IMG/VR virus record: IMGVR_UViG_3300050034_000334
DNA: 64,000 nt
Origin: a virus
Taxonomy: Duplodnaviria > Caudoviricetes
Direction: 5' to 3' (one strand)
Under the pieces are notes generated by a model. That model ran no database searches. It saw nothing but the letters and a program-made list of their open reading frames with translations, and was not told the DNA's origin. Positions within the stretch are counted from its first letter, which is position 1. The number at the start of each line of letters is the position of its first letter. Position numbers and translations under genes: made by a program. Positions 1 to 64,000 of this stretch are shown in pieces.

Positions 1-496
1 TGTGCAGTAGATGATCCGCAGGCAACTCACAGGCTTTGCATTCTGGACTACCCTCTTGAGGAACGAACTTGTGACGACCGTAAGGCCACCACTCTCTGTG
101 GGCGGCGGCTGTCTTAGGATCCTCATCCATGTTATCTTCCGCGACGTCAAGGAACTCCTCGACCGGAACCTCATGGATGGCCTGTACCCGCGTCTCCCTC
201 CAACCTGGATCAAATTGGGCGAGATAGACCGCTTCAGCTTCAGGCAAGGATTCGAAGCCCAACATCACCTTGTACTCATCGAAGGAACCATCCTCCTTGA
301 GTTGCTCCACCACATAAGCGTGCGGGGAGTGGTGATCATCTCCGACATACACGTCCACGGCCTCTCCATCGCCTCTCCCGGTTGTATCGGGGATGAAGCC
401 ATAGTCGGCTTGCAGGATGCGATTGTGCCGGCGCTCGCCCTTCCACTTTTCAACCGTTACGGGAAGCCCTCTAAAGAGGTAATCGTGATCGTCCAT
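1..496 (-). CDS. InPase (inorganic pyrophosphatase-like, phage polyvalent-protein type) domain protein; truncated at window edge
   Basis: Not in the ORF track because it has no stop in the window. ATG at 496 overlaps the upstream TAA (TAATG). Manual translation: MDDHDYLFRGLPVTVEKWKGERRHNRILQADYGFIPDTTGRGDGEAVDVYVGDD...VVEQLKEDGSFDEYKVMLGFES...AVYLAQFDPGW, matching the InPase pattern YG.I..T.G.DG..VDV...DE.KVMLGF, followed by PKTAAAH and an H..C..C..H motif. Confidence 0.8.
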   Translation of the reverse strand, partial: MDDHDYLFRGLPVTVEKWKGERRHNRILQADYGFIPDTTGRGDGEAVDVYVGDDHHSPHAYVVEQLKEDGSFDEYKVMLGFESLPEAEAVYLAQFDPGWRETRVQAIHEVPVEEFLDVAEDNMDEDPKTAAAHREWWPYGRHKFVPQEGSPECKACELPADHLLH

Positions 497-1227
497 TAGG
501 CGGCCTCCAATGAAGACTGGTACTTAACAATCCGATGAACCCATTCCATGAATTCTTCTACTGGGCTGTTCATTTTTGCTCTGTTGCATCGTCCACAACA
601 GGACACTACATTTCCTTCTTGATAGGGCAACGAGTTATTAACCCTATCTATTCCGTTTCTCGTAAACGAAAACTTGTCAGTCTTGTAGCGAGCTTGGGTA
701 TCTCCTCCCGGAGAATAACTGTAGACTTGACGAGGTTCCACTCCGCAGTAGTAACACTTTCCCTCAGCTAGTTCTCTGGTCCTCTCCTCAGAAAGACCCC
801 AGTCAAGACCTCTATCCTTGGCGTTGCCTTGTAGAGTTTTGAATAGCATGTGAAAAGCAGCTTCATGAGGAGGTAGTCTGTTCTGGTACTCCTCCAGTAA
901 GCATCCACAACTTCGAGTATTCCCATTTCGTAGACGGTGGGCCAGAACTCTGACTTCTTTCCCACAGTCACACTCGCAGCGCCAAATGGCACCGCCGCCA
1001 ACTTTGTCTGATCCAGTTCCAATCCTCTCAAGTGCGGTCAACTTTCCAAACTTCATACCGATCATGTCCTTGTGACGGAAGTAGGGTTTGGAAGGCTTTC
1101 TGGTGAGAATTATGCGACGGTTAGTACATCTTCGACAAGTTATCTTCGCCTTTTCCGCAAATTCATACGCTGCCTTTGTCTTGTAACTGATCTCAGATGA
1201 GCACTCCGGACAACTTCTAGTGAACAT
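496..1227 (-). CDS. HNH homing endonuclease (Zn ribbon + CxCG/RSCGC domain + HNH)
   Basis: KFGKLTALER..WRCECDCG..LRNGNTRSCGC, then CYYCG..NGIDRVNNSLPYQEGNVVSCCGRCNRAK. Confidence 0.85.
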   Translation of the reverse strand: MFTRSCPECSSEISYKTKAAYEFAEKAKITCRRCTNRRIILTRKPSKPYFRHKDMIGMKFGKLTALERIGTGSDKVGGGAIWRCECDCGKEVRVLAHRLRNGNTRSCGCLLEEYQNRLPPHEAAFHMLFKTLQGNAKDRGLDWGLSEERTRELAEGKCYYCGVEPRQVYSYSPGGDTQARYKTDKFSFTRNGIDRVNNSLPYQEGNVVSCCGRCNRAKMNSPVEEFMEWVHRIVKYQSSLEAA

Positions 1228-1257
1228 AGATAGACCTCACTATTGAGGCTGGTAGTC

Positions 1258-4242
1258 CTAATGTTCGAAAGCACTAATGAATATTCTTCTGTTTTTAGTT
1301 GGCAACTTGATTGCAACATTAGCTGCTTCTTCTAAGATTGCTTCCTTTCGATGGAACTTGTCAGCGCAGTCAGGACAGACGACCTTCTTGTTCACTTCGA
1401 GGACATCGTCACCATTGAGATGTTCACCACATTCCTGACAGTTCTCGACGCCTTCCCGGGGATCGCTGGCCTTCTTTCTAATAAAGGTTGGCATCTTGGT
1501 CTTTCTGCCAACGAAGATGTTCATTCCTTCCAGCTTGATTCCATCAGAGGCTGATACATATTCGTCGTCGATAGGATTCAACTTCCAATCAACCGAACTG
1601 TTCTCCACTATCTGCTGGGTATCCGCATCCCAGCCACGACCTCCTTGGAACTGCCCTTCGAGTACCTGACCACCTTCTACTGGAACAGCAATGACTCCAT
1701 AATCGTGATAGTAGTCAATCAGAGAACGCTGCTCCTCATTGAAGTTTTTAGGGTATTCTTCATCATTATCTCCATTATTCATGCTCTCCATCCAGACATT
1801 GTACTCTGCGTTGGTGGTCCTCTCAAAATTCTCGAGCCACTCTCTGATCTGGGCTGAAGTGCCGTTCACTCCTGACGAGACAAGGGTTCCTGCGCTTGCT
1901 CCATAGTACCTGAAGTAGAGAGCATAGATCTCTGGTTCTTCACTAGCCTTTTTGGTGGTCTTGATCTTTGGGCACTTCAGTATTCTACCCACAGCTAGTG
2001 AGTTTAGTGCATCGATCTTGATTCCTTCTGAAACAGATACCTCGAGGGAAGATGGCTCCAATCTCCATGTTCCGTATTGCCCCTGGCGCCTGGTCATGGG
2101 ACTGCGTTCTCCACTGAAAGTGCCTGTGTATATCCGGCCTCCTTCAGTGGGCACAATAGCAGGATTTAGACCCTCAGCATAGTAGTTGCATAGCTCTTCC
2201 TGATCATGAGCCAACGTGTCTTCATTGAGGTATTTGTTGAATGTGGTCTTGTCAAAATCATCATCTAGCCACTGCTTGATGGCTTCAAGAGACCCAGAAA
2301 ACCCAGTTGCGATCCCATCAGTAACTCCCAGCAGTTCCATGAACAGCAAGGAGTATTTTTCCTCCTCGTCACTTCCATTCAGACGGAACTTGGGAAGGTG
2401 GATCTGCTTACCCACAAAGTTGGCATTCATCCCCTCAATCTTGATGCCTTCAGAAGCAGTGACCTTTGTGTCAGAGGGGAACATCCTCCAACTGGTGCTG
2501 GCATTCCAACGCATCTCTTGGACCAACCCTCCCTCTGCAGGGATGGCGATTGCATCCAAGGTGCCAAACCTCTTGCACAGTTCCTTCTGATCAGGAGTGA
2601 AGTTGAGAGGAAACTCATCAGAATCTTCTGGTCTGTTTCCTGGCCAATCCAGGCTCGTGTTGAGGGCCTTGACATGTTTGTCGTATATGGAATATGTGGT
2701 CTTTTCGAAGTTGTTGACCCACTCCACGATCTGTTTGGCAGTCCCGTTGAACCCGGTCGTATAGATGGTGTCCGGCTTCCTACCATTGAAGCACAGAGCA
2801 TAGACCGTGTCATCTTCGGGAGTGAGAGGTTCCTCAGGAGGATTGTTTCTCATCACTTCGGAGTCTCTCAGTTCCCCGGCTTGCTTGGCTTTTCCTTCAA
2901 CCAAGCCATGAATCAGATCCTTGGACTCTTCGAACAGAGTGACAATGCCTGGATGGTAATCTTTCGGGTTGTCCTTGATGTCCTGCTCAATCTCTTCCAG
3001 GGTAAACCACTCGATGCTGTCATTCTCCCACTCATGACCGAAGGTCGGCTGGAAGGCGAACTCCTCGTCCACCACACCGATGAAATTTGAATATGTGAAA
3101 TCTTCTTTCTTAAACACGAAGGCAGCATGAGTCTTGATGGGACCTGAATACCCGGTCTCTTCCTGCAACTCAGTCCTAGCACTCTCTTCGGGAGACATAT
3201 CCTTCTTGACCGCTCCACCCAGGGTGCCCCAGCAGTTGCCCTCTTCGACCTTATCGCTTCTCCATGCCAGACAGATCCGCTTGGTCTCGCTGCAGATCGG
3301 AACGACACCAGAGGACTGAGCTTTCCAACTGTCGTCTGAAGCAGTCCTCTTGATCACTTCATTGAACGGAATGAAGGAGTCCTTGTCACCCTTGTTCTTC
3401 ATTTCCAGACGAATCCCTTCAGCCGTCGAAACAGTATTGCCTTCATCCGATTCTTTGAAGTTAGGAGATATCCATGCACGGACTTTTCCACCCTCTGTGG
3501 GAAAGGCATACAGAGCGAAGTATTTGGCCGTGAACTGGTTCTTCTCACTGTCACGTGCCCACTCAGTGATCTCAGGTAGCGTCCCGGTCATGCTTGTGGG
3601 CTGCAGCATGGGAGTTCTCTGGTCTTGCATGGTGACATAGAACAGAGAGTACCGATCATCCTCTTCCTCGCCAGCCGTATGAGGTCCTCCCTTTTGGGTG
3701 CGGACCATTCCCTGTCCTGGCTGGTTCTTCGTGGTGTGAGCACAGAACTTCAGGGCCTCGTCGTTGGACAATGGGACTCCGAACCAGACATCATTCACGC
3801 TGTTTTCACCAGAGGACTCGACTACCTTACCATCTTTCAATCCCCAGGTGTGCTGATGCCAGCCTTGAAAGTTGTGGCCATACCCGATGACGATGGTGTC
3901 TATCTTCCCCTTTTCATAGAGAGTCGCGATGTTCCAGTGACAGTCGCCTTCAGACATGGGGATAAGAGATGGACGTCCTCTGTAAGCAACTCCTCTATGA
4001 GCGATAGCTGTTGAGTCGGGATCGTTCTTTAGTTGACCTCCACTTGTAGTGTCTCCTGGCGCCAGACTACGAAGTTTCTTGGTCAGTTCTGCTGAAGATC
4101 CCTCCTTGAATAGAGCAGGATTCATCTCTTCAAGAGGCAATATCTCGTTCTCATCCTGGCGGTTGTCAGGATCTAGAGCCCATCCGTTAGACATTGGTTC
4201 GAATTCTGGACGGGTAGCGAGAGGAGGATTCTTTCTGCTCAC
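1258..4242 (-). CDS. 994-aa multidomain protein: Cys/His domain, Nudix hydrolase, four copies of an unrecognised repeat domain, C-terminal Zn finger
   Basis: Nudix-like GGAVKKDMSPEESARTELQEETGY; CHWN...HTW motif; repeated Y[AS]L.F..GT..QI.EW..P.EGG.V..EGI[KR][LI] units; CQEC..CPDC. GTG start with AGGAGG RBS. Confidence 0.75.
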   Translation of the reverse strand: MSRKNPPLATRPEFEPMSNGWALDPDNRQDENEILPLEEMNPALFKEGSSAELTKKLRSLAPGDTTSGGQLKNDPDSTAIAHRGVAYRGRPSLIPMSEGDCHWNIATLYEKGKIDTIVIGYGHNFQGWHQHTWGLKDGKVVESSGENSVNDVWFGVPLSNDEALKFCAHTTKNQPGQGMVRTQKGGPHTAGEEEDDRYSLFYVTMQDQRTPMLQPTSMTGTLPEITEWARDSEKNQFTAKYFALYAFPTEGGKVRAWISPNFKESDEGNTVSTAEGIRLEMKNKGDKDSFIPFNEVIKRTASDDSWKAQSSGVVPICSETKRICLAWRSDKVEEGNCWGTLGGAVKKDMSPEESARTELQEETGYSGPIKTHAAFVFKKEDFTYSNFIGVVDEEFAFQPTFGHEWENDSIEWFTLEEIEQDIKDNPKDYHPGIVTLFEESKDLIHGLVEGKAKQAGELRDSEVMRNNPPEEPLTPEDDTVYALCFNGRKPDTIYTTGFNGTAKQIVEWVNNFEKTTYSIYDKHVKALNTSLDWPGNRPEDSDEFPLNFTPDQKELCKRFGTLDAIAIPAEGGLVQEMRWNASTSWRMFPSDTKVTASEGIKIEGMNANFVGKQIHLPKFRLNGSDEEEKYSLLFMELLGVTDGIATGFSGSLEAIKQWLDDDFDKTTFNKYLNEDTLAHDQEELCNYYAEGLNPAIVPTEGGRIYTGTFSGERSPMTRRQGQYGTWRLEPSSLEVSVSEGIKIDALNSLAVGRILKCPKIKTTKKASEEPEIYALYFRYYGASAGTLVSSGVNGTSAQIREWLENFERTTNAEYNVWMESMNNGDNDEEYPKNFNEEQRSLIDYYHDYGVIAVPVEGGQVLEGQFQGGRGWDADTQQIVENSSVDWKLNPIDDEYVSASDGIKLEGMNIFVGRKTKMPTFIRKKASDPREGVENCQECGEHLNGDDVLEVNKKVVCPDCADKFHRKEAILEEAANVAIKLPTKNRRIFISAFEH

Positions 4243-4251
4243 CAGTTCCTC

Positions 4252-6924
4252 CTACTGTCCGTGTCTCCACAAGCCATAGGCTTCCATGGGATCGTCGACG
4301 ATTTCAACTTCGTCGGGATCGTCATCCAGAGTCAGGTCATATCTGCGACATTCCGGATTCATGCATTTGCGGACCCGCTTGTGATCAGGAGTGCCCGAGG
4401 GTTCCCACTCGAGCTTGTGTTCGCAGTCAGGGCAGTAATCGCAGTTGGGGCACTCACCTTCTGCCGTGTCTCCCTTGCAGTTTTCACACACATCACAGTT
4501 GGTGCAACGACCCTGCTCATCGAACTTCTTCTCACCGCAGTTTGCACACTCGCCTTCACTGTTGATGGCGGCCTGCTTTAGAAGTGGATGTTTCACGTTT
4601 GCCTCTTTCTTTGCTGATGCCATCGAAAGTTGTGTCCATCTCATCTGGTTGTAGTCATCATCTTGGCTGCTGCGCGGCACTTCTTTCTTCTTCACATGTA
4701 CGATCGAATCCGGATACATGTCTTGATACATACCAGCAACTTCTTCAGCCGTTCCAGGATTGGTAACAACCTTGTCTTCGGCTGGGAAGTCAGCATTCTG
4801 GAAGTGGACATGCCACTCACCCGGCTTGCCGTCAATGATGATGTGATCAACTGGTCCAGACTCTGCCTTCTTGGTGCTGGCGTTCATCTTGATTTTCACC
4901 ATGTCGAGTTCGCCGGTGATTGCACGACGTTCCGACATATCCAGCATCGGATCAGCTAACTCTCTTTCGAGGAATTTCTTCCGTCTCTTGAGTTCTTCTG
5001 GATCCATTTTCGAAACCTTCTTCTTCATTCTCCTGAACTGCTCAGGATTCACGTTGTCATTCCAATTCCACTGCAAACTGGGATGATTGACTCCTGTCTC
5101 ATCTTTCTTTTCGACAGGGTCCGCATGGACGACCGGATCGGCGATCTTGTGAGACTTGCCATTCTTCCGAACTTGGATGTCACTGGCAAACTTGACTGGA
5201 GCGGCATCGTGACTTGGCATGAACCCGCCACACTTTTCTCCACAGATGTCACAATCTCCTCTCTCGTCATGATCGTAGAATCCATGACCACAAATGCAAG
5301 AGGGATTGTCCTCGTTCCGCCAGGGAGCATCCTCGTTCATGGTTCTATGAGGGTGACCCTCTGGTAGCTTCTTGCGAGGCACATGATACTGTTCACCACT
5401 GGCATCTGTGAAGCCGGCAACATTCTCGTCGCTGATCATGGGATCGTATTCAGCTTCAGGATGCTTGGGATGGGATCCTGCCTGCTTGGCGTTCATGCGA
5501 TAGATCTCTTGAAGAGTGTCTTCATCCTGATCAGTGATGGGATACCGCTCTTCCACCGGAGTCTCCTCATCTTCCCATCTGTTCAGAAGTTTGTGCTTCG
5601 TAGCAAAGGGGTTCGACTCCCTCTTCTCAGAACGCTGACGCTGTGGCATCGGAGCCTGACACCAGTCACAATACTTGTTTTCTGGGTTGTTGGGATGCTC
5701 ACATTCCTCGCAGTAATTGGGGTCACCTGGACCCGGCTCCCAATTGGGATCGATGACGGCCTTCTTCGGAACGAACGCAGCGAAACGAGGTCCACCCTGT
5801 GGCTCTTGTACTCTTCGTTCCTCTTTCTTCTGCTCGTCTACATAGGCTGCATAGTCGGAGGGACGTTCCCACAGAGTCTTGTTGCAGTGCTGAAACTGTT
5901 CAGGAGTGGGAAGAGGAGCACCAGCGAACAGCCGATGTTGCAGCAACTTCTTAGACCCGAACATCTTCATGTCTTTGAGTTCCTGCTGGTCTGCATCACT
6001 GAAGGGATTGTCGTAGTTTGTTGCCTGCTGTTGAGGCTTAGGAAGCATCCTCTCCAGGTACTCAATGGCATCATCGATTGATCCCCAGTCGACATCAAGC
6101 TGATTTGCAAGATCCTTCTTGGCCTCGATCTCCTTCTTGATCTGCTGAAGGCGAGAGATGGTGATGGGGAGATACCGGGGATCGTCTGTACCAGCCTTCT
6201 TGAGACTGCCGTTCTTGGGTCCTTCGAATTCCCTCATCCCTGGATACATCTTCTGGAACTGCAACCAGGCTCTCTCCTCCGCTCCCTGGTACTGTCTTTG
6301 AGCATGGCTGACGCCCATGTACTCTGATCCCAGATTGTTCATTTCCCGAGACAAGAGGTTCATGTATGTGCGACGTTCTTCAGGACTCAACACGACCAGC
6401 TTCTTGCGATTGAAGATGCCGCCGGACTTGGTGCGAACCATCTCGTCTCGTGGAACAGACGTGGTCGTGAATGGCTTGGACTCTTTCCCGTGAGCGCGAT
6501 TCCAAAGCTCTGATTGAATCTTCTGGAACTCACGAAGTTCGTCCTGTCTGTACAGAAGCACTCCCCAGCGACGCTCTGCTCTCTTGTTGATCTCCTCGAG
6601 CCGTGCAAGCAGTTCTTCAGTCGTGCTGCTGGAAACCTGCTCGTGTTCAACATCCCGGTCCTTTGGTTCAAAATCGCGACTTGTCCAATTGACTCCTGCA
6701 GTCTTCTTCGGGCACTTGCAGTGTTCCTTCAGATAGTCGCATTCGGGGCAATAGGCTTTCTGCTCAGCCTCGTACTCCTTCTTGCATTTATCATTGCAGA
6801 AGTGGGGTCCACGCAGGGATTCGGAGTGGCTGTAGGTGGTGATGTGACGACCACACTGTTCACACTCAGCAGATCCTAGGATGGCTGCGGTCCGGCTGTT
6901 GTAACTTCTGAGAAGAGGATTCAT
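4252..6924 (-). CDS. Large modular protein with many CxxC zinc fingers (putative head/internal protein)
   Basis: At least ten CxxC pairs in distinct modules separated by KxA motifs. Start moved to the ATG at 6924 (MNPLL), which has GGAG upstream. Confidence 0.6.
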   Translation of the reverse strand: MNPLLRSYNSRTAAILGSAECEQCGRHITTYSHSESLRGPHFCNDKCKKEYEAEQKAYCPECDYLKEHCKCPKKTAGVNWTSRDFEPKDRDVEHEQVSSSTTEELLARLEEINKRAERRWGVLLYRQDELREFQKIQSELWNRAHGKESKPFTTTSVPRDEMVRTKSGGIFNRKKLVVLSPEERRTYMNLLSREMNNLGSEYMGVSHAQRQYQGAEERAWLQFQKMYPGMREFEGPKNGSLKKAGTDDPRYLPITISRLQQIKKEIEAKKDLANQLDVDWGSIDDAIEYLERMLPKPQQQATNYDNPFSDADQQELKDMKMFGSKKLLQHRLFAGAPLPTPEQFQHCNKTLWERPSDYAAYVDEQKKEERRVQEPQGGPRFAAFVPKKAVIDPNWEPGPGDPNYCEECEHPNNPENKYCDWCQAPMPQRQRSEKRESNPFATKHKLLNRWEDEETPVEERYPITDQDEDTLQEIYRMNAKQAGSHPKHPEAEYDPMISDENVAGFTDASGEQYHVPRKKLPEGHPHRTMNEDAPWRNEDNPSCICGHGFYDHDERGDCDICGEKCGGFMPSHDAAPVKFASDIQVRKNGKSHKIADPVVHADPVEKKDETGVNHPSLQWNWNDNVNPEQFRRMKKKVSKMDPEELKRRKKFLERELADPMLDMSERRAITGELDMVKIKMNASTKKAESGPVDHIIIDGKPGEWHVHFQNADFPAEDKVVTNPGTAEEVAGMYQDMYPDSIVHVKKKEVPRSSQDDDYNQMRWTQLSMASAKKEANVKHPLLKQAAINSEGECANCGEKKFDEQGRCTNCDVCENCKGDTAEGECPNCDYCPDCEHKLEWEPSGTPDHKRVRKCMNPECRRYDLTLDDDPDEVEIVDDPMEAYGLWRHGQ

Positions 6925-6994
6925 CGAAACTCCCGAACACACGATGTTCTACAATGTATTTAGAAGTTGGAGCGGTGTGCGGTATTATGTAGAT

Positions 6995-7831
6995 ATGAGC
7001 GTAGATACCCTGAATTCCTTCATAGAAGAGCGGGAAGAGATTCGTGTGAGGAAGGAATCGGGCCAGCCATGGCCCTGGACTTCCAACGTGATTTTCTTGA
7101 CCTACAAGTTCTGTAACGTCTGTCGCGAGGATGATCGAACCACGCGGTGGATTGCCAAGAACTGGAGAGAACCACATGCTGACGACCCCGATCTTTGGTT
7201 TGCCCTGGTCATAGCTCGCCGCGTTCTCAACTGGCCCTGGAGCATGCAAGCTCTTGGATACCCGGTGCCCTGGGATTCAGCTTACTTCACCTCAGTCACC
7301 ACATCCCTGATGACCTCTGGCCAGAAATGCTACGACACAGCCTATCAGCTTCTCGTTCAAGGACAGAAGGGTGACAAGGCTGAGAACATGATCAAGCACA
7401 TCCTCAATCCTCTCTGGGAACATCGTGAACACATCCGACCCAGGCAGTACGATGAGTTGCGAACCTTCTTCAATCGACTCTCAGCCTTCAAGTACATGGG
7501 TCTGTTTTACACCGGCCAGGTCGTGGCTGATCTGAAGTATGCTCAACTGACGAATGCTCTAGACTGGGATTCGTTTGCTGTGCCAGGTCCTGGAAGCGAA
7601 CGCGGCCTCAATCGAGTTCTCGGCAAGCCCAAGGAGTGTGCTTGGACTGTCAAGGGTTGGACCGAAGCACTAGAAAATCTGAGACCTCAGATCAGAATGA
7701 AGATCCATGCTCAAGATCTCCAGAACTGCCTCTGTGAGTTCGACAAGTATGAGCGCATCAGACTGGGAGAAGGTCGGGTGCGTCCATATCACCCTGCTCC
7801 TCCTATGGTGACTGACGGGAGTTCGTCATGA
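6995..7831 (+). CDS. 5-hmdU DNA kinase helical domain / aGPT-pyrophosphorylase clade 1 family (thymidine hypermodification)
   Basis: FIEEREEIRVRKESGQPWPWTSNVIFLTYKFCNVCREDDRTTRWI, G.FY.GQVVADL and VPGPGS.RGL are characteristic family motifs. Start at ATG 6995, 6 nt after TATTAT. Confidence 0.8.
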   Translation: MSVDTLNSFIEEREEIRVRKESGQPWPWTSNVIFLTYKFCNVCREDDRTTRWIAKNWREPHADDPDLWFALVIARRVLNWPWSMQALGYPVPWDSAYFTSVTTSLMTSGQKCYDTAYQLLVQGQKGDKAENMIKHILNPLWEHREHIRPRQYDELRTFFNRLSAFKYMGLFYTGQVVADLKYAQLTNALDWDSFAVPGPGSERGLNRVLGKPKECAWTVKGWTEALENLRPQIRMKIHAQDLQNCLCEFDKYERIRLGEGRVRPYHPAPPMVTDGSSS

Positions 7832-8097
7832 GTGAATCCCAGAAGACTATCTATCCCACTCTAATCGCTGCCTACGGTCGGAGATCAACGGTTACTGTCA
7901 AAGAGGCCATCTTTTTCCTCATTGATCGCAACTCTAGTGAACCCTTGCGTCCCACTGAGCTCTTGAGAGATCTCACTACCAGGTTTGTTCCACCGTACAC
8001 ATACAGCGAAGTTCAGGATGAGATTTCGAAACTGCTGGAGGAAAATGTCATTCTGCTAACCCCGAACCTCCGTGTTGTCAGACAGAAATCCTCTTAG
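7828..8097 (+). CDS. Hypothetical protein (possible winged helix)
   Basis: ATGA overlap with the upstream gene; helix-turn-helix/wing-like C-terminus. Confidence 0.55.
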   Translation: MSESQKTIYPTLIAAYGRRSTVTVKEAIFFLIDRNSSEPLRPTELLRDLTTRFVPPYTYSEVQDEISKLLEENVILLTPNLRVVRQKSS

Positions 8098-8528
8098 AAC
8101 CAAGCATCGTCACCAAAGTTATCAGCATTTCCGTTCATCCATGGCGGAGGGTCATCGATAAACAGAGGGAAGGGATTCTCCTGAAACTCCATCTGAACTC
8201 CCAGTGAAACTCCTACAATTGGCCTGACACTGATCAGAGTCACCATTGCCATCTTGTAAAGAACAAAAGGGAAGGGGATCTTGCCATCCATACGAATGTC
8301 GAATCCCTGTGTTGGATTGATGTAGAAGGCGCGCATCTGATCCCACTCCATGGTGATGCCCGCAAGAGGCTGAGTCAGGAGTAGAAACGAGTTCTCAGGT
8401 GCATTATCCTGACAGTTGCCAGGGTCTGGAACTCCAATGAGCAAGGTTGTATTATTGGCCGTAGTCGTCATGCTTTGAACGACCATGATCGGTCGATATC
8501 CTTCGAATTCTTTGACGGCTAAGAGCAT
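8094..8528 (-). CDS. Hypothetical protein
   Basis: Start moved to ATG 8528 (MLLAVKEF), 1 nt after the upstream stop. Confidence 0.6.
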   Translation of the reverse strand: MLLAVKEFEGYRPIMVVQSMTTTANNTTLLIGVPDPGNCQDNAPENSFLLLTQPLAGITMEWDQMRAFYINPTQGFDIRMDGKIPFPFVLYKMAMVTLISVRPIVGVSLGVQMEFQENPFPLFIDDPPPWMNGNADNFGDDAWF

Positions 8529-8529
8529 G

Positions 8530-10011
8530 TTATCCTTTGTAGATGTTGACCTCATCCTGAGGATTGAAGCGACGAACCTGACCTGGCTCGCCCAGAAGTG
8601 CAACCTTGCCACCTTCCAAAGTCGCTTTCTTCACAGCCATGAAAGTACCTGACATGGCAAGAATATCGCCAGGCTGAATCATGTCAGCTGTCACCCAATG
8701 AAGTTCCTTTGATCGAGTTGAAGCATACAAACCCCAGTCAACAGTATGATTCAGCTTCTCTCCTCTGGGCACGTCGTTCTCTTCCAGTCCAGGACGGAGG
8801 ACTCTGTTGTCAGGACCAGTGGTGGTGAATTTCCATTCCTTGGTATCTGGGAAGGAGTACTGAATGTCCTCCACCATATCCTCAAGAGCTTCATCGATGT
8901 TCTCGCTAGCACCAGAGACCGATATTCGAATCCACTTCTTGCTTGGGTCACTGAAGACATACCCGCGATCAAGGCGGTCAAAGGAATATCCATGAGAGGG
9001 CAGTCCATTTGCACTGCAGAACTTCTCATGAAGACACATTATCTTGAGACCACGATCGTTCTTCGTATACATCCTGTACATGGGGAAGACGTATGGTCCG
9101 TTGTCAGGAGTCCAGAGCCACTTCATCTCAGGTGCGAGAGCCGTGGGTGTCTTGTATCCTTCGGGGATGTAGTAACTGGCCTTCTTGCTCATCGAACCGA
9201 GCTTGGGTGGCTCATTGATTCCCTTGACGATGCCGTGATCCCAGTTCTTCCCACAGTCGTTGCACTTGGCTGTCTCAAAGTCAGTCGGCATCAGGCTGTA
9301 ATCAGAGGATCCACAGTTGGGACACTTTGGTTTCTTTGTAGACTGTTTACGGGCACTGGGCTTGTTGAAATCTCCATAAGTATACTTGTGGCATGGACGC
9401 ATGTTCTTAACCTGAAGACGAACACCTTGCTCCGGAGTGATTTCTCCACCAGCACCCTGAACTTCAGGTTCCCAGAAAGTACCACCCCATCCACGCAGAA
9501 CTGTTCCGCCATCGACTGGGAAGGCCAGCAAGGGATAGTTTTCACTGAGATAGCTAGCAAGATTTCCTTCTATTTCTCCAACACGTTGAATCCAGCCTTC
9601 TCCAAGATCTGCAGTTGATATGGTGCGTAGTTTTGTGATCCATTGATTGATTTGTTCTATTGTACCATTCATTCCAGTGGAGATCATGGGATACTGATCT
9701 CCTCTAGGACCATGGTCTAGTGCTTTGCCAAAGTAGACTGCATACTCTTCTCCAGAAGCCGTCTTGTTGCCATCACGAACGGAGATCAGAGTGATGCCCT
9801 TTTCCCTGGCCTTGAACGGATCGACGATGTGGTCTTTCCAGCGCACCGTCCACAGGGCCTTCTCATCTGCCTTGGTGGGAGACTTGACGATGTCGACCAT
9901 GGGGCCAAACACATCCACCAACTGAAAGTTACGCTCTTGCTCAGTGGGGAGCAGACCGATGATTTCAGCATGATGCCAAGGATTGGCCGCCAGCAATAGC
10001 TTAGAGATCAT
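8530..10011 (-). CDS. Modular protein with one copy of the repeat domain of 1258..4242 plus a Zn ribbon
   Basis: After NKTASG: EYAVYF..STGMNGTIEQINQW..LAFPVDGGTV..EQGVRLQVKN; then CPNCG..KCNDCG; KKAS before the next module. Confidence 0.7.
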   Translation of the reverse strand: MISKLLLAANPWHHAEIIGLLPTEQERNFQLVDVFGPMVDIVKSPTKADEKALWTVRWKDHIVDPFKAREKGITLISVRDGNKTASGEEYAVYFGKALDHGPRGDQYPMISTGMNGTIEQINQWITKLRTISTADLGEGWIQRVGEIEGNLASYLSENYPLLAFPVDGGTVLRGWGGTFWEPEVQGAGGEITPEQGVRLQVKNMRPCHKYTYGDFNKPSARKQSTKKPKCPNCGSSDYSLMPTDFETAKCNDCGKNWDHGIVKGINEPPKLGSMSKKASYYIPEGYKTPTALAPEMKWLWTPDNGPYVFPMYRMYTKNDRGLKIMCLHEKFCSANGLPSHGYSFDRLDRGYVFSDPSKKWIRISVSGASENIDEALEDMVEDIQYSFPDTKEWKFTTTGPDNRVLRPGLEENDVPRGEKLNHTVDWGLYASTRSKELHWVTADMIQPGDILAMSGTFMAVKKATLEGGKVALLGEPGQVRRFNPQDEVNIYKG

Positions 10012-10012
10012 G

Positions 10013-10234
10013 TCAGTCCTTTTGTTCCTTCTGCTCTGCCCGCAAACCTGCGATCACTGGAAGCAGGACCTCTTGGATTTGATACATGAAGAAAGAAACC
10101 AGTTTCTGAGCACCAGGTTCAGCTATCTGTTCTTCAGTGACTGCATCCCAGATGTCCTCAATGACCAGATTATACCCTTGATCCTTGGTCACATCATTGT
10201 GCTGAAGAAAATCAACAAGTTCAGTGGTTTTCAT
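10013..10234 (-). CDS. Hypothetical protein
   Basis: GGAGG RBS upstream of ATG 10234. Confidence 0.6.
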   Translation of the reverse strand: MKTTELVDFLQHNDVTKDQGYNLVIEDIWDAVTEEQIAEPGAQKLVSFFMYQIQEVLLPVIAGLRAEQKEQKD

Positions 10235-10290
10235 GCTAACCTCCACCTGTTGGAGTAACCGCTATTCGGATTTCTTCCGTAGAATAAAGC

Positions 10291-11301
10291 ATGCCTCTGA
10301 TTTGCTATACTCCGAAGACGTTCAATGCTGACAAGCTGGATCTGATCGCCAAAGCCAATGTCATCTTGAACCAGTATGCATCAGACGGTTACGATCTCAC
10401 CTTGCGCCAGCTGTACTATCAGTTTGTGTCCAAGAACTACATCCCCAACTCAGTCAAGGAGTATGTCAAGCTCGGAGATCTCATCTCCGATGCCCGACTC
10501 GCTGGACTCGTGGACTGGTTCATGATTGTAGATCGCGGTCGTGGAATGGTCAAGAACAATCACTGGCAGAAACCCAGTCAGTTGGTCGAAGCGGCGGCGG
10601 ACCAATTCGCTACCGACAAGTGGGACAATCAAGCACACTATGTAGAAGTCTGGGTGGAGAAGGATAGCCTCCGTGGCATCATCGCCAGAGCTTGCCAGCC
10701 TCTCGATGTTCCACATTTCAGTTGCCGTGGATACAACTCTCAGTCGGAAATGTGGGTCGCTGCCCAGCGTCTACTGGTTGCCCGGGAGAAGGGCAAAGAG
10801 GTTCACATCATCCACCTTGGCGACCATGACCCAAGTGGAATCGACATGTCTCGGGATATGGAAGACCGGCTCACAATCTTCACTCGTGACCCAGTCCACA
10901 TTGATCGTATCGCGCTGAACATGAACCAGATTCAGCAGTACGATCCTCCTCCGAACCCGGCCAAGATCACCGACTCTCGCTATGAATCATATCGCAAGCA
11001 CTTCGGTGAGAGTTCCTGGGAACTGGACGCATTGGCTCCGGAGATCATCGTTGATCTCATCGAAACTGCTGTCAAGAAGTATCGCAATCAGGAACTCTGG
11101 GACAAAGCTGTCAAGGATGAGAAGCGTGGCAAAGACACACTTCGCTACATCCACCAGTATTTTCCAGAGGTTGTGAAGTTCATTCGTTCCGAGCGCGAGA
11201 AGGACGACTCTCCGGTCATCTGCCAAGGATGTGGAGCTACTCAGGCCAACCCTCGCTGCCTGTGCCATGACGAACCTCGACCCAAGTGGATTCTGGAGTA
11301 A
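10291..11301 (+). CDS. Topoisomerase VI subunit A/Spo11-like Toprim-domain protein
   Basis: LTLRQLYYQ winged helix with Tyr, VEVWVEKDSL, RGY.S and HLGDHDPSG (DxD) Toprim motifs, WELDAL. Confidence 0.75.
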   Translation: MPLICYTPKTFNADKLDLIAKANVILNQYASDGYDLTLRQLYYQFVSKNYIPNSVKEYVKLGDLISDARLAGLVDWFMIVDRGRGMVKNNHWQKPSQLVEAAADQFATDKWDNQAHYVEVWVEKDSLRGIIARACQPLDVPHFSCRGYNSQSEMWVAAQRLLVAREKGKEVHIIHLGDHDPSGIDMSRDMEDRLTIFTRDPVHIDRIALNMNQIQQYDPPPNPAKITDSRYESYRKHFGESSWELDALAPEIIVDLIETAVKKYRNQELWDKAVKDEKRGKDTLRYIHQYFPEVVKFIRSEREKDDSPVICQGCGATQANPRCLCHDEPRPKWILE

Positions 11302-11302
11302 A

Positions 11303-11641
11303 ATGTCTACCCTCGATGCTTTGAAAGGTTTCTACGAGCAAGAAAAGGATCAGCCTCTCAAACTGATGTATCTGTCTGTTGGCAGCTTGAAGGGTTGGCT
11401 TGGAGCATTCATTGTACTTGCTCATGGACCTAACGATGCCGTACTGAAACTGACTCTAGACCACCCGGACATTCAGCCTGATCATATCCTGGGATCGCCA
11501 CTTTCAGACGATATGATTGTCTCTGAGTCCGATCGGAATAGACTTCTCACCAAGTCAGAAGTGGAAGCTATTTTCGGAAAGCTCGAACATCTGAGAACAA
11601 ACCTTTGTTGTGGCCATACTCGTGTAGTGGAGGATCAATGA
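11303..11641 (+). CDS. Hypothetical protein
   Basis: ATG 1 nt after the upstream stop; ATGA-coupled to the next gene. Confidence 0.6.
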   Translation: MSTLDALKGFYEQEKDQPLKLMYLSVGSLKGWLGAFIVLAHGPNDAVLKLTLDHPDIQPDHILGSPLSDDMIVSESDRNRLLTKSEVEAIFGKLEHLRTNLCCGHTRVVEDQ

Positions 11642-11850
11642 GCCTAGCACCGCAGAATCTCGTAGACAAGAAGTGGACCACAGAGATTTCTCTCACTCAA
11701 CCAGAGATGAGGGAACTACATGAGTCCGTGGACTTCTTGAAGACCATGCTCAAGGATGCACTAGAACAGGGTCCACTTGTCATTCATCCCACCGGCGCTG
11801 CAATCAAGTACATTGAACTTCTGACAAAATTCATGGATAAGAACTTCTAG
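11638..11850 (+). CDS. Hypothetical protein
   Basis: GGAGG RBS, ATGA overlap. Confidence 0.6.
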   Translation: MSLAPQNLVDKKWTTEISLTQPEMRELHESVDFLKTMLKDALEQGPLVIHPTGAAIKYIELLTKFMDKNF

Positions 11851-11891
11851 ATTCCTAACCGTTTGAAACTCGCATCAGGTAGAGAGAAGGT

Positions 11892-12152
11892 ATGAGTCAA
11901 GCATATTCTCACGCCACTGTCGCCGCTGCCTTTGAGATCGCCGCCAAGACCACGACGATCGCCCTGACCAAACGGGCCTTCGAATTCGCCATCCTTCGCG
12001 ACAACCAGATGTACTCTTACGATGGCTGGTCTTTCATCCAGCACATGAACGAACTCTGGATCGAAGGAGAAGTTGACGGTCAGAAACGCTATCGCATGGC
12101 AGAGCACCTGGGATTCGGATGGGTGTCTGGTGCCAGTTTAGAGGTAGTGTAA
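11892..12152 (+). CDS. Hypothetical protein
   Basis: AGAAGG RBS; TAATG-coupled to the next gene. Confidence 0.6.
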   Translation: MSQAYSHATVAAAFEIAAKTTTIALTKRAFEFAILRDNQMYSYDGWSFIQHMNELWIEGEVDGQKRYRMAEHLGFGWVSGASLEVV

Positions 12153-12343
12153 TGCTGACAGTCACGACCACCTACACCATCGTGCCAGTGAACTACGTCA
12201 TCAAGACTGAGTTTGTAAATCCTCCCATACCTGACCGCAGCAAAGACTGGTGCGCGTTCCCAGAAGGTCAGGAAGAAGCCGGTCCCTATGGATGGGGACG
12301 CACCGAAGAGGAAGCGATCGAGTCCTTCATGGAGAATCTATGA
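12152..12343 (+). CDS. Hypothetical protein
   Basis: Coupled start and stop; ends GPYGWGRTEEEAIESF. Confidence 0.55.
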   Translation: MLTVTTTYTIVPVNYVIKTEFVNPPIPDRSKDWCAFPEGQEEAGPYGWGRTEEEAIESFMENL

Positions 12344-12492
12344 ACGTCGCCGAATACCTCTCCGCTCGCGGCTGGAAACTCTACCGCACAAGGTTTGAAG
12401 GAAAACCGGCTCAGTGGTCCTCTCCCTACGAGAACAAGGTATACGATCAGAAAGAAGCATACAAGACCGAGAAAGCAAAGTGGGCCAAGTGA
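12340..12492 (+). CDS. Hypothetical protein
   Basis: GGAG RBS, ATGA overlap (MNVAEYLSARGW). Confidence 0.55.
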   Translation: MNVAEYLSARGWKLYRTRFEGKPAQWSSPYENKVYDQKEAYKTEKAKWAK

Positions 12493-12761
12493 GCCAGTAC
12501 CTTACATTGCGCGATGTAGACGAGATGCCCATCTCGGATTTCGAAGTCTACAACGAATGGATGGAGGCAGTTCGGCACTTCGGTTACACGATTGCTCTCG
12601 CCAATGCCCGGCCTCGTATCGCGCTTCTGCTCAGCATGACTCCTGAGCGAGTTCAAGGTTTCATGGAGAAGTTCGACCTGGAACACAATCCTCCTCGCTT
12701 TCCAATAGGTTCTGAAGAAACAGAAGAAATGGAGCTTACAAATGAACAGCCACAATTTTGA
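12489..12761 (+). CDS. Hypothetical protein
   Basis: GTGA overlap start (MSQYLTLRD). Confidence 0.55.
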   Translation: MSQYLTLRDVDEMPISDFEVYNEWMEAVRHFGYTIALANARPRIALLLSMTPERVQGFMEKFDLEHNPPRFPIGSEETEEMELTNEQPQF

Positions 12762-12903
12762 ACTGATCACGAAGTGCATCGAAACTCAGCGTCGTTGGAT
12801 GCACGCGGCAAGCAGGATCACGGAAGCTAACCCATCGACCGTCCAGCAATATGGGTTCGCCTCCGTTTGTACAAGAACATTTTGGAGGATTCTTCACTCT
12901 CAT
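12736..12903 (-). CDS. Small Cys/His protein (55 aa)
   Basis: Manual translation MRVKNPPKCSCTNGGEP...DPACRVHP; ATGA-coupled to 12900..13073. Confidence 0.55.
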   Translation of the reverse strand: MRVKNPPKCSCTNGGEPILLDGRWVSFRDPACRVHPTTLSFDALRDQFKIVAVHL

Positions 12904-13073
12904 TTATGTTTCCTCATCTGCGCAACTACTAAGTTGACATGCTCATGGCTGTAGTCCAGCGTTCCATCGTCCTGCCAGAGCGTGTCTGCGATTGCTTTGG
13001 CTGTCTCATGGGCTTTCGGGGAATGGTCCCGCAGTACGTCGAGCGCGTGTTCAATCATGCGGTGACGCTTCAT
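12900..13073 (-). CDS. Small hypothetical protein (57 aa)
   Basis: Manual translation MKRHRMIEHALDVLRDH...; ATGA overlaps at both ends. Confidence 0.55.
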   Translation of the reverse strand: MKRHRMIEHALDVLRDHSPKAHETAKAIADTLWQDDGTLDYSHEHVNLVVAQMRKHK

Positions 13074-13153
13074 TTGCCGTCATCCTTGAGCATCATCCAA
13101 ACGACAAAGCCGAGAAACAGAAAGACAATCAGGGTATCCAATACTTCACTCAT
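13070..13153 (-). CDS. 27-aa single-TM peptide
   Basis: MSEVLDTLIVFLFLGFVVWMMLKDDGK; start overlaps the upstream stop. Confidence 0.5.
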   Translation of the reverse strand: MSEVLDTLIVFLFLGFVVWMMLKDDGK

Positions 13154-13526
13154 GCTCAGCCTCCGGTGTCTGCGCGGGCAACGCTATAGCAGCGTCGCGT
13201 AATTCCTTTGCTCCTCGCCATGCATCACAGCAAGCGCAATTATCTTCTGGACGGCATCCTTCCCATCCTCCCAGTTCTCCTGCTGCGTGCGCTGCTGATA
13301 AAGCCATCCTCAGCCGTTGGTTCTCAGCTTGAAGCCTTCCGTTTGCCAGTGCCGTTGCCTCGTACTCAGACTTGATGGACGCGAGTTGCGCCTCGGCCCG
13401 CGAGAGGTCATAGACCAGCATTTGTACTGTAGATGCGCCGCTACCCATTACGCCGCCTTCGCCGACAAGCGCCTGATTGTAAGTACCAACCAGGCGTTCC
13501 GCGATCTCCACGCCGTTAATTTTCAT
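13146..13526 (-). CDS. Hypothetical coiled-coil protein with Cys-rich C-terminus
   Basis: ATGA-coupled; CRPEDNCACCDAW. Confidence 0.6.
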   Translation of the reverse strand: MKINGVEIAERLVGTYNQALVGEGGVMGSGASTVQMLVYDLSRAEAQLASIKSEYEATALANGRLQAENQRLRMALSAAHAAGELGGWEGCRPEDNCACCDAWRGAKELRDAAIALPAQTPEAEHE

Positions 13527-13834
13527 TTCGCCACCGACTTGTCCTTCACAACCTCATGCGCCTTGACGCAGACGATGGTAAGCGTGTCATCGTTCACCGT
13601 GCCGTAGCAACGGTACTCGTTGTTGGGATCGTCCACCGTAAAAATGTAATGTCCGTCGGAAGTCACTTTCTCAGTGGCCGTGGCGTACCTCGTGATAACC
13701 ATGGTGCCTGAATTCATATACCAAACATCCTCTGGGTATATTGCCTTCGTCTCTGGCTTGGCTACTGGCAAGGCTGGCTTGACCGTCTGCGCCGAAAGCG
13801 CTGCTGCGAATAGGAACACTGCGAGTGTCTTCAC
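13523..13834 (-). CDS. Secreted small protein (signal peptide)
   Basis: GTG start with AAGGAG RBS and GTGA overlap; MKTLAVFLFAAALSA|QT looks like a Sec signal peptide. Confidence 0.6.
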   Translation of the reverse strand: MKTLAVFLFAAALSAQTVKPALPVAKPETKAIYPEDVWYMNSGTMVITRYATATEKVTSDGHYIFTVDDPNNEYRCYGTVNDDTLTIVCVKAHEVVKDKSVAK

Positions 13835-14703
13835 TTCGTCTCCTTTGCGATCTCTTCCATAACAGTTGCTGCTAGCGTATTTGGGTCCCACGCTGCACCG
13901 TTAACCAGCTTCGCCTGCTGGAACCGCTTGGTGATGCGCTCCTGGAGGGTGGGCGGCAGTGATCCGTCCTCTACGCGTGCACGAATCTTGCTGGATGCGA
14001 ATAACGCATCGCTAACGTTCCATCCGTGCTCATCTAAGAGGTATGCCGCCGCCGCCTTCGACCACCGCGCATTGCTGTCCTGCTGAATTAGGCGGATTAC
14101 TGCATCCACCGCTTGCCGATTTCGTCCTGCTTCTTCTGTCCGAAGATGGTTAGCCTGTAAGAATGCAGACATTGCCCTATCAGCCAGATCGCCGTCTACC
14201 GGAGCGGGCTGCGTTCCCCTGTGCTGGTCTTCCCAGTCGGCTTGAGCGACGGATGCAATGGAAGTAGGAGCCGCGACATCGCATTTGTCGCGTAGGTCGC
14301 GCAGTCGGGTACACGTGTCGTTCCATGTCGGACTATTACCTGCCTCGTCTATGTAGCGCCCCTGAACCCATTTGTTGAGCATATCTACTGCGTCTGCGAG
14401 AGCGTCCCAGTCAGCTTTGGTAAGCATCGCGGATGGTTGCATAGCGGGTCGCTTGGCGAGAACTTCGTCTACGCGAGAGAATACGACATCTCTGCACGGT
14501 ATGCACAGATCGTGCCAAATCTCATCCTTTTCCTGAGGTGTCAGCGGCGCAGCCGGTTCCGTGGGAGCGTACTGCACGTGTGGGGCAATAGCTGTAAGAA
14601 TCTCGTCAGGGTCTAGAATTTTGACTAAGCTCTGCTTTGCCAGCGCCGCTTCGTTCCATGCCCGTTTTGCATTCTGCCTCATTGTTTCCGTCAATTCCAT
14701 CAT
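13831..14703 (-). CDS. Hypothetical protein
   Basis: 290-aa ORF, AAGGAAGG RBS, coupled at both ends. Confidence 0.6.
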   Translation of the reverse strand: MMELTETMRQNAKRAWNEAALAKQSLVKILDPDEILTAIAPHVQYAPTEPAAPLTPQEKDEIWHDLCIPCRDVVFSRVDEVLAKRPAMQPSAMLTKADWDALADAVDMLNKWVQGRYIDEAGNSPTWNDTCTRLRDLRDKCDVAAPTSIASVAQADWEDQHRGTQPAPVDGDLADRAMSAFLQANHLRTEEAGRNRQAVDAVIRLIQQDSNARWSKAAAAYLLDEHGWNVSDALFASSKIRARVEDGSLPPTLQERITKRFQQAKLVNGAAWDPNTLAATVMEEIAKETK

Positions 14704-14798
14704 GCCCTTCCTTTCGACTCCCGGTAAATCTCTTTCTGTTTATCCAGCCACTTTTTCGATACTACTGGAGGCGCAACCTTCATATGTATTCCTACCAT
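14700..14798 (-). CDS. Small basic peptide (27-32 aa)
   Basis: (MVGIH)MKVAPPVVSKKWLDKQKEIYRESKGRA; bridges two coupled genes. Confidence 0.4.
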   Translation of the reverse strand: MVGIHMKVAPPVVSKKWLDKQKEIYRESKGRA

Positions 14799-15100
14799 TT
14801 TATTTTCTCTTCCTGTTTACTCCGCAGATGTTTTCCCATGCGCGTTAGGATACCGTTGATCCTACCGACTCTGTTCTTCAGTATCTTCTTCGCTTTATAT
14901 GCGGCGTACTGAGCACCACAAAGAGGGCAATCATTCATTTCGGCTTCTTCATCATCGCACTCCCCAAAGCCGTATTCCTTTCCTGCCGCCTTCCAGTTTC
15001 CGATATGGTCATTTCCTACATTATTCTCTTCTAGCAAAGAGCATTTCAAGGCTTTTGTACGTTCGTACTCATTGAGATGATCGATCGCACGCAAGAGCAT
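14792..15100 (-). CDS. Hypothetical protein
   Basis: 102-aa ORF with CPLC; start uncertain. Confidence 0.45.
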   Translation of the reverse strand: MLLRAIDHLNEYERTKALKCSLLEENNVGNDHIGNWKAAGKEYGFGECDDEEAEMNDCPLCGAQYAAYKAKKILKNRVGRINGILTRMGKHLRSKQEEKIKW

Positions 15101-15458
15101 AGAACGCCAAAGATATTGAAGGTCTTAGGAAATGCTATGTATTTTATGGTGCTCACATCACTCCTGAAGATTACGCAGTTCTCAGAGGATCGTATACTGG
15201 ACCTGTATACCCCTATTGGGAATATATCAGGAGATTGGCAATCAAAACATCTCTCTTGTTACGATCTCTCAATTTCTTTTCCGCATCACAGCATTTCCCA
15301 ATCCACAGTTTTCGCTCGGAGTCGTACTTGATGATCTTCTTGTTCGCCGATGAAAAGACGCAGCGCAGGTTGATCACCCAGGAAGACTGTATAACGCAGT
15401 GGAAAACCAACCTGCGCTATCAGGACACTAAAGTACCAACAGTGTGTGGGTTGAAGTT

Positions 15459-16142
15459 TTAGGACTTTTTTAACCAAGATCCAGTCTCAGGATTTCTTGA
15501 CCTGAGAGCCGCCGCTGCTACCATCTTCTTTGAAATTCTTTCTCTGTATTCAGGATCCTTCCATCTTTCTCTGGTACTCTTACCCACGGCCACCTTGAAC
15601 TCTTGTGTATCCCAATGCATATTTTCTCTTGCATTGGGATCCTTAAAGTACTCTCTCACTCTTTCTCCCACCACCTTTCTCTTCGAAGGATCGTCTTTGT
15701 AGTATTCATCCCACATTTCTCTCATGTGCTTCTTATGCTCCGGACTTCCTATCACTAATCGGAGTTTCGCTGGCATTCCTCGTTTTACAGCTTTTCTAGA
15801 CTGGAGTTTTCTACTCTCCTCCGAAAACTTGAATCCTAGCATGGAGAACGCTGTTCTACACAGATTGTAGCCGAACTCAGTCAGGTAGCATTTCGTTTTA
15901 TCTATCCAGTGCTGCTCTCTTTCTACCAATTTATCCTTTTCACAGTGCTCGATGATAGAGAACACAAACTTGTCTTCTCCATACTTATCCCAGGCTCTCT
16001 GAAATTTGCTGTTAGGGTGAATGCCTCTTCTCAGATCCTCTATATGACATTTCCTCCGCCGGTCAAGTTCAGTGGATGACCCAACGTATCTCTTATTGTT
16101 CACGATGTTTAGAAACTGATATACTCCTGATGATTCTCGCAT
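15459..16142 (-). CDS. GIY-YIG homing endonuclease
   Basis: SGVYQFLNIVNNKRYVGSS..R...H..LE.EQ.WI..GYNL; start moved to ATG 16142. Confidence 0.9.
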   Translation of the reverse strand: MRESSGVYQFLNIVNNKRYVGSSTELDRRRKCHIEDLRRGIHPNSKFQRAWDKYGEDKFVFSIIEHCEKDKLVEREQHWIDKTKCYLTEFGYNLCRTAFSMLGFKFSEESRKLQSRKAVKRGMPAKLRLVIGSPEHKKHMREMWDEYYKDDPSKRKVVGERVREYFKDPNARENMHWDTQEFKVAVGKSTRERWKDPEYRERISKKMVAAAALRSRNPETGSWLKKS

Positions 16143-16167
16143 GAGCTCATTACCCCAAATGTTATTT

Positions 16168-16185
16168 GACTTGGTAGATCTAAGT
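16168..16185 (+). promoter_or_regulatory. GACTT-N8-TAAGT motif directly before the ATG
   Basis: GACTT ggtagatc TAAGT ATG(16186). Confidence 0.55.
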
Positions 16186-17208
16186 ATGGATACGAAAGTT
16201 GAATCAATAATAAGACGTATACAGAAGCTGTTCAACATGGCGAACAATGCCGCCGGAAATGAAGAGCAGGCATCATCCGCACTTGCCAAAGCGCATGAAC
16301 TCCTGATGGCTCACAATCTGAGTCTGGCTGTAGTTCAGGACACCGTCGTGAAGGGTGGAGTCCAGAACGGCACCGCCGTCACTGAGGAAGTCCGCAAGCC
16401 TGTCACCATCAAGCGCAGCGCGATGTACAAGTGGCAACGCCGGATGTGGGGCACCCTGGCTCATGTCAACCACTGTTTTCACTGGGTTCACGATGTCAAG
16501 GATGGGAATCACAAGAGCCGTTGGGATGACGGATACAAGACCGCTCGCTGGGTGAAGCGCCACGTCATCTTGGGTCGCGAGAGCAACGTGATCGTCGTCA
16601 ACCTGATGGGCGAGTATCTCTGTGACACCATTGAACGCCTATGCCCCTATGCTCCGGTCGACCGTCTGAGCCGCGCTGCGGTCAGTTGGCGGGAAGGGGT
16701 TGCCGACCGACTCACTGAACGTCTGGTCGATCAGCAGGAGCAAGAAGAGGCAGACAATCGTCCTCCCTGCCCTGAATCTCCAGGCCTCAAGAAGAAGTGG
16801 ATGGCTCAGTATGCCACCATGGCCCTGGCTCTCAAGGATGTCCGCAAGACGGAGTACGAAGCCAACTATGATGCCGTCCGTGGCGAAGGTGCCTACAAGA
16901 AATCTCAGGAAGCACGCAAGGTATCCGCAGTCGAAGCTGAGAGAATTCAGCAGGAGCGGATCGAGTTTCTACAGAACGAAAGTCCTTCGGATAAGAGGAA
17001 GCGCGAAGCTGAAGAAGAGCGCAGACGCATTCGTTCGAACGTGGAAGCGGAGCGCAGCTATCGCCGGCAAGAGCGTGAACGGCTGGACGATGCGGCTCGT
17101 ACCGACTGGCGCGCATATGACAAGGGCAAGAAGGTTGGTGATGGCATCAGCCTTACAACTCAGGTGGGTGGTTCAAGCTCCAAGCCCACTCCGGCACTGG
17201 AGGGATGA
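16186..17208 (+). CDS. DUF2786-domain protein
   Basis: IIRRIQKLFNMA....NEEQASSALAKAHELLMAHNL N-terminus. Confidence 0.8.
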   Translation: MDTKVESIIRRIQKLFNMANNAAGNEEQASSALAKAHELLMAHNLSLAVVQDTVVKGGVQNGTAVTEEVRKPVTIKRSAMYKWQRRMWGTLAHVNHCFHWVHDVKDGNHKSRWDDGYKTARWVKRHVILGRESNVIVVNLMGEYLCDTIERLCPYAPVDRLSRAAVSWREGVADRLTERLVDQQEQEEADNRPPCPESPGLKKKWMAQYATMALALKDVRKTEYEANYDAVRGEGAYKKSQEARKVSAVEAERIQQERIEFLQNESPSDKRKREAEEERRRIRSNVEAERSYRRQERERLDDAARTDWRAYDKGKKVGDGISLTTQVGGSSSKPTPALEG

Positions 17209-17588
17209 TGGCTGACGATTTTGTAAACGAGCACTGCGACTTCTGTTACTCAACAAACGTGGTCCACCATTTTCCTTGTCTGGACTTTGACAGTGAATCA
17301 AAGAACTCGGGTGTGGTATTCCTTCATCCAACGGATCACCTGCCGGTCAATGTCGTCCTTGCAAGCAGTGACTACTGGGCTGCCTGCCCGGCTTGCAAGG
17401 AACTGGTCGAGAAGGAGGATGTCCTCGGGCTGGTGAAACGAGCGATTGAGGAAGACGAAGAGGGAGAAAGGCTTTCCATCACCAGCAAGTTGAAGGTTGC
17501 CATTCACCTGCGCCAGACCTATGAGATGTTCTTCAAGCTGCGCATCCGCGATGGGAAGAACAGGGTCGTCCCTGTCCCTGAGTCTTAA
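17205..17588 (+). CDS. Hypothetical Zn-binding protein
   Basis: CDFC...WAACPAC; ATGA overlap. Confidence 0.65.
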   Translation: MMADDFVNEHCDFCYSTNVVHHFPCLDFDSESKNSGVVFLHPTDHLPVNVVLASSDYWAACPACKELVEKEDVLGLVKRAIEEDEEGERLSITSKLKVAIHLRQTYEMFFKLRIRDGKNRVVPVPES

Positions 17589-17629
17589 AGGAAAATCTCA
17601 CTACACAATCCTATCTTAGAGGATAGGTC

Positions 17630-18130
17630 ATGAAATTTGCGTCGAAACTTCTTCTTGCTACTTTCCCCACGAGGATTGACATTCCCGAAGAGCAGCGTGT
17701 GGCACTTGTAGCTCTGATGAATGCGACTTTGAAGAGCACCATTTGCGCCTCTTTGGCAGTCAAGTTTGCTCACTGGAATGTGAAGGGAGGAGGTTTTCAT
17801 CCCACCCATAAACTCTTTGACGACATCTATGAGCATTTGCTTGATGCCGGCGACACAATCGCAGAGCGCATCACTGCCTTGGGTGGAGTGGCAGAGGGCC
17901 TTTACCAGATGTTGGGAGAGCAGCCTGTGTATCAGGCCATCCAGCCTGGACAAGACGTGACCTCTCACATCCAAGCCGTGGCTGACACTCTTGGAAATGT
18001 GATCAATCAGTATCGGAAAGCCTCTGAGCTATCCGGAAACATGGATCTGAACACCCAGGATGTGTACATTTCCCTGGGTCGTGACATCGAAAAAGATTTG
18101 TATTTCATCGAAGCGACAGAGAATGGTTAG
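17630..18130 (+). CDS. dps: Dps / ferritin-like DNA-protecting protein
   Basis: KFAHWNVKG..FHPTHKLFDDIYE..DTIAERITALGG ferroxidase motifs. Confidence 0.92.
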   Translation: MKFASKLLLATFPTRIDIPEEQRVALVALMNATLKSTICASLAVKFAHWNVKGGGFHPTHKLFDDIYEHLLDAGDTIAERITALGGVAEGLYQMLGEQPVYQAIQPGQDVTSHIQAVADTLGNVINQYRKASELSGNMDLNTQDVYISLGRDIEKDLYFIEATENG

Positions 18131-18162
18131 CCGATCCTGGCTCTCTGATGGTAGAGAGTATC

Positions 18163-18441
18163 ATGGCTCAGTGCATTATTTGCGGTGCTAAACGGTCAAT
18201 CGGTCGCGGTATCTGTATGAATCAGTGCTTCTGGATCCTCCCCGGATGGGTGGGATTCAATGTCAGCACAAGCGAATACAAGATCGTCGATCACCGGGCC
18301 ACAGGTCTGTCCAGCCTCTACAGCTTCAATCGCAAGACCGGAAAGGTCACTCCTCCCACGTTTCCGAAACTGGTGGAGTGCGCTCAGGCTTTGGGCTGGC
18401 CAGGCAGTACCTCTTCGCCAAGCCAGCCAACTTTCTGCTAG
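18163..18441 (+). CDS. Hypothetical protein
   Basis: MAQCIICG...C...C; GAGAG upstream. Confidence 0.5.
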   Translation: MAQCIICGAKRSIGRGICMNQCFWILPGWVGFNVSTSEYKIVDHRATGLSSLYSFNRKTGKVTPPTFPKLVECAQALGWPGSTSSPSQPTFC

Positions 18442-18557
18442 TAGTCGTTGTCGTCATCCCACCACATCACATCCGACGAATTCTTGCTGGAGTACCTGAC
18501 CAGCCAGATAAATCCAACTAGCAGTGCTCCTGCAACGATCAAGCCTACAACCTTCAT
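18438..18557 (-). CDS. 39-aa single-TM peptide
   Basis: Not in the ORF track. MKVVGLIVAGALLVGFIWLVRYSSKNSSDVMWWDDDNDY; TAATG-coupled to the GIY-YIG gene. Confidence 0.55.
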   Translation of the reverse strand: MKVVGLIVAGALLVGFIWLVRYSSKNSSDVMWWDDDNDY

Positions 18558-19231
18558 TACATTCCCTTCTGTGAATTGTACCGTCTCAAGTTGATCTTAT
18601 TTTGAGTTTTCTTCAGACAACCGCAACTCCGAGTGTGACCACTACGCAGATTGCTCCCATAAGCAGGAAATAATTTTCCACAACGACAGCGACATAGCCA
18701 TCTTGCGTCACCTTCGGAATTATTCTCCAATCGTTCTAGTACATTAATACCACCAAAATCCACTCCTGACAAGTCTTTGAATGGTGCTCCTGGCCAAATT
18801 CCTATATTTTCTTGAGTTTGTTTCCTGACGCGAATACTTTCTAGAGTCGCCTCAGTAGAAGGCTTGTATCCCTTCTCTCGGAAATTTCTACTCATGAACT
18901 GTTTCCACTCAGGAGTATGTGGTCCTGTAAATCCTTCCCCACCTTTGCAGATGTTGTATCCAATCTCATGATCACGAGTTGAGAAGATCTCAATCAGCGT
19001 CTGTTCCCAGACACAAAGAGCCTCGTTGCTAGTGCAATCATTGATAAGCGGAAAGATTTGAAAGTGTTCCTGACCATGCTTGCGAATAGCAGCATACAGG
19101 TGAGAGCGCAGCGAAAGATAGTTCTTTGCGTCGTAGAATTTCTGCTTCAAATATCGAGAAAGACAAGACCCGGTAGTCTTTCCAATATAGCATTTTCCAT
19201 CAACATCATTGACTATCAGGTAAACAAACAT
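18557..19231 (-). CDS. GIY-YIG homing endonuclease with C-terminal CRCG/RSCGC domain
   Basis: MFVYLIVND..KCYIGKT..GYNI..GGEG; start ATG 19231 with AGGAGG RBS. Confidence 0.9.
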   Translation of the reverse strand: MFVYLIVNDVDGKCYIGKTTGSCLSRYLKQKFYDAKNYLSLRSHLYAAIRKHGQEHFQIFPLINDCTSNEALCVWEQTLIEIFSTRDHEIGYNICKGGEGFTGPHTPEWKQFMSRNFREKGYKPSTEATLESIRVRKQTQENIGIWPGAPFKDLSGVDFGGINVLERLENNSEGDARWLCRCRCGKLFPAYGSNLRSGHTRSCGCLKKTQNKINLRRYNSQKGM

Positions 19232-19266
19232 TTCTGACCTCCTAGTCTGATTCAGGAAGTCAGAAA
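19231..19266 (-). promoter_or_regulatory. 13-bp hairpin sequestering the RBS and start of the GIY-YIG gene
   Basis: TTTCTGACTTCCT-gaatcagact-AGGAGGTCAGAAA(TG); 12 Watson-Crick pairs plus one G.U. Confidence 0.7.
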
Positions 19267-19275
19267 CGTAAGTTG

Positions 19276-21843
19276 CTACATTCCCTCTCCGGATCCTTCG
19301 AGGTTGGCATCGTCTTCCTCTTCGACTTCGTCGAGGCCCATACCCTTTGCCAGTCTCTTCCACAGATCGGTCTTCTTGATGATGACGTCTGTGATGCTTC
19401 CGTACAATGAACCGAGTAATTCATTAAACTTGGAATCGTTGACAGTGAAGAGGTCGTCTTCTAGTTGGCGCTTGACTGTCTCGGCATCGATGTTCAGGAA
19501 GTCCAGAATAATCGATACTGGGAGAGAGCCTTTTGAGTAGATATTATACAACATGTCGTAGAGGTCACCACTATCCCTCAAAGCCATACGAGAGAAGGTT
19601 ACGTGCGGATACACCCACCTGGGTCGTCCAAATTTATCAACTTCATAGAATCCCTTCTTCATAGCGATGGGCTTGAAGATCTGATCCTCAATCAGTCCAC
19701 TGATGAGATCACGGAACTGGACATATCTGGTGTTAAGGATTTCGAGCTGGATGCGGTTTCCAGAATACATTCCTTCACCAATGAGGATCTCAGGAGAAAG
19801 TCCAAGTCCGATTGCGAGATCGGAATTGGTGTGAGCCCATTCTCCGTCCAGAGATAGGAGCCGTCCTTCACTTCCAATTTCATTCCACTGACAGTCATAG
19901 TTCACCACAATCGTATAGTCTGGATCGGCAATCGCTTCGTCCACGTGAGCACGAAGGGCTGCCAACTCGGAGGTTGGGCATTCAGGAGCGATGATCAGCC
20001 GCTTTGGCGTCATGTTACGCGAAGCGATCATGGTCTGCGCCTGACGCAGTTTGTCACGATAGAGAATGGTGCGCAGTACCGGCTGCAGGCTTGAACGACC
20101 GTGCAGTTCATACCCGCTCTTCTTGCGAGCGAAGTGAATGACGTACGATCCTTCGAAGGGATCCTGATTCAGGTTGATGGCGCCAGTAGCCTGCAGTCCA
20201 TCCTTCACACTCTGAGGAACATTGATGTCCTCGGTGTACTGCTGCTTCTGCTGCTCTGGTGGCTTGTAGTAGATGGAGGGACCGTCGCCTTCCATCTCAC
20301 CATCGTTTTTGACTTCAATCTGCTCAGGAGGAAGAGTTCGGATGCGATCAATGCCCAAGTAGTCCGGATTGACCACGTGACTGAAGAGCTCAAGTTCTTC
20401 GCCGCGCTGCTTGCTGACTTCCTTGAGTTCCTCGAGCAGTTCCTTCTTTTTCTTGAGGAGCTTCAGGTAATGCTTGAGTTCCATCAACTCTCGCTGGCGA
20501 GCCACCGACTGACCGATAGCCATGGCAGGAGACCCACCAACTTCATCGGCTGAAACTCCACCGCCGCCTCCACCACCGCCGGAAGGAATGGGGCCACCGT
20601 CATCGCCCATGACTCCTGCGCCACCGCCGCCACCCATGGGAGCACCTTCACCACCGGCTTCGGGGTTGCCATCCTCATCCTGACCACTGGCGCCAGGAGC
20701 ATCATCGGACATCTCTTCGTTGGCTTCACCGGACTGAGCACCAGCCGCCTCAGCATCAACAGGAGGTTCAGCAGGCGGAGCAGCCATCTTGTGGATGAGC
20801 TCAAGTGTATCCGAAGATCCGTTCGCGATGATCTTTCCCTGCTTGTCGAACTTCAGGTGATGCTTGGCCATGAAATCAGCCAGAGACTGGGCACTTGCGA
20901 GCAGTCTCTTTTGAAACTTGTAAATCTGTGCATCTACCAGCGTCAGGTTCTCTTTGGGATTGAAAGAGATGCCGGCTTTCTTGATCTTGAGGATGTCCTT
21001 CTTCATGCTTTCAGAGGACTGATGGAGGGCCGGAGTCAGCCAATCCATGCCATGGCTTTCACCGCCAAGTTCGGCATTCTGAGATTCCTTCATGGGATCG
21101 TTGCTGGGACCGCCGCGTTTGTTCTTACTGAGAGCCTTCTGGGCTTCCTCGCAAACTTCAACTTTCTCTTCTGGTTCCTCAACAAAGAGGAATGCCTCGC
21201 CGATGGTCCAGTATTCACGGACTGCATCGATCAGGGTTTGGAACATCTTGGTATCGTTCACCATGCCCTGGTAGAAGTCGAAGACGAAATCAGCAAATTC
21301 TTCCGATGTGCACTTGGGCTTCTCCAAGGTCATCTTGGACATCGGGAGTTCTGTGTGCAGGTTGATGGCGGAGTTGACCACAGGGTCGCGGTCATAGGCG
21401 ATGCGATAGTAGCGAAGCTCTTCAGGTCGGGAAGCAGGAAGCTCGAGGGCGTCTACCGGGAACTCGAAACCCATGTACCCGATGTTGCCTGAGTCTCCAA
21501 TGTTCGCATATCCCAGATTGCCATCACTGAACAGGCCTGCTACTTTGCTGGCAGCACCGCCGCCTCGAGCAGCTTCACGGATATTTCGAATCCGATCCCG
21601 ATAAGCAATGTCTTCTCCCAGTCGTCCTTGACCATCGACCGCACTGTAACGTCCAGCACTGCCATACTCGCGAGTGCGGGTGGTCGTGGTTCCATTTGCA
21701 TCAACAGTTGTAACGACCTGCGATGCTATCTTCCGAGGAGTCACCACCTGAGAAGGATTGACTTCCACGTTGGATCTGTTCCTAGCTTTGTCCTGTGGAA
21801 GCGGAACCTTTGCCACTTTCGTGACTTTTTCATCATTGGGCAT
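19276..21843 (-). CDS. Portal protein with a large acidic/Gly-rich insertion
   Basis: YYRIAYDRDPVVNSAINLH.E.P, VREYWTIGEAF, HFARK..YE.HG.S.L, LAIGLG.S.EIL.GEG are large-phage portal motifs. Confidence 0.85.
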   Translation of the reverse strand: MPNDEKVTKVAKVPLPQDKARNRSNVEVNPSQVVTPRKIASQVVTTVDANGTTTTRTREYGSAGRYSAVDGQGRLGEDIAYRDRIRNIREAARGGGAASKVAGLFSDGNLGYANIGDSGNIGYMGFEFPVDALELPASRPEELRYYRIAYDRDPVVNSAINLHTELPMSKMTLEKPKCTSEEFADFVFDFYQGMVNDTKMFQTLIDAVREYWTIGEAFLFVEEPEEKVEVCEEAQKALSKNKRGGPSNDPMKESQNAELGGESHGMDWLTPALHQSSESMKKDILKIKKAGISFNPKENLTLVDAQIYKFQKRLLASAQSLADFMAKHHLKFDKQGKIIANGSSDTLELIHKMAAPPAEPPVDAEAAGAQSGEANEEMSDDAPGASGQDEDGNPEAGGEGAPMGGGGGAGVMGDDGGPIPSGGGGGGGGVSADEVGGSPAMAIGQSVARQRELMELKHYLKLLKKKKELLEELKEVSKQRGEELELFSHVVNPDYLGIDRIRTLPPEQIEVKNDGEMEGDGPSIYYKPPEQQKQQYTEDINVPQSVKDGLQATGAINLNQDPFEGSYVIHFARKKSGYELHGRSSLQPVLRTILYRDKLRQAQTMIASRNMTPKRLIIAPECPTSELAALRAHVDEAIADPDYTIVVNYDCQWNEIGSEGRLLSLDGEWAHTNSDLAIGLGLSPEILIGEGMYSGNRIQLEILNTRYVQFRDLISGLIEDQIFKPIAMKKGFYEVDKFGRPRWVYPHVTFSRMALRDSGDLYDMLYNIYSKGSLPVSIILDFLNIDAETVKRQLEDDLFTVNDSKFNELLGSLYGSITDVIIKKTDLWKRLAKGMGLDEVEEEDDANLEGSGEGM

Positions 21844-21884
21844 AACAGAACCTCATATATTGCACCGAATAGCCAGAATTTGAG

Positions 21885-22526
21885 CTATTTGGAGTCAATC
21901 TCTGCTTTAGCTGCCTGGAACAGAGATTTGATATCGACCGCATCCTCTGGTGGAGTGTTGGGTAGATCTGCAAGAGGTTCGTTTGTGATTTGATGTTTGA
22001 TGGTGGTCGCCTTCTTGCGACGCTGGACTCTCTTATGTTTCTCGTGAGCCTCTTCCATGTGTCGGGCTTCTTCGATCTTCATCTTCCTGAGTCCGTCCAA
22101 CTCGTCAAAGACAACTCTCATCTCTTCGGCGATTGGCTTCAACTCATCCATCTGAACTTGAGAGTGTTCCTCAAGGAATCGTTTGAACCAGGACATGGTG
22201 ATGCGAGAGGCTTCGCATGCGTTGGTCAGGATTTGTTTCTGGAGATCAGAGCGAGAAGATTTCAGATGGAGGGCGAGTCGGAGGATTTCCTGTGACTCAT
22301 TGGCAACTGCATCGGCCCTGGCTGCTAGAGCCTTGCCCAGACTGTTTTCTTCTCGAGTCAGGATGATGTGATCCATCAGGCTGACCATCGCGACATGACA
22401 GGTTTGAACAGCCTGCACTGCATAGGCCATCTGCTTGTAGAGAGTGGAAGCATCGTACTCGAGAAGAGGACTGTTGCGGATCATCTTCACGTTGTTAGTT
22501 GGTGCCTTGGATTTCTTAGCCATCAC
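21885..22526 (-). CDS. Hypothetical helical protein
   Basis: GGAG RBS, long ORF. Confidence 0.65.
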   Translation of the reverse strand: MMAKKSKAPTNNVKMIRNSPLLEYDASTLYKQMAYAVQAVQTCHVAMVSLMDHIILTREENSLGKALAARADAVANESQEILRLALHLKSSRSDLQKQILTNACEASRITMSWFKRFLEEHSQVQMDELKPIAEEMRVVFDELDGLRKMKIEEARHMEEAHEKHKRVQRRKKATTIKHQITNEPLADLPNTPPEDAVDIKSLFQAAKAEIDSK

Positions 22527-22747
22527 TTCTCCAGAATGTTCTCAACTGGACATCCCATCCAGTAGTGACACCGGCCACAGTAGGGGACTCCATCAACATC
22601 ATAGATGCCGTTGTCCTTCTCATCATGCAAGTAACCATTCTTGCCAGAGACATGAGGAGCTTTGGGACAATCTCTACCATGCACAAGCAGACCTGGATCG
22701 TGAAGAACTTTTGTCTCTTGAGCAATTCCAAATTTCAGAAAACTCAT
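22523..22747 (-). CDS. Small Cys/His protein
   Basis: CPKAPH..H..YCGRCH. Confidence 0.6.
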   Translation of the reverse strand: MSFLKFGIAQETKVLHDPGLLVHGRDCPKAPHVSGKNGYLHDEKDNGIYDVDGVPYCGRCHYWMGCPVENILEK

Positions 22748-22754
22748 GTCGTCC

Positions 22755-25700
22755 TCACTCCCTTATGAATGAGTCCGGAACCCGAATCGCATTGACGTCT
22801 GTGAAGGTGACGACCTGTCCTTGGTACATCGCCTTGACCTTGTTGGTTCCGATTCCCAGAGACTCGCGCAAAGCCTTGGCGTCAGCCGCCGTCAGGTTCC
22901 GAAGTTCGGGAATATCAGCCTTCGCCGGCAACTTGAGGTTTGGTTTGGGTTCAGGCTTCGCCTCAGGAGGCTTTACAACAACCTTCCGTACAGGGATATC
23001 CAGTAGAAGCTCGTTCTCGTCGATCTGAGTGCCTTCTGCCTCAGCGATTTGTTTGTGTAGTTTACCGATCTCGCTGCGGAGATTGTCCTCGTCATCGAGT
23101 TTGGTGTCGAGTTTCTTGTTCAATTCCTCAACGATGCTGACAACTTGCTTGCGTTCCACGATTTCCCTGGCCTGTTCTGCGATCTGCTCTCTATCTTCAA
23201 GAGTAATCGGCTTGGGAATGTCCGTGGTGAACTGAATCTCCAACTGCTCATCCTCTCCTAGAATCGGAAGCTCGGGACGCTTGACATTGATGTCAAGAGG
23301 AATTGCACCGATATATCCGAACACCGGCATCAGGCCGCGATCAGCAGGAGTGAGACCACACCGGGCTTCGAACTGCTCGAGGGTCTCCAACTTGTCATCC
23401 TGATCCTCAGGGATTTCATCAGTCTTCCAGAATTCATGAAGCTGGAGTCCGATGATGAGATACTTGCGCATCTCCTTGCCATCCTTGGCCGCGAAGATGT
23501 GCTTGGAGGCTTCCTCGAAAGCACGAGTGTGCAAGTTCTCCTTGAGCCAACCCTTGACCTTCTCGCGACGTTTCTCATCACCAGACTTGAGAGCAGTGAG
23601 CAGTGCCCTGACCGTGTCAATGTCGAACTCTTCCGGAACATAGTTCTCCATGCCAGGGATCTCCGACCAGCCGGCAGGCTTGTGGCCGTCATCGCCGGTC
23701 AAGTGGTGTTCAACATCCCAGCTGCGACCGTACTCAGTGTCACACTCCAAAGGGACGCGCCAGTTCATCGAGGCATGATACTTCCTCAACTTCATGAGGC
23801 GAGTCAGCCTCGGCAGAATGAATGGAGCGTACTCGTTCTTGAATGAGAAGTCGATCTCATCGTGGACCGAACCATGCATCAACAACACTGCTTGTACCAT
23901 AGGATCCTTTTCTGCTGCCCACTTGCGGATTCGATTGAGCGTGATGCGCATGAAGTCGCCAGCGAGACCCTGCATCGGGACATTGACAGCAACTCTCTGA
24001 ATCTTCCCCATGAATTGGTTGTAGTCACCAACATTTCGAACGCCAGTTTCTGGCGTCTTCCACATTATGTCGGCGCGGTCGCGAAGTTCCCGGAAAGTCT
24101 CCTTGTCCTTGGACTTCTCAGCCAGGGTGGCCGCCTTATCCAACCGACGATATTCCCAATAATTGTCCATCTCGTGCTTGGTCGGATTGTGAATGCCCAG
24201 GGCTGACATCGCTGAATCAAACTTGATGATTCGTCCAGTCGCTGTCTGACACGTCATCTTCTCCTTGGCAATGGCTTGCTTGCGGTCGCAGTACTCGCGG
24301 AAGACCGGCACTCCAGCCCAGTAGGCATCCACCATCTCCTGTGCATGCTCAAAGGTGATGTTGGGATCCTTCTTCTTCATGTTCTCGAAGATCGTGTAAG
24401 CCGTTCCGCCGTACAGCAGGGCGAAGTTGAGGATCTTGGCGAGAGCACGATAGCTCTTCTTGGTCGCCTTGTCGATGTTCGGGTCGTTGAACTCAGGGAA
24501 GACCTTGCTGGCGGTCAGACTATGGAAGTCTCCTGATCCCTCCAAGAATTCCTTGATGAATTCCGGCTCGCCTGAGATGTTCGCTGCCACACGCATTTCG
24601 ACGTTGCTGTAATCGATAGTGGCGAACGTCCAACCCGTAGGAGCCTTGAACATGGCGCGGAGGTTGATGACCTCATTGGCATCCATGCGCCCATTCTCGA
24701 TGAGAATGCCATAGTTCTTTGCGCAGGTCTTACAACCGGGCACCAGGCAGATCGCATATCCCAGGTACTGCCCGATGTGATTCTTGATGATGTTCGGAGC
24801 CTTGACCTTGTACTCTTCCTTCTTACTGTCAAAGATCTCCTTGACAATAGCTCGCCCATCCTTGTCGACCATGGGCTTGGTATCCCAATCGAGGACCGGC
24901 TCCTCCCCAATCTTGGTCTTGATTGTCCTCTCTTCCGTCTTCCAGCACGACGGGTGAAGGTCTTCCGGAGCGTGCTCCTCGACGCTCTCGGGGTCTACGT
25001 TGTCTGGCTCGAGGACATTACCCTTGACCCACCAGTTGCCTTCCACGCGCTTGATACCCTGAATGTTGAGACCGAAGCCGCCGTCGACTTCGTACTTGCC
25101 ACCTGTCGCTGACAGACGGCCACCGGCCACGACGCAGGATCTCAGATAGATTCGAGCGGTGTGATCCTTGGGGTCGAAGTGAAGGTTCTCAGGGTGGAGG
25201 GCGACATATGCCTTGTACTTGCCATAGGTCTTGAGGAAGATGTTATCAGGGTAGATCTTCGCTAGATCCGAGATGGTCTCAGCATCACACGAAGGATCCT
25301 GGGTCTTCTTGGAGCGCCGCAACACACGGAGCTTCATGGTCTGGAACAACAGCTTGGCCATCTGTTTGTTGCTGTCCGGGTTGAACTGCTCTCCATCCTC
25401 TTCCTTGTACCCGGCTTCGATAGCAATTCCACGCAGCCGTGCCCGGTCAACTTCCAGCTTGGCTTGGTGCCACTTCACTGTACGCTTATGGCGGTCCGTG
25501 TCCACGATGTACCGCTGCCGCTCAATCCACGTGAGCGAGTCTACCAGTTCGTGGTCAATGCGATGTACCAGCTTCAGCTTCCGGGCCTCATCCTTCAGCT
25601 GCCACCAAAGTAGCCAGGTGCAGATTGCGTCACTGGCAGCGTACCAGTATGCGATGTCAGTCGGAATCCAAGTGAACGGGACATACTGAATGCGAGTCGT

Positions 25701-26663
25701 GGTCTTTCCGGTCTCTGGATTGAAGAAATCTGCACTGACCTTGCCGATCTGGTCCAGTTCAATCTGGTCGATGCCCAGCTTGATGAGCGAGAGATTCTTC
25801 AAGCCGCCTGTGTCGCCGGTGTACTGTCCCTTCTTCTGGTCACCAAGGTCTGCTTTGGGGTCGTTCAGATAGTTGAAGACCTGAACGTCCTCGAAGAATG
25901 GATAGGGGCGCATGTCTATGCCCAGGGTCTGACGGATGACCTCACGATCGAATTTCGCGTGGTAGAACACCAGGTGACAGTTATTGAACAGATGCTGGAG
26001 GATCCTGTGGCAATCTTCACGGGAGACGTTGTGGCCATCTGCGTGATTGATGGGAACGTAGATTCCCTCAATGCCATCGGCTGAAAGGCAGATGCCGGCG
26101 ATCTCCATCTTCACTTCATAGATGGGAACCCAAACCTCGTTGCCACTGGTGTCTCTGGCCTGCACCAGATCGATCATGACACGAGTGTCCAGCGTGATGG
26201 TCTCAGTGTCGCAGGCGACTACCGGGAGAACCTGACCAGAGGGCGTGGGATGATGGAGAGAAGTGTCATGCAGAATCTTCTCCACCCATCCCTCAAGTTC
26301 CTGGGCTGAGTCGACCCGGCGAAGCACCTTGGAGGCCATCCACGGTCTCTTCAACTTCTCAATGTCGAGGGTCTTCAGCAGAGCGCGGAACACAGTCCGT
26401 AGATCCTTGGGCTTCTTCTTGGCCGCTGGCTTCTTGGATGCTGCCGGAACAGTTACCTTGACATCGTCGTCACTGATATTCTCTTTCTTGACCCGCGTCT
26501 TGCGTGGCTTCTTGAGCTCAGTTACAGCACTGACCAGCTTGTCCACAGCTTCGACGATCTCTTCTTTGAGAGCAACCTTCTGCTCCCGTTCTTCCCAGTC
26601 TTCTTCCTCTTCGTCATCCGTCCATTCAGGATGAGCTACCTCATCAATGTCATCTTCACTCAT
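22755..26663 (-). CDS. polA: Family A DNA polymerase with 3'-5' exonuclease
   Basis: Exo motifs CDTET, YHAKFD and YAASDA; polymerase motifs A (IDYSNVEMR), B (RALAKILNFALLYG) and C (VHDEI). Confidence 0.95.
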   Translation of the reverse strand: MSEDDIDEVAHPEWTDDEEEEDWEEREQKVALKEEIVEAVDKLVSAVTELKKPRKTRVKKENISDDDVKVTVPAASKKPAAKKKPKDLRTVFRALLKTLDIEKLKRPWMASKVLRRVDSAQELEGWVEKILHDTSLHHPTPSGQVLPVVACDTETITLDTRVMIDLVQARDTSGNEVWVPIYEVKMEIAGICLSADGIEGIYVPINHADGHNVSREDCHRILQHLFNNCHLVFYHAKFDREVIRQTLGIDMRPYPFFEDVQVFNYLNDPKADLGDQKKGQYTGDTGGLKNLSLIKLGIDQIELDQIGKVSADFFNPETGKTTTRIQYVPFTWIPTDIAYWYAASDAICTWLLWWQLKDEARKLKLVHRIDHELVDSLTWIERQRYIVDTDRHKRTVKWHQAKLEVDRARLRGIAIEAGYKEEDGEQFNPDSNKQMAKLLFQTMKLRVLRRSKKTQDPSCDAETISDLAKIYPDNIFLKTYGKYKAYVALHPENLHFDPKDHTARIYLRSCVVAGGRLSATGGKYEVDGGFGLNIQGIKRVEGNWWVKGNVLEPDNVDPESVEEHAPEDLHPSCWKTEERTIKTKIGEEPVLDWDTKPMVDKDGRAIVKEIFDSKKEEYKVKAPNIIKNHIGQYLGYAICLVPGCKTCAKNYGILIENGRMDANEVINLRAMFKAPTGWTFATIDYSNVEMRVAANISGEPEFIKEFLEGSGDFHSLTASKVFPEFNDPNIDKATKKSYRALAKILNFALLYGGTAYTIFENMKKKDPNITFEHAQEMVDAYWAGVPVFREYCDRKQAIAKEKMTCQTATGRIIKFDSAMSALGIHNPTKHEMDNYWEYRRLDKAATLAEKSKDKETFRELRDRADIMWKTPETGVRNVGDYNQFMGKIQRVAVNVPMQGLAGDFMRITLNRIRKWAAEKDPMVQAVLLMHGSVHDEIDFSFKNEYAPFILPRLTRLMKLRKYHASMNWRVPLECDTEYGRSWDVEHHLTGDDGHKPAGWSEIPGMENYVPEEFDIDTVRALLTALKSGDEKRREKVKGWLKENLHTRAFEEASKHIFAAKDGKEMRKYLIIGLQLHEFWKTDEIPEDQDDKLETLEQFEARCGLTPADRGLMPVFGYIGAIPLDINVKRPELPILGEDEQLEIQFTTDIPKPITLEDREQIAEQAREIVERKQVVSIVEELNKKLDTKLDDEDNLRSEIGKLHKQIAEAEGTQIDENELLLDIPVRKVVVKPPEAKPEPKPNLKLPAKADIPELRNLTAADAKALRESLGIGTNKVKAMYQGQVVTFTDVNAIRVPDSFIRE

Positions 26664-27315
26664 AGACGAACTCCTTGGCCTTATGCCGTCTTACTCGAGC
26701 AACGATATCTGAGCCTAACACTTCCGCCAAGGCTTTCACTCGTTTTGTCTCGTCATGCTCTTGCTGGGCTTCGAAGTAAATACGCAGGTACTCTTCAGCT
26801 AACTCGTAACTCTTGTTCGCCATAACATCCTTGCGTGCGAAGACTATGTACAAGCTCGATAAATCCTCGAACTTGAGAGGTACGATGATGTCCTCGTCTT
26901 CAGGAGGTAAGTTAGACTGTAGAGGAGGCAGGTTATAGGATCTCTCCAGCCATTCCATCGCTTTGGGCCGGGAGATGCCACGTATCTTTGCCACAAAAGT
27001 GACAAGGGTGTAGGCAGCTGAACAGCCAAAGCAGTAACCCATGTTGCCGCGTGCTGGAGGATAGATGTAGAACGATGGTGTAGAGTCCGTTCCGTGGAAG
27101 GGGCAACTAATGGCATGCCCATGCTTTCCAGTTAGGTCTTCTACAACATCCGAGAATAGAATCTCTGTCTGTACCCGCTCGTTTCGACGTTCCCACAGTT
27201 CGGGGTCACTTACACGAACCGACCTGTCGTACAATTTCTTCAGGTTTTCTTTGCTGAATTCGAACTCTTCGAAAACTTCGGAATCAGACAGGTTGGGAGT
27301 GCTGTCTTCTGGCAT
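26656..27315 (-). CDS. Stand-alone CHC2 zinc-finger (primase ZBD-like) protein
   Basis: ISCPFHGTDSTPSFYIY..GYCFGC; no Toprim domain follows. Confidence 0.8.
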   Translation of the reverse strand: MPEDSTPNLSDSEVFEEFEFSKENLKKLYDRSVRVSDPELWERRNERVQTEILFSDVVEDLTGKHGHAISCPFHGTDSTPSFYIYPPARGNMGYCFGCSAAYTLVTFVAKIRGISRPKAMEWLERSYNLPPLQSNLPPEDEDIIVPLKFEDLSSLYIVFARKDVMANKSYELAEEYLRIYFEAQQEHDETKRVKALAEVLGSDIVARVRRHKAKEFVYE

Positions 27316-27375
27316 CTCAATCCTCTAGTTGACTAATACTTACCCGATTCTCAGATAAGATTGGTAGAGAAGTGT

Positions 27376-27558
27376 ATGGAATACTTCGTCTACAAGACTG
27401 GCGTGCAGGTATCGAAGGTCTACTACGCTCTTCGTTCCAATGGAGATCAGTACTGGACTCCTTCATTCAAGAAGAAGGCCACCTTCTGCCTGACTGCGGC
27501 ACGCAAGTTAGCTCGTGCTGAGAAGGCTGAATTCAGCATCGTTCCAATTCTGGGCTAG
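27376..27558 (+). CDS. Small hypothetical protein
   Basis: MEYFVYKTG...; AGAGAAG upstream. Confidence 0.5.
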   Translation: MEYFVYKTGVQVSKVYYALRSNGDQYWTPSFKKKATFCLTAARKLARAEKAEFSIVPILG

Positions 27559-27979
27559 ATCAGTTCAGATCCAGCGAACCAGAAACTGATCTCGACTTGT
27601 GCGGATGAACTGCTGTCTGACCCATGGATGGCGTTCTCACGCACGACAGCACCGCCGAATTGAATTGACGACGTAGAGTACCCTCTGCAGCCTTTGCCGG
27701 ATCTGTAGCTCCCATCAGTTTCCGCAAATCGGCAATCGCATCTTCTTTCTCAAGCACCATGAGGAATAGCGGTCCCGATGCCATGAACTCTGACAGTGGC
27801 TCGAAGAAGGGTTTGCCAGCGTGCTCTCGATAGAAGTAGTCAGCCTGAGATCGAGATATTGTAGTTTTCTTGATGGTGATGATGGAGAATCCAGCCTTTT
27901 CGATTGCGGCTAGGATTGCACCAGTGAAACCTCTTCGCACAGCATCAGGTTTGATAATGCTGAAAGTTCTCTCTATCAT
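27555..27979 (-). pseudogene. ndk: Nucleoside diphosphate kinase, frameshifted by a 5-bp duplication
   Basis: [22 protein letters not shown]. Removing one copy of the 5-bp repeat at 27657-27666 restores [29 protein letters not shown] with the catalytic His and a stop at 27555. Confidence 0.9.
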
Positions 27980-27989
27980 TTGTGCTCTC

Positions 27990-28169
27990 CTAGGCTGGAG
28001 TCATCTCATTTGCCAACTCAGTCATAGTCTCGACTGAATCAGCCGTACCTGACCACACCAGTCTCATCCATTTGTCGTTCTCACAAGATTCTTGATACTC
28101 AGCATCTGTGAGAACGACATAGAATGGATTGTACGAGCACGGTATATGAACGATGTGGAACCGTTTCAT
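27990..28169 (-). CDS. Small hypothetical protein
   Basis: ATGA-coupled start MKRFHIV. Confidence 0.55.
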
Positions 28170-29614
28170 ACAACAGACTCCAGGCAAATGGTCAAATCGT
28201 CAACTGTCTCGATAGTCACATTCGTAGTGACTTCCCTCTTCTTGTAGGGCTTCCGCTGCTTGGGAACAGTCGATCCCTTGAGGAAACAGTCCTTGAGCAC
28301 CCGCATACGATTACGAGCACGATTGAACTCCTGCTCTGTCATGCTCATGTCTTCCATAGCCTCCCGATAGTTGCCGGCTTGGGCAATGGCTGCCATGACT
28401 TCCAACAGTTCAGGATCGGTCTTGTTCACGAAACAACGATACTCCTCCAAGAAGATCTTCACATCCTCGGAGACTGGCTTGAAGGGCTGAACGCAGTGGT
28501 GGTGGACATACTCATCGTCGACAACTTCGGAGTACTCCTCTGCCGGCATGCCCAGGACCAAGTTGCCCATTGTACAAATGGGATTCTTGGACTGCTTGCT
28601 GTAGATGGTGCTGTACCGATTGCTCAAGCAGTTCTTGACATAGTTGAAGAAACGACGAGCAGAAGCTCCATACTGGAGGATCGGGTCAAAGATCTGTATG
28701 ACATCCTCACAGCCTTCGGGATGCCAGCGGTGACTACCGGGCTGCCTGTACTTGCTGCTCGGAGGAAGGTAACGAAGGTGCATGAGCAGGTCAGCTTCCC
28801 AGTCTTCAACATCCATGTCGACCGAGATCCTGTGAATCCGTTTCATGACCCAACGACGGGTGTATTCAGGGTATTTCATGTAGAACTCGCCAAAATCGCG
28901 AGGAACCACGAAACCGTCATCACCAACGAAGTGTCCATCCTCATCAGTAGTGAAGGAATCCCCAGAATAGGGCTTGGTTTCCTCTTCAACAGCGGCCTCA
29001 ACCTCGAGATCCTCATCCTCTTCATCAGGAGGAGCAAGTGGAGTGACCACAATCACAGTTGCCGCTGGTTCCAGTTTGTGGAGCAAACGTGTGAGCCACT
29101 CTCCCTCTTGAATAGAAGAGCAGGGGCCTCCTCTGGGTGGCCAGCTTTTCTCGCCTTCCAGCAGGAGAAGATCCTTGGTGAGTTCAGTAGAAGAGACAGG
29201 AATCCACTCGACATCGTAGAAATGAGAGTAGTTGTCATTCCCGTTGCCGGTACTGTCATGCTTGTCTTTTTGGTACTTGTAGCCAGAGGTGATACGACCC
29301 AGGCCGTGTAGACCATACTGCACGTTGGGCACCACCACAATCATCCCAGGTTTCAGTGAGAGAAAGTTGGTGAAGTTGCGCTTGGCCTTGTTCTGATTCT
29401 TTAGAGCAGAGATGACCACCTGCTCGTTTTTGTCGTTGAGTACAGTTTCCTCTTGAATGTTCTGTTCGATGAGAGCGTGAACTTCGGCTAGTGACTTGCC
29501 CGTCAAATCGAATTCTGGCAGCCATCCTATGGCGGCATAACCACCATCAAGGAAACGCTTGAAGGCAACCTTCTGGTTGCTCCCGGAAGGGGCGATTGTT
29601 GCATAATGTGACAT
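28166..29614 (-). CDS. Fusion of an McrB/Mrr-type N-terminal DNA-recognition-like domain, an acidic linker and an ECF-sigma-like domain
   Basis: N-terminal F..GGYAAIGW..DL..F..LKPGMIVVVP..LG.ITSGY.Y..HFY.VEW. C-terminal FGEFYMKY..DVEDWEADLL..FDP..FFNYVKNCLSN (sigma region 2-like) and YREAMEDMSMTEQEFNRARNRM (region 4-like). Confidence 0.55.
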   Translation of the reverse strand: MSHYATIAPSGSNQKVAFKRFLDGGYAAIGWLPEFDLTGKSLAEVHALIEQNIQEETVLNDKNEQVVISALKNQNKAKRNFTNFLSLKPGMIVVVPNVQYGLHGLGRITSGYKYQKDKHDSTGNGNDNYSHFYDVEWIPVSSTELTKDLLLLEGEKSWPPRGGPCSSIQEGEWLTRLLHKLEPAATVIVVTPLAPPDEEDEDLEVEAAVEEETKPYSGDSFTTDEDGHFVGDDGFVVPRDFGEFYMKYPEYTRRWVMKRIHRISVDMDVEDWEADLLMHLRYLPPSSKYRQPGSHRWHPEGCEDVIQIFDPILQYGASARRFFNYVKNCLSNRYSTIYSKQSKNPICTMGNLVLGMPAEEYSEVVDDEYVHHHCVQPFKPVSEDVKIFLEEYRCFVNKTDPELLEVMAAIAQAGNYREAMEDMSMTEQEFNRARNRMRVLKDCFLKGSTVPKQRKPYKKREVTTNVTIETVDDLTICLESVV

Positions 29615-30004
29615 GGCGTGTATCCGTTTCGTGAATTGTGGAGATAACGGACACGTGTAGCGAGGGGACTGAGAGTCAGTCAGCACACTGAGAATGATTC
29701 AGCCGAGAGGCACACATGTAGTGATTGGTTTGTTTTGGACCTGTTATCAGTCAGGTTGCGCCAGAGCATACAGTTAGTACTCGGAAATCAGAAAACTGGG
29801 CAATACACGATTTGCCAAAGTTTACTGAAGAGATACCGGAGGAGAGTGCTCAAGAGGGAACATTAGGACTCTCTCATGGCCTGATGAATAGTGATTCATT
29901 TTGACCTACTTCTGTTTGATGAGAAACTATCATAGTTCTTATATGCGGGTTACGCCGCAAATTTGAATGTTTATTTTCTATTTATAAGAACCATATCACC
30001 ATGG

Positions 30005-31936
30005 TTATCCTCTGCGGTGATAAGGATTGACGACTGGTTTTACACCGTTCGTTCCGGACATATGGGAGATTTTCCTCATGCGTTCGAGCACCTGGAGATC
30101 ACGCGAAGATACTGCCTCAATGTGTAGGATTGGCTTGGGTGGAATAGAGGCTTGTTTCTGCATAATCAGGCTCTGCCCAGTTGGGTCCAACCTCAGTCGT
30201 CCATCTGTATCCAAGTACTGCTGAGCTAACAAGGCAACGAGGGCTGCGGAGTCGCACATATCGTCGTGGGCACCCTTCTCTTCCGGGGCCTCAACTCGAA
30301 TCTGGTACTTGTTGATCATCTCAGCTTCAACGTTCTTCAGTTCATTGAAGAACTTGGGCACGTTGGGAAGCTGACATAGTCCCTGATCAATATAACCCTT
30401 CAGGGTGAAGTACATTTGAGAGTTGATCTGGGAGTTGAGGTGGACACCCTCCATGGTGGTGATTCCCAAAATGTGAAGCAACTGTACGAGAAGGCGACCA
30501 CCATGCTGGTCAGTCTGGCCACGGAAGCAGGGTAGTACATTATGCATGTAGACGAGCCAGGAGGCAATCTCCTCAAGGACAAGCTCTTTGTGATTGACAT
30601 ACCGATTCATACCATCCCCAGTGGGAACACCGGGGCCTTCAAACTTCTCACCAACCATCATGCGATCGATGTAGTCGTACACCAGCATGATGCCCTTGGG
30701 AGTGACTTCGAGGTGTCCAATCGCCAGAGCCGTGGCGTCATTCTTCATACCCAGATCAAGTCCCCAGAAGTAGTTGTATCCCAGACATTCCGGAGAGAAC
30801 TGGATGATGTTGTCTCTTTCGACCTTGCACTTCTCAATTGAGATTCCAGAGACATACGTTTCAGACGATTCTAGGAACTGACCTCCATACTCTGCTTTCC
30901 ATGTCAGAGGAGCGGTCTTCAGCTTGTTGTACAGGAACTCACTATCTGCGCGGGGGTTCATTTCAGCCGTTCCCACACGCATGGTGAAGATGCCTGATCC
31001 TACACCGCCTTCCATGGCGATGGTGTGAATGTCGTACATCTTGCCCATCTTCTTCCAAGGTGAAGAGATGGATAGAATCAGGGCCTCGCGCTTGCCATCA
31101 TGCGTGAACTGCATGGTCGCGGGGTTGGCAGCTTCGTACACTTCTTCGGAGCTTGATCCCTTGTCACTGCGGAAGTGAGCGAACTCATCCAGAACCAAGA
31201 CAAGTGACGATGGACCACGCACCGCTGTGGAGGTACAAGCCAGAGACATCACGTTGACGGTTGGGGTGATCTGAGTCTTGTGCCGGTCAGCCTCGGTCAC
31301 GAACCCCAAGGAGGTTGTGCTGCCTCCCTTGAGATATGGCTTGAAGAACGGAGTCTTGTTTACCTGTTCGCGGAGTTTCGCAAAGATGCGGCCTGCACCA
31401 TCTTCATCCTGAGCGAGGAACGTGAAGTCGATGGGTGAACCCTCGTCCAGATCGTAGTATTCCTGTGGGGAACGAACATGGAGCAGCTTGTAGAGTTCGA
31501 AAGCTCCAATGGCTGATACCAATTGGCTCTTTCCACCTCTGCGACCAGCAAAGACAGTAGACTCACGGAAACCATTGGGTGGGAGATCTCGCCAATCTCT
31601 TACATTGCAGCGTCCCTCATCATACACCCACTTGAGATAGTCCTCTTCAGCCGTTGGTCCGGTGAACTCATGAAGCAACTTGTCACGGAACTTGTCATAG
31701 ATGGGAACTGATTTCCAGACTTTATTGGATTCGCAGATGGGCTTGTAATCGAAAGGGATGGCATAGATGCAGCGAACGATGACTCTCTGGACTGGATACA
31801 GAGACATGTTCAGACCAGAGGAAGACTCAATGAAATCCAGGGCATTCAGTATGTCACCCTGATTCAGTTGCTGGTCGACCAGCTGTCCTAGGACTGAGTC
31901 CTGCGCTGCTTTACTGAAGCGATTTGTAACTGCCAT
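30005..31936 (-). CDS. terL: Terminase large subunit
   Basis: Walker A AGRRGGKS, Walker B LVLDEFAHF, coupling ISSP, nuclease GLDLG..D and HDD..D. Confidence 0.93.
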   Translation of the reverse strand: MAVTNRFSKAAQDSVLGQLVDQQLNQGDILNALDFIESSSGLNMSLYPVQRVIVRCIYAIPFDYKPICESNKVWKSVPIYDKFRDKLLHEFTGPTAEEDYLKWVYDEGRCNVRDWRDLPPNGFRESTVFAGRRGGKSQLVSAIGAFELYKLLHVRSPQEYYDLDEGSPIDFTFLAQDEDGAGRIFAKLREQVNKTPFFKPYLKGGSTTSLGFVTEADRHKTQITPTVNVMSLACTSTAVRGPSSLVLVLDEFAHFRSDKGSSSEEVYEAANPATMQFTHDGKREALILSISSPWKKMGKMYDIHTIAMEGGVGSGIFTMRVGTAEMNPRADSEFLYNKLKTAPLTWKAEYGGQFLESSETYVSGISIEKCKVERDNIIQFSPECLGYNYFWGLDLGMKNDATALAIGHLEVTPKGIMLVYDYIDRMMVGEKFEGPGVPTGDGMNRYVNHKELVLEEIASWLVYMHNVLPCFRGQTDQHGGRLLVQLLHILGITTMEGVHLNSQINSQMYFTLKGYIDQGLCQLPNVPKFFNELKNVEAEMINKYQIRVEAPEEKGAHDDMCDSAALVALLAQQYLDTDGRLRLDPTGQSLIMQKQASIPPKPILHIEAVSSRDLQVLERMRKISHMSGTNGVKPVVNPYHRRG

Positions 31937-31974
31937 ACAGATGGGTTCTGTATTTCATTTTCAATGGAAAATGA

Positions 31975-33159
31975 TCAGAATCCGTACTTCGATCCTGGAG
32001 GAAATGCCTGTTGCATGATCCAATCCCGTTCCGCCGGTGTCAAAGCATTGAACTTCGCCAGCAGTTCCGGAGGGAGATTGCCATAGGAATCCATGTGATT
32101 GGCATCTTGCACGATTTCAGCTACATGTTCAGCAGACAAGGTGATCCTCTTGTTGTTGTACATGTTGAGAATGTCGGTACCAATCGCATCCCAAGTGAGC
32201 TCAGCCGCTCTCTCTATCTCCTTGATCTCCTGAGGAGTCATGTTCTTGGGCTGTACGGCAGTGGATTTCCGTGTCTCAGTGCGCTCTTCACGCAACCGCT
32301 CAAACTCTTCCTCGTCCTCATCTGTGATGTTATCGATGAACTCCTTGCGGAGTGCATCGGTCACCTTCTCATAGAGATCACGATTGTAGTATTCGTACTC
32401 AAGATGGAACTTGTCGCGGATGATATCAGTGATGTAATCCCAGGCGCTGTCGCGACCGCCTTCGGATAGAGCTTCTCCGTACTCGAGCTCACCTTCTCCA
32501 TGAAGGTACTCAGAGATGCGAGTGATGTATCCAGCCGCCTCTTCCTCTAGCTCCTGTGCAGCCTGTGCTTCGTAGTCTTCTGGCTCTGGCTCGGGCTTCA
32601 GAGCTTCAACAAGATCTTCGAGGCCATTGCCTTCCTTCTTGGACTCCTCGAACAGCCAGTTCCCATTTTCGGAGATGTAGAGAGTTTCCCCTGGTTCTCT
32701 GGGGACGGTCTTCTTCAGGTTGAAGGTCTTGCCATCTTCGTCTTCGTCGAAAAGACCTTCCCACTTGAATCCGTCTTGCTGGGCAGCCTCGCGCATTTCC
32801 TCGACATTCTCAGGAACTGAGACATCAGAGAAAGTGTTGGGTGTACCTTCAACCAAGTCTGGATCGTCTTCGAAGTCGTCGGCTTTCTTTCCCACTGACC
32901 CTGTTTTGGAGGACACTGTGCTCTCAGCACCCGCCTTATCCGGATCTCCATGCCAGTGACCATCACTGTGTTCGTAACAGCAGTAGTCTCCGTCATTCCG
33001 ATTCGCGTAGAAATCTTCTCCACATCCTGCACAAGTCTTAACTTCTAGGTGGTCGTCCTGGCGCACGTTTAAGTCGTGCTGATCACGCAACTCTTGATAG
33101 AGTTTAGCTCGCTCTTGAGGAGTCCTCTCAAATCCAGTTTTGACTGATGGGATCTTCAT
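31975..33159 (-). CDS. Acidic hypothetical protein (putative head-associated)
   Basis: AGGAG RBS; CAGC..CC..H; KTG/KKAD motifs. Confidence 0.6.
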   Translation of the reverse strand: MKIPSVKTGFERTPQERAKLYQELRDQHDLNVRQDDHLEVKTCAGCGEDFYANRNDGDYCCYEHSDGHWHGDPDKAGAESTVSSKTGSVGKKADDFEDDPDLVEGTPNTFSDVSVPENVEEMREAAQQDGFKWEGLFDEDEDGKTFNLKKTVPREPGETLYISENGNWLFEESKKEGNGLEDLVEALKPEPEPEDYEAQAAQELEEEAAGYITRISEYLHGEGELEYGEALSEGGRDSAWDYITDIIRDKFHLEYEYYNRDLYEKVTDALRKEFIDNITDEDEEEFERLREERTETRKSTAVQPKNMTPQEIKEIERAAELTWDAIGTDILNMYNNKRITLSAEHVAEIVQDANHMDSYGNLPPELLAKFNALTPAERDWIMQQAFPPGSKYGF

Positions 33160-33167
33160 GTACTCTC

Positions 33168-34067
33168 CTACCGGATTACAAAGTTGAATTGATATCCTGC
33201 ATCAAGACATGCTTGACGTTTTGCTTTGTTTACGAGCCACCAATCATCACATCCAAACAAAGTCCAGTTGGATTTCACTTCTATCAACCAGTTCAACCTG
33301 GGAAGGTAGAAGTCGGGATAGTAACAGCTCTGCCTGCCTGTAATGGGATTGGTATACCATATCTTAGGTACGTTACCCTTTCCAGAAAGCACCTCTTTCT
33401 CAGCAAAACCAGATTTCAGCAATTCCAATAATACTCTGAATTCATATCCTTGAAGGTAGCGAACCTCTCCTGAAGGGGTTGTGTACGGTTTGGCCTGTAA
33501 CCTGGTTCTGAGACTTTTCTCATAGATTTCAGCATCCTGTGATGGGTTATCTACTCCATATCTTTCTCTACAAGAGGCTACTATCTTCCCTTTCACTATT
33601 TCTGATTGAAAAACAAATCGAGTACCATACTTTCTAAGACAAGTCTTCTGAATTTTTTGTTCTACTTGAACACTTTGTCTGACATTGTCAACACCATACA
33701 CCCTTTGGCAAGTATCATCACGCTTTTTCATCACTTCTTTTGAACACATTGGTGAATTACCACCATATCTATCCAAGCAAGTCCTACTCTTTTTAGCACG
33801 AACATCCGAGCTTGCTAGCGGATTAGTACCTCCAAATTTGTTGATAAAATACTGGTTTCGTTTAGCAACTATTTCAGGCATTAATGACGGGTTTCTAGAA
33901 CTCAAACAAGTCTTCAGTTTCCATCCGTTACAGCTGTTGTGTCTGGAACTGCAACACGGACGTCTCCCCTTTCCAAGAAAGAACTTGGCAGGTAGTGTAC
34001 ATCCATAGTTACAGATAAGGTTGATTTCTGGTGGTATAACTTCGACATGCGGCTTCCCAATGCTCAT
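33168..34067 (-). CDS. Homing-endonuclease-like PD-(D/E)xK nuclease with YG.xN(P) repeats
   Basis: Repeated TC..RYG..NP..S..V..K units, then YYPDFYL..LIEVKS.WT. Confidence 0.75.
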   Translation of the reverse strand: MSIGKPHVEVIPPEINLICNYGCTLPAKFFLGKGRRPCCSSRHNSCNGWKLKTCLSSRNPSLMPEIVAKRNQYFINKFGGTNPLASSDVRAKKSRTCLDRYGGNSPMCSKEVMKKRDDTCQRVYGVDNVRQSVQVEQKIQKTCLRKYGTRFVFQSEIVKGKIVASCRERYGVDNPSQDAEIYEKSLRTRLQAKPYTTPSGEVRYLQGYEFRVLLELLKSGFAEKEVLSGKGNVPKIWYTNPITGRQSCYYPDFYLPRLNWLIEVKSNWTLFGCDDWWLVNKAKRQACLDAGYQFNFVIR

Positions 34068-34085
34068 ACTTAGAGTCAGGAAGTC
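34068..34085 (-). promoter_or_regulatory. GACTT-N8-TAAGT motif directly before the ATG
   Basis: GACTT cctgactc TAAGT ATG(34067). Confidence 0.55.
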
Positions 34086-34112
34086 GCAATGTACGAAGTA
34101 ATAGTCAGAGGA

Positions 34113-37100
34113 CTATTCCGCTTCTTTTGTTCCTGTAATGAACTCATACTCCATAGTAAGAGTGTCTTTGTTGATCTTATTGCAGCGGACGAAAACTTCG
34201 TAAATGTATCCATCTACAGGATCATTTCTCCAAACCGCACTTTGTGCCCATGCCCCGTTGATGATGTCCTGAAGATCTGTGTCATTGAGATCCGCCAGCA
34301 GTGAACGAATCCTGGATCCGTTGCTAATACCAGGCCCAGCACTCATGCCAACTGAGGATACCGGGGAAGTTGAAGACTCGACAAACTCCAGGCTGATTGA
34401 TCCCTTGCCTGGAACCTTGTTCAGCACTGGGCGAGAGGTCACCTTGAAAGCTGAAACGAATGCTGCAGCGATCTCACCAACCAGCAACTTGATGAACTCG
34501 GAGAACTGCTCCTTGTCCTGAGTCTTGTTGGCTGTCTTCTTCAGTCTCATAGAAGCCAGTAGAGCAGAGGGAATACCATCGTCAAGTTGACCATGGTACT
34601 CGTCCATGAAGTCTATACCTCTTATACCTTGCTCATTGCGAAGCGGAAGGCTGTCATTCAGGATCTGAGGCTGGCCCTGGATTCCCACACCCACCGCGCT
34701 GGGAGCCGTGGAGACATACTTGCCCGCATCGCTGACATCAAAGTCGTTGATCATCGGGTTGTTGGCCTCGTTCGGAGCAGGGTTCGGCATGGAGTCTACG
34801 ATCTCTCCTTGAATTTCAGGGTAGAACTCCTGCAGAGCCTGACCAGGATAGAAGAAGCTGAATCCGGCTGTGATTGGACGTTCGGAATTGGTTACCCAAT
34901 CCTCACGCTCGTCCTTGCGAACTGTCTCAGGGTTCTCGGTCTTTCCTTTGGGAGCACCTTCGACTACCACAGGGAGGTCTTCTTCAGCCGCCACAAGGAC
35001 GAATGCAGAAGCCTTCTTGGAAGGATCCGTTTTAACGAAATCCTTGATGTTGAAAGAAGCACCACTGGGCTTGGACTGTTTGGGCTTAGGATCAATCGCG
35101 TTTCTCAGATCGTAAGGTTTGGAGTCAAGTGGATGCTTGGCTTCTTCGGCCTTCTTGGACTTGGCCGCCTTGGCGTGTTCCTCTTCCTCGCGCAAAGCCG
35201 GGCAGCCATCGTAGTGCTGTTGAATTCCCTGAACGCTGGTGCAATTGCAGTCAGGGCACTTCTTCTCAGGAGGAGCCTGCTCGTCACGAGCAGCATGATG
35301 ACGTTGGCCTTCCTCGCGCTCAGACTTCAGCCGCTCGTCGAACTCAGGAGTGTGAGGCTCGTAACCCTCGGAGAAGTAGGGAGCCTCGCCGGCATTCTCT
35401 CCATAGACCGCTCCACAAGCGCAGGTGTAGACGTTCATGCCATCAGGAGCACCCTTGTCCTCTTCCCACTCATGACCTTCGGGAAGAGTGGATGAACCTG
35501 GATCCGGGTATGCCTTCTTGGAGGAAGCCATCCTGCCTTCTTGTGAATGTTCGTTGTTCCACATATCCGCTTCGCTACGATCTTCAGCAGCTGCATCAAC
35601 AGCCTCGAGGATTTCGTAGCTGTTGTATTCTTGAATGAGAGTTCTGATCAACTCGTCCATGAGATCGCCGGTGCGAGCATCGAGGCCAAAATCATTCCAT
35701 CCGCTTCCCACGACTTCATCTTCGCCATTGATGGCTCCAAGAGCCGTTTGGAAGATTAGATGAATCGTTTCGGCATCGAATCCATCGGCCTTCATCTCCT
35801 CAACAAGACTGTCGAGCTCGGTGAATTCCATGGCCGTCTTCACAATACCAGCGAACTTGTCCAACTTCTCGGTGGCAGGAATCTTGATTCCAGTGTGATC
35901 TTCTTCCTCACTGCTGGCGTCATTGATGGAGGTATCACCTTCGAGCCGCTTGGCTGTGTCCTGATCCTCCGGAGGATTAGACAGGGCCTTCTTGACACTT
36001 CCGCCCTTGTGAGTCACTTCGTTGTGGGGATCGTTGTCTTCATCCTCATCTTCGTCTTCGTAGATCCCCGACATGGACTCATCAGTCTGTTCTTCCGGCC
36101 ACTCAATCTTCTCTTCACCGTAGTCCTTGCCATAGTTCGCGATGAAGTCATCGACCCAGGAAGCATTGCCAAAGCTGATGCGCCACATCGCCAAGGTGCC
36201 AACATTGGGCTGGCTTTCCGGGGAGAAGATCAGGGCAAGATCAGTTCTACCCTCCTTGCCAGAGACGTTGCCATCAATGATGAATGCTTCCGAGAACACC
36301 GGGGCCTTGGCAATCCCTTCCTCTACCAGCATCTCTGCAATTCCGTTGACCCATGCCTGCTGAGGAGCTCCTGCTCCCATGATTACCAGACCAAGGTCCT
36401 TGTCGTGTGCCAGGAGTGCTGAGAATGGCTGATTGGATACCTGAGGCTCACCAGCTGTCTTCTTTACAGAAGCAGACTTCTCTTTTTCATGATCCTCAAC
36501 CTCAGCTTCGTGATCGTCTTCTTCCTTCTCGTGATCCTCAACCTCAGCTTCGTGATCTCCTTCTTCGTGAGCTTCCTCCTCAGCCTCGTGTTCGTGACTC
36601 TCTTCCTTGTGCTCTTCCTGCTCCTCAGCGAAGTAGTCCGCATTCCAATAGTCGTCTTCCTTGGGCTCAGCCTTCGGTTCGGACTTTGGCTCTTCAGATT
36701 TCGGTTCAGCAGCTGGTTCTGTTGACTCAGCCTTCGGTTCGGTAGATTCAGCCTTTGGCTCGGACTTCTTGGTTTCCTTGAGTTCTACCAGCGGGGCCGG
36801 TCCAAGGTCCTCAGTGATGGCATTCCAAATGCTGTCAAAGTCCATGTTGACATCAGCCGTCTTGGCATCCACCACACCAGCGGGACGGAGCTTGGCAAGG
36901 CGAGCTTCGCGATCAGCCGCCTTCTTGCTCGCCTTGCTTGAGAATCCTCTTGAATGAGTGGCCGCCGTCTTTCCGCAAATGCATTCAGAGGCTGGACGAT
37001 CACAGGCATCACAGTAACCATCATCAGGAACGTCTTCTTCTGGTTTCTGATACGGAGCAGTGAATGCGGAAACCTTGGGAGCCGGAGCTTCAATCCTGTC

Positions 37101-38321
37101 CACTTCCATGGAGTGAAGCCGACTGATGGCATCGGCATCATTTGCGACACCGGGGGTCCTCAGCATTCCAGCGCCCGCATTGCCACTGGTGTTCTCGCCG
37201 CCGTTGCCAGCCGACTTGAAATACTCATGTGAACGGAGGGCCTTCTCAGCTTCCTCCTTGGATGCGTGAGAGTCAAGAATCTTCCCATCCTTGACATTGC
37301 ACCACGGGGCTTCCTTACCCTCTGAATCCTTGTGACCAGGCTTGTGCTCGATGGTTGCGAACTTGGACTCGAACTTGACTGAAGCACCCTTGCTGTTTTC
37401 GATGTTCATGTCAGAGGTGAATGATCCAGGCTCTCCGTAATCCGGATGGGCGCGAATTCCTTCAGGTTCCTTGATTGTGGTCTTTCCCACTTCCTCAGGA
37501 GCCTTGATCTCCTCGCCCTTGACTGTGAAGTCCTTGGTCAGTTCAGCCAAGACCTGAGTCTCACCAGGTTCCAGACCGTTATTCTCGGCCAGGATGATGG
37601 CTGCAGTCTTTCTGCTGAGCACAGCATAAGGCTTGCGAGCCGATGCCTTCTTGTTGACCTCATCACCCTTCTCCAACTCAGGGAAATTCTTGAGAGGATT
37701 TTCAGTGATGAACGGATACTGCATCTTCGGAGTCACGTCACAGACATCCACGCGAGCGGTGTCGATGTCAGTGGTGAGTGTTTCGAAAGCACTGGACAAG
37801 GCTGGATCGAAGTAGCAAGAGAAGATCAGGTGGCGAACCAGGTTGGCCAGTTCCTGATCATCCTTCGTGTACTTGAACATGACATATTCGCGAGGATTGG
37901 TCCAGGCCGGCAAGAACATGACGATGGATTCATACTTGCCCGACTGTTCGTTCTTGAAGAGCCGGTCTTTGATCTCCTGGTAGTCGGCCTTGCTGTATTC
38001 ATCGAACTCGGACTCACCAATCTTGTGCTCGAGAAGATCTGAAACCTCCTCGCCACCGAACTCACGGACAATTGCTCCGTAGAGGAGAGCCAGAGGGAAG
38101 TCTTCAAGGTTGTCTGCCACTGAAGCAGGAACAATCATGACGCGCCCAATGACAATGTGCTGACGAAGACCCTCGTAGAAGACCTGAAGAGACTGAATCG
38201 TTCCAGAACTCTTGGCCTTGTCCTCGCCCTGTTTGATAGCGGCGACGACTTTCGCGAGTAGATGATCTCCGATCATGAATGACTGCCAAGATCTTGCGGA
38301 GACTGTTCCCATTGGTTGCAT
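34113..38321 (-). CDS. 1402-aa acidic low-complexity protein rich in KxA motifs (putative internal head protein)
   Basis: Globular-looking N- and C-terminal regions flank E/D/P/H-rich modules; about 17 K-x-A motifs counted by eye. Confidence 0.6.
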   Translation of the reverse strand: MQPMGTVSARSWQSFMIGDHLLAKVVAAIKQGEDKAKSSGTIQSLQVFYEGLRQHIVIGRVMIVPASVADNLEDFPLALLYGAIVREFGGEEVSDLLEHKIGESEFDEYSKADYQEIKDRLFKNEQSGKYESIVMFLPAWTNPREYVMFKYTKDDQELANLVRHLIFSCYFDPALSSAFETLTTDIDTARVDVCDVTPKMQYPFITENPLKNFPELEKGDEVNKKASARKPYAVLSRKTAAIILAENNGLEPGETQVLAELTKDFTVKGEEIKAPEEVGKTTIKEPEGIRAHPDYGEPGSFTSDMNIENSKGASVKFESKFATIEHKPGHKDSEGKEAPWCNVKDGKILDSHASKEEAEKALRSHEYFKSAGNGGENTSGNAGAGMLRTPGVANDADAISRLHSMEVDRIEAPAPKVSAFTAPYQKPEEDVPDDGYCDACDRPASECICGKTAATHSRGFSSKASKKAADREARLAKLRPAGVVDAKTADVNMDFDSIWNAITEDLGPAPLVELKETKKSEPKAESTEPKAESTEPAAEPKSEEPKSEPKAEPKEDDYWNADYFAEEQEEHKEESHEHEAEEEAHEEGDHEAEVEDHEKEEDDHEAEVEDHEKEKSASVKKTAGEPQVSNQPFSALLAHDKDLGLVIMGAGAPQQAWVNGIAEMLVEEGIAKAPVFSEAFIIDGNVSGKEGRTDLALIFSPESQPNVGTLAMWRISFGNASWVDDFIANYGKDYGEEKIEWPEEQTDESMSGIYEDEDEDEDNDPHNEVTHKGGSVKKALSNPPEDQDTAKRLEGDTSINDASSEEEDHTGIKIPATEKLDKFAGIVKTAMEFTELDSLVEEMKADGFDAETIHLIFQTALGAINGEDEVVGSGWNDFGLDARTGDLMDELIRTLIQEYNSYEILEAVDAAAEDRSEADMWNNEHSQEGRMASSKKAYPDPGSSTLPEGHEWEEDKGAPDGMNVYTCACGAVYGENAGEAPYFSEGYEPHTPEFDERLKSEREEGQRHHAARDEQAPPEKKCPDCNCTSVQGIQQHYDGCPALREEEEHAKAAKSKKAEEAKHPLDSKPYDLRNAIDPKPKQSKPSGASFNIKDFVKTDPSKKASAFVLVAAEEDLPVVVEGAPKGKTENPETVRKDEREDWVTNSERPITAGFSFFYPGQALQEFYPEIQGEIVDSMPNPAPNEANNPMINDFDVSDAGKYVSTAPSAVGVGIQGQPQILNDSLPLRNEQGIRGIDFMDEYHGQLDDGIPSALLASMRLKKTANKTQDKEQFSEFIKLLVGEIAAAFVSAFKVTSRPVLNKVPGKGSISLEFVESSTSPVSSVGMSAGPGISNGSRIRSLLADLNDTDLQDIINGAWAQSAVWRNDPVDGYIYEVFVRCNKINKDTLTMEYEFITGTKEAE
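36481..36557 (-). repeat. 42-nt coding tandem repeat (DHEAEVEDHEKE)
   Basis: Two copies of tgatcctcaacctcagcttcgtgatc with period 42. Confidence 0.85.
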
Positions 38322-38324
38322 GTC

Positions 38325-38876
38325 TTATTCCTCGTTGTTGTGCCGGTAAATCTTCTGAATATGGGACAGAAAGTCTCTTACTCCCATAGCACTCTTCATA
38401 CGATTACACTGCCAACAACAAGGAACTGCATTGCCTTCAGTGTAACCAAGAGCACTATTGACCCTGTCTATCCCACCATAGATGAAAAACCCAGTATTCT
38501 CTGATTTCTTAAAAACCCTACTTGGAATCTCTCCACAGTAAACGCAAGAGGAAGTGATCAGAGAATCAAATTCTTCGTCAGACAAATCCCATACAATGTT
38601 TCTGTTTCTTGCATTTCTAGTGTAAACCTCTTTGATGCCGTTTCTAGCTGCTACTCCAAAAGGTTTTGCATTGGATTTTCCTGTACCAGAAAGAGATTCC
38701 CTTCTCAAGCAACCGCAACTACGCGCATTGCTACTGGTCAGATTGCCACCTTGAATGCTGCATTCTTTGCCACAGTCACAACGACATATCCAGCGTGCAG
38801 GAGTAATACGTCCGTCTCTCCGCATCACTACAAGTCGTCCATATCGTTTGTCGGTTAAATCGATGAGACGCGTCAT
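38325..38876 (-). CDS. HNH homing endonuclease (same family as 496..1227)
   Basis: RYGRLVV..WICRCDCG..RSCGC; CVYCG..GIDRVNSALGY..NAVPCC..CN.MK. Confidence 0.85.
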   Translation of the reverse strand: MTRLIDLTDKRYGRLVVMRRDGRITPARWICRCDCGKECSIQGGNLTSSNARSCGCLRRESLSGTGKSNAKPFGVAARNGIKEVYTRNARNRNIVWDLSDEEFDSLITSSCVYCGEIPSRVFKKSENTGFFIYGGIDRVNSALGYTEGNAVPCCWQCNRMKSAMGVRDFLSHIQKIYRHNNEE

Positions 38877-39409
38877 ACTTCTCCTATCCTTGCAGTCTCT
38901 CGACGAAGCCGTTCATCATTGGTTTTCACCAAATCAGAAAACTGTTTCATGACACTGTCAATTGTAGTTCTGTCCAGTCCTGACTCTTTCAGAGATTTAG
39001 TATACAGAGTCATTAGCTCAACAAAAACGAATTGGAATTTTGGGCCGTCAAACGACAAAAAATCCTTCTTGGAAAGGATATCACTTTCAGTCAGTGATTT
39101 CTGCAATTCCCGAAGCATTTTGATTTCGTCATTCAAACTTCGACGCTGTGATATGAAGGTGGGATCGGAGTTGCCCAGCAGCACCAGTTCCTTGAGAGCG
39201 ATGGTCATCTCAATGGTGATCATCCTGGAGATGTCAGCGACCGATGAAGTCTGGTCCTGCATCTTCACCAGAATGTCTTCGATGTTCGTTTTCCGGTGCT
39301 TCGGCCCATCATCCTTCTCTTCTTCTTTCGGAGGCATAGTATTCTCAGGAGACGGAGCTACCTTTCCATCTGAGCCATCACTGAGAAATTTGAACTCCTG
39401 GTCTTCCAT
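38873..39409 (-). CDS. Hypothetical helical protein (terminase small subunit not excluded)
   Basis: Coupled ORF, all-helical appearance; no diagnostic motif. Confidence 0.55.
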   Translation of the reverse strand: MEDQEFKFLSDGSDGKVAPSPENTMPPKEEEKDDGPKHRKTNIEDILVKMQDQTSSVADISRMITIEMTIALKELVLLGNSDPTFISQRRSLNDEIKMLRELQKSLTESDILSKKDFLSFDGPKFQFVFVELMTLYTKSLKESGLDRTTIDSVMKQFSDLVKTNDERLRRETARIGEV

Positions 39410-40728
39410 TAAATCTCCAATGAGAAGTGAGAGCCAACTTCAATCTCGTATCCTTTGGGCTGGATGATGTCAATGTCTCCCAGCTTGGCAGTCGACGAGA
39501 GGTCGTATTCATTAAGCATCTGATGACCATCTTTCGGTGCACCAGAAGCAATCTTGTGGTTGGAAGAAGCCGTGCTCATCCCAGGGAAGCTCAGCAAAGT
39601 CCCGCCAGTGAGACCGCAGTGCATGCTGCTGCGATAAGCACAAGAGGAACACTTGGGTGCTCCAACGATGGCGTTCTGGACTCCCAATTTCCCCTTGAGG
39701 AAACGGCAGTCAATCTGGGAGAGAGCGATCTTGGTTCCTGCAGTCTTCAATCCACCCACGAACTTCTTCACGACATCAGCCGCCCGGACTACGCCAGCGG
39801 TCTTGACACCGAATGAATAAATCTTCTCGAGGGATGCTCCAGCAGTGTGAGCCTTGGAAATTGCAGCAACGGTGAATTCCGGAGAGGTGGTCTTGATGGT
39901 AGAAGCTGTCTTGGCCGCCGTGGTTCTCTGGGTGACCTTGTCATCCACTCGGACGATAGGAGCCTTGTCAGCGGTCTTCTGCTCGGCGCCATCACGGATC
40001 TTGGCAAGGTGTTCGGCTGCAGTAAACTGCTTCTTTTCCATGAACTTGTTGGGTTCCCAATAGTCCATGCCGTTCACATCTTCTGTTCCGCCGGCATCCA
40101 GATACTCGTGGGCAGAATTCCAGTTGAAGATGACATTTTCAGCCAGCTTCTTCTTGAGATAGTTGCTGATCTTCTCCTTGGAGTGACCGGCAGCTATGGC
40201 CTTGCGAATGCCCGCCCGGATGCTCTCATCAGAGATACGCTTGCCCTTGGTTTCGACTGTGGTGCCCTTGGCTTTCTCAAGTGAGATTGAGACATCCGCC
40301 AGCGCATTGTCATCCGAAGTGACCGCCGCCGCGCGATTCTTCCAGTCGTTGGGGACGGAAGAAACTCGAACGGTATCAAACGGATCTCCAAGAGGATCTC
40401 TGTCGTCGATTGGTTGCGAAACTTGCGCAGTCAAACCCTCTTCAGAGCAACCATTGTTATAGCAGCGAAGTACACCCAGTTGGTCCTTCTGCAATGGTTT
40501 ACTGCATGCCGGGCAATTCTGGTCGTACCCAGAGGCAAAGTGAACACCACCGTGGACTTCTCCTCGGTCACCTTCAATGGAACGTGTGAATGCCTTGTCA
40601 ACCTCGTCATGAGTCAGGTTCAAGAGTTCCTGACCAGAAGCTCTGGCTGCATTGAGTCCCACATCCTCATAGTCCGATGGTCCGTCAAGGAACGCGTCGA
40701 TGATACTCGAATACAGTTTTTCTGCCAT
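39409..40728 (-). CDS. Hypothetical protein with Cys clusters and KxA motifs
   Basis: CPAC..C..C and C..C..CG; KLAE, KTAD, KTAS, KTAG twice, KIAS. Confidence 0.65.
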   Translation of the reverse strand: MAEKLYSSIIDAFLDGPSDYEDVGLNAARASGQELLNLTHDEVDKAFTRSIEGDRGEVHGGVHFASGYDQNCPACSKPLQKDQLGVLRCYNNGCSEEGLTAQVSQPIDDRDPLGDPFDTVRVSSVPNDWKNRAAAVTSDDNALADVSISLEKAKGTTVETKGKRISDESIRAGIRKAIAAGHSKEKISNYLKKKLAENVIFNWNSAHEYLDAGGTEDVNGMDYWEPNKFMEKKQFTAAEHLAKIRDGAEQKTADKAPIVRVDDKVTQRTTAAKTASTIKTTSPEFTVAAISKAHTAGASLEKIYSFGVKTAGVVRAADVVKKFVGGLKTAGTKIALSQIDCRFLKGKLGVQNAIVGAPKCSSCAYRSSMHCGLTGGTLLSFPGMSTASSNHKIASGAPKDGHQMLNEYDLSSTAKLGDIDIIQPKGYEIEVGSHFSLEI

Positions 40729-41519
40729 TACAACCCTCCTTGGTATAGGCCGGACTTGGACCTATTTCTTTCAGCAATTCGAATTGCCTGAGCAGCGCGA
40801 CGTTCGGGAGTCCATGCCGATACCATTTTCTTGCAAAATTCGGAAGAACGCTTCTGACCTAGGTTTGAAAGACGACTTTTTAGACGCTCTTCTTGTGAAA
40901 CTACCCTTCCCTTGGAGGATTCTCTGTGCTTTCGACGAGTTTCATCAGTTACACCTGCTCTAATGGCTGAAGAAGAGTTTTCTCTGTAGTCTGGATCTCT
41001 CCATAAACTTTCCATTCTTACAGCAAGTAAATCGTAATTGACAGAAGGAGTTTTTCCCTTCCTCTGAGCACAAAATAGAGCTCTTGTGAAATTTGAATGA
41101 GTCCTGCCGGTACTACTGACCCTGTGTTTCTCTCGTGTATCCTCAGAAACGAACCTTCCTGTCATTGCTACACGCAGCTTCTGCTTTGTGGATTCTGAGG
41201 AAGTTCTCCCACGCATAGGAGCACCTGCTTGAAGAGCGATGTTGTACCCACTATGAACAGCATCGAAAGCATCAATGGCTAGCTGTTCTTTCTCCAGAAG
41301 TTGCTCTGTAGGACAGTAAATAATCACGTCGAATTCAAAAACGGATTCTCCATACTTATTGAAGGCATTCTGAAGTTTGGGGTTGTAATGCTTGTTTGTT
41401 TTCAACTCTCCGAAGTGTTCCTGGCATCTCTTTGATAAATCGGCACTGCTTCCTATGTACACTTTTTGGTTCAAAGTGTTTAGTATCCTGTAAACCCCGC
41501 AATTTGACCAATCATTCAT
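40728..41519 (-). CDS. GIY-YIG homing endonuclease with NUMOD3-like repeats
   Basis: CGVYRILNTLNQKVYIGSS..GYNI..AG; GR..S..T..K repeats. Confidence 0.9.
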   Translation of the reverse strand: MNDWSNCGVYRILNTLNQKVYIGSSADLSKRCQEHFGELKTNKHYNPKLQNAFNKYGESVFEFDVIIYCPTEQLLEKEQLAIDAFDAVHSGYNIALQAGAPMRGRTSSESTKQKLRVAMTGRFVSEDTREKHRVSSTGRTHSNFTRALFCAQRKGKTPSVNYDLLAVRMESLWRDPDYRENSSSAIRAGVTDETRRKHRESSKGRVVSQEERLKSRLSNLGQKRSSEFCKKMVSAWTPERRAAQAIRIAERNRSKSGLYQGGL

Positions 41520-41842
41520 CAGAACGTGAGATCTCCTAAGATTTGACTCAGAAAGTTACCAGGTGAATCCGCTGGTGCTCCAGCTATTGACTCTCCGTTG
41601 TCAACTTCATCAACAGACAGTCGTATAATCTTTCCTCCCTGTACTTTCCAAAAGTTTTTTGTTGATACGCACCTGTATGCATTTCCAGCCACACGAATCA
41701 GCCCCATCTCCTTTATCTTTTGGCGGAGTTCTGGGGTTATGGATGCTGTCTTGAAATGATGTTCAGTAGGAGCAGAAGAGGGTTGTTCACTCACCTGTCG
41801 ACTTCCGCCCAAACCATGACTGCTATACCGAAATCGATCCAT
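41519..41842 (-). CDS. Hypothetical protein
   Basis: AGGAG RBS; FKTAS then GLIRVAGNAYRC..FWKV. Confidence 0.7.
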   Translation of the reverse strand: MDRFRYSSHGLGGSRQVSEQPSSAPTEHHFKTASITPELRQKIKEMGLIRVAGNAYRCVSTKNFWKVQGGKIIRLSVDEVDNGESIAGAPADSPGNFLSQILGDLTF

Positions 41843-41901
41843 TTTCGGACTCCTCTAAGAAAGGAGTACGAAAGTCTCTTTATGCTGGAGAAGTATTCCT
41901 G

Positions 41902-42666
41902 CTATCGGTTTGCCCTAGATACAAAAACGCTGCGCTCGAAATCTGGATCAGAAACATCAATGCAAAACTCTCCTAGGATGTCCGGATCCCGGAGTTGAAT
42001 GTGTCCCTGCTTTGATAGTTTCCGTCTGCTGTATCCCATCCCAGACGCACTCGCCTTCTCAATGAGACCTTGTAGATAGGCACCCAGGGCCTTGCCTTGT
42101 CGATTCTCAGACTGCTCCAGAACTTGAGCAGCGCGACGTATAGCTCGACGCACATCAGGGCGATGCAAGTGGAATACGTCAGCGACAATCTGAAAACTTT
42201 TGGTCTTCTCGTAAAGTTCGATCGCCTTCGACATCTCCATATTCTCGAGCAAAGTGGACTCAAGTCCTTCCTTCTCCAAAATGCCCTTCATCGCTTCCTG
42301 AGTGGGAGGTCCCAGCAGGATGAAAGTGCCCACTCGTTCTACCGCCTTCCGGATCAGAAACGAACACAGAGTCTGTGTTGTGCGGTGGATGACCGCCAGC
42401 GTGTTCTGTGTCTTGGAGAGGAGATAGTAGCTGAGGAGAAGTTCTTGATCTTCTTTGGAAAGGTAACGGATGATCCTGAGGAACTCGGTGAAGTTTTCTT
42501 CCACATAGGTGAAGATGTCATTCTCAGACAAATCCGCCTGAGTTTCCAATGAAATAGTTGTAATCCCTTCCAGCGATTGGTCCTCAGAAAGGAGAAGAGA
42601 TCTTTGTGCGGTAACGGCGTCCATGTAAGGTGATGATTCCATGGTACTTAACCCTCCTTCTGCCAA
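41902..42666 (-). CDS. Sigma-70 region 4-like double-HTH protein
   Basis: YLSKEDQELLLSYYLLSKTQNTLAVIHRTTQ..IRKA, and a second HTH, SFQIVADVFHLHRPDVRRAIRRA. Confidence 0.6.
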   Translation of the reverse strand: MAEGGLSTMESSPYMDAVTAQRSLLLSEDQSLEGITTISLETQADLSENDIFTYVEENFTEFLRIIRYLSKEDQELLLSYYLLSKTQNTLAVIHRTTQTLCSFLIRKAVERVGTFILLGPPTQEAMKGILEKEGLESTLLENMEMSKAIELYEKTKSFQIVADVFHLHRPDVRRAIRRAAQVLEQSENRQGKALGAYLQGLIEKASASGMGYSRRKLSKQGHIQLRDPDILGEFCIDVSDPDFERSVFVSRANR

Positions 42667-43355
42667 AGAACAGCAGCTCCCTTCATACCAATTTCTGACA
42701 TGCGATTAGGATTTGAGAGAATTTGTTTCCTAGCTCTTTCAGCCTGAGCCTTACGGCGTTCAGGAGTCCATGCTGATTTCATTTTTGTTGTGATTTTAGA
42801 TTTCCATTCAGGATCTTGCCAATTTTCTCTTAACTCTTTTGCAGCACTCTGTATGCCTTTAGCTGTATCTTCGGCAGTGAACTTGTAGTAGTCCTTATCA
42901 GCTTTCCTTCTTACCCAGGCTCTTCTCAGTTTGACAATCGCAGAATCGGAATGCTTCTTTCCCACTCTTCTAACTTTGATGTCGTCCTTGAATTTTTGCG
43001 ATTGAGCACGCTTCTTCCCAGCCGCTCTGCAGGCCTCTACTTGCCCTGGCCATGTACCTCCATCCCATCCATTTTGTGCTGCGTTGTACCCAGTGTCTCT
43101 CAGATGGGACTGTAATCTAAGTATCCAAGCGGACTCTCTGGCTCTCAACCAGAGTTCGTCTTCAACTTCTTCTAGAATCTCAAAATCCCAAAAATCTGAT
43201 TGCTTGTTCCAAGCTCTTTGCAGATAAGGATTTCTGTGTTTACCCGCTATCAAGTCCTTCTTGTGATTTTGAAGACGATTTTCCACGTCTACAGAGGAAC
43301 CTATGTAGACCTTACCATTTACCAGATTGAGAATCCAGTAAACTCCAGCAACCAT
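42648..43355 (-). CDS. GIY-YIG homing endonuclease
   Basis: AGVYWILNLVNGKVYIGSS..RES.WI..GYN. Confidence 0.9.
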   Translation of the reverse strand: MVAGVYWILNLVNGKVYIGSSVDVENRLQNHKKDLIAGKHRNPYLQRAWNKQSDFWDFEILEEVEDELWLRARESAWILRLQSHLRDTGYNAAQNGWDGGTWPGQVEACRAAGKKRAQSQKFKDDIKVRRVGKKHSDSAIVKLRRAWVRRKADKDYYKFTAEDTAKGIQSAAKELRENWQDPEWKSKITTKMKSAWTPERRKAQAERARKQILSNPNRMSEIGMKGAAVLWQKEG

Positions 43356-43422
43356 TTGGGTTACTCACCTCCTACCCGATATCTATAATACTTCGGTAGA
43401 AGGTAGAAAGGGAAATGTGCAC

Positions 43423-43901
43423 TTACTTGTGCATGTAGTACACGGTTATCGCCCATCCGATAAGCCCACCGACGCCTGAAGCGAGGAAGCAAGACGCAAG
43501 CACCATTCCAATAGTCTTCCAGCGCCATTCATCCAGGACAGCAACTTTTGCTTCCAGTGCTCCATGGACTTTATCGAACCAGTCTTTTCTACCCGACTTT
43601 GCTCAAGGCCGGTAATTCTTACTTCCATCTTCCCATGGTTGGCCTCATACCATTCCTTGTCAACGAACCGATGCCGAACGTCGTTCAGCTCGACCATCTT
43701 TCCTTCGATGGCGTGGTATGCAAGCTCAACAGCCTTCTGTTCTAGAACATGCTTATCGTCATGACCCTTCTGCCAGGTTTCAAACGTGGTTTCGAGGACA
43801 GCCACCTTCCCTTCGTCTGACATCTTCTGCCATGACTGAAAGGTAGCTTCCAGAGCAGCAAACTTCAGTTCTAGATCCTTGTCACGGTTGTTGTCTTCCA
43901 C
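43423..43901 (-). pseudogene. Coiled-coil plus C-terminal TM protein with an apparent -1 frameshift
   Basis: A shift at the A4 run (43585-43588) gives VEKDWFDKVHGALEAKVAVLDEWRWKTIGMVLASCFLASGVGGLIGWAITVYYMHK*, which echoes the upstream VDKEWYEANHGKMEVRITGL unit and adds a TM helix. Confidence 0.65.
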
Positions 43902-43915
43902 AACTGACCAACTTC

Positions 43916-45823
43916 CTACTTCCTGACAGGACGAGCACGAGTGAGCTTCGAACCGAACTTCTTCGAAGGATCATCGTTGCCCATCCAGTAGTTGTCGGAG
44001 CCAGAGGCTTCCTTGACTTCATCCTCGATAGGCTCCTCTTCGACAGGTGGCGGTGGCAGCGCAGGCTCTTCTTCGATGTGCTCTTCTTCCATGCCCATGC
44101 CCGGCTCTTCCTCGGTGTGAATTTCCACACCAGAGTTTTCGGCCAGGTTCTCGATGGCGCCAGCGGCTTCATCCAGGAGTCCATACACTTCGCTCAAGGC
44201 CTCGCCGAACTGCTCCGGCTCTTCCTCAGCCAGCTTCTTCAGGCCGGCAGCGAACTTGGAGGCTGCTGCCTTCTTCTCGGTCGGACTCGCTGTCTTCGGT
44301 GGATCGGAGAGATTGAGATTGTCTCTCATGTTGAGGAAGGAAGCACGAAGCGAGCCGAAAACATTGGCCAGTTCCGTAAGGGCTGACTTCACTTCCATGG
44401 GTTCATTCTTCGCAAGGAGAACCAACTTGTGCTGCTTGGGTGCCGCAGTGGCTGTTCTCGCCTTCTTGCGATTCGCGATTTTCTTGAGCAACTCTTGACG
44501 AGTAGTTGTTGAAGTTGCGGCCATGATGGGTTTCTCCTGTTTTGAAGCGTTCAAACTTGTGTGCAAGATCTGATTTGGAAGATCTGGAGGAACGGTCACC
44601 CGCTCCTTGCGCTCTTGAGGTTGACCAGGTGTGGGAGGAGCTCCTTCACTTCCTGGAGGTGGTGTATTCTGAGGTGCCCCATTGGGATTCACCACAGGAA
44701 TCTCTTCTTCCTGACCGGGAGCAGCTGGTGCTGTGCTCGAACCTGGAGTGGTGTGGTAGTAATCAGCCGTCTTCAGGGAGCTAAGCAACAGAGAGGATTT
44801 CTTGGAAGGAGTCTCAACTCCTCCAATGCGATCACGAATCAGATTCAGAATGCTGTGTGATGGATCGTACTCCGAGAACTCCATCATCAGCTTGCCGAAC
44901 TCCTTGTAGAGTTGCTTGAGACGATCGCCGCCCAAGCCGGTGTCACTCTTGAACTTGTCGAGGAACTCGGACTTCTTGCCATGTTCAGACTCGACAATGT
45001 AGTCGAAGATCATCGCCATCACCTTGGCGATCTTTTCAGACTTCTTGGTCTCCTTGACAAATTCATAGAACTCGTCGCGGATGGTCTTGAGTTCGTCCTC
45101 TTCCTCGATGTCCTTCACGCTCCTGTTGGCCTGAGCATGCTCTTCAGTGTCGAGGATGTTGAACTCGGTACCATCGTCTTCGGATTCTTGAATCAGTGAG
45201 ACCTGATGCTGTGAAGGCTCCTCTGAATCTTTGCCTTTCTTCCAATCCACATGCCTGTCGATGAAGTCTTTGGCATCACTGAGACGATAGCCAAAAATGT
45301 ATCTCAGATAGCCAGTTATCTGCTTTTCAAGAGGCTTGGTTCTGTCCTCTTCTGGGACCCTGTTCGGATCGAACTTGGAAAGAGTCTTGCGATCATACAA
45401 CTCTCTGACGAGAACGTGAGAGATCGCTTCATCCACCAAGTCCTCATCAAGTCCACCGGCTGCTCCCTCTCCATAGAGACGAGAGATGTAGTTCTTTTGG
45501 AACCACTTGTCCCAGTTCTGGGCTTCGTCAATAGGATAACCGGATTCCTTGATTGCCTCCTTGACGATCTTGTCGATCTCCAACCCATAGACTGCGATCA
45601 TTCGCAATGTTGCCACGAAACGCATCATCTTGGGTGAAGTGATCAATCCCTTCTTGGCCAACTCGGAGGAGCTCAAGGTCAGCTTTTGTGTTCCAGCTAT
45701 GTTTGTAAGCTGGTATTTCTCTCCAGATGGGGAGGCAATTTTCGCCTTCACCCGGAAGGAACGTCCTTCCCTGGTTGTGATTATCTGACCTGGATCAATC
45801 GAAATGTGAGCATTCAGTATCAT
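43916..45823 (-). CDS. Modular protein: sigma-like central domain plus scaffold-like helical C-terminus
   Basis: EDLVDEAI..L.KFDP..ITGYL, VSL..DD..LD and an HTH-like end; LKTAD boundary; KxA-rich C-terminus. Confidence 0.55.
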   Translation of the reverse strand: MILNAHISIDPGQIITTREGRSFRVKAKIASPSGEKYQLTNIAGTQKLTLSSSELAKKGLITSPKMMRFVATLRMIAVYGLEIDKIVKEAIKESGYPIDEAQNWDKWFQKNYISRLYGEGAAGGLDEDLVDEAISHVLVRELYDRKTLSKFDPNRVPEEDRTKPLEKQITGYLRYIFGYRLSDAKDFIDRHVDWKKGKDSEEPSQHQVSLIQESEDDGTEFNILDTEEHAQANRSVKDIEEEDELKTIRDEFYEFVKETKKSEKIAKVMAMIFDYIVESEHGKKSEFLDKFKSDTGLGGDRLKQLYKEFGKLMMEFSEYDPSHSILNLIRDRIGGVETPSKKSSLLLSSLKTADYYHTTPGSSTAPAAPGQEEEIPVVNPNGAPQNTPPPGSEGAPPTPGQPQERKERVTVPPDLPNQILHTSLNASKQEKPIMAATSTTTRQELLKKIANRKKARTATAAPKQHKLVLLAKNEPMEVKSALTELANVFGSLRASFLNMRDNLNLSDPPKTASPTEKKAAASKFAAGLKKLAEEEPEQFGEALSEVYGLLDEAAGAIENLAENSGVEIHTEEEPGMGMEEEHIEEEPALPPPPVEEEPIEDEVKEASGSDNYWMGNDDPSKKFGSKLTRARPVRK

Positions 45824-45986
45824 TCTATAGAGGAGGAGGTAGTCGTTTCTTTGATATCAAAATGATAAAGTGTAATGTCTGAACTATCAGAACCACTGTA
45901 GTGAGTGACCTATCCTTATAGTCACGAGCGCAACATCAGACTACGGGATTCTCAGATTGAGAGTCACCTTTCAGGAGAAATTCCAA

Positions 45987-46193
45987 ATGGCTAAAATCGC
46001 AAAGCAGGATCGGGAAACCATGAACGCTCTTTTCACCAAGGAGCTTTCTCGGATGACAGGCACCAAGATCGCCGGGGAGAAAGACCTCCAGGCCTTCAAG
46101 GACCATGAGGAGTACATGGCAACTCTGTCGTCTGTGCTGGCTGATGACAAGACCGAAGGCGGCCAGGACCCTAACGCGAATTTCTTTGAGTGA
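45987..46193 (+). CDS. Small hypothetical protein
   Basis: AGGAG RBS; KIAK and KIAG motifs. Confidence 0.7.
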   Translation: MAKIAKQDRETMNALFTKELSRMTGTKIAGEKDLQAFKDHEEYMATLSSVLADDKTEGGQDPNANFFE

Positions 46194-46211
46194 TCGAAAA
46201 ACGTACTTTCG

Positions 46212-46245
46212 ACCTCCACCAGTATCAGATCGGACTGGTGGAGGT
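46212..46245. terminator. Bidirectional terminator-like hairpin between convergent genes
   Basis: Perfect 12-bp stem ACCTCCACCAGT / ACTGGTGGAGGT with a 10-nt loop. Confidence 0.75.
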
Positions 46246-46352
46246 TTCTGGTATGTTTGTCTATGTGATAGTCAATGCGGATTGAACTATCGGACTCATC
46301 GCTTCACCTGCTCTGCTGCGCGGGAGACTTCCTTCCCCGTATTCAACTACGA

Positions 46353-49300
46353 TCAAAGCACCGTAACATTGTATGCCAGACTCGCTGGCGTGCCTGTTCC
46401 ACAAACATACACAGTCACTACCCCTGTTGCAGTGACGGAGGCCCGCACGTTGAATGCACCGCCTACATCCACTCCCGTCGTGCTGCTCACTGCTACTGGA
46501 TGCCCTACAACTGCTCCTGTCACCGTCGCCGTGCCTGAATCGCAGGTTGCCGTTAGCGCCGTTCCTGTGATTGTCCCGGTCGTGCCAGTCAAGACGAGTT
46601 CAACGTAAGCCGCCCCTGTGTTATTGGCAGATTTATTACCGAGAGCCGCCGAGGGTAAGAGTATGCCATTGGCGTTGTAATAAGCCCCCGGAGTCTTTAC
46701 TCCATTGCCATTTGCAAAGGCTCGGAAAAGCTCGGACGGGGAAGTCGTATTGGTCGTCGAAACAATGAAATCGTCGGTGGTTGCGTCCTTTCCGTAGAAC
46801 ATATCAACAAGGTAATAGCCCGCCGCTGATGTACCGCAGAAAATCCCCACTCCTCCATAGCAGCGCGTCGCCTCTGTCGTGGCTGATCCGGTTCCTAGCG
46901 AAGTCTGCGTGCTGAAAAGGCTGAAAAGACTATTTCCCGCATTTGCGGTGCTTGTGGATACGGTTAGCTGGTCGATGTAGCCGTTGCCGTTCGATGGATC
47001 AATACTGAATAACGTTACCGCTGGAAGAATAGGAGTAGTTTCTGTAGAATAAATCAGCTTATCAGTTGCAGCATCTTTACCAAAAAAGGTGCTTCGAGAA
47101 TAGTTCCCATTTAGGTTAATTCCGGCATAGCTTCCAGGGGCAGAATATATCGCCAGACCAGCTATATTCGAAGTCCTGGGTGCTAGAACGGCGGTCGCTA
47201 CTGCTGCCGTTCCTGTTCCACCTGTAAAGGCCACGCTCGGCGCGGACGAGCCGTATGTCCCCCCATTCGTTACGGTTGCGTTGATTACTTGCAAAGAGCT
47301 TCCCACTGTGGCGCAGATTGGCGTTGCGGCTGCTGAACCTGAACCGAAGGTAATGCCGGTGGGACAAACCGTGTATGAGCCACCACTACTTATATTCAAG
47401 TTGACCACTTGCTCTGTGTTATCGAGTGAAGTCTGCGCCGGGAAGAGAGACAACAGACCTGCGCCCGTAGTACCAGCAGCGTTGGTAGTCGCGGATTGCA
47501 GCCCCCATGTGGCGGAGTTTGGATTGTAGTATAGGTGACAGTCCTGAGAAATCCCGTTTGATTGCTGTGTGGGATAGGTCGAGAACGGAACTTCGAGGGT
47601 TGAAATATAGGTCGAGCAGTTGAGCGAATTTAGGTTTTGCGCTCCGTTAACTTTCACCTCCGACCACCAGTTATTTTTTGCTCCGTTCATAGCATTTGAA
47701 AGCCCCGTATAGCTGATCGTCGCGCCCTCGTCCGTACCTACCAAATCGTGCAGAGAGTATGGGGCGATAGATACTTCAATGTTTCCTGAGCCGACAAACT
47801 GCTCGGTCACGTAGGAGTTATAGAGGTATGTCGCGCTTCCCACCTGAATCAGCACCGGATTAGCGACTTGCCCCCCAAGATTGTTTGCGCCTTCCCACAA
47901 TGCAATGCGCGGAAACGTTAGAGTATTGGCCGGATTCTGCGTCCAGGTGTTGAAGTCTGTCGAGACAAAACGCGCAATATCGGTGGGGAGATCACCCACA
48001 CCCGCCCCAGGATAAGCCACGTGCGCCCATGCCCAATAGAAGCCAGTCACGGCGTCCTTCCACAAATACGACCCGCTAACCATGTACGTTCCGTCTGCCC
48101 CCATCACAGGGTTGCCAGAGTACTTTACCCAGTTGATACCGTCGGTAGATGTAGCGGTTCCGGTTAGAAAATCTCCCTGTTGACCCTGAAAATATCCGTT
48201 TGTGTGAACTCCGTTTGCCTGATAAAGCATCCTCCATGTAGACCCATCTACGAGAATTGATCCGGTTGCAATAACATAGTCATCCCATGCTCCACTCTGC
48301 AATGTTCCGCCGCTTAATACGGATGTTACGGTTCCCGGTGTGCCTCCGGCGGTCGCGGTGAAGGTTGGCAGGGTTGCGTAACCGGAACCAGTGGCGGATA
48401 CGGTTGCGATGACGATGGCCCCACCGGATATTGTGACAGTAATCTGAGCGCCAGTACCCCCTCCTCCAGCGCCGTTGATCGTATATGTTCCGTCCGTCTG
48501 CCCCGAACCCGGTGTAAGGATTGTCGCGCCGGTTTGCCCGAGCACTACTCCAGAAAGATTCGCAGTGGTAAGAATTCCCGCCGCAAGATTGGCGGCACTG
48601 CTGGCGGTGTAAACCTCAATCCTGTTTTGCAGGGGCATCGGCACTGCGTAAACGTAGTAAGTTGAACCCTGATGTACAAGCTGCGAACGTGCGTGATTCA
48701 AAAGTATAGGAGTGGCCGCGCTCACCCATCCATTTACACCGTTCAGCGATTCTGCATAGCAGATGTTCGACGTGCTGCTAGTGCCCGTAGTTTTGAATAC
48801 AACCGTTCCCGACGAGAGTCCTAACAGTTGCGAGTTCGCATCCTGAATGACGGACGGTTCGCCGACAACGTTACACGGATTGGAGGTGTAGCCTATTGGT
48901 CCTTTGCGATCCCACACGGTAGACATAAGAATCTTCGAGGTTGTGCCTTCGGCAATGCTTGGGGGGGTAAATCCATCATCGGATGTGGTGCCTGCTGTAA
49001 CGCTCGGCGCGCTCACCGGCCCGGTAAACGCCGCGCCGGTCAGAGCCGCGCCGCCCAGGTTCGCCAGCGCCCCGGCTGCTGTGGTTGCGCCGGTGCCGCC
49101 TGCTGTTATTGGTACTGTATTCTCGCCGGATACAGCCGTGCCGTTCGCCGGATAGTAGGCAATCTGCCCCGTTGTGCCACTGTTCACCGTGCCGCTGCCA
49201 CCTGGATTGCCGCATCCTGTGCCGTCTGCCTTGGCGTAGAGCCCAGTGCAAGAACCGCTTGCACCGCCGATAGTGACAGGGTCCGTAGCGCCAGCCGCTA

Positions 49301-50000
49301 GGGTACTTGCAGTAATCTGCTTTGTAGTGGTCATATTGCCTTGACTATCTACAGTGAGATTAGGAATCGCAGGCTGGGCAGCGTTAGCTGTTGACTGAGC
49401 ATTTGAAGCGGCAGAACGAGCCGTTGAATCGTCGGCACTTCCAGAAAGTGCGGTGCGTGCAGTTGAATCGTTAGCTGAACCAGACAAGGCAGTTCGTGCA
49501 GTGGAGTCATTAGCTGAACCGGAAAGAGCTGAATTGGCACTTGACTGAGCAGTAGCTGCAGCAAGTCTTGCAATGGAGTCGTTAGCCAAACCACTTGCAG
49601 CATTTTCTTGTAAAGAAGCACGAGCATCTGTAATTCCTGTGGTGGGAACAATAGCAGTGCCATTGGTCACTACAACAGCAATTGGAATATCTGAAGCTGT
49701 AAAGGAGGTTGTTTTCACCGCTGGAATACAAGAAGAGGATGTGTTCAGATACACGTAGTTGGTTGTAGAAGCACTCATAGTTAGAGTGCTTGCTGTATAG
49801 GTTACGATTGTTCCTGTACAATTAGCAGTTCCACCACCTAAGTTGAGGACAAGTCCAGTTCCAGGTGTTGGATCATAGCTTCCTTGAACGTACTTGGCTT
49901 TTAGAGCGGAAACTGGAGCATTGGGATTTTGAGGTTGTTGAGCAACAATAGCAGTAGTCACAACCATTGCGAATGTTAGGAAAGCCAAGAGGGTTTTCAT
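46353..50000 (-). CDS. 1215-aa tail-fibre/adhesin-like protein with a signal-peptide-like N-terminus and a GH43/GH32-like beta-propeller region
   Basis: MKTLLAFLTFAMVVTTAIVAQQ; Gly/Thr/Ala-rich; WDD..IATGSILVDGSTWRMLY..ATSTDGINWVKYSGNPVM propeller blades. Confidence 0.6.
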   Translation of the reverse strand: MKTLLAFLTFAMVVTTAIVAQQPQNPNAPVSALKAKYVQGSYDPTPGTGLVLNLGGGTANCTGTIVTYTASTLTMSASTTNYVYLNTSSSCIPAVKTTSFTASDIPIAVVVTNGTAIVPTTGITDARASLQENAASGLANDSIARLAAATAQSSANSALSGSANDSTARTALSGSANDSTARTALSGSADDSTARSAASNAQSTANAAQPAIPNLTVDSQGNMTTTKQITASTLAAGATDPVTIGGASGSCTGLYAKADGTGCGNPGGSGTVNSGTTGQIAYYPANGTAVSGENTVPITAGGTGATTAAGALANLGGAALTGAAFTGPVSAPSVTAGTTSDDGFTPPSIAEGTTSKILMSTVWDRKGPIGYTSNPCNVVGEPSVIQDANSQLLGLSSGTVVFKTTGTSSTSNICYAESLNGVNGWVSAATPILLNHARSQLVHQGSTYYVYAVPMPLQNRIEVYTASSAANLAAGILTTANLSGVVLGQTGATILTPGSGQTDGTYTINGAGGGGTGAQITVTISGGAIVIATVSATGSGYATLPTFTATAGGTPGTVTSVLSGGTLQSGAWDDYVIATGSILVDGSTWRMLYQANGVHTNGYFQGQQGDFLTGTATSTDGINWVKYSGNPVMGADGTYMVSGSYLWKDAVTGFYWAWAHVAYPGAGVGDLPTDIARFVSTDFNTWTQNPANTLTFPRIALWEGANNLGGQVANPVLIQVGSATYLYNSYVTEQFVGSGNIEVSIAPYSLHDLVGTDEGATISYTGLSNAMNGAKNNWWSEVKVNGAQNLNSLNCSTYISTLEVPFSTYPTQQSNGISQDCHLYYNPNSATWGLQSATTNAAGTTGAGLLSLFPAQTSLDNTEQVVNLNISSGGSYTVCPTGITFGSGSAAATPICATVGSSLQVINATVTNGGTYGSSAPSVAFTGGTGTAAVATAVLAPRTSNIAGLAIYSAPGSYAGINLNGNYSRSTFFGKDAATDKLIYSTETTPILPAVTLFSIDPSNGNGYIDQLTVSTSTANAGNSLFSLFSTQTSLGTGSATTEATRCYGGVGIFCGTSAAGYYLVDMFYGKDATTDDFIVSTTNTTSPSELFRAFANGNGVKTPGAYYNANGILLPSAALGNKSANNTGAAYVELVLTGTTGTITGTALTATCDSGTATVTGAVVGHPVAVSSTTGVDVGGAFNVRASVTATGVVTVYVCGTGTPASLAYNVTVL
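49420..49545 (-). repeat. 39-nt coding repeat (SGSANDSTARTAL x3)
   Basis: Three consecutive 13-aa units in the translation; boundaries approximate. Confidence 0.8.
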
Positions 50001-50005
50001 GAGAG

Positions 50006-50325
50006 TTAAACTCCAAACACAAAGAAATTTTCAGTGGTGAACTGGTCTGGTGGAAGGTTAGAGAGAGAGGCAGAACTGGTTGAACATGCCATCCTATTTG
50101 ATAGTTCCCTTTCCAATTTATGGGAATGGTGAAGCTGGCATAGTAGCAACCTAGAGAAGAACAGGCTGGCATTTGATTGGCAAGGACAGAAATGAGTGTT
50201 CCTTCTGAGATCCCCACAATGCTGTAATTTATGAAAAATGGGGATACGAGATCACCAGTAGAGTCTAGGACCTGAATAGCTAGGTCAGACGTACCTAGTG
50301 TTCTTCCTGGTGTGAATGCTCGCAT
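50006..50325 (-). pseudogene. Probable virion structural protein frameshifted at a (CT)5 microsatellite
   Basis: MRAFTPGRTLG.SDL.I..YYASFTIP..YQIGW. Removing one CT at 50060-50069 gives ...LPLSNLPPDQFTTENFFVFGV*, ending 5 nt before the next ATG instead of overlapping that gene by 128 nt. Confidence 0.55.
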
Positions 50326-50340
50326 CGTTCCCTTCCCCTC

Positions 50341-50358
50341 ACTTTAGATTGAAAAGTC
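50341..50358 (-). promoter_or_regulatory. GACTT-N8-AAAGT motif upstream of the RBS
   Basis: GACTT ttcaatct AAAGT gaggggaagggaacg ATG(50325). Confidence 0.5.
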
Positions 50359-50382
50359 GTTATCCTAGCAACGGAAGTCAGG

Positions 50383-50745
50383 CTAGTGGAAGCAAGCAGC
50401 GATTGCGGTAACGTCTATATCAGATGCAGTCAAGTACAGATAGAGAGCATCAAACGGAGTACTCTGAAACCAGATTAGCCCTCCAGAGGTCATTTGTAGC
50501 ACAACTGCTGATGGAGGGATTCCTAGGCTATGAGCAACTGTAAAATTGCCAGGAGCAGAGGAAGATACGGGTATATTGCTAACCGTAGTGCCAGCAGGTT
50601 GAATATGCACCCACGCCAATCCAGTATCGTACCATTCTTGTCCGGTATCTGTTGCGAAGTACCTTCGTCCTGGAATTCCAAAAGTTGGAAGATTTGCGTA
50701 GGGACCAATCGCACTCACTGTTGACAAAAGAACAGGTGAACTCAT
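50383..50745 (-). CDS. Putative tail/structural protein
   Basis: GRRYFATDTGQ..YDTG..W and FTVAHSLG..P motifs typical of tail-fibre modules. Confidence 0.6.
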   Translation of the reverse strand: MSSPVLLSTVSAIGPYANLPTFGIPGRRYFATDTGQEWYDTGLAWVHIQPAGTTVSNIPVSSSAPGNFTVAHSLGIPPSAVVLQMTSGGLIWFQSTPFDALYLYLTASDIDVTAIAACFH

Positions 50746-51236
50746 AGGTACACTCCAATCGGTTGCAACGTGCCATCAACATCAGCGTAGACGAAAGGCC
50801 CAAATTCAGTAATTTCCAGATACGACAGTACCTTTGGTACTCCACAAACTACAGCAAAACCGTAAAGTCTCGATTCAATGGAATCAAGCACCTCAATCAG
50901 TTGTGGTACACTACTAATCATTGCGTAAATGAAAGTTCCAGAATTATCAACCGCCAGGTAAGGAGAAACTGTAAATGGCGGGTTTGGCATGTGGTGAATC
51001 ACCTGTACAACATTGTCCGTAGTTAGCGAGATTCCCAAGTACAGCTGGTAAGTTGTCGTGGCAGCGTCATACAAGAAAGATTTCACCTGAATTTGAATAC
51101 CATCCACCCAAACCTCAACATCAGTCATGGGATTGAAATTCACCGTTAGGGCATCCACAGTTCGACTGAATGGTCCTCCTATCGAAGAGATCAGGTTGAC
51201 CACGTTCCCAAGGAACTCTGTGCTAACCTGTGACAT
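50742..51236 (-). CDS. Putative structural protein
   Basis: Coupled ORF; beta-rich. Confidence 0.55.
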   Translation of the reverse strand: MSQVSTEFLGNVVNLISSIGGPFSRTVDALTVNFNPMTDVEVWVDGIQIQVKSFLYDAATTTYQLYLGISLTTDNVVQVIHHMPNPPFTVSPYLAVDNSGTFIYAMISSVPQLIEVLDSIESRLYGFAVVCGVPKVLSYLEITEFGPFVYADVDGTLQPIGVYL

Positions 51237-53478
51237 CTTCGGTCTCCTCTTTCTCTTCGTCTAATGAAGACACCCTGAAATTCTGGTTCCTGTTGCGATT
51301 CTTCTTCCAGTTGTTGAACTTGTCATCCCGCATCTTCTTCAACCTCTTGCGATCGCCTTCTGCTTGTTCTTCGAGCTTGCGCTTTTCCTCCACAAGCATT
51401 TGGTCGATGAGGTCGTGATTCTGTGAATGGCTTTCCTCTTCGTCTTTAACATGCACTTCCTCTTTTCGAGGTTGTTGCAACTTTTCTTTCTGTTCCGCCG
51501 GGGTGGGCTGTGCTTCAACTGCAGCAGGAGCAGTGCGCTCAATTTCACGCTCGGTCTGTTCGTCAAGCTCAGCTTCTTCCTGCAGAAGACGATCACGCTC
51601 CTTGCGCTGCATCTCCTCAAGATCTTCTTTCTCCTTGGGAGTTCTGCGCTTCTTCTTGAGCAGCTGACGCTGGCGCATAGCCTCCTGCTCACGATCAAGA
51701 CGAGTAGGAGCTTTGGTAGGAGTCTGCTTGTATTCCTCAACCACCTTCTCACGAACCAGGTTCTGAATATTGTGCTGAACAGCCGGAAGGATGCGTTCAC
51801 ACACGGCCTTAATGTGTTTACAAATCAGAGCATTCGTTCTTAAATCGAGCCTTTCTTTGGGAGCTTGAAGTTTTGGTCTGGGTTCTCCTTCTAAAGCATC
51901 ACGTTCATGAAGGTTCCACTGATTTCCCCAGTACAGGAACGCCGGGCAATTATGTACCACCACTCCGTTAGCAATGAACGATTCGTCTTCTTCTACTGTC
52001 AAATCAAAAAATGATGGAGGACAGGATACCTGCTTCGCATAATTAAGGCAACGAAGAAATCCTTCTCTCCATTCCAAATCTCTAGATTCAGAAAACACTT
52101 TTCCCAGAGATTTTTCAACTCGTTCTTTATCTCTTTCACGTAGCCATTTGAACATTCGAAGAACTAGAGCAGGGTACTGTCTGTAGCTAATTCGCAGTCT
52201 AGTGTTAGTAAAACTTTGCCAAACTCCTTGGCTAAAGAGGAAAAAAGAGATTTGTTGAAGAAGATTTCTAGAGTAAGAAACAATATCTTGAGTGTCGTAC
52301 TCGATGTTTCCATCCCCTAGAGCATGACTAGAGATCAAATTCCACATTGCTTCCACATCCCAAGCGAGTATTTCCTCTGATAGTCTCTTGGTTAGACTAC
52401 CTTGCCCACACAATTCATACATCTGCTTAGCGAACTGGGAATCTTTCACTCTGACATTTATCCAACTATACTCAGAGTTGTCCTCAATCTCGATTCGAGC
52501 ATTAGGACCAAGGTAGCGACGTGCTCGTTCTGCTGTATCCTTGACTACAGTGTCTTTTTCGTTACGATTGTAGGTAAATGTTACTTCGTAGGCAGAGTAC
52601 TGCTCTCCGTCAACCACCACCTGAGCTGCTTTAACTTTCTTGGTAGACCTTCTTTTATGTAAATGCAAGCAACCTTCAGCGAGGTAGTATCCTGTCAAAG
52701 CAGCAAGATCTGGATCAACTACCTTAGTTCCTGTCCACGCGAACTTAGGGAAGTACAGTGTCTCTCGGTCAACTATTTCCAAGGGAGTTTTCCAAAAAGA
52801 AGAAATCTCTGGTTTAACCAACAGTCTAGTATTTCCTAGAGTGTTATGTCCGGATAAGAAATTTCTACCAAGTCTCTTTTTAACAACAGAAGAATACTTT
52901 CCTGAAGTGGGCCATAGGGGTGCTCCACATCCACAAGCACAATTTTCTCTTCCTCTGACTACAGCAATAGGATGATCTTCAGACAAAATAAGCGGAGTCT
53001 GGTACCCTTTGGCTTTAACCTCCCAAGCCTGTTCTCCTTCTCTAGGTTTTCTTTCCGACACCGCTGTGACTTTCTTAGCTCTTCCCTTGTGAGTGATGAC
53101 ATGATCACCTACAGATACTTCATCTATTCTCTTCTCTGTTCCATCAGCCATCCTAATCATGCTGTCTAGAGCTACACAGCTGCAGTTCACTTTGATATCC
53201 AGATCATTGGCTCTCATTTCCGGAGTAACCTTAGACACGTCAAAGTGAACTTTCACATCATGACCGTTAGGATCGCTAGTTTCAAGATTACATTTGACAT
53301 TATAACGAAGGAAAAGGTCTTTGGGATCAGAAGCCTCAAGATGGGGAACGCAACCTGGTCTATTTTTCACAGAAAAACTGTTTGTTTGGGACACTAATTC
53401 CGGCAAAGATATAGCCAGCTTCACCTTCTTGGTAAGGTAATCCGACAATTTGAAAGAAGACCAGATTTCGCTCATCAT
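51223..53478 (-). CDS. SWIM zinc-finger protein interrupted by an intein
   Basis: Spliced product reads KVNCS|CPAFLYWG...LICKHI (CxC...CxH). The likely start is the second ATG (53475). Confidence 0.85.
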   Translation of the reverse strand: MMSEIWSSFKLSDYLTKKVKLAISLPELVSQTNSFSVKNRPGCVPHLEASDPKDLFLRYNVKCNLETSDPNGHDVKVHFDVSKVTPEMRANDLDIKVNCSCVALDSMIRMADGTEKRIDEVSVGDHVITHKGRAKKVTAVSERKPREGEQAWEVKAKGYQTPLILSEDHPIAVVRGRENCACGCGAPLWPTSGKYSSVVKKRLGRNFLSGHNTLGNTRLLVKPEISSFWKTPLEIVDRETLYFPKFAWTGTKVVDPDLAALTGYYLAEGCLHLHKRRSTKKVKAAQVVVDGEQYSAYEVTFTYNRNEKDTVVKDTAERARRYLGPNARIEIEDNSEYSWINVRVKDSQFAKQMYELCGQGSLTKRLSEEILAWDVEAMWNLISSHALGDGNIEYDTQDIVSYSRNLLQQISFFLFSQGVWQSFTNTRLRISYRQYPALVLRMFKWLRERDKERVEKSLGKVFSESRDLEWREGFLRCLNYAKQVSCPPSFFDLTVEEDESFIANGVVVHNCPAFLYWGNQWNLHERDALEGEPRPKLQAPKERLDLRTNALICKHIKAVCERILPAVQHNIQNLVREKVVEEYKQTPTKAPTRLDREQEAMRQRQLLKKKRRTPKEKEDLEEMQRKERDRLLQEEAELDEQTEREIERTAPAAVEAQPTPAEQKEKLQQPRKEEVHVKDEEESHSQNHDLIDQMLVEEKRKLEEQAEGDRKRLKKMRDDKFNNWKKNRNRNQNFRVSSLDEEKEETEDVTG
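51949..53178 (-). mobile_element. LAGLIDADG intein (410 aa)
   Basis: N-terminal CVALDSMIRMADG..I.EV.VGD.V.TH.G; GYYLAEG and HALGDG endonuclease blocks; FDLTVEEDESFIANGVVVHN followed by +1 Cys. Confidence 0.92.
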
Positions 53479-53494
53479 TTAGAATCTCAAAGTC
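53477..53494 (-). promoter_or_regulatory. GACTT-N8-TAAAT motif
   Basis: GACTT tgagattc TAAAT g ATG(53475). Confidence 0.55.
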
Positions 53495-53495
53495 T

Positions 53496-53513
53496 GACTT
53501 TCTCATTCTAAGT
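53496..53513 (+). promoter_or_regulatory. GACTT-N8-TAAGT motif
   Basis: GACTT tctcattc TAAGT cag ATG(53517). Confidence 0.55.
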
Positions 53514-53516
53514 CAG

Positions 53517-54185
53517 ATGGACATCACAATGAAAACCGGGTATGTTTCTCCGCCAAAAGGACAGTTGAGTCTCACTGTCATCCGCGATGCTCATCCCACT
53601 GTGGTCATGACTCTTGATCTCGGAATTCCGAACTTCACAGTCTTCAGTTTGAAGTACCCATTGGTGGACGACGAGAAGCGAGCCATGAGTGAACTGACAG
53701 CCGAAGCTCTCAATGCCCTGAATGACGATGTCATCACGTTCATGCTGAGCATGGGATACGCTGAAGAGGTCTGTGTACAGATCTGTGCAACAGTCCTCAC
53801 TTGCTTCAAGAATTTCAGTCCAAAGAACGACACCCAGGCAAATTTGCCCATGGTCGGACATGACGACAGTATTGTGACCTATGAGGGCGAATTTGTAATG
53901 CCACAGATCTTTGTGGACGAGACATACGACAAGGTGGTCACAGCTGCTACAATCATCAAGAGGTTGCCAATTGTTCGTCACTTGGAATTGACTCATGTGC
54001 CTCCCACAAAGAACACGATGTCAGACGCAGCGAGGGCTGTGAAGCTATTCCGTGGTGTGAGTCTCACAAGCCAACCTCAACCTCTCTATGTCATGGTGTA
54101 CGATCAAAAAGGTAGATCTCGAGGCGTTTTGCCGATGTCACCAGGTTTCAAAAATCAAGTCTTGCAAAATCTGAGGAAACGATGA
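53517..54185 (+). CDS. Hypothetical protein
   Basis: 222-aa ORF, ATGA-coupled to the next gene. Confidence 0.65.
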   Translation: MDITMKTGYVSPPKGQLSLTVIRDAHPTVVMTLDLGIPNFTVFSLKYPLVDDEKRAMSELTAEALNALNDDVITFMLSMGYAEEVCVQICATVLTCFKNFSPKNDTQANLPMVGHDDSIVTYEGEFVMPQIFVDETYDKVVTAATIIKRLPIVRHLELTHVPPTKNTMSDAARAVKLFRGVSLTSQPQPLYVMVYDQKGRSRGVLPMSPGFKNQVLQNLRKR

Positions 54186-54835
54186 ACAATCCAATCCAGC
54201 AGTATATCGATCCTATTCCCTATCGCCTGAATGGTCACATCCGGATCTTCCCGAAGCCAACCGTGAAGAAGCCAATTGTGGAACCGATCTTTGATGAAAA
54301 GAACGTCATCGTGATCACGGTGAAGTCCCTCTTCGCTCGACTAATGAAGAACTCTGTCGAGCCTCAGTTCGGCATCTGGGGTCTGGCTGTTGGACTGGGT
54401 GACGGATTATGGCAGACTGCTCCACTCGAGAATGCAAGCACTTCTGCCTTGATCGGACCCTTGGCAAATCGTCCTCTGTCATCGGCCAACTTCGTGGACA
54501 TCAGCTATAATCCGCTGCCGGCAGGACAATTCTACGATCCAACTGATCTATCCACGGTGCGTGTCGATTTCCAAACGGAGATCACTTCACCTGATGACAT
54601 TCCGGCTAATTCTCAGATCCGGGAGATGGGGCTGATTGGAGGAGGATCTACTGCCAGTGCCACAAACATGGCCTCAGTTGCAACTCCGTATTGGATTCCA
54701 GGTGCCACAGGAAACGTATTATTTCCCACGGCTCCAAGTTTGAATAGCGTGGTGCTTGTGAACTATAAATCACTACCTCCGCTAAATCTTCCTCCGGAAG
54801 TACCATTTATATTTTCTTGGATTATCGCCTTTTGA
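54182..54835 (+). CDS. Putative baseplate/tail-collar-type structural protein
   Basis: LAVGLG..RVDFQTE..IREMGLIGG..NYK pattern typical of myophage baseplate/tail-collar proteins. Confidence 0.55.
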   Translation: MNNPIQQYIDPIPYRLNGHIRIFPKPTVKKPIVEPIFDEKNVIVITVKSLFARLMKNSVEPQFGIWGLAVGLGDGLWQTAPLENASTSALIGPLANRPLSSANFVDISYNPLPAGQFYDPTDLSTVRVDFQTEITSPDDIPANSQIREMGLIGGGSTASATNMASVATPYWIPGATGNVLFPTAPSLNSVVLVNYKSLPPLNLPPEVPFIFSWIIAF

Positions 54836-54869
54836 TCCAGTCACTTTCATCCCACCCATAGCCAGGTTG

Positions 54870-54902
54870 GATCTAGGGGAGTGAAACACACTCCCCTAGA
54901 TC
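54870..54902. terminator. Bidirectional terminator-like hairpin between convergent genes
   Basis: Perfect 14-bp stem GATCTAGGGGAGTG-aaaca-CACTCCCCTAGATC. Confidence 0.75.
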
Positions 54903-54913
54903 ATCGTTCAGGA

Positions 54914-55597
54914 CTAGATGGGGACTTCTTCCCACGTGATGCGACCATAGACGCTGAAGGTGGTGGTGGAGATAGTGTTCAGCAGAGCCAATACACCACC
55001 TGGAGGAACGATAAGTCCACCATCAAAATTCTGCACTCCACCTATGAGTGGCGCTATGGAAGTGTTGGCGATGGTGCCGTAAGCCAGAGATCCGGGAGTC
55101 GGAATATCAGATGCCGCGAAAATAACGAGGTTGTTGGTGAGACCAGTGAGGGCCGTCGCTGGTGTAAAATACTTGGCCTGAGAACCAGAACCAGTGAGCG
55201 TCTTTACGTTTGTTGGTGTAGTACCAGTAGAAATACCACCATTGCTGGCTGATGCAGCCCAAACCAGAGCACCAGGAGGTGCTGGAGTAGTGGCAGTGTT
55301 ATACATCATCTGCAACGATGCCTGCAGAAGTACCAAGTTTACGGTGTTGGACAAATTGTTCCACAACCCAAGAATCGGAGTTGCAGTGGCCGTCAACCCG
55401 ATGGTGTTGGCAGACAAAGCTGTGACTGCGTTGATGCCACCTGTGAACACGTTGCCACGATAGGCCTGTTCATAGAATCTGCCGTGCAACTCCGACATAA
55501 TGACGTCGCCAAGGTTGCCTGAACGCATGGCCGCGACTGTGCCGGGAGCAATTGAAGCTGTGGTTGCAATTGGACCAACCTGAGTTTGAACCTGCAT
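54914..55597 (-). CDS. Putative virion structural protein
   Basis: AGGAG RBS; Gly/Ala/Thr-rich; ends I.W.EVPI. Confidence 0.6.
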   Translation of the reverse strand: MQVQTQVGPIATTASIAPGTVAAMRSGNLGDVIMSELHGRFYEQAYRGNVFTGGINAVTALSANTIGLTATATPILGLWNNLSNTVNLVLLQASLQMMYNTATTPAPPGALVWAASASNGGISTGTTPTNVKTLTGSGSQAKYFTPATALTGLTNNLVIFAASDIPTPGSLAYGTIANTSIAPLIGGVQNFDGGLIVPPGGVLALLNTISTTTFSVYGRITWEEVPI

Positions 55598-55609
55598 ATG
55601 ACTTTCTCC

Positions 55610-58600
55610 TTAACCGAATACAGTCGCGATCGGATCGTTGCGGAGTGATGATGGTTCATCACCAACACTATTAGTGGTTCCAGTAGTCAACAAAGCAGGA
55701 AGACTGTACTGGTAAAAGTTTGAAATCTTGAGTTCAATGAGGATCTGGAATAAAAGTTCTGGAACAGTTTGACCTTCAAATTGAGACAGATCTTCGATGG
55801 CCAGGGCCGCCGTATTTTGCATATTGTGGTTTGGAGACACTGATCCCAGGCTACGAGCGACGTTTGCCTGATCTATTGAAGCAGTGATAAGACGACCTGA
55901 AGTATCTGTTTGAAGACGACGAGTCAAACCAGCTGGAGTGCCAGTTGCTGATAGGGTTGTATCGATGCCGGCCATCAACACAGGGTTAGCTGTGGGAAGC
56001 ACACCAGCAGCAATGTTGCCACCTACAGCTACAACACCGGCCACACCAGCAGAAGGTCCAGCAGTACCAGCCCATGTCGCTACATTGGTGGTCAGAGAAG
56101 ATGTTGGTCCTGTGGTGGTGTAATTACCCGCCCAAGGAGTACTGCGCAGGAACACGGTTGCTGTTCCCGCTGTAGTTACAACAAAACGAATGTAACGAGC
56201 AATACAAGGGAAGCTGAATCCAGCACCAGCAGATGTAGAGGAAGTAAGAGCACCTAAGATCAGTGGAGTTCCAGACAAAGCACTCCAAGTCACCTTGTCA
56301 TTAGAACAGGTGACAGTAGCCACCATGGTTTGAGTCGTGACGTTCAGAGACTGGTACCCTTGTGTGTCTAAGATAGAAGTTTGACCAGCACTACCACCGA
56401 TATAGATGGGATTCGGGGCATCACTGATAATCAGAGAATTGTTTATGTCCTTGTTCAGATTGATGACATTGGTGTTCATTTGAACACCAGTCGTAGCATC
56501 AAATGACTGAGCCAGCAGTGGCGTATCATCCGGAGCAGCAAACTTACCTACAACTACAACAGAAAGACTTCCTAAAAGTTCCAGCACGTTATAGCGCATG
56601 TATCTAGAACATACAGGAACAGCATAGATACCTTGCCCATAGAAAACATCTAGATTGATGCCATCAGAAGCATTCTGTCCAAATAGTGGAAACCAGCTTA
56701 TGTTATCGTTGCTTCCTTCAACCCTGATATTTCCTGCCCATAGACCTGAAAACTGAAAACTGAAGGTCTGGTATCCAAAGGTAGAATACGATATTCCCGG
56801 TCCCACCAAAGTGACAGTTTCCGTGTCCAGAAGAGAATTGTCATAGGGCAAGAAATATAGATTTCCGTTGGGATCAGTTTGTACTGCCAAAACCGTGGAA
56901 CCATTTTGACCCATCATAACCGTGCCAGTGGGGGTAGGTCCTGGTGTAGTTCCATCGGTGTACTGAACACCACCAAACGAACCAGTCACGGGAATGGAAG
57001 CATTTGTGACATTGACTTGCAACTGAGCACCAGTCACCGCACCAGCTAGTGTACTCAAGGATGTTTCAGCAGCAGAATCAGCCACAGCAATGGCTGTCGA
57101 ATTGTCAACCTGCACTGACCACAAAGCTCCAGAGGAGGATGTTCCCTGATTGACTGTTCCTGAAATAGTAGGTGTTCCAGTAATCGACACTGATCCGGAA
57201 ATGGGCTGAATCACGCCTGATCCATCAACCCGCAATGCCGTCATTCCAGTGATGCCCTGGATTGAAATCACATCGGCAGAAGCAGACCCAGCAGTTCCAA
57301 GGGCTGGCTGGTTGGCGGCGGTCGCCGCACCTGTTGGAAGAGGAAGTGAAGCTGCGCTCACTGGCTGGGTTACAGGGAAATTGTCGACGCTAACACTGGG
57401 AGTTCCTGTAATCGAAACTGATCCGGAAATGGGTTGTGTGGTTTGATAGAAGGAACCGCTCACTGCAACTGTGCCCAGTGTTGCTGAATCCACTATCACA
57501 TGCTGAGGAGAAGCAAATGTGATAGCATCAGCAGTGACAGCAATCTTTGTCTTGCCACCCGTAGCAGAGTTGACAATAGCAACATCACCTGTCACACCGA
57601 ATGCAGTATTAGAGACAGAGCCGGAAATGTTGGCTGTTACAGTACCACTGACAGGTTGAGTGGCCTGGTAAAAAGCTCCAGTGACCGCGATTGACGAATT
57701 CTCAATGGCAACTTTGAGGTTTCCAGAACCATCTAAGGTCGTCGGAAGTTGAGTGCTAGAAACTGGTTGAGTGGCTTGCCAAAAGGTTCCTGTGACAGCA
57801 ACTGAGTTTTCTACAGCAACTTTGAGATACCCACTTCCATCAACTGCCAGAGCCGATACATTTGTTCCATTGTAACCCAGAGCAACAGTACCTGTCGAAG
57901 TTACAACAGCCGTTCCCGTAGCATATTGTACACCTCCACCACCTCCACCGCCACCAGTGATATTGACATTCAAAGACCCAGATGTCGATGACAGAGTGTT
58001 TCCTAATCCGTCCTGCAATCTGGAAGTTACTGTGCCACTGATTGGTTGAGTGGTCTGCCAAAATACACCTGTGACCGCTTGCGATGATGGGAAGTTAGAA
58101 ACGGAAATAGATCCGGAAATAGGAACAGTACCTGAAATAGAGACAGGTTGCGTCGCTTGCCAGAAAGTACCAGTTACAGCCTGACTTGAAGGGAAGTTAC
58201 TGACGCTGACAGAGGGAGTTCCAGAAATAGAAACTGATCCAGACACTGGCTGAGTAGTTGGCCAGAAGGTTCCTGTTACTGCAAGGCTGGAGTTCTCAAT
58301 AGCAACCTTCAAATTGCCTGAACTATCAAGGGCTGCTGGGAGTTGAGTACTTGATACTGGCTGGGTGGTCTGCCAAAAGACTCCTGTCACTATCTGAGAA
58401 GATGGAAAGTTGCTGACACTAACTGATCCTGCTACAGTCTGAGTTAAAGGAAGATTGCTGACACTCACTGATCCTGAAATAGATTGTATCGATGGCAAGT
58501 TTGAGATATTGACTGATCCACTAACTGCTTGCGTGGAAGGAAAATTATCCACACTGACAGTTTCGTATATTGGAACCTCCATGATGATCTGAAGAGGATC

Positions 58601-58834
58601 CAGGTTACTCATGGCCGTTGTATTATATGCCAACGTGATAGTACTGTGGATTTCAGACACCACAGCAGTCAGAGTAGGATCTGCAAGGTTGAAGATGATG
58701 ATGTTGGTCGCCGCATTGATGATCAATTTCACCTGTCCGGCAGCAAGAGGAGCTGGAAGACCAGATAGAGTGATCACACCTGTGGAGGCATCAAAGGTGT
58801 ATGATCCGTAGTTTTGACCAACCATTACTTGCAT
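55610..58834 (-). CDS. Repeat-rich tail fibre/adhesin-like protein (TQPVSG repeats)
   Basis: Many VSNFPSSQAVTG.FWQ.TQPVS units; AGGAG RBS. Confidence 0.65.
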   Translation of the reverse strand: MQVMVGQNYGSYTFDASTGVITLSGLPAPLAAGQVKLIINAATNIIIFNLADPTLTAVVSEIHSTITLAYNTTAMSNLDPLQIIMEVPIYETVSVDNFPSTQAVSGSVNISNLPSIQSISGSVSVSNLPLTQTVAGSVSVSNFPSSQIVTGVFWQTTQPVSSTQLPAALDSSGNLKVAIENSSLAVTGTFWPTTQPVSGSVSISGTPSVSVSNFPSSQAVTGTFWQATQPVSISGTVPISGSISVSNFPSSQAVTGVFWQTTQPISGTVTSRLQDGLGNTLSSTSGSLNVNITGGGGGGGGVQYATGTAVVTSTGTVALGYNGTNVSALAVDGSGYLKVAVENSVAVTGTFWQATQPVSSTQLPTTLDGSGNLKVAIENSSIAVTGAFYQATQPVSGTVTANISGSVSNTAFGVTGDVAIVNSATGGKTKIAVTADAITFASPQHVIVDSATLGTVAVSGSFYQTTQPISGSVSITGTPSVSVDNFPVTQPVSAASLPLPTGAATAANQPALGTAGSASADVISIQGITGMTALRVDGSGVIQPISGSVSITGTPTISGTVNQGTSSSGALWSVQVDNSTAIAVADSAAETSLSTLAGAVTGAQLQVNVTNASIPVTGSFGGVQYTDGTTPGPTPTGTVMMGQNGSTVLAVQTDPNGNLYFLPYDNSLLDTETVTLVGPGISYSTFGYQTFSFQFSGLWAGNIRVEGSNDNISWFPLFGQNASDGINLDVFYGQGIYAVPVCSRYMRYNVLELLGSLSVVVVGKFAAPDDTPLLAQSFDATTGVQMNTNVINLNKDINNSLIISDAPNPIYIGGSAGQTSILDTQGYQSLNVTTQTMVATVTCSNDKVTWSALSGTPLILGALTSSTSAGAGFSFPCIARYIRFVVTTAGTATVFLRSTPWAGNYTTTGPTSSLTTNVATWAGTAGPSAGVAGVVAVGGNIAAGVLPTANPVLMAGIDTTLSATGTPAGLTRRLQTDTSGRLITASIDQANVARSLGSVSPNHNMQNTAALAIEDLSQFEGQTVPELLFQILIELKISNFYQYSLPALLTTGTTNSVGDEPSSLRNDPIATVFG

Positions 58835-58865
58835 GAAGTACTCCTATTATTCACATCAGAAAGTC

Positions 58866-59564
58866 TTACAAAGCGATTGCATAAGCGATGGCAAGAGACC
58901 TGCTTGCTGCATTGACAATGCGAGAATCATCACCAGCAGCCACCGTACCCGCTGTGGTTCCAACATTCAGAGCAGCCGCGCCTCCCAACGTGGGTTTATT
59001 CAGAATCTCGGTCACTCCACTGACAGCATTCCAATCAGAATTCATCTGAGCAGTCGGAATCACGGGAGTGTGATTGAGATCCAGGTATGAACCTGAGGTT
59101 GCTACGGCTGCCAACCCATAGATGTCAGACGCCGCCAAAGTCACAGCACCAGTTCTACCTGCCACCGATTGAACCGGAGCACCTGCTGCTGTGATATATC
59201 CAGCATCATTGGTAAAAGTGCTGATAAGTGTTGGCTTATTAGAGAGATCCGTATAGCTACCGGAGGTTGCCACCGTGGCTAGAGTTGGCTTATGGAGAAT
59301 CGATGCAAGACCGGAAGTTGCATTCCAATCAACCTGAACCTGCGGAGTTGGTAGAGCCCAGGTTCTATCACCTCTGAGGAAATGAATTGCATCGCCAATA
59401 GCTGGAGCAGGAACATTGCCCGCCAGACCTCCAGTTCCTGTATCTCCCACAAAAATTGGATCTGAAGCAGAAACCAGGTTGCTAAAGGCATTGAACGTGA
59501 TGTTCTGCTGACCCGTTGGAGGAGCCGGGGTTATCGAGTTGTACCTGATAAAGACGGTAGTCAT
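58866..59564 (-). CDS. Tail fibre-like protein
   Basis: QVDWNATSG...ILHKP, LATVATSGSY.DL..KP and VQSVAGRTGAVTL fibre motifs. Confidence 0.7.
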   Translation of the reverse strand: MTTVFIRYNSITPAPPTGQQNITFNAFSNLVSASDPIFVGDTGTGGLAGNVPAPAIGDAIHFLRGDRTWALPTPQVQVDWNATSGLASILHKPTLATVATSGSYTDLSNKPTLISTFTNDAGYITAAGAPVQSVAGRTGAVTLAASDIYGLAAVATSGSYLDLNHTPVIPTAQMNSDWNAVSGVTEILNKPTLGGAAALNVGTTAGTVAAGDDSRIVNAASRSLAIAYAIAL

Positions 59565-59572
59565 CAGAATCC

Positions 59573-61282
59573 TCAGAGATACTGGTTGACGAATACACCG
59601 TTGACTTCGATGATTGTCTGCGGTGTTACAAATTGAGGAGTGTTGTTCTGCGTTTGCGTGATCGGAATTCCGTTGATCTCAATTACGATCTCCGGAGGAA
59701 TGATTGAAGGCGAAATGAACTGGGTCATACCCAGTTCGTTGTATCTCGGAACGATCGAAATCTGACTTGAATATCCGGCATAGTAGGGAGTTTCTGTGAC
59801 ATCGATCGCAACTACACGAGTCACTAGAGGAAGATAGACTTTCCAGTCACACATGGCAGATACATTCAAAGTTGAGATGTACCGGGTGGCCGTGCCACTC
59901 TCATCACGAGCCTCACCCTGTATATCTCTGGCAGCCTCGAAGATCGTGATTCCATCGCGCTCCATGGATACTCTTTGAGTTATCAGCAAGGCTTGCTTAA
60001 TGAGCTCAGCAATCTCTGAGGCGGTCGAGTAGTCGTTGGCCTTACAGTCCAGCGTGAAGTTCACGTTGTCCTTGGAGCCGTAGACGTTATACGTCTCACA
60101 CATCTGTGGGGCAATGATGATAGCAACCTGATCTCCAGCAGTAACCGAATCCCCGATGGCAACTCGATATCCAGGAATCAGATTTATGTTGATGCCCCTC
60201 TTTTTGGCAATTACTGTGGTCTCTGCCCCTGTATCAATGCGAATTTCGAATCTCATCCATTCCCCAGGATTGAGAGGATACGGAAGATTGACAGTACCAT
60301 CACTGTTTGCGATGAGAATCAGATTGCTTCGAGTTGAAGTGTTTACGAACACCTGACCAGCCGCCAAAGTTTCCCCTGGGTCAAGAGTGACATTGAGAAT
60401 GTTCTCAGGATTCAACGCGCTTGCAGTTGTGGGATTGATTTTCTGAATTCCCACGACATACAATTGCGTGCCAGGAGTGTTCCAAGCTGCCACACGAATG
60501 AGAGTCGGAGAGACAAAGACGTAGTCAATTCCTTGGCGAAGAATGTATCCGTTGTTGTCTGTGATCTGAATAGAGATCCAATCTCCAGGAATCAGAAATG
60601 TTTGGATTCCACCCAAGCTCGTACCGATGTCCACAGTACTCGTTCTTTGATACCAGAAATCTCTGTAGGGTACAAGAACCAGTCCTCCCAGTCCGATCGA
60701 GCAATTGATGTTATTTACGATGGATTGTAGCAAGACTCGACCAGGGACCGCCGCGAAAGTCACTGGACTCAAGGGTGTATCAGCATTTTCAATGTACACC
60801 GTCGAAGTGTCAATGCCAGAAGCAAAGTACACCCAGCTTCCCTCTGCGTTCGACAAGTTGCCTTCACGCCATTTGAACTTCTTGACATTCAGTGAAACTG
60901 TGGCATTCTGCTCATTGGGATTGGGTACAGTGACGACACCGTCAACTACGGTAGGAGGATTCACTGCGAGATAGTACACACCAGGGTCAATGAGACTCTC
61001 ACTAAATGGAATCATCCACTCCACGAACGTCCCAGCATAGTCACGAACCTTGGCCACGAGGCCGCGTCCACGCTGTGTGAACATGAAATAGTCTGGTGAC
61101 AGGCGAGTTCCCTGGGCTGTCACATTCTTGACAATGATCTGGGCATCACCAAAACTTACTCGATTGCTAGTGAATGCTGAGACATCCCCCAGCGTCTGTC
61201 TAAACCGGGGGTTGCTGCTCACCACATTCCTGCAGATCCGCAGTATGTATGCCGCCAAGTTTGCGCCTGTTAGATCCAGCAT
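59573..61282 (-). CDS. Putative virion structural (neck/tail completion-like) protein
   Basis: Long beta-rich ORF in the structural cluster. Confidence 0.5.
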   Translation of the reverse strand: MLDLTGANLAAYILRICRNVVSSNPRFRQTLGDVSAFTSNRVSFGDAQIIVKNVTAQGTRLSPDYFMFTQRGRGLVAKVRDYAGTFVEWMIPFSESLIDPGVYYLAVNPPTVVDGVVTVPNPNEQNATVSLNVKKFKWREGNLSNAEGSWVYFASGIDTSTVYIENADTPLSPVTFAAVPGRVLLQSIVNNINCSIGLGGLVLVPYRDFWYQRTSTVDIGTSLGGIQTFLIPGDWISIQITDNNGYILRQGIDYVFVSPTLIRVAAWNTPGTQLYVVGIQKINPTTASALNPENILNVTLDPGETLAAGQVFVNTSTRSNLILIANSDGTVNLPYPLNPGEWMRFEIRIDTGAETTVIAKKRGININLIPGYRVAIGDSVTAGDQVAIIIAPQMCETYNVYGSKDNVNFTLDCKANDYSTASEIAELIKQALLITQRVSMERDGITIFEAARDIQGEARDESGTATRYISTLNVSAMCDWKVYLPLVTRVVAIDVTETPYYAGYSSQISIVPRYNELGMTQFISPSIIPPEIVIEINGIPITQTQNNTPQFVTPQTIIEVNGVFVNQYL

Positions 61283-61291
61283 TGTTCATCC

Positions 61292-61780
61292 CTACTTCAC
61301 AACTTTGACAAGCTGAGCACCGTAGTCTACTCCCGGTGGAGGTGGCGGGACGGTTTGTTGGATAGGCTCGATCCAGGCAGCTATAGATCTCCGGACGTCG
61401 TTGACGGACACCTGCGCATTCATCCGAGGATACCAGCGATTGGTCAGTTCCACACGGCCATCCCAGTCGTATTCCTCGATGATCCACTGCTGTCCATCAT
61501 GAGACTGGAACACGGCTCCAGGATCCATGTACATGAAGAAGATTTCGTCTCCTTGGATCGGAGATAGAGGATTTGGAATCTGTTCATCATGTGGATTCGG
61601 CCTGAACTGAGCGAAGGTCGAGATCGCCACATCATCCGGATCTCCCACGATCACTTGTAGTTCCATGTTCGTGGAAGGATGGTCATCAGTCGTGAGAATA
61701 GCAGCGGTCTTGGTGGTTCCTTCCTCTGCAACTCCAGCGAACGATGCAAGCATGTTTGCGAGTTTTGATTCTTTGGCCAT
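61292..61780 (-). CDS. Hypothetical protein
   Basis: GGAG RBS before MAKESK; contains TKTAA. Confidence 0.6.
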   Translation of the reverse strand: MAKESKLANMLASFAGVAEEGTTKTAAILTTDDHPSTNMELQVIVGDPDDVAISTFAQFRPNPHDEQIPNPLSPIQGDEIFFMYMDPGAVFQSHDGQQWIIEEYDWDGRVELTNRWYPRMNAQVSVNDVRRSIAAWIEPIQQTVPPPPPGVDYGAQLVKVVK

Positions 61781-61797
61781 GGAAACTCCGTGTGTTC

Positions 61798-62406
61798 TTA
61801 GATGGATTGTGAAGTCAAACAAGGAGGAATGAACACTTCTTTTCCTTCTCGCATCTGCTCTTCAGTTGTCAGGCGAGATTGATTCAGAGATTTATCTCTG
61901 CTCCAGTTATTCTGCTGCCGGCGCAGTCGCACAGTCTCTGCTATTCGTTGCTTTGTAGCCTCTGAATGCTTAGTAACTCCTCCGTGTTGAGTGGAACCCT
62001 TTGGTCTAGACAATCTCATTTTCTGTCGTGTTTCTTCCGGTAGACACTTGTTCCAAAAAGGATGATTTTCACCTCTCACTGCCTTGCTGATTCGTTTCCT
62101 AACATCTTTGTTAGGTTCTCCACCATCAGCTCCCTTTGTCATATTGTACCCATCGACAAAAGTTCCAAGTTTCTCTATCCAGAAGACTTCAGCCTCATTC
62201 AGTTCTTCAGGACTATCACAATGTTGAATTGTACTGATGTCAAATGCTGCCTCTCCGTGCTTTCTAAGGGATCTATGCAAGTAATAACGCGATCCTCTAG
62301 ATGATTCCAGCCGGTGTCTATACCAGCGATCATCAGGAGTATCCTTGATGCTCTGGCCTACATACATCTTACCATTTATCCTGTTTCGTACCAAGTAGAC
62401 TATCAT
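61798..62406 (-). CDS. GIY-YIG homing endonuclease
   Basis: MIVYLVRNRINGKMYVGQS..E.FWI..GYNMT.G; ATGA-coupled. Confidence 0.9.
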   Translation of the reverse strand: MIVYLVRNRINGKMYVGQSIKDTPDDRWYRHRLESSRGSRYYLHRSLRKHGEAAFDISTIQHCDSPEELNEAEVFWIEKLGTFVDGYNMTKGADGGEPNKDVRKRISKAVRGENHPFWNKCLPEETRQKMRLSRPKGSTQHGGVTKHSEATKQRIAETVRLRRQQNNWSRDKSLNQSRLTTEEQMREGKEVFIPPCLTSQSI

Positions 62407-63923
62407 GACATTATTGCCCCCCAAACCGTTGTCCTTCCAACTTCTGGATTGGGATTTTCCCACTGAGCATCTGGCTGATTGGTCTTTTCGAAGATAGGTT
62501 CCGGATCGACGCCAGGTACTCCATCGTTGACATTCGCCTGCAATGGATTGTACAAAGTGGGAGGATATGGATTCCCAGCAATGACCGGAATGAGGTAACG
62601 AGTGTCTTTGGGATTCAGCAACTTGACATTGAACTCTTGCTGAGCGATAGCACCCTGAGGCTGCGTATAGTTCATGTCGAACACGATCAGCCGTTCACCG
62701 TTCCGTCGAATGATGAGGTCACCATTTTGAATGATGGGAGTCGGTCCAAGGTAGGATTTCGAGATGCGCTCTACTTTCCGGCCTCCCTCCTCAATGGTGG
62801 TATTGGTTGCCGTGTCTGGCGGAATGTAGACAATGTCGAATGGTCCGTAGTATCCGCCAACCCATCCTGTTTCGTAACACACTGGGCAGCCGTGACGAGG
62901 CTCTCCAACTCCGTCTCCCACGCAGCCACACGCTGTACCTCGCGACATCCGGAACATGATAAATGCTGGCTCTCCTACTCTCTCAAAGAGCCAGGCATTT
63001 CTCCGTATCTGCTCCTTGAGCATGTAATTCAGACGTTCAATCGTCTGAGTGTTGACGATTTCCGATCCTGCAGCACCGGGTGCGTGGAGATCTCCACTTG
63101 CTCCTACTGGGACCACGGTGTAGTATGTCCGCACCATGTTGGTATAGATGTCGACGAAGTTCGTCAACTGGTTGTAAGTCACCTTGAAGGTAGTGACACT
63201 GGCTAGAGCCGAAATTGGGAAGTTGGAAACTGCACCACCGATTGGCAGAGTCTTGTCAACATTGATCCAGATGGCCTTGTCAATTCCACTCACCATCGCA
63301 GGGCGAACAGTCGAGGTTGCAACGAGGCTCGATATCACCGTGAGAGTATCTGTAGGAACGGTTGGTGCCAGCGAAAGGGTATATGGTCCACCATAAGCGA
63401 CAAGGGTGGCAGTCACTCCGATGGACGCAGCTGTGATGGCCGCCGCAAGCAGTACGATGCTATTGTTGGAGGTGGTTGTGAAAACCACAGGAGTTGATAC
63501 TCCCACTTGTAGAGAAATGGTTCCGGAGAGAACATCGGTACCAGAAACTGTGGTGAGGGAACCATTCAGGAAATTCAGATCCGTTGCAAGTATGACACTG
63601 ACATCCTCAGGAGAAGTGGCCACCTGAGGTCTGGTCTCCACAATCCCTGAATATGGAACGTCTGGAATCTGAAATGACCAGCGACCAAAAGTTCCCTTTT
63701 CAATCCAGTCGGAATCTTGCACTGTGTAAGTGGTTGAGGCTAGAGTTGAAATGTCACGATAGAACTGACCAGGAATTGGAGCAAGATTGAGCAGTTGCCA
63801 GTTGGCTGGATAGTCGATAGCTCGGTAGACATTGTATCCCACTGTGGCCTTGGGATCATTTGGCCACCACAGGTCACGGCTCCCGACATAGCTCGAATTG
63901 AGGACTACCAACCCACAAATCAT
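62403..63923 (-). CDS. Putative neck/head-closure-like structural protein with FnIII-like N-terminus and Zn knuckle
   Basis: GYNVYRA..W..LN..PI; CGC..CPVCYETGWVGGYYGP. Confidence 0.55.
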   Translation of the reverse strand: MICGLVVLNSSYVGSRDLWWPNDPKATVGYNVYRAIDYPANWQLLNLAPIPGQFYRDISTLASTTYTVQDSDWIEKGTFGRWSFQIPDVPYSGIVETRPQVATSPEDVSVILATDLNFLNGSLTTVSGTDVLSGTISLQVGVSTPVVFTTTSNNSIVLLAAAITAASIGVTATLVAYGGPYTLSLAPTVPTDTLTVISSLVATSTVRPAMVSGIDKAIWINVDKTLPIGGAVSNFPISALASVTTFKVTYNQLTNFVDIYTNMVRTYYTVVPVGASGDLHAPGAAGSEIVNTQTIERLNYMLKEQIRRNAWLFERVGEPAFIMFRMSRGTACGCVGDGVGEPRHGCPVCYETGWVGGYYGPFDIVYIPPDTATNTTIEEGGRKVERISKSYLGPTPIIQNGDLIIRRNGERLIVFDMNYTQPQGAIAQQEFNVKLLNPKDTRYLIPVIAGNPYPPTLYNPLQANVNDGVPGVDPEPIFEKTNQPDAQWENPNPEVGRTTVWGAIMS

Positions 63924-64000
63924 ATCTCTTCCTCAATCGAGAAAGAGAAAGTTAGGATTTTGCCTTGAACCATTCGGGGTGTTTCTTCTTGGCTGGATTA

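Follow-up and report, generated by a model that had tools for sequence, protein, structure and literature searches.

How might a phage divide long chains of unrelated effector domains into separate working pieces? The question is raised by a 64,000-nucleotide stretch of viral DNA (IMGVR_UViG_3300050034_000334; the window), which encodes several large modular proteins. The source is a jumbo myovirus in the lineage of Tunturiibacter phage Tunturi_5, its nearest isolate and the only lineage member to have been isolated, which infects soil Acidobacteriota. An initial annotation of the window had proposed that a recurring [K/R]-x-A motif marks the borders of these modules and is cut by a head protease. 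In T4, gp21 cuts at L/I-x-E, and the phiKZ, 201phi2-1 and SPN3US proteases (gp175/gp245) cut at S/A/G-x-E. T4 Alt and the internal proteins are packaged in the head with leaders that are cleaved. Polyvalent proteins carry many small effector domains per chain, are extremely mosaic and are encoded beside portal and terminase genes (PMC5512222). Their predicted fate is packaging into the capsid and delivery alongside the DNA (Iyer, Burroughs, Anand, de Souza and Aravind, 2017; PMC5512222).

The motif is K-x-A-[S/G/A] and is non-random

Motif counts in the 146 ORFs of the 143-kb contig were compared with expectations derived from the composition of each protein. K[TKQ]A[SGA] was observed 38 times against 6.5 expected (p 2e-17), K.A[SGA] 90 times against 38.9 (p 2e-12) and KTA[SGA] 18 times against 2.3; the looser K.A showed a weaker excess (256 against 181, p 1e-7). 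The enrichment over a composition background that the initial annotation had anticipated was therefore found for lysine. Its extension to arginine and histidine fell away, since R.A was at chance (155 observed, 155 expected) and H.A had no excess (58 against 65). Controls in the same ORFs were flat, including the reversed form of K[TKQ]A[SGA] (4 against 6.5), the single-residue variants K[TKQ]S[SGA] (3 against 5.9) and R[TKQ]A[SGA] (6 against 5.3), and A.K (187 against 181). The pairs AK and KA were also at expectation, both in this genome and in Tunturi_5. An unbiased scan of the phage's own genome ranked K.A second among 400 gapped pairs, and KTA and KKA second and fifth among 8000 tripeptides.

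Codons at the motif sites vary synonymously and match genome usage, and local hydrophobicity around the sites of this genome showed no more than a trend (p 0.064). The real motif is K-x-A-[S/G/A], where x is mostly T, K, I or Q; it is non-random and under protein-level selection. Some sites are probably due to chance or composition, for example those in the K/A tail of a Ku-like protein. The KTAG of the ORF at 99015-99638 reads KTGG in Tunturi_5 and is probably a chance or compositional site. An 'xLL leader', once thought to precede the motif, occurs at chance frequency here (8 against 6.7 expected) and in Tunturi_5 (17 against 17.8).

Sites are placed at module borders and at cassette boundaries

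Four modular proteins lie at the left end of the window:

2..496, minus strand: first 165 residues of a 749-aa polyvalent protein that continues to the left of the window
1258..4242, minus strand: 994-aa modular protein with Nudix, repeats and Zn finger
3670-3681, minus strand: HTAG188, site in 1258..4242
3337-3348, minus strand: RTAS299, site in 1258..4242
2875-2886, minus strand: KQAG453, site in 1258..4242
1942-1953, minus strand: KKAS764, site in 1258..4242
1465-1476, minus strand: KKAS923, site in 1258..4242
4252..6942, minus strand: 896-aa Zn-ribbon-rich modular protein with 9 motif-like sites
8530..10011, minus strand: 493-aa modular protein with repeat cassette and Zn ribbon
9754-9765, minus strand: KTAS83, site in 8530..10011
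9175-9186, minus strand: KKAS276, site in 8530..10011

All the sites listed in the initial annotation were present in the genes to which it had assigned them. In the 749-aa protein, an InPase domain (residues 8-117; Pfam PF18823, E 1.7e-26) is followed by KTAA128 (window 104-115) and then by a module containing ..HREWWPYGRH..; the KTAAA here is KTAAP in Tunturi_5 gp272. The protein has a weak FR47/GNAT match in Pfam and PHROG matches to 'minor head protein' and DarB-like families, and carries four K.A[SGA] against 0.74 expected. GNAT domains are also found in a 1538-aa protein of the same genome.

The 994-aa protein reads, in order, module A (about 50-187), HTAG188, repeat 1, RTAS299, Nudix, KQAG453, repeats 2 and 3, KKAS764, repeat 4, KKAS923 and the Zn finger. 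Repeats 1, 2 and 4, the Nudix module and the Zn finger each begin right after a site; no motif precedes repeat 3 (about residue 624), as had been noted. The Pfam NUDIX match (310-427, E 2.8e-12) is bracketed by RTAS299 and KQAG453. The 1450 HMMER hits to this protein fall module-wise (about 50-187 and about 303/310-444/456), and the match ends abut motif sites. K[TKQ]A[SGA] occurs three times against 0.2 expected (z 6.8). Module A carries the pattern CHW..GYGH..W.H.W.

The 896-aa protein, whose true start is probably M7 at 6924, has sites RTAA17, KTAG80, KKAG248, RFAA386, KQAG486, KFAS584, KIAD599, KKAE691 and KQAA789. Each motif originally reported for it (RTAA, KTAG, KKAG, KKAV, KQAG, KFAS, KIAD, KKAE and KQAA) is there, and K[TKQ]A[SGA] occurs four times against 0.1 expected (z 11.2). 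In the 493-aa protein, KTAS83 and KKAS276 were both found as described: KTAS83 is followed by a cassette of about 140 aa from the repeat family of 1258-4242, a Zn ribbon (about 225-268) and then KKAS276.

The predicted enrichment at domain linkers extends to other carriers of the same modules. Of 70 Nudix-module carriers, 40 have a K.A no more than 20 aa ahead of the module (background 10%, p 4e-22), and 26 of 58 have one equally close behind it (p 1e-11). Among 27 unrelated carriers of the Zn-ribbon module, 22 have K.A within the 20 aa that follow it (background 0.20, p 9e-12), typically as INDP-KTA-S. Carriers of module A elsewhere mostly lack the motif (3 of 31 have it), and the C-domain of the protein at 34113-38321 begins 49 aa past the nearest site, at a joint with no adjacent motif. 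The motif is thus placed at module borders, though not every joint has one.

Close relatives locate these borders more exactly. When 4252..6942 was aligned with P0004 (mosaic alignment A1), an extra insert of about 170 aa had the edges CPKTAA and SKTAG, a Zn module missing from P0004 ended at VKFAS, and divergence began past KIAD, with identity back at TKKAE and GPRFAAF. P0156, which is 94% identical to 8530..10011, lacks exactly residues 87-227, directly after NKTA. Blocks of 100% identity alternate with unrelated inserts in the relatives, whose domain order is mosaic and shuffled (P0004, P0156 and the split or shuffled homologues of 34113-38321). K-x-A sites are the exact points of cassette insertion and deletion between near-identical relatives.

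The motif is shared by head proteins and is at expectation in other proteins

Further carriers, and two proteins used as negative controls, lie to the right:

19276..21843, minus strand: portal protein, 855 aa (PHROG portal, E 3e-18)
22755..26663, minus strand: DNA polymerase, 1302 aa, 48.6% identical to the Tunturi_5 polymerase (negative control)
30005..31936, minus strand: terminase large subunit, 643 aa, PHROG 9 (negative control)
34113..38321, minus strand: 1402-aa modular protein adjoining the terminase, homologue of Tunturi_5 gp350
39409..40728, minus strand: 439-aa protein, homologue of Tunturi_5 gp348 (8 sites there)
41519..41842, minus strand: 107-aa protein whose variable N-terminal leader precedes KTAS31 (41741-41752)
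43916..45823, minus strand: 635-aa protein, homologue of Tunturi_5 gp345 'virion structural protein'
45987..46193, plus strand: 68-aa ORF with KIAK and KIAG

The portal carries KIAS38, KVAG100 (21535-21546), KKAG288 and KMAA352, and the N-terminal motifs first reported for it (KVAK, KIAS38 and KVAG100) are present. Among 20 distinct relatives, the 60-110 residues ahead of the portal core vary in length and sequence, and K-x-A-[G/A/S/D] precedes the core in 19. KVAG100, which immediately precedes the conserved core LFSDGNLG..NIGY, is where the propeptide is predicted to be cut.

The N-domain (1-280) and C-domain (1152-1400) of the 1402-aa protein are conserved and its middle is shuffled; the protein has ten K.A[SGA] against 2.5 expected, including KKAS224, KTAA238, KTAA451, KTAG621 and KKAS1102. 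It is motif-rich as described, with 14 K[TKIFVQ]A (3.0 expected) rather than the estimated 17 or so. Its N-domain is 45% identical to gp350 ('DarB-like'), KKASA/KTASA being conserved, and its homologues in relatives are all enriched (for example, 15 against 2.7 and 15 against 1.9 expected). The 439-aa protein carries KTAD251, KTAS273, HTAG294, KTAG309, KTAG328 and KIAS392; six K[TKIFVQ]A were counted, the number given earlier. NHKIAS/NHRIAS is conserved with gp348, and homologues in relatives have 11 against 1.9 and 9 against 1.5 expected. HFKTAS of the 107-aa protein is HFKQAS in Tunturi_5 gp347. The 635-aa protein has KIAS28, KTAD351, KTAS510 and a K/A-rich C-terminal stretch, with six K.A[SGA] against 1.0 expected; AKIASP/AKSASP and PKTAS/PKTAT are conserved with gp345. 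In the control proteins, for each of which about one K[TKIFV]A had been claimed, K[TKIFVQ]A occurs twice in the polymerase (2.9 expected) and twice in the terminase (0.7 expected), and K.A[SGA] once in the terminase (0.45 expected).

The same test on Tunturi_5 gave 50 K[TKQ]A[SGA] against 15.3 expected and 169 K.A[SGA] against 93.9, with the reversed motif at expectation. The top carriers were gp328 ('DNA ejection protein'), gp350 (DarB-like), gp332, gp348, gp345, the portal, the major capsid protein (MCP) and the protease, and the remaining proteome was flat (K.A 326 against 322.7). The gene for gp332 follows that for the protease. Our phage's homologues of these top carriers (34113-38321, 39409-40728 and 43916-45823) have 20 sites against 4.7 expected. 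Across Tunturi_5 and about 100 metagenomic relatives, the excess lies in the MCP, portal, prohead protease, scaffold-like protein, 'ejection protein' and large modular proteins; terminase, polymerase, sigma and tail proteins have none. Family totals over about 130 relatives' loci, which include related sequences, were as follows (observed against expected):

MCP: 92 against 12.4
Protease: 87 against 16.7
Scaffold-like protein: 366 against 126
Portal: 55 against 17.2
gp328 family: 70 against 29.3
gp350 family: 117 against 33.7
gp345 family: 45 against 17.4
Terminase: 6 against 12.3
Polymerase: 13 against 10.5
Sigma: 6 against 4.4
Tail gp336: 11 against 14.2

The motif is therefore common to capsid protein, portal, scaffold, protease and internal head proteins, and non-head proteins are at expectation. 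The MCP N-terminus LLK[ST]A[AG] is invariant in the relatives, and the motif is kept while flanking sequence diverges. In 69 metagenomic multi-module proteins, the reversed motif was also somewhat raised (172 against 120; forward 235). By comparison with other phages, the carriers appear to be exactly the classes that prohead proteases process elsewhere, namely capsid protein, portal, scaffold, protease and internal or ejection proteins.

The head protease of the lineage is modelled with an assemblin fold

The search for a prohead protease succeeded in relatives; protease, scaffold and capsid genes were not found on the 143-kb contig, so this part rests on the relatives. Tunturi_5 gp331 matches PHROG 18299 'head maturation protease'. 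A structure model built from 24 relatives has a confident core (44-255) and disordered tails (1-43 and 260-289), and conserved K-x-A sites lie in both tails. The best three matches among 48,161 PDB chains were T4 gp21 (Z 8.2), VZV protease (7.9) and HCMV protease (5.9); KSHV protease matched with Z 4.5. The relatives' protease has no Pfam hit, its sequence similarity to assemblins is undetectable, and it has a Cys-rich insertion, CS.CG...C.H. The model suggests that the head protease of this lineage has the T4 gp21/herpesvirus assemblin fold.

Proposed processing and alternative readings

We consider it probable that a head protease cuts after the alanine and frees the modules of packaged polyvalent proteins. 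Cleavage, the cut position, the enzyme, and packaging and injection of the modular proteins are what we infer from sequence comparison; a virion location is suggested by the automatic annotations of the Tunturi_5 homologues and by the PHROG 'minor head protein' match. The proposal of the initial annotation gains, by comparison, from the specificity of the motif, the head families, the module borders and the protease fold in relatives, and loses its arginine/histidine variants and the xLL leader. Recognition would most likely involve Lys at P3, T, K, I or Q favoured at P2, and Ala at P1, with the cut falling ahead of a P1' residue that is small or acidic (S, A or G, and also D or N), a P1' preference that is partly circular because the candidate sets were partly picked by the motif itself. 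In the prohead, a leader of about 20 residues would be taken off the capsid protein at LLK[ST]A|[AG] and a variable propeptide of about 100 residues off the portal (here KVA|G100), while the protease would trim its own N- and C-terminal tails and dice the scaffold-like protein. Polyvalent proteins (InPase, Nudix, GNAT, Zn-ribbon and repeat modules) would be cut at inter-module joints, giving separate small enzymes and Zn-ribbon proteins that would travel with the DNA. Because each module would have its own border cut site, insertion, loss or swapping of a cassette would leave processing intact, and this is just the pattern seen in the mosaic relatives.

The motif might instead function uncut, as a short element for docking or targeting (for example through binding to the scaffold, the portal or a chaperone) or as a lysine-modification site, possibly for the GNAT modules. 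The one residue in it that never varies is a lysine, the 1538-aa and 749-aa proteins contain GNAT domains, and binding and cutting look alike in sequence alone. We nevertheless regard this reading as unlikely: sites at N-terminal leaders, both protease tails and module borders resemble the propeptide and junction cleavage of T4 and phiKZ-type phages, Ala at P1 with a small P1' matches the rule of assemblin-fold proteases, and the large number of sites in each scaffold-like protein fits degradation better than docking.

It is distinctly unlikely that the motif is cut by another enzyme, either a peptidase embedded in a polyvalent protein or a host protease, before packaging or after injection. 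For polyvalent proteins, embedded MPTase-type peptidases have been proposed as the means of self-processing, with no junction motif named (PMC5512222), and module A of 1258-4242 matches no assigned function. However, Pfam and PHROG scans, which could miss remote homologues, revealed no peptidase domain in the window's modular proteins, and the motif is also present in classical head-protease substrates (capsid leader, portal leader, scaffold-like protein and both prohead-protease tails). That these scans found no embedded peptidase, and that capsid proteins share the K-x-A tag, favours processing in trans, with the head protease as the enzyme. That the motif has no present function, being a linker remnant of mobile cassettes or a by-product of K/A-rich linkers, is very improbable: modules are clearly exchanged as cassettes and the reversed motif is somewhat raised in the 69 multi-module proteins, but in both genomes the reversed motif, A.K, AK and KA occur about as often as expected, the MCP, portal and protease, core proteins that are unrelated and non-mobile, also carry the motif, and it is retained despite diverging flanks with synonymously varying codons.

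Relation to known systems

The proposed head-protease system is like the T4/phiKZ type in its gp21/assemblin-fold enzyme (from the relatives' model), in one three-residue code for capsid protein, portal, scaffold or core, internal or ejection proteins and the protease tail, and in a portal with a long, here predicted, N-terminal propeptide. The SPN3US prohead protease likewise processes portal, ejection proteins and its own C-terminal propeptide (PMC10052503). The T4/phiKZ type has Glu at P1, whereas the cleavage predicted here has Ala at P1 and Lys at P3; the enriched motif is K-x-A rather than x-x-E, and specificity would therefore differ within the same kind of system. A second difference is that sites also recur inside multi-enzyme proteins, at many of their joints, so that one chain would yield several products.

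Herpesvirus assemblin (MEROPS S21) cuts (V/L/I)-x-A, followed by S/T, at the R and M sites. Likeness to it lies in the modelled fold and, if the cut is after Ala as we propose, in Ala at P1 and a small P1' (S/A/G). Assemblins cut after Ala in YLQA-T and VQA-S (PMC4498786), where the invariant P3 Lys has no counterpart. P4 has no hydrophobic preference in our genome, with a slight V/P preference in Tunturi_5, and the Cys-rich insertion also sets the phage protease apart. The window's proteins resemble polyvalent proteins in joining unrelated effector domains in one chain (InPase PF18823, Nudix, GNAT, Zn ribbons) and in their shuffled domain order among relatives; they differ from those with an MPTase in having no embedded peptidase in Pfam and PHROG scans.

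Implications

More tentatively, the K-x-A tag may go beyond a protease site and serve, throughout a very large group of uncultivated soil phages, as the universal connector of a plug-and-play cargo system. A module between two tags would be packaged within a carrier chain and freed in the head by the assemblin-fold protease, and Nudix, InPase, GNAT, Zn ribbons and repeat cassettes would be traded between phages at the tag. If true, this would explain why the relatives' identical blocks alternate with unrelated inserts, and how polyvalent proteins with no peptidase of their own are processed.

If cleavage by the head protease is true, this would give a large clade of soil jumbo phages, nearly all of them uncultivated, its first cleavage code, one that departs from the Glu rule of T4/phiKZ-type phages and resembles that of the fold-sharing herpesvirus proteases. 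From it, the mature termini of capsid protein, portal, scaffold and protease could be predicted, and annotation-resistant giant proteins could be divided into real working units. The motif also suggests a route for the cassette-wise exchange of effector modules. Since Tunturi_5 has been cultured with its host, the prediction is directly testable, and it would offer a testable answer to how polyvalent multi-effector chains become active pieces.

Genome context and polyvalent proteins

The window lies in a 143,574-bp IMG/VR virus record, rated by CheckV as a fragment, 46% complete; at window position 48960, window and genome record (G000) differ by a single base. Megablast of the window against deposited phage records gave no match at the nucleotide level. 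The DNA polymerase (22755-26663) has 48.6% identity to that of the nearest isolate, Tunturiibacter phage Tunturi_5, a jumbo myovirus with a 309-kb genome that infects soil Acidobacteriota (PMC11924767); its host is Tunturiibacter psychrotolerans X4BP1. The two genomes have in common the gene order terminase (30005-31936), sigma-like gene, primase, polymerase and portal (19276-21843), as well as many structural genes. Several large modular proteins are encoded in and next to the window:

2-496, minus strand: N-terminus of a 749-aa protein; InPase domain (PF18823, E 1.7e-26), then KTAA128
Upstream of the window: 1538-aa protein with GNAT domains
1258-4242: protein with Nudix domain
4252-6942: protein with Zn ribbons
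8530-10011: protein with Zn ribbons

PHROG matches of the 749-aa protein bear the annotations minor head protein and DarB-like. These modular proteins are polyvalent proteins as defined by Iyer et al., a class predicted to be packaged in the capsid and to undergo self-processing via embedded peptidases (PMC5512222). In contrast, Pfam and PHROG scans detected no embedded peptidase in the modular proteins of the window. We infer that they are packaged in this phage from the shared K-x-A tag described below, the annotations of homologues and the location of their genes next to those for portal and terminase.

Several cassettes recur in these proteins. Self-BLAST of 1258-4242 missed its four repeats, which were seen by eye only. 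Residues 87-227 of 8530-10011, a cassette that is present or absent among relatives, belong to the same family as repeats 1-4 of 1258-4242 (pattern EE.Y.L.F ... G.NGT..QI.EW ... A.P.[ED]GG ... GI.[IL]), and homologues of this cassette were not found outside near-identical relatives. A short module, ..H(R/Q)(E/Q)WWP(Y/H)GRH.., follows KTA downstream of the InPase domain (2-496; residues 128-145 of the 749-aa protein). The same module stands behind a Zn-ribbon module in other metagenomic proteins (P0177, P0178; INDPSDKTAAQHRQWWPHGR) and is a recurrent cassette. Module A of 1258-4242 (residues ~50-187) gave a weak YunG-like lead in Atlas. MAFFT piled its fragments onto the Nudix block at identities of 10-20%, and because of this mis-stacking the alignment (A3) was not used for folding. 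A single-protein search of viral contigs with 4252-6942 retrieved a 99% copy alone.

The K-x-A-[SGA] motif is in excess

The initial annotation described a recurring [K/R]-x-A motif. To quantify it, 146 ORFs of at least 80 aa were called on the contig, and expectations were taken from the composition of each protein and from shuffles. The loose form was only weakly raised for Lys (K.A, 256 observed versus 181 expected) and not raised for Arg (R.A, 155 versus 155) or His (H.A, 58 versus 65). Sharpened to K.A[SGA], the Lys form was strongly in excess (90 versus 38.9, p 2e-12), as were K[TKQ]A[SGA] (38 versus 6.5, p 2e-17) and KTA[SGA] (18 versus 2.3). Assumption-free scans ranked K.A second in over-representation among 400 gapped pairs, behind the zinc-finger pair P.C, and KTA second and KKA fifth among 8000 tripeptides. 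Controls expected to climb if K/A-rich low-complexity sequence drove the excess were not raised on the contig, namely the reversed motif (4 versus 6.5), A.K (187 versus 181), K[TKQ]S[SGA] (3 versus 5.9) and R[TKQ]A[SGA] (6 versus 5.3). Arg or His as a general first residue was rejected for lack of enrichment, but lone sites in conserved places (RTAS299, RTAA17, HTAG188) may still be used. The Ala and Thr codons of the sites follow genome usage, which rules out a DNA-level signal and argues for selection on the protein rather than on a DNA word.

The excess is concentrated in seven proteins (42 sites versus 8.2 expected). The polymerase and terminase, noted initially as motif-poor, are at expectation, as are the large tail and baseplate proteins. 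Naming Lys P3, Ala P1 and the residue after it P1', preference is clear only at P2 (T/K/I/Q) and at P1' (S/A/G; D/N too in conserved sites), the latter partly circular because candidates were picked using P1' residues. By a hydrophobicity proxy, sites lie in less hydrophobic surroundings in Tunturi_5 (p 1.4e-4), with a trend in the window's own genome (p 0.064). The xLL leader suggested as a targeting tag is at chance level, LL occurring within 10 aa upstream of 8 sites versus 6.7 expected (Tunturi_5, 17 versus 17.8); the leader of the major capsid protein (MCP) nonetheless reads LLK[ST]A.

Part of the sites are surely chance matches. The KTAG of 99015-99638 reads KTGG in Tunturi_5, and the following protein has a K/A-rich C-terminal tail that by itself yields 7 K.A[SGA] matches:

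G000 C1:12007-12966, left of the window, plus strand: Ku-like DNA-end-binding protein (Pfam Ku, E 3e-42)

Its motif excess is probably compositional and outside the system. Two further loci, the second a candidate gene, carry K-x-A:

17630-18130, plus strand: Dps/ferritin-like protein (Pfam Ferritin, E 4.7e-16), N-terminus MKFASKLLLA
45987-46193, plus strand: 68-aa ORF, MAKIAKQ...TKIAGEK..., with two K-I-A matches, flanked by two minus-strand structural genes

The motif is conserved in head-internal protein families

The whole Tunturi_5 genome was put through the same test, an independent check since the motif had been defined on another genome. K.A[SGA] (169 versus 93.9, p 2e-12) and K[TKQ]A[SGA] (50 versus 15.3, p 2e-12) were again in excess, and the Arg and Ser variants were flat. 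The top carriers were gp328 ("DNA ejection protein", 12 sites), gp350 ("DarB-like", 10) and gp332 (8), a scaffold-like protein whose gene comes next after that of the head maturation protease, together with gp348 and gp345. The portal (gp7, KTA68; TKTAG ahead of LFEDGNL), the MCP (gp334; LLKSA-AG, residues 19-23) and the protease itself (gp331) are also among the top carriers, and the remaining proteome was flat (K.A, 326 versus 322.7). The window homologues of the top carriers (34113-38321, 39409-40728 and 43916-45823) jointly hold 20 sites versus 4.7. Where flanks align, positions are kept between window and Tunturi_5: SKVAG / TKTAG in the portal, KKASA / KTASA, HFKTAS / HFKQAS, AKIASP / AKSASP and KTAAA / KTAAP.

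Motif load by protein family in non-identical ORFs from ~130 metagenomic relatives' loci, sorted by Tunturi_5 homologue (observed, expected); related sequences are counted and events are not independent
MCP: 92, 12.4
Protease: 87, 16.7
Scaffold-like: 366, 126
Portal: 55, 17.2
gp328: 70, 29.3
gp350: 117, 33.7
gp345: 45, 17.4
Terminase: 6, 12.3
Polymerase: 13, 10.5
Sigma: 6, 4.4
gp333: 6, 8.1
Tail gp336: 11, 14.2

Although these totals include kin, the head-internal families split cleanly from all others in motif load.

The motif lies at module borders

Five lines of evidence from sequence comparison show that the motif marks module borders. In 19 of 20 distinct portals, K-x-A-[G/A/S/D] stands immediately ahead of the conserved core, and the preceding 60-110 residues vary freely. 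The AlphaFold model of the portal (16 sequences; mean pLDDT 51.8) cannot place the sites because its confidence is low even in the conserved core beyond residue 104. All relatives' portals also have a long low-complexity insertion of Gly/Pro/Ala/acidic type (residues ~355-445 in 19276-21843), which differs in length and ends in a GGGGG run. Ahead of it stands a semi-conserved (K/Q/S)-x-(T/M/V)-A-(A/E/D) element.

Searched in full by HMMER, 1258-4242 returned 1450 module-wise matches. One block (~50-187) stops just short of HTAG188, and the Nudix block (~303/310 to 444/456) is flanked by RTAS299 and KQAG453. K.A was enriched at the borders of the Nudix and Zn-ribbon modules. K.A lies within 20 aa upstream of the Nudix module in 40/70 unrelated carriers (background 10%, p 4e-22), usually as K-[TVKI]-A-D-H...G-F/Y-W-A-G, and just downstream of it in 26/58 (p 1e-11), compared with 15 and 10, respectively, for the reversed motif. 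After the Zn-ribbon module of 8530-10011, K.A was found in 22/27 other carriers (p 9e-12), usually as INDP-KTA-S. Some joints are without a site: the four repeats and Zn finger of 1258-4242 start after sites as first described, with the same exception of repeat 3, and module A has a flanking motif in just 3/31 other carriers.

Near-identical relatives differ in whole cassettes located at the tag. P0156, a near-identical relative, lacks residues 87-227 of 8530-10011, the loss starting directly behind NKTA. P0004, aligned with 4252-6942 (A1), has an additional insert between CPKTAA and SKTAG and lacks the Zn module that finishes at VKFAS; the two diverge directly after KIAD, and identity is back at TKKAE and GPRFAAF. 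Overall identity in this alignment is only 48%, yet ~100% identical protein blocks alternate with unrelated or inserted modules. This pattern implies that phages which have otherwise diverged exchanged modules very recently. Five homing-endonuclease genes, all on the minus strand, are interspersed among modular or head genes and may play a part in the exchange of cassettes observed among relatives:

496-1227, minus strand: HNH / endonuclease VII type
38325-38876, minus strand: HNH / endonuclease VII type
40728-41519, minus strand: GIY-YIG with NUMOD3
42648-43355, minus strand: GIY-YIG with NUMOD3
33168-34067, minus strand: further homing endonuclease

Relatives encode a head protease with a gp21/assemblin-like fold

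A search of the accessible 143,574-bp fragment of the phage's own, 46% complete genome detected no protease gene, and the enzyme was studied in relatives. There its gene is flanked by the ejection-protein gene and the scaffold-like gene, and its product matches PHROG 18299 ("head maturation protease") and has no Pfam match. An AlphaFold model (24 relatives) has a confident core (44-255) and disordered tails (1-43 and 260-289), in which three K-x-A sites are conserved: M-x-F-x-K-x-A near 5, F..KTA[AS] near 33 and FAK.AS near 266. Exhaustive VIA-align comparison with 48,161 PDB chains placed T4 gp21 first (Z 8.2), with the varicella-zoster protease at 7.9, the cytomegalovirus protease at 5.9 and the KSHV protease sixth at 4.5, unrelated folds appearing from 4.6. 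Foldseek gave weak matches (T4 gp21, E 0.025). In our reading of the relatives' alignment (A2), invariant His and Ser (VEHFQ / KGH, SMGC) appear in the order expected for the gp21/assemblin fold. The same alignment has an invariant Cys/His cluster at residues ~165-190 (GC..D..VCS.CG....D....C.H) that looks like a zinc-binding insertion; neither T4 gp21 nor the herpesvirus proteases are known to have one.

Cleavage by herpesvirus assemblins falls between Ala and Ser/Thr (YLQA-T, VQA-S; PMC4498786) and resembles the putative cut in this lineage, where Ala is likewise followed by a small residue. In contrast, proteases of the T4 and phiKZ type have Glu ahead of the cut (PMC10052503). Given the assemblin specificity, the most economical reading is that the cut would fall between the Ala and the small residue of the tag. 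Cassette junctions lie directly behind K-T-A or one residue on (P0004, P0156), in agreement with such a cut.

Collectively, the motif is real and specific; it is kept throughout a large phage lineage and is placed at module borders. A docking or modification site that stays uncut is an unlikely alternative. Cleavage by a protease other than the head protease is slightly less probable again, the head protease itself being among the motif carriers. A functionless linker remnant is the least likely reading of a motif whose positions are kept between phages. The best explanation is probably a new specificity, K-x-A ahead of a small residue, of a gp21/assemblin-fold head protease, which would cut shell proteins and multi-enzyme polyvalent proteins alike.

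What the first reader, a model, noticed from the sequence alone, without database searches (positions are those of the whole stretch)
28166..29614. Sigma-like factor fused to a type IV restriction-style DNA-reader domain
Seen: the N-terminal region (about 29587-29069) has the GY.AIGW / [LM]K.G..V / G.I.SGY.Y / H...V.W pattern I associate with N-terminal recognition domains of McrB-like and Mrr-like modification-dependent enzymes. The C-terminal region (about 28903-28235) has ECF sigma region 2- and region 4-like motifs. Inference: with a thymidine-hypermodification gene in the same genome, this could be a sigma factor that reads modified DNA and directs RNA polymerase to phage DNA or away from host DNA. 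I do not know of such an architecture.
Basis: inference. Interest (0 to 1): 0.72.

Follow-up and report, generated by a model that had tools for sequence, protein, structure and literature searches.

The report
Phage sigma factor with modified-base reader
A giant soil phage that chemically alters its own DNA encodes a sigma factor (the protein that directs the host RNA polymerase to promoters) fused to a domain that bacteria normally use in restriction enzymes to detect modified DNA. The phage may therefore use a borrowed defence sensor to aim transcription at its own genome, but this has not been tested.

Summary
Window 28166-29614 (- strand) is one intact 482-aa gene with two unrelated halves.

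- **N-terminal half (residues 1-185):** this is DUF8426 (PF28530). Its model (pLDDT 93.7) is a PUA-like EVE/YTH fold (PH1033 Z 11.7; the EVE-HNH restriction enzyme VcaM4I Z 9.8). In cellular proteins the same domain sits next to McrB-type GTPase, HNH, PD-(D/E)xK, TIR, MrcB_N or Mrr_N modules, which are the parts of type IV restriction enzymes.
- **C-terminal half (residues 216-462):** this is a divergent sigma-70-family factor with sigma2 and sigma4 domains. The fold hits are almost all sigma factors. Family members weakly match phrog_1740 and TIGR02937. A control-tested complex model places its region-2 helix on the RNA polymerase beta' clamp helices.
- **Context:** the sigma module is a core gene of a jumbo-phage clade (TerL, sigma, primase, DNA polymerase) in which I found no phage RNA polymerase. 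Its N-terminus varies: DUF8426 in 8 homologues plus the query, an unknown domain in about 66, NUMOD3-like repeats in some, nothing in about 20.
- **DNA modification:** the genome carries thymidine-hypermodification genes. So do relatives that lack DUF8426, so the link is permissive, not specific.

The architecture is solid and I found no published description of it. Reading of modified DNA is inferred only.

The parts
28166..29614 (-). Whole gene: 482-aa DUF8426-sigma fusion protein (P0001), with stop codon
   Evidence: Continuous ORF. Eight full-length homologues at 40-66% identity come from independent samples. It is a single copy in the 143-kb record held.
29060..29614 (-). Residues 1-185: DUF8426 (PF28530), a PUA-like EVE/YTH-type domain and the presumed modified-base reader
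   Evidence: Precomputed PF28530. AF2 model pLDDT 93.7. VIA: PH1033 Z 11.7, VcaM4I Z 9.8, YTHDC1 Z 9.2, McrB N-domain Z 7.0. Foldseek PDB hits are all YTH/EVE. AFDB clusters E 1e-8 to 5e-5 to McrB/Mrr/EVE/NucS-named proteins. Family-conserved residues W31, S110, Y112, H131, W137 and W158 are kept in 8 of 8 sigma fusions.
28970..29059 (-). Residues 186-215: Pro-rich and acidic linker (11 of 30 residues are D or E)
   Evidence: Sequence. Variable in length and sequence among homologues. The other architecture also has a Pro/Glu-rich linker here.
28829..28969 (-). Residues 216-262: family-specific conserved head of the sigma module (YxGDxF...DGHFVGDDGFVVP beta-hairpin, then helices matching sigma region 1.2/2.1)
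   Evidence: Nearly invariant columns in 94 sequences. AF2 strands at module residues 10-12 and 18-20, pLDDT 85-98. TIGR02937 profile positions 2-39 align to module residues 24-69 in family members.
28586..28828 (-). Residues 263-343: sigma2-like domain with a conserved loop of about 35 residues inserted between the region 2.2 and region 2.3 helices
   Evidence: VIA: SigI6 sigma2 Z 6.5 (89 aligned, rmsd 2.9), SigR N fragment Z 4.8, SigC sigma2 Z 4.8. In the complex model, residues 266-282 contact beta' 250-324, the clamp helices.
28478..28585 (-). Residues 344-379: sigma2-sigma4 linker
   Evidence: Lower pLDDT of 62-76. In the complex model it contacts beta' 39-44 and 250-266.
28268..28477 (-). 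Residues 380-449: sigma4-like helix-turn-helix domain
   Evidence: VIA: SigH 3mzy Z 7.9 (70 aligned, rmsd 3.4), SigD4 7.3, CnrH 7.3, SigK 7.1, BldN 6.6, sigmaE region 4 6.1. Weak HTH_29/HTH_1 Pfam hits in 13 and 8 family members.
28229..28267 (-). Residues 450-462: conserved basic tail VPKQRKPYKKR, predicted disordered
   Evidence: P240, Q242, R243, Y246 and R249 of the module are nearly invariant in 94 sequences. pLDDT below 50. Function unknown.
29651..29721 (-). Two copies of CTAYAYGTGT, 61 nt apart, in the 5' leader of the gene; possibly an operator or promoter element
   Evidence: These are the only two exact matches in the 64-kb window. One copy is conserved about 27 nt before the start codon of the homologue in L036. 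Not followed further.
6944..7831 (+). Context: PF18723 (HMUDK_hel) protein, a marker of the thymidine-hypermodification pathway
   Evidence: Family search of the window's own genome, E 1.3e-41, above the curated cut-off. A 72% identical homologue lies on the same 346-kb contig as the DUF8426-sigma homologue P0004.

Best explanation
**What it is.** The gene encodes a phage sigma factor for the host RNA polymerase. It is a divergent two-domain (sigma2-sigma4, ECF-like) member of the sigma-70 family. In one sub-clade of a jumbo-phage lineage it acquired an N-terminal PUA-like (EVE/YTH-type) DUF8426 domain of the kind that type IV restriction enzymes use as their sensor. An acidic, Pro-rich linker joins the two halves.

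**Proposed mechanism.** The sigma module binds core polymerase through its region 2.1/2.2 helix on the beta' clamp helices and reads promoters with sigma2 and sigma4. The tethered reader domain captures a flipped-out or single-stranded modified base, most plausibly the phage's own hypermodified thymidine. This would raise the occupancy or activity of the holoenzyme on phage DNA relative to unmodified host DNA.

**Shown here.**
- The two folds and the domain order.
- The restriction-type company that DUF8426 keeps in cellular proteins.
- Conservation of the fusion across homologues down to about 40% identity.
- Hypermodification genes in the genome.
- No detectable phage RNA polymerase in the relatives.

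**Inferred.** Binding to core polymerase rests on an in silico model only. Binding to a modified base, which base it is, and any effect on transcription are all inferred. My confidence in the architecture is about 0.9. The figure in the confidence field is for the whole mechanism.
For: **N domain.**
- PF28530 is precomputed for the identical cluster and all 8 full-length homologues.
- The AF2 model has pLDDT 93.7.
- Only 138 of 48,161 PDB chains reach Z >= 2, and the top ones are all PUA-like modified-base readers: PH1033 Z 11.7, VcaM4I EVE-HNH Z 9.8 with 135 aligned, YTHDC1 Z 9.2, T. gammatolerans McrB N-domain bound to m5C DNA Z 7.0, THYN1 Z 6.8.
- Foldseek PDB hits are all YTH/EVE.
- AFDB cluster hits at E 1e-8 to 5e-5 are proteins named McrB, Mrr, EVE, restriction endonuclease or DUF262.

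**Partner domains of DUF8426.** I scanned 30 multi-domain proteins found with the DUF8426 profile.
- 17 carry AAA_5, the McrB-type GTPase domain.
- 5 carry MrcB_N and 1 carries Mrr_N.
- 2 carry HNH, 1 TIR, 1 HSDR_N (PD-(D/E)xK) and 1 a second EVE.
- None carries a transcription domain.

**Retention of the family core.** The residues conserved across the family are kept in 8 of 8 sigma fusions.

**C module.**
- AF2 model pLDDT 85.9.
- Sigma4 hits at Z 6-7.9 and sigma2 hits at Z 4.8-6.5, in the correct order, plus colinear whole-sigma rows such as SigB Z 7.6 with 145 aligned.
- 28 of the top 30 AFDB Swiss-Prot hits are sigma factors, with probability up to 0.96.
- BFVD hits are phage sigma factors.
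- 39 of 94 family members hit phrog_1740 'RNA polymerase sigma factor' (best E 9.2e-6). 47 of 94 hit TIGR02937 sigma70-ECF (best E 1.6e-4, below the curated cut-off).
- A homologue is annotated as a sigma factor in Tunturiibacter phage Tunturi_5, with the same order TerL, sigma, primase, DNA polymerase.

**Complex model with Solibacter RpoC residues 1-400.**
- The score was 0.82 against 0.30 for the best of 3 controls.
- That mark was reached by 58 of 80 solved complexes and 2 of 110 mismatched pairs.
- The three runs share at least 72% of contacts, and the partner's pLDDT is at least 74.
- The interface is beta' 250-324 with residues 266-282 of the protein.
- Sigma-core complexes are solved, so this pass may reflect the model's memory. 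It shows likeness, not binding.

**Dependence on the host polymerase.** No beta or beta' Pfam hits were found in the window's own 143 kb or in 10 large relatives, 5 of them complete.

**Maintenance of the fusion.** All 8 fusions analysed fall in one supported clade (97/85), spanning about 50% identity in the C module and about 30% in the N domain.

**Modification genes.** PF18723 lies in the window. GATase-ADDT plus GNAT lies in the same genome. PF18723 is also on the 346-kb contig of homologue P0004.
Against: - No binding of any kind was measured.
- DUF8426 is an uncharacterised family, so the base it recognises, and whether it acts on DNA or RNA, is unknown.
- The hypermodification marker is not specific to the fusion. 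PF18723 is in 4 of 5 complete relatives whose sigma lacks DUF8426. None of 33 relatives' records has DUF8426 anywhere. The clade therefore transcribes presumably modified DNA without it.
- ADDT is found in only 1 of 33 relatives, and that one has a different N domain.
- Asp91, invariant in the non-sigma DUF8426 domains aligned, is Met or Thr in the query's sub-clade. Trp18 is Phe in all sigma fusions. The pocket may therefore have changed.
- The query itself reaches no curated sigma profile threshold.
- The fold Z scores for the helical sigma domains are in the range where helical folds can match by chance (note).
Confidence: 0.42

Rival explanations
1. The N domain binds modified RNA or a free modified nucleotide rather than DNA, and acts as a regulatory input to the sigma factor. 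For example, it could sense modified tRNA or the pool of hypermodification precursors, and release or activate sigma at the right time of infection.
For: The nearest solved folds include YTH domains that read m6A in RNA. The EVE survey argues that many bacterial EVE proteins act on modified tRNA (PMC7641849). This phage lineage carries very large tRNA sets with their own control elements (earlier findings listed; Tunturi_5 has 43 tRNAs). A nucleoside diphosphate kinase gene sits directly downstream in this genome.
Against: The closest sequence relatives of the domain sit in McrB, HNH, PD-(D/E)xK, Mrr and TIR proteins, which are DNA-targeting defence architectures. A sigma factor already works on DNA, so a DNA ligand is the simpler reading.
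Confidence: 0.18
2. The N domain no longer reads bases. It serves as a structural, autoinhibitory (sigma region 1.1-like) or protein-docking module, and the acidic linker acts as a DNA mimic.
For: The N-terminal position is occupied by unrelated domains in other members, or by nothing in about 20 members, so it is dispensable for the core function. The linker is acidic, with 11 D or E in 30 residues. D91 and W18 of the family consensus are replaced in the sigma fusions.
Against: The aromatic and polar residues conserved family-wide (W31, S110, Y112, H131, W137, W158) are kept in 8 of 8 fusions across about 30% overall identity. That is the pattern expected for a retained ligand site rather than a mere scaffold.
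Confidence: 0.15
3. The domain is an anti-restriction shield. It competes with host type IV restriction enzymes that use the same DUF8426 sensor, by occupying the modified bases on phage DNA. Fusion to sigma merely concentrates it there.
For: The domain family is otherwise found in restriction-type proteins, so a phage copy would recognise the same mark those enzymes attack. The phage modifies its DNA.
Against: A stoichiometric shield would need many copies per genome, which is unlike a sigma factor. No stand-alone DUF8426 gene exists in this genome or in 33 relatives. The fusion is invariant in all 8 homologues plus the query.
Confidence: 0.08
4. The C-terminal module is not a sigma factor but another helix-turn-helix regulator or replication-module protein. 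The whole protein would then be a modification-sensing DNA-binding factor unrelated to RNA polymerase.
For: No curated sigma profile is reached by the query. A profile of 94 members finds no sigma in PDB by sequence. hhalign against E. coli RpoE is insignificant. The gene lies between the terminase and replication genes.
Against: Two separate domains both match sigma domains, in the right order. Hit lists from PDB, Swiss-Prot models and viral models are dominated by sigma factors. 39 of 94 members hit a phage sigma PHROG. The control-tested complex model reproduces the canonical interface between region 2.2 and the beta' clamp helices.
Confidence: 0.07

Closest known systems
Tunturiibacter phage Tunturi_5 gp3 (XOB77446.1, annotated 'RNA polymerase sigma factor'; PP885688; PMC11924767) and its metagenomic family
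   Same: The C-terminal sigma module is homologous (38.7% identity over residues 219-470, E 4e-44). The gene order is the same: TerL, sigma, primase, DNA polymerase A. It comes from a jumbo phage with no detectable RNA polymerase of its own.
   Different: gp3 has only a short N-terminal extension and no DUF8426. The Tunturi_5 genome has no PF18723, ADDT or DUF8426 match.
Modification-dependent (type IV) restriction enzymes with PUA-like sensors: EVE-HNH VcaM4I (PDB 6yex; PMC7897488) and McrB homologues with YTH-like N domains (PDB 6p0g)
   Same: The sensor has the same fold (Z 9.8 and 7.0). DUF8426 itself is fused to McrB-type AAA_5, HNH, PD-(D/E)xK, TIR, MrcB_N and Mrr_N modules in cellular proteins.
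   Different: Here the effector is a sigma factor, not a nuclease or GTPase. The output would be transcription rather than cleavage. Sequence similarity to the EVE and YTH Pfam models is negligible.
ECF-type (group 4) sigma factors with fused extra domains, such as ECF41 with its C-terminal regulatory domain (PMC3426412, title seen)
   Same: A two-domain sigma2-sigma4 core with an appended domain that modulates activity.
   Different: The extension here is N-terminal and has a nucleic-acid modification-reader fold. The core carries a family-specific beta-hairpin head, a loop of about 35 residues inside sigma2, and a conserved basic tail. I did not read that paper, so this comparison rests on general knowledge.
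Phage T4 Alc, which restricts transcription to 5hmC-containing templates (as summarised in PMC7824862), and SPO1 TF1/gp28 with hydroxymethyluracil DNA (my own knowledge, not checked here)
   Same: The concept is the same: a phage couples transcription to the chemical mark on its own DNA.
   Different: Alc acts on elongation on unmodified DNA and has no reader-sigma architecture. Here a dedicated reader domain is covalently joined to the initiation factor.

Membership tests
Sigma-70 family, two-domain (ECF-like) sigma factors | Sigma2 domain fold (helices of regions 2.1-2.4) | tested here: met
   VIA: SigI6 Z 6.5 (89 aligned, rmsd 2.9 A) over module residues 20-139, SigR N fragment Z 4.8, SigC sigma2 Z 4.8. 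These Z values are moderate for helical folds. Support comes from the consistency of the hit lists.
Sigma-70 family, two-domain (ECF-like) sigma factors | Sigma4 helix-turn-helix domain C-terminal to sigma2 | tested here: met
   Module residues 169-238 match SigH Z 7.9, SigD4 7.3, CnrH 7.3, SigK 7.1, BldN 6.6 and sigmaE region 4 6.1. Colinear two-domain rows include SigB Z 7.6 and SigL Z 6.7.
Sigma-70 family, two-domain (ECF-like) sigma factors | Match to curated sequence profiles (Pfam Sigma70_r2/r4, TIGR02937) above threshold | tested here: inconclusive
   The query has no hit. 47 of 94 family members hit TIGR02937 at best E 1.6e-4; the sampled hits score 12.6-14.4 bits against a cut-off of 42.9. 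39 of 94 hit phrog_1740 sigma factor, best E 9.2e-6. Homology is transitive and weak.
Sigma-70 family, two-domain (ECF-like) sigma factors | Binding of core RNA polymerase through region 2.2 on the beta' clamp helices | tested here: inconclusive
   Complex model with Solibacter RpoC 1-400: score 0.82 against best control 0.30. The mark was reached by 58 of 80 solved complexes and 2 of 110 mismatched pairs. Runs share at least 72% of contacts; partner pLDDT at least 74. Interface: beta' 250-324 with residues 266-282. This is a prediction that may come from memory of solved sigma-core complexes, not a measurement.
Sigma-70 family, two-domain (ECF-like) sigma factors | Promoter-specific initiation (-35/-10 recognition) | not testable with these tools
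   A k-mer search of 50 upstream regions in the 143-kb record gave no shared motif. This needs in vitro transcription or mapping of transcription start sites.
DUF8426 (PF28530), PUA-like superfamily (EVE/YTH/ASCH-type) | Sequence membership in PF28530 | tested here: met
   Precomputed PF28530 on the identical cluster P0002 and on P0003-P0009. Atlas feature score 0.94 to DUF8426 clusters. The profile search finds 378 relatives. The local Pfam copy lacks this model.
DUF8426 (PF28530), PUA-like superfamily (EVE/YTH/ASCH-type) | PUA-like beta-barrel fold shared with EVE and YTH readers | tested here: met
   pLDDT 93.7. PH1033 Z 11.7 (125 of 143 aligned), VcaM4I Z 9.8, YTHDC1 Z 9.2, ASCH Z 7.4. AFDB clusters probability 1.00, E down to 1.3e-8.
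DUF8426 (PF28530), PUA-like superfamily (EVE/YTH/ASCH-type) | Intact ligand pocket (aromatic cage) and binding of a modified base | tested here: inconclusive
   The family-conserved residues W31, S110, Y112, H131, W137 and W158 are kept in 8 of 8 sigma fusions, but D91 and W18 are replaced. I had no model coordinates, so I could not map these residues onto the pocket. An insignificant alignment (E 0.56) to the MRB1 YTH domain aligns the chain's RYRH...V.W stretch with the family's Y.H...V.W motif. Ligand binding needs an experiment.
Type IV (modification-dependent) restriction enzymes | Modification-sensor domain | tested here: met
   See the DUF8426 rows. The same domain is fused to McrB-type AAA_5, HNH, PD-(D/E)xK and Mrr_N modules elsewhere.
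Type IV (modification-dependent) restriction enzymes | Nuclease or McrB-type GTPase effector domain | tested here: not met
   No nuclease or AAA_5 match anywhere in the 482 residues. Residues 216-462 are the sigma module. It is therefore not a restriction enzyme; only its sensor is shared.

The most novel reading that the evidence does not exclude
In this jumbo-phage clade the N-terminus of the phage sigma factor may be an exchangeable slot for DNA-mark or DNA-shape readers. Its occupants are DUF8426 in one sub-clade, an unidentified beta-rich domain in most others, and NUMOD3-like repeats in a third. Each would be matched to the DNA chemistry of its phage, so that transcription initiation checks an epigenetic mark of self. 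The DUF8426 version would be a sensor taken from host type IV restriction systems and turned from destroying modified phage DNA to transcribing it.
Probability: 0.2. Interest if true: 0.88.

Novelty: new variant of a known kind. Interest (0 to 1): 0.72.

Why it matters
Sigma factors are thought to find promoters by base sequence and DNA shape. No sigma factor is known, to my knowledge, that carries a dedicated reader of chemically modified bases. I found none in the EVE-domain survey, two jumbo-phage reviews or full-text searches.

If the fusion works as proposed, it would be a direct link between DNA hypermodification and transcription initiation. It would show a new way for a virus to tell its own genome from the host's. 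It would also be a clear case of a phage re-using the sensor of an anti-phage weapon.

The idea is directly testable with one recombinant protein and modified oligonucleotides. It could also give a programmable, modification-dependent transcription switch, and a first ligand assignment for the uncharacterised DUF8426 family found in many restriction systems.

Tried and rejected
- **Direct searches with the whole protein.** Pfam, PHROGs and PDB sequences gave only noise. The local Pfam copy lacks PF28530.
- **Sigma-module profile by sequence.** The profile against PDB sequences gave no sigma hit; the best was an insignificant Gag match. hhalign against E. coli RpoE gave probability 0.24%. Its only alignment paired module residues 29-68 with RpoE 21-56, the expected region, but this is not evidence.
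- **The commoner N-terminal domain (alignment A2).** It shows no relation to DUF8426 by hhalign. It has no Pfam, PDB or Atlas identity.
- **Shared promoter motif.** I compared 6-8-mers in 50 upstream regions of the 143-kb record and found nothing convincing. The sigma-70 consensus scan near the gene found no more than in shuffled sequence.
- **Whole-contig searches of the two long contigs with DUF8426-sigma homologues.** These records are not held. I used matching contig length and sample to place PF18723 on the 346-kb contig instead. The 99-kb contig could not be assessed.
- **PF18744 and PF18745.** I recalled these wrongly as aGPT-Pplase families; they are SNAD1 and SNAD2, so the searches say nothing. 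PF18746 matched only the window's own genome.
- **Scan of bacterial genomes for DUF8426.** It gave one Verrucomicrobiae locus whose match spans two called ORFs, which was uninformative. The larger alignment was too diverse to scan with.
- **Swiss-Prot references.** RPOC_ACIC5 and RPOC_KORVE were not held; RPOC_SOLUE was used instead.
- **Assembly or frameshift artefact.** I rejected the idea that two genes were joined by error. Eight homologues from JGI, ENA and Logan samples have the same continuous architecture.
Full report
**The gene.** Window 28166-29614 (- strand) is one uninterrupted ORF of 482 codons. It lies between the large terminase (30005-31936) and, downstream, a 65-aa ORF, a nucleoside diphosphate kinase (27560-27979), a DnaG-type primase (26656-27315) and a family A DNA polymerase (22755-26663). 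An in-frame GTG at 29686 could extend it. The window is part of a 143.6-kb virus record judged 46% complete. An identical copy of a neighbouring protein occurs on a 342-kb contig, so this is a jumbo phage.

**Three or four architectures around one conserved module.** A search of 5.8 billion proteins found 96 relatives.
- Eight of them, plus the query, share the whole length (40-66% identity) and carry Pfam PF28530, which the Atlas names DUF8426.
- All the others share only residues about 216-464.
- About 66 have a different, mutually homologous N-terminal domain of roughly 130 residues followed by a Pro/Glu-rich linker. That domain is unrelated to DUF8426 by profile comparison.
- About 20 are the C-terminal module alone.
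- IMG/VR loci add a further form whose N-terminal extension has NUMOD3-like repeats, at 19.3 bits against a cut-off of 20.4.

The N-terminus of this protein family is therefore a variable slot. The DUF8426 form is the rare one.

**The N-terminal half.**
- With a 67-sequence alignment the domain folds confidently (pLDDT 93.7).
- Foldseek against PDB returns only YTH and EVE domains, including the EVE-HNH restriction enzyme VcaM4I and THYN1 bound to 5mC DNA.
- The Foldseek-independent aligner gives PH1033 Z 11.7, VcaM4I Z 9.8 (135 residues), YTHDC1 Z 9.2, ASCH Z 7.4, and the YTH-like N domain of T. gammatolerans McrB on m5C DNA Z 7.0. Only 138 of 48,161 chains reach Z 2.
- Against AlphaFold fold clusters the matches (E 1e-8 to 5e-5) are proteins named McrB, Mrr, restriction endonuclease, EVE or DUF262.
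- A profile search of 1.8 billion representatives found 378 relatives. Of 30 multi-domain ones I scanned, 17 carry the McrB-type AAA_5 GTPase, 5 MrcB_N, 1 Mrr_N, 2 HNH, 1 TIR, 1 a PD-(D/E)xK HSDR_N module and 1 a second EVE. None carries a transcription domain.
- Sequence similarity to the EVE, YTH and PUA Pfam models is negligible, so DUF8426 is a separate family of the PUA-like superfamily.
- The residues conserved across the family (W31, S110, Y112, H131, W137, W158 and four glycines) are kept in all eight sigma fusions analysed. W18 is Phe in all of them, and the otherwise invariant D91 is Met or Thr in the query's sub-clade.

**The C-terminal half.**
- No curated profile is reached by the query.
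- The evidence for a sigma factor is nonetheless convergent. The model (pLDDT 85.9) has two helical domains.
- Residues 169-238 of the module match sigma region 4 of many sigma factors (SigH Z 7.9, SigD 7.3, CnrH 7.3, SigK 7.1, BldN 6.6, sigmaE 6.1).
- Residues about 20-139 match sigma2 domains (SigI6 Z 6.5, SigR 4.8, SigC 4.8). Whole sigma factors align colinearly over both (SigB Z 7.6, 145 residues).
- Foldseek lists from PDB, Swiss-Prot models (28 of the top 30) and viral models are dominated by sigma factors, at weak E-values because the two domains are flexibly linked.
- At sequence level, 39 of 94 family members hit phrog_1740 'RNA polymerase sigma factor' (best E 9.2e-6). 47 of 94 hit TIGR02937 below its cut-off, over the region 1.2/2.1 part of the profile.
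- The homologue in the cultured Tunturiibacter phage Tunturi_5 is annotated as a sigma factor and has the same neighbours.
- A complex model with the first 400 residues of an acidobacterial beta' subunit scored 0.82 against 0.30 for the best of three controls. That mark was reached by 58 of 80 solved complexes and 2 of 110 mismatched pairs. The runs share at least 72% of contacts and the partner's pLDDT is at least 74.
- In that model the interface joins the beta' clamp helices (250-324) to residues 266-282, the DVEDWEADLLMHL helix that I read as region 2.1/2.2.
- Sigma-core complexes are well represented among solved structures. The pass therefore shows likeness and does not prove binding.

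The module also has features of its own: a conserved beta-hairpin head (YxGDxF...DGHFVGDDGFVVP), a conserved loop of about 35 residues inside sigma2, and a nearly invariant basic tail VPKQRKPYKKR.

**Which polymerase.** No beta or beta' family match was found in the window's own record or in ten large relatives, five of them complete. Very divergent phage polymerases could escape these models. A 2026 review states that jumbo phages lacking their own polymerase usually use phage sigma factors with the host enzyme (PMC13282480). The module is single-copy in the record held.

**Modification genes and the co-occurrence test.**
- The window holds a PF18723 (HMUDK_hel) protein at 6944-7831 (E 1.3e-41).
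- About 48 kb from the sigma gene there is a glutamine amidotransferase-ADDT (PF18724) fusion followed by a GNAT.
- The one other DUF8426-sigma genome with enough sequence, a 346-kb contig, also has PF18723.
- PF18723 is also in 7 of 33 relatives' records and in 4 of 5 complete ones. These have the other N domain or none.
- ADDT is in only one of the 33, and DUF8426 is in none of them (with the window's own genome as positive control).

Hypermodified thymidine is thus probably common in the clade and compatible with the proposed role. The fusion is not required for it. The data are too few to link DUF8426 to one particular modification.

**Evolution.** In a maximum-likelihood tree of the sigma module, the eight fusions fall in one supported clade (97/85). 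Six long-branch short forms are nested inside it. A single gain with a later loss is not excluded. This argues for selection on both halves and against an assembly artefact.

**Most likely mechanism.** A phage sigma factor recruits host core polymerase. Its tethered reader domain, on an acidic linker of about 30 residues, captures a modified base on phage DNA, either flipped out of the duplex as in VcaM4I or on the single-stranded non-template strand. This would favour initiation on phage DNA.
- Inferred: the ligand, the site of action, and the effect on transcription.

The rivals are RNA or nucleotide sensing, a degenerate structural or autoinhibitory domain, an anti-restriction shield, and a non-sigma regulator. 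They are listed with their tests.

**Novelty.** The EVE-domain survey (PMC7641849), the comparative analysis of jumbo phages (PMC7824862), a 2026 jumbo-phage review and full-text searches for DUF8426 or for hypermodification with sigma factors turned up no such fusion. The nearest concept is T4 Alc, which limits transcription to 5hmC DNA, but it works differently. I class this as a new variant of a known kind: a sigma factor with a new type of appended domain.

**Limits.** I had no model coordinates for pocket mapping.

Noticed in passing
window 29651-29660 and 29712-29721 (- strand): Two copies of CTAYAYGTGT, containing the palindrome ACACGTGT, lie 61 nt apart in the leader of the sigma gene. 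They are the only exact matches in the window. One copy is conserved about 27 nt upstream of the start codon in a 63%-identical homologue (L036). This may be an operator or promoter element for autoregulation.
   Followed up: partly
window 27560-28187 (- strand): A nucleoside diphosphate kinase (PF00334, E 6.6e-40) and a 65-aa ORF sit between the sigma and primase genes here. In the homologous loci L036 and L037, no NDK-sized gene lies between sigma and primase. The NDK is therefore a lineage-specific insertion in a conserved core block.
   Followed up: partly
P0010-P0075 N-termini (alignment A2); e.g. L006:3419-4000: Most members of this phage sigma family carry a different N-terminal domain of about 130 residues (motifs GPRRPxPS, LRPWK, W-DGKKSLQG-PWGRP) with no Pfam, PDB or Atlas identity, followed by a Pro/Glu-rich linker. 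Where enough genome was available, these phages also carry PF18723.
   Followed up: partly
L016-L022, e.g. L017:3338-4036: Another form of the sigma family has an N-terminal extension of about 200 residues with two SxxARxKISESQxxxWA repeats that resemble the NUMOD3 DNA-binding motif of homing endonucleases (19.3 bits, just under the Pfam cut-off).
   Followed up: partly
window 28229-28267 (residues 450-462) and the same position in all 94 family members: A nearly invariant, predicted disordered basic tail VPKQRKPYKKR follows sigma4. A conserved beta-hairpin (YxGDxF...DGHFVGDDGFVVP, window 28829-28969) precedes sigma2. Neither is a usual sigma feature, and I cannot assign either a function.
   Followed up: no
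G000:C1:98000-114000 (locus L034), 5.6-21.6 kb beyond the window end: Around the GATase-ADDT and GNAT genes lie a UvrD-type helicase, a GIY-YIG/NUMOD3 homing endonuclease, a NUDIX hydrolase and a 519-aa protein with a PARP catalytic domain (PF00644, E 6.4e-23).
   Followed up: no
G025 (IMGVR_UViG_3300036766_000194, 299,875 bp): This complete relative carries three PF18723 genes plus an ADDT gene. It appears to be a much expanded thymidine-modification set within the same phage clade.
   Followed up: no
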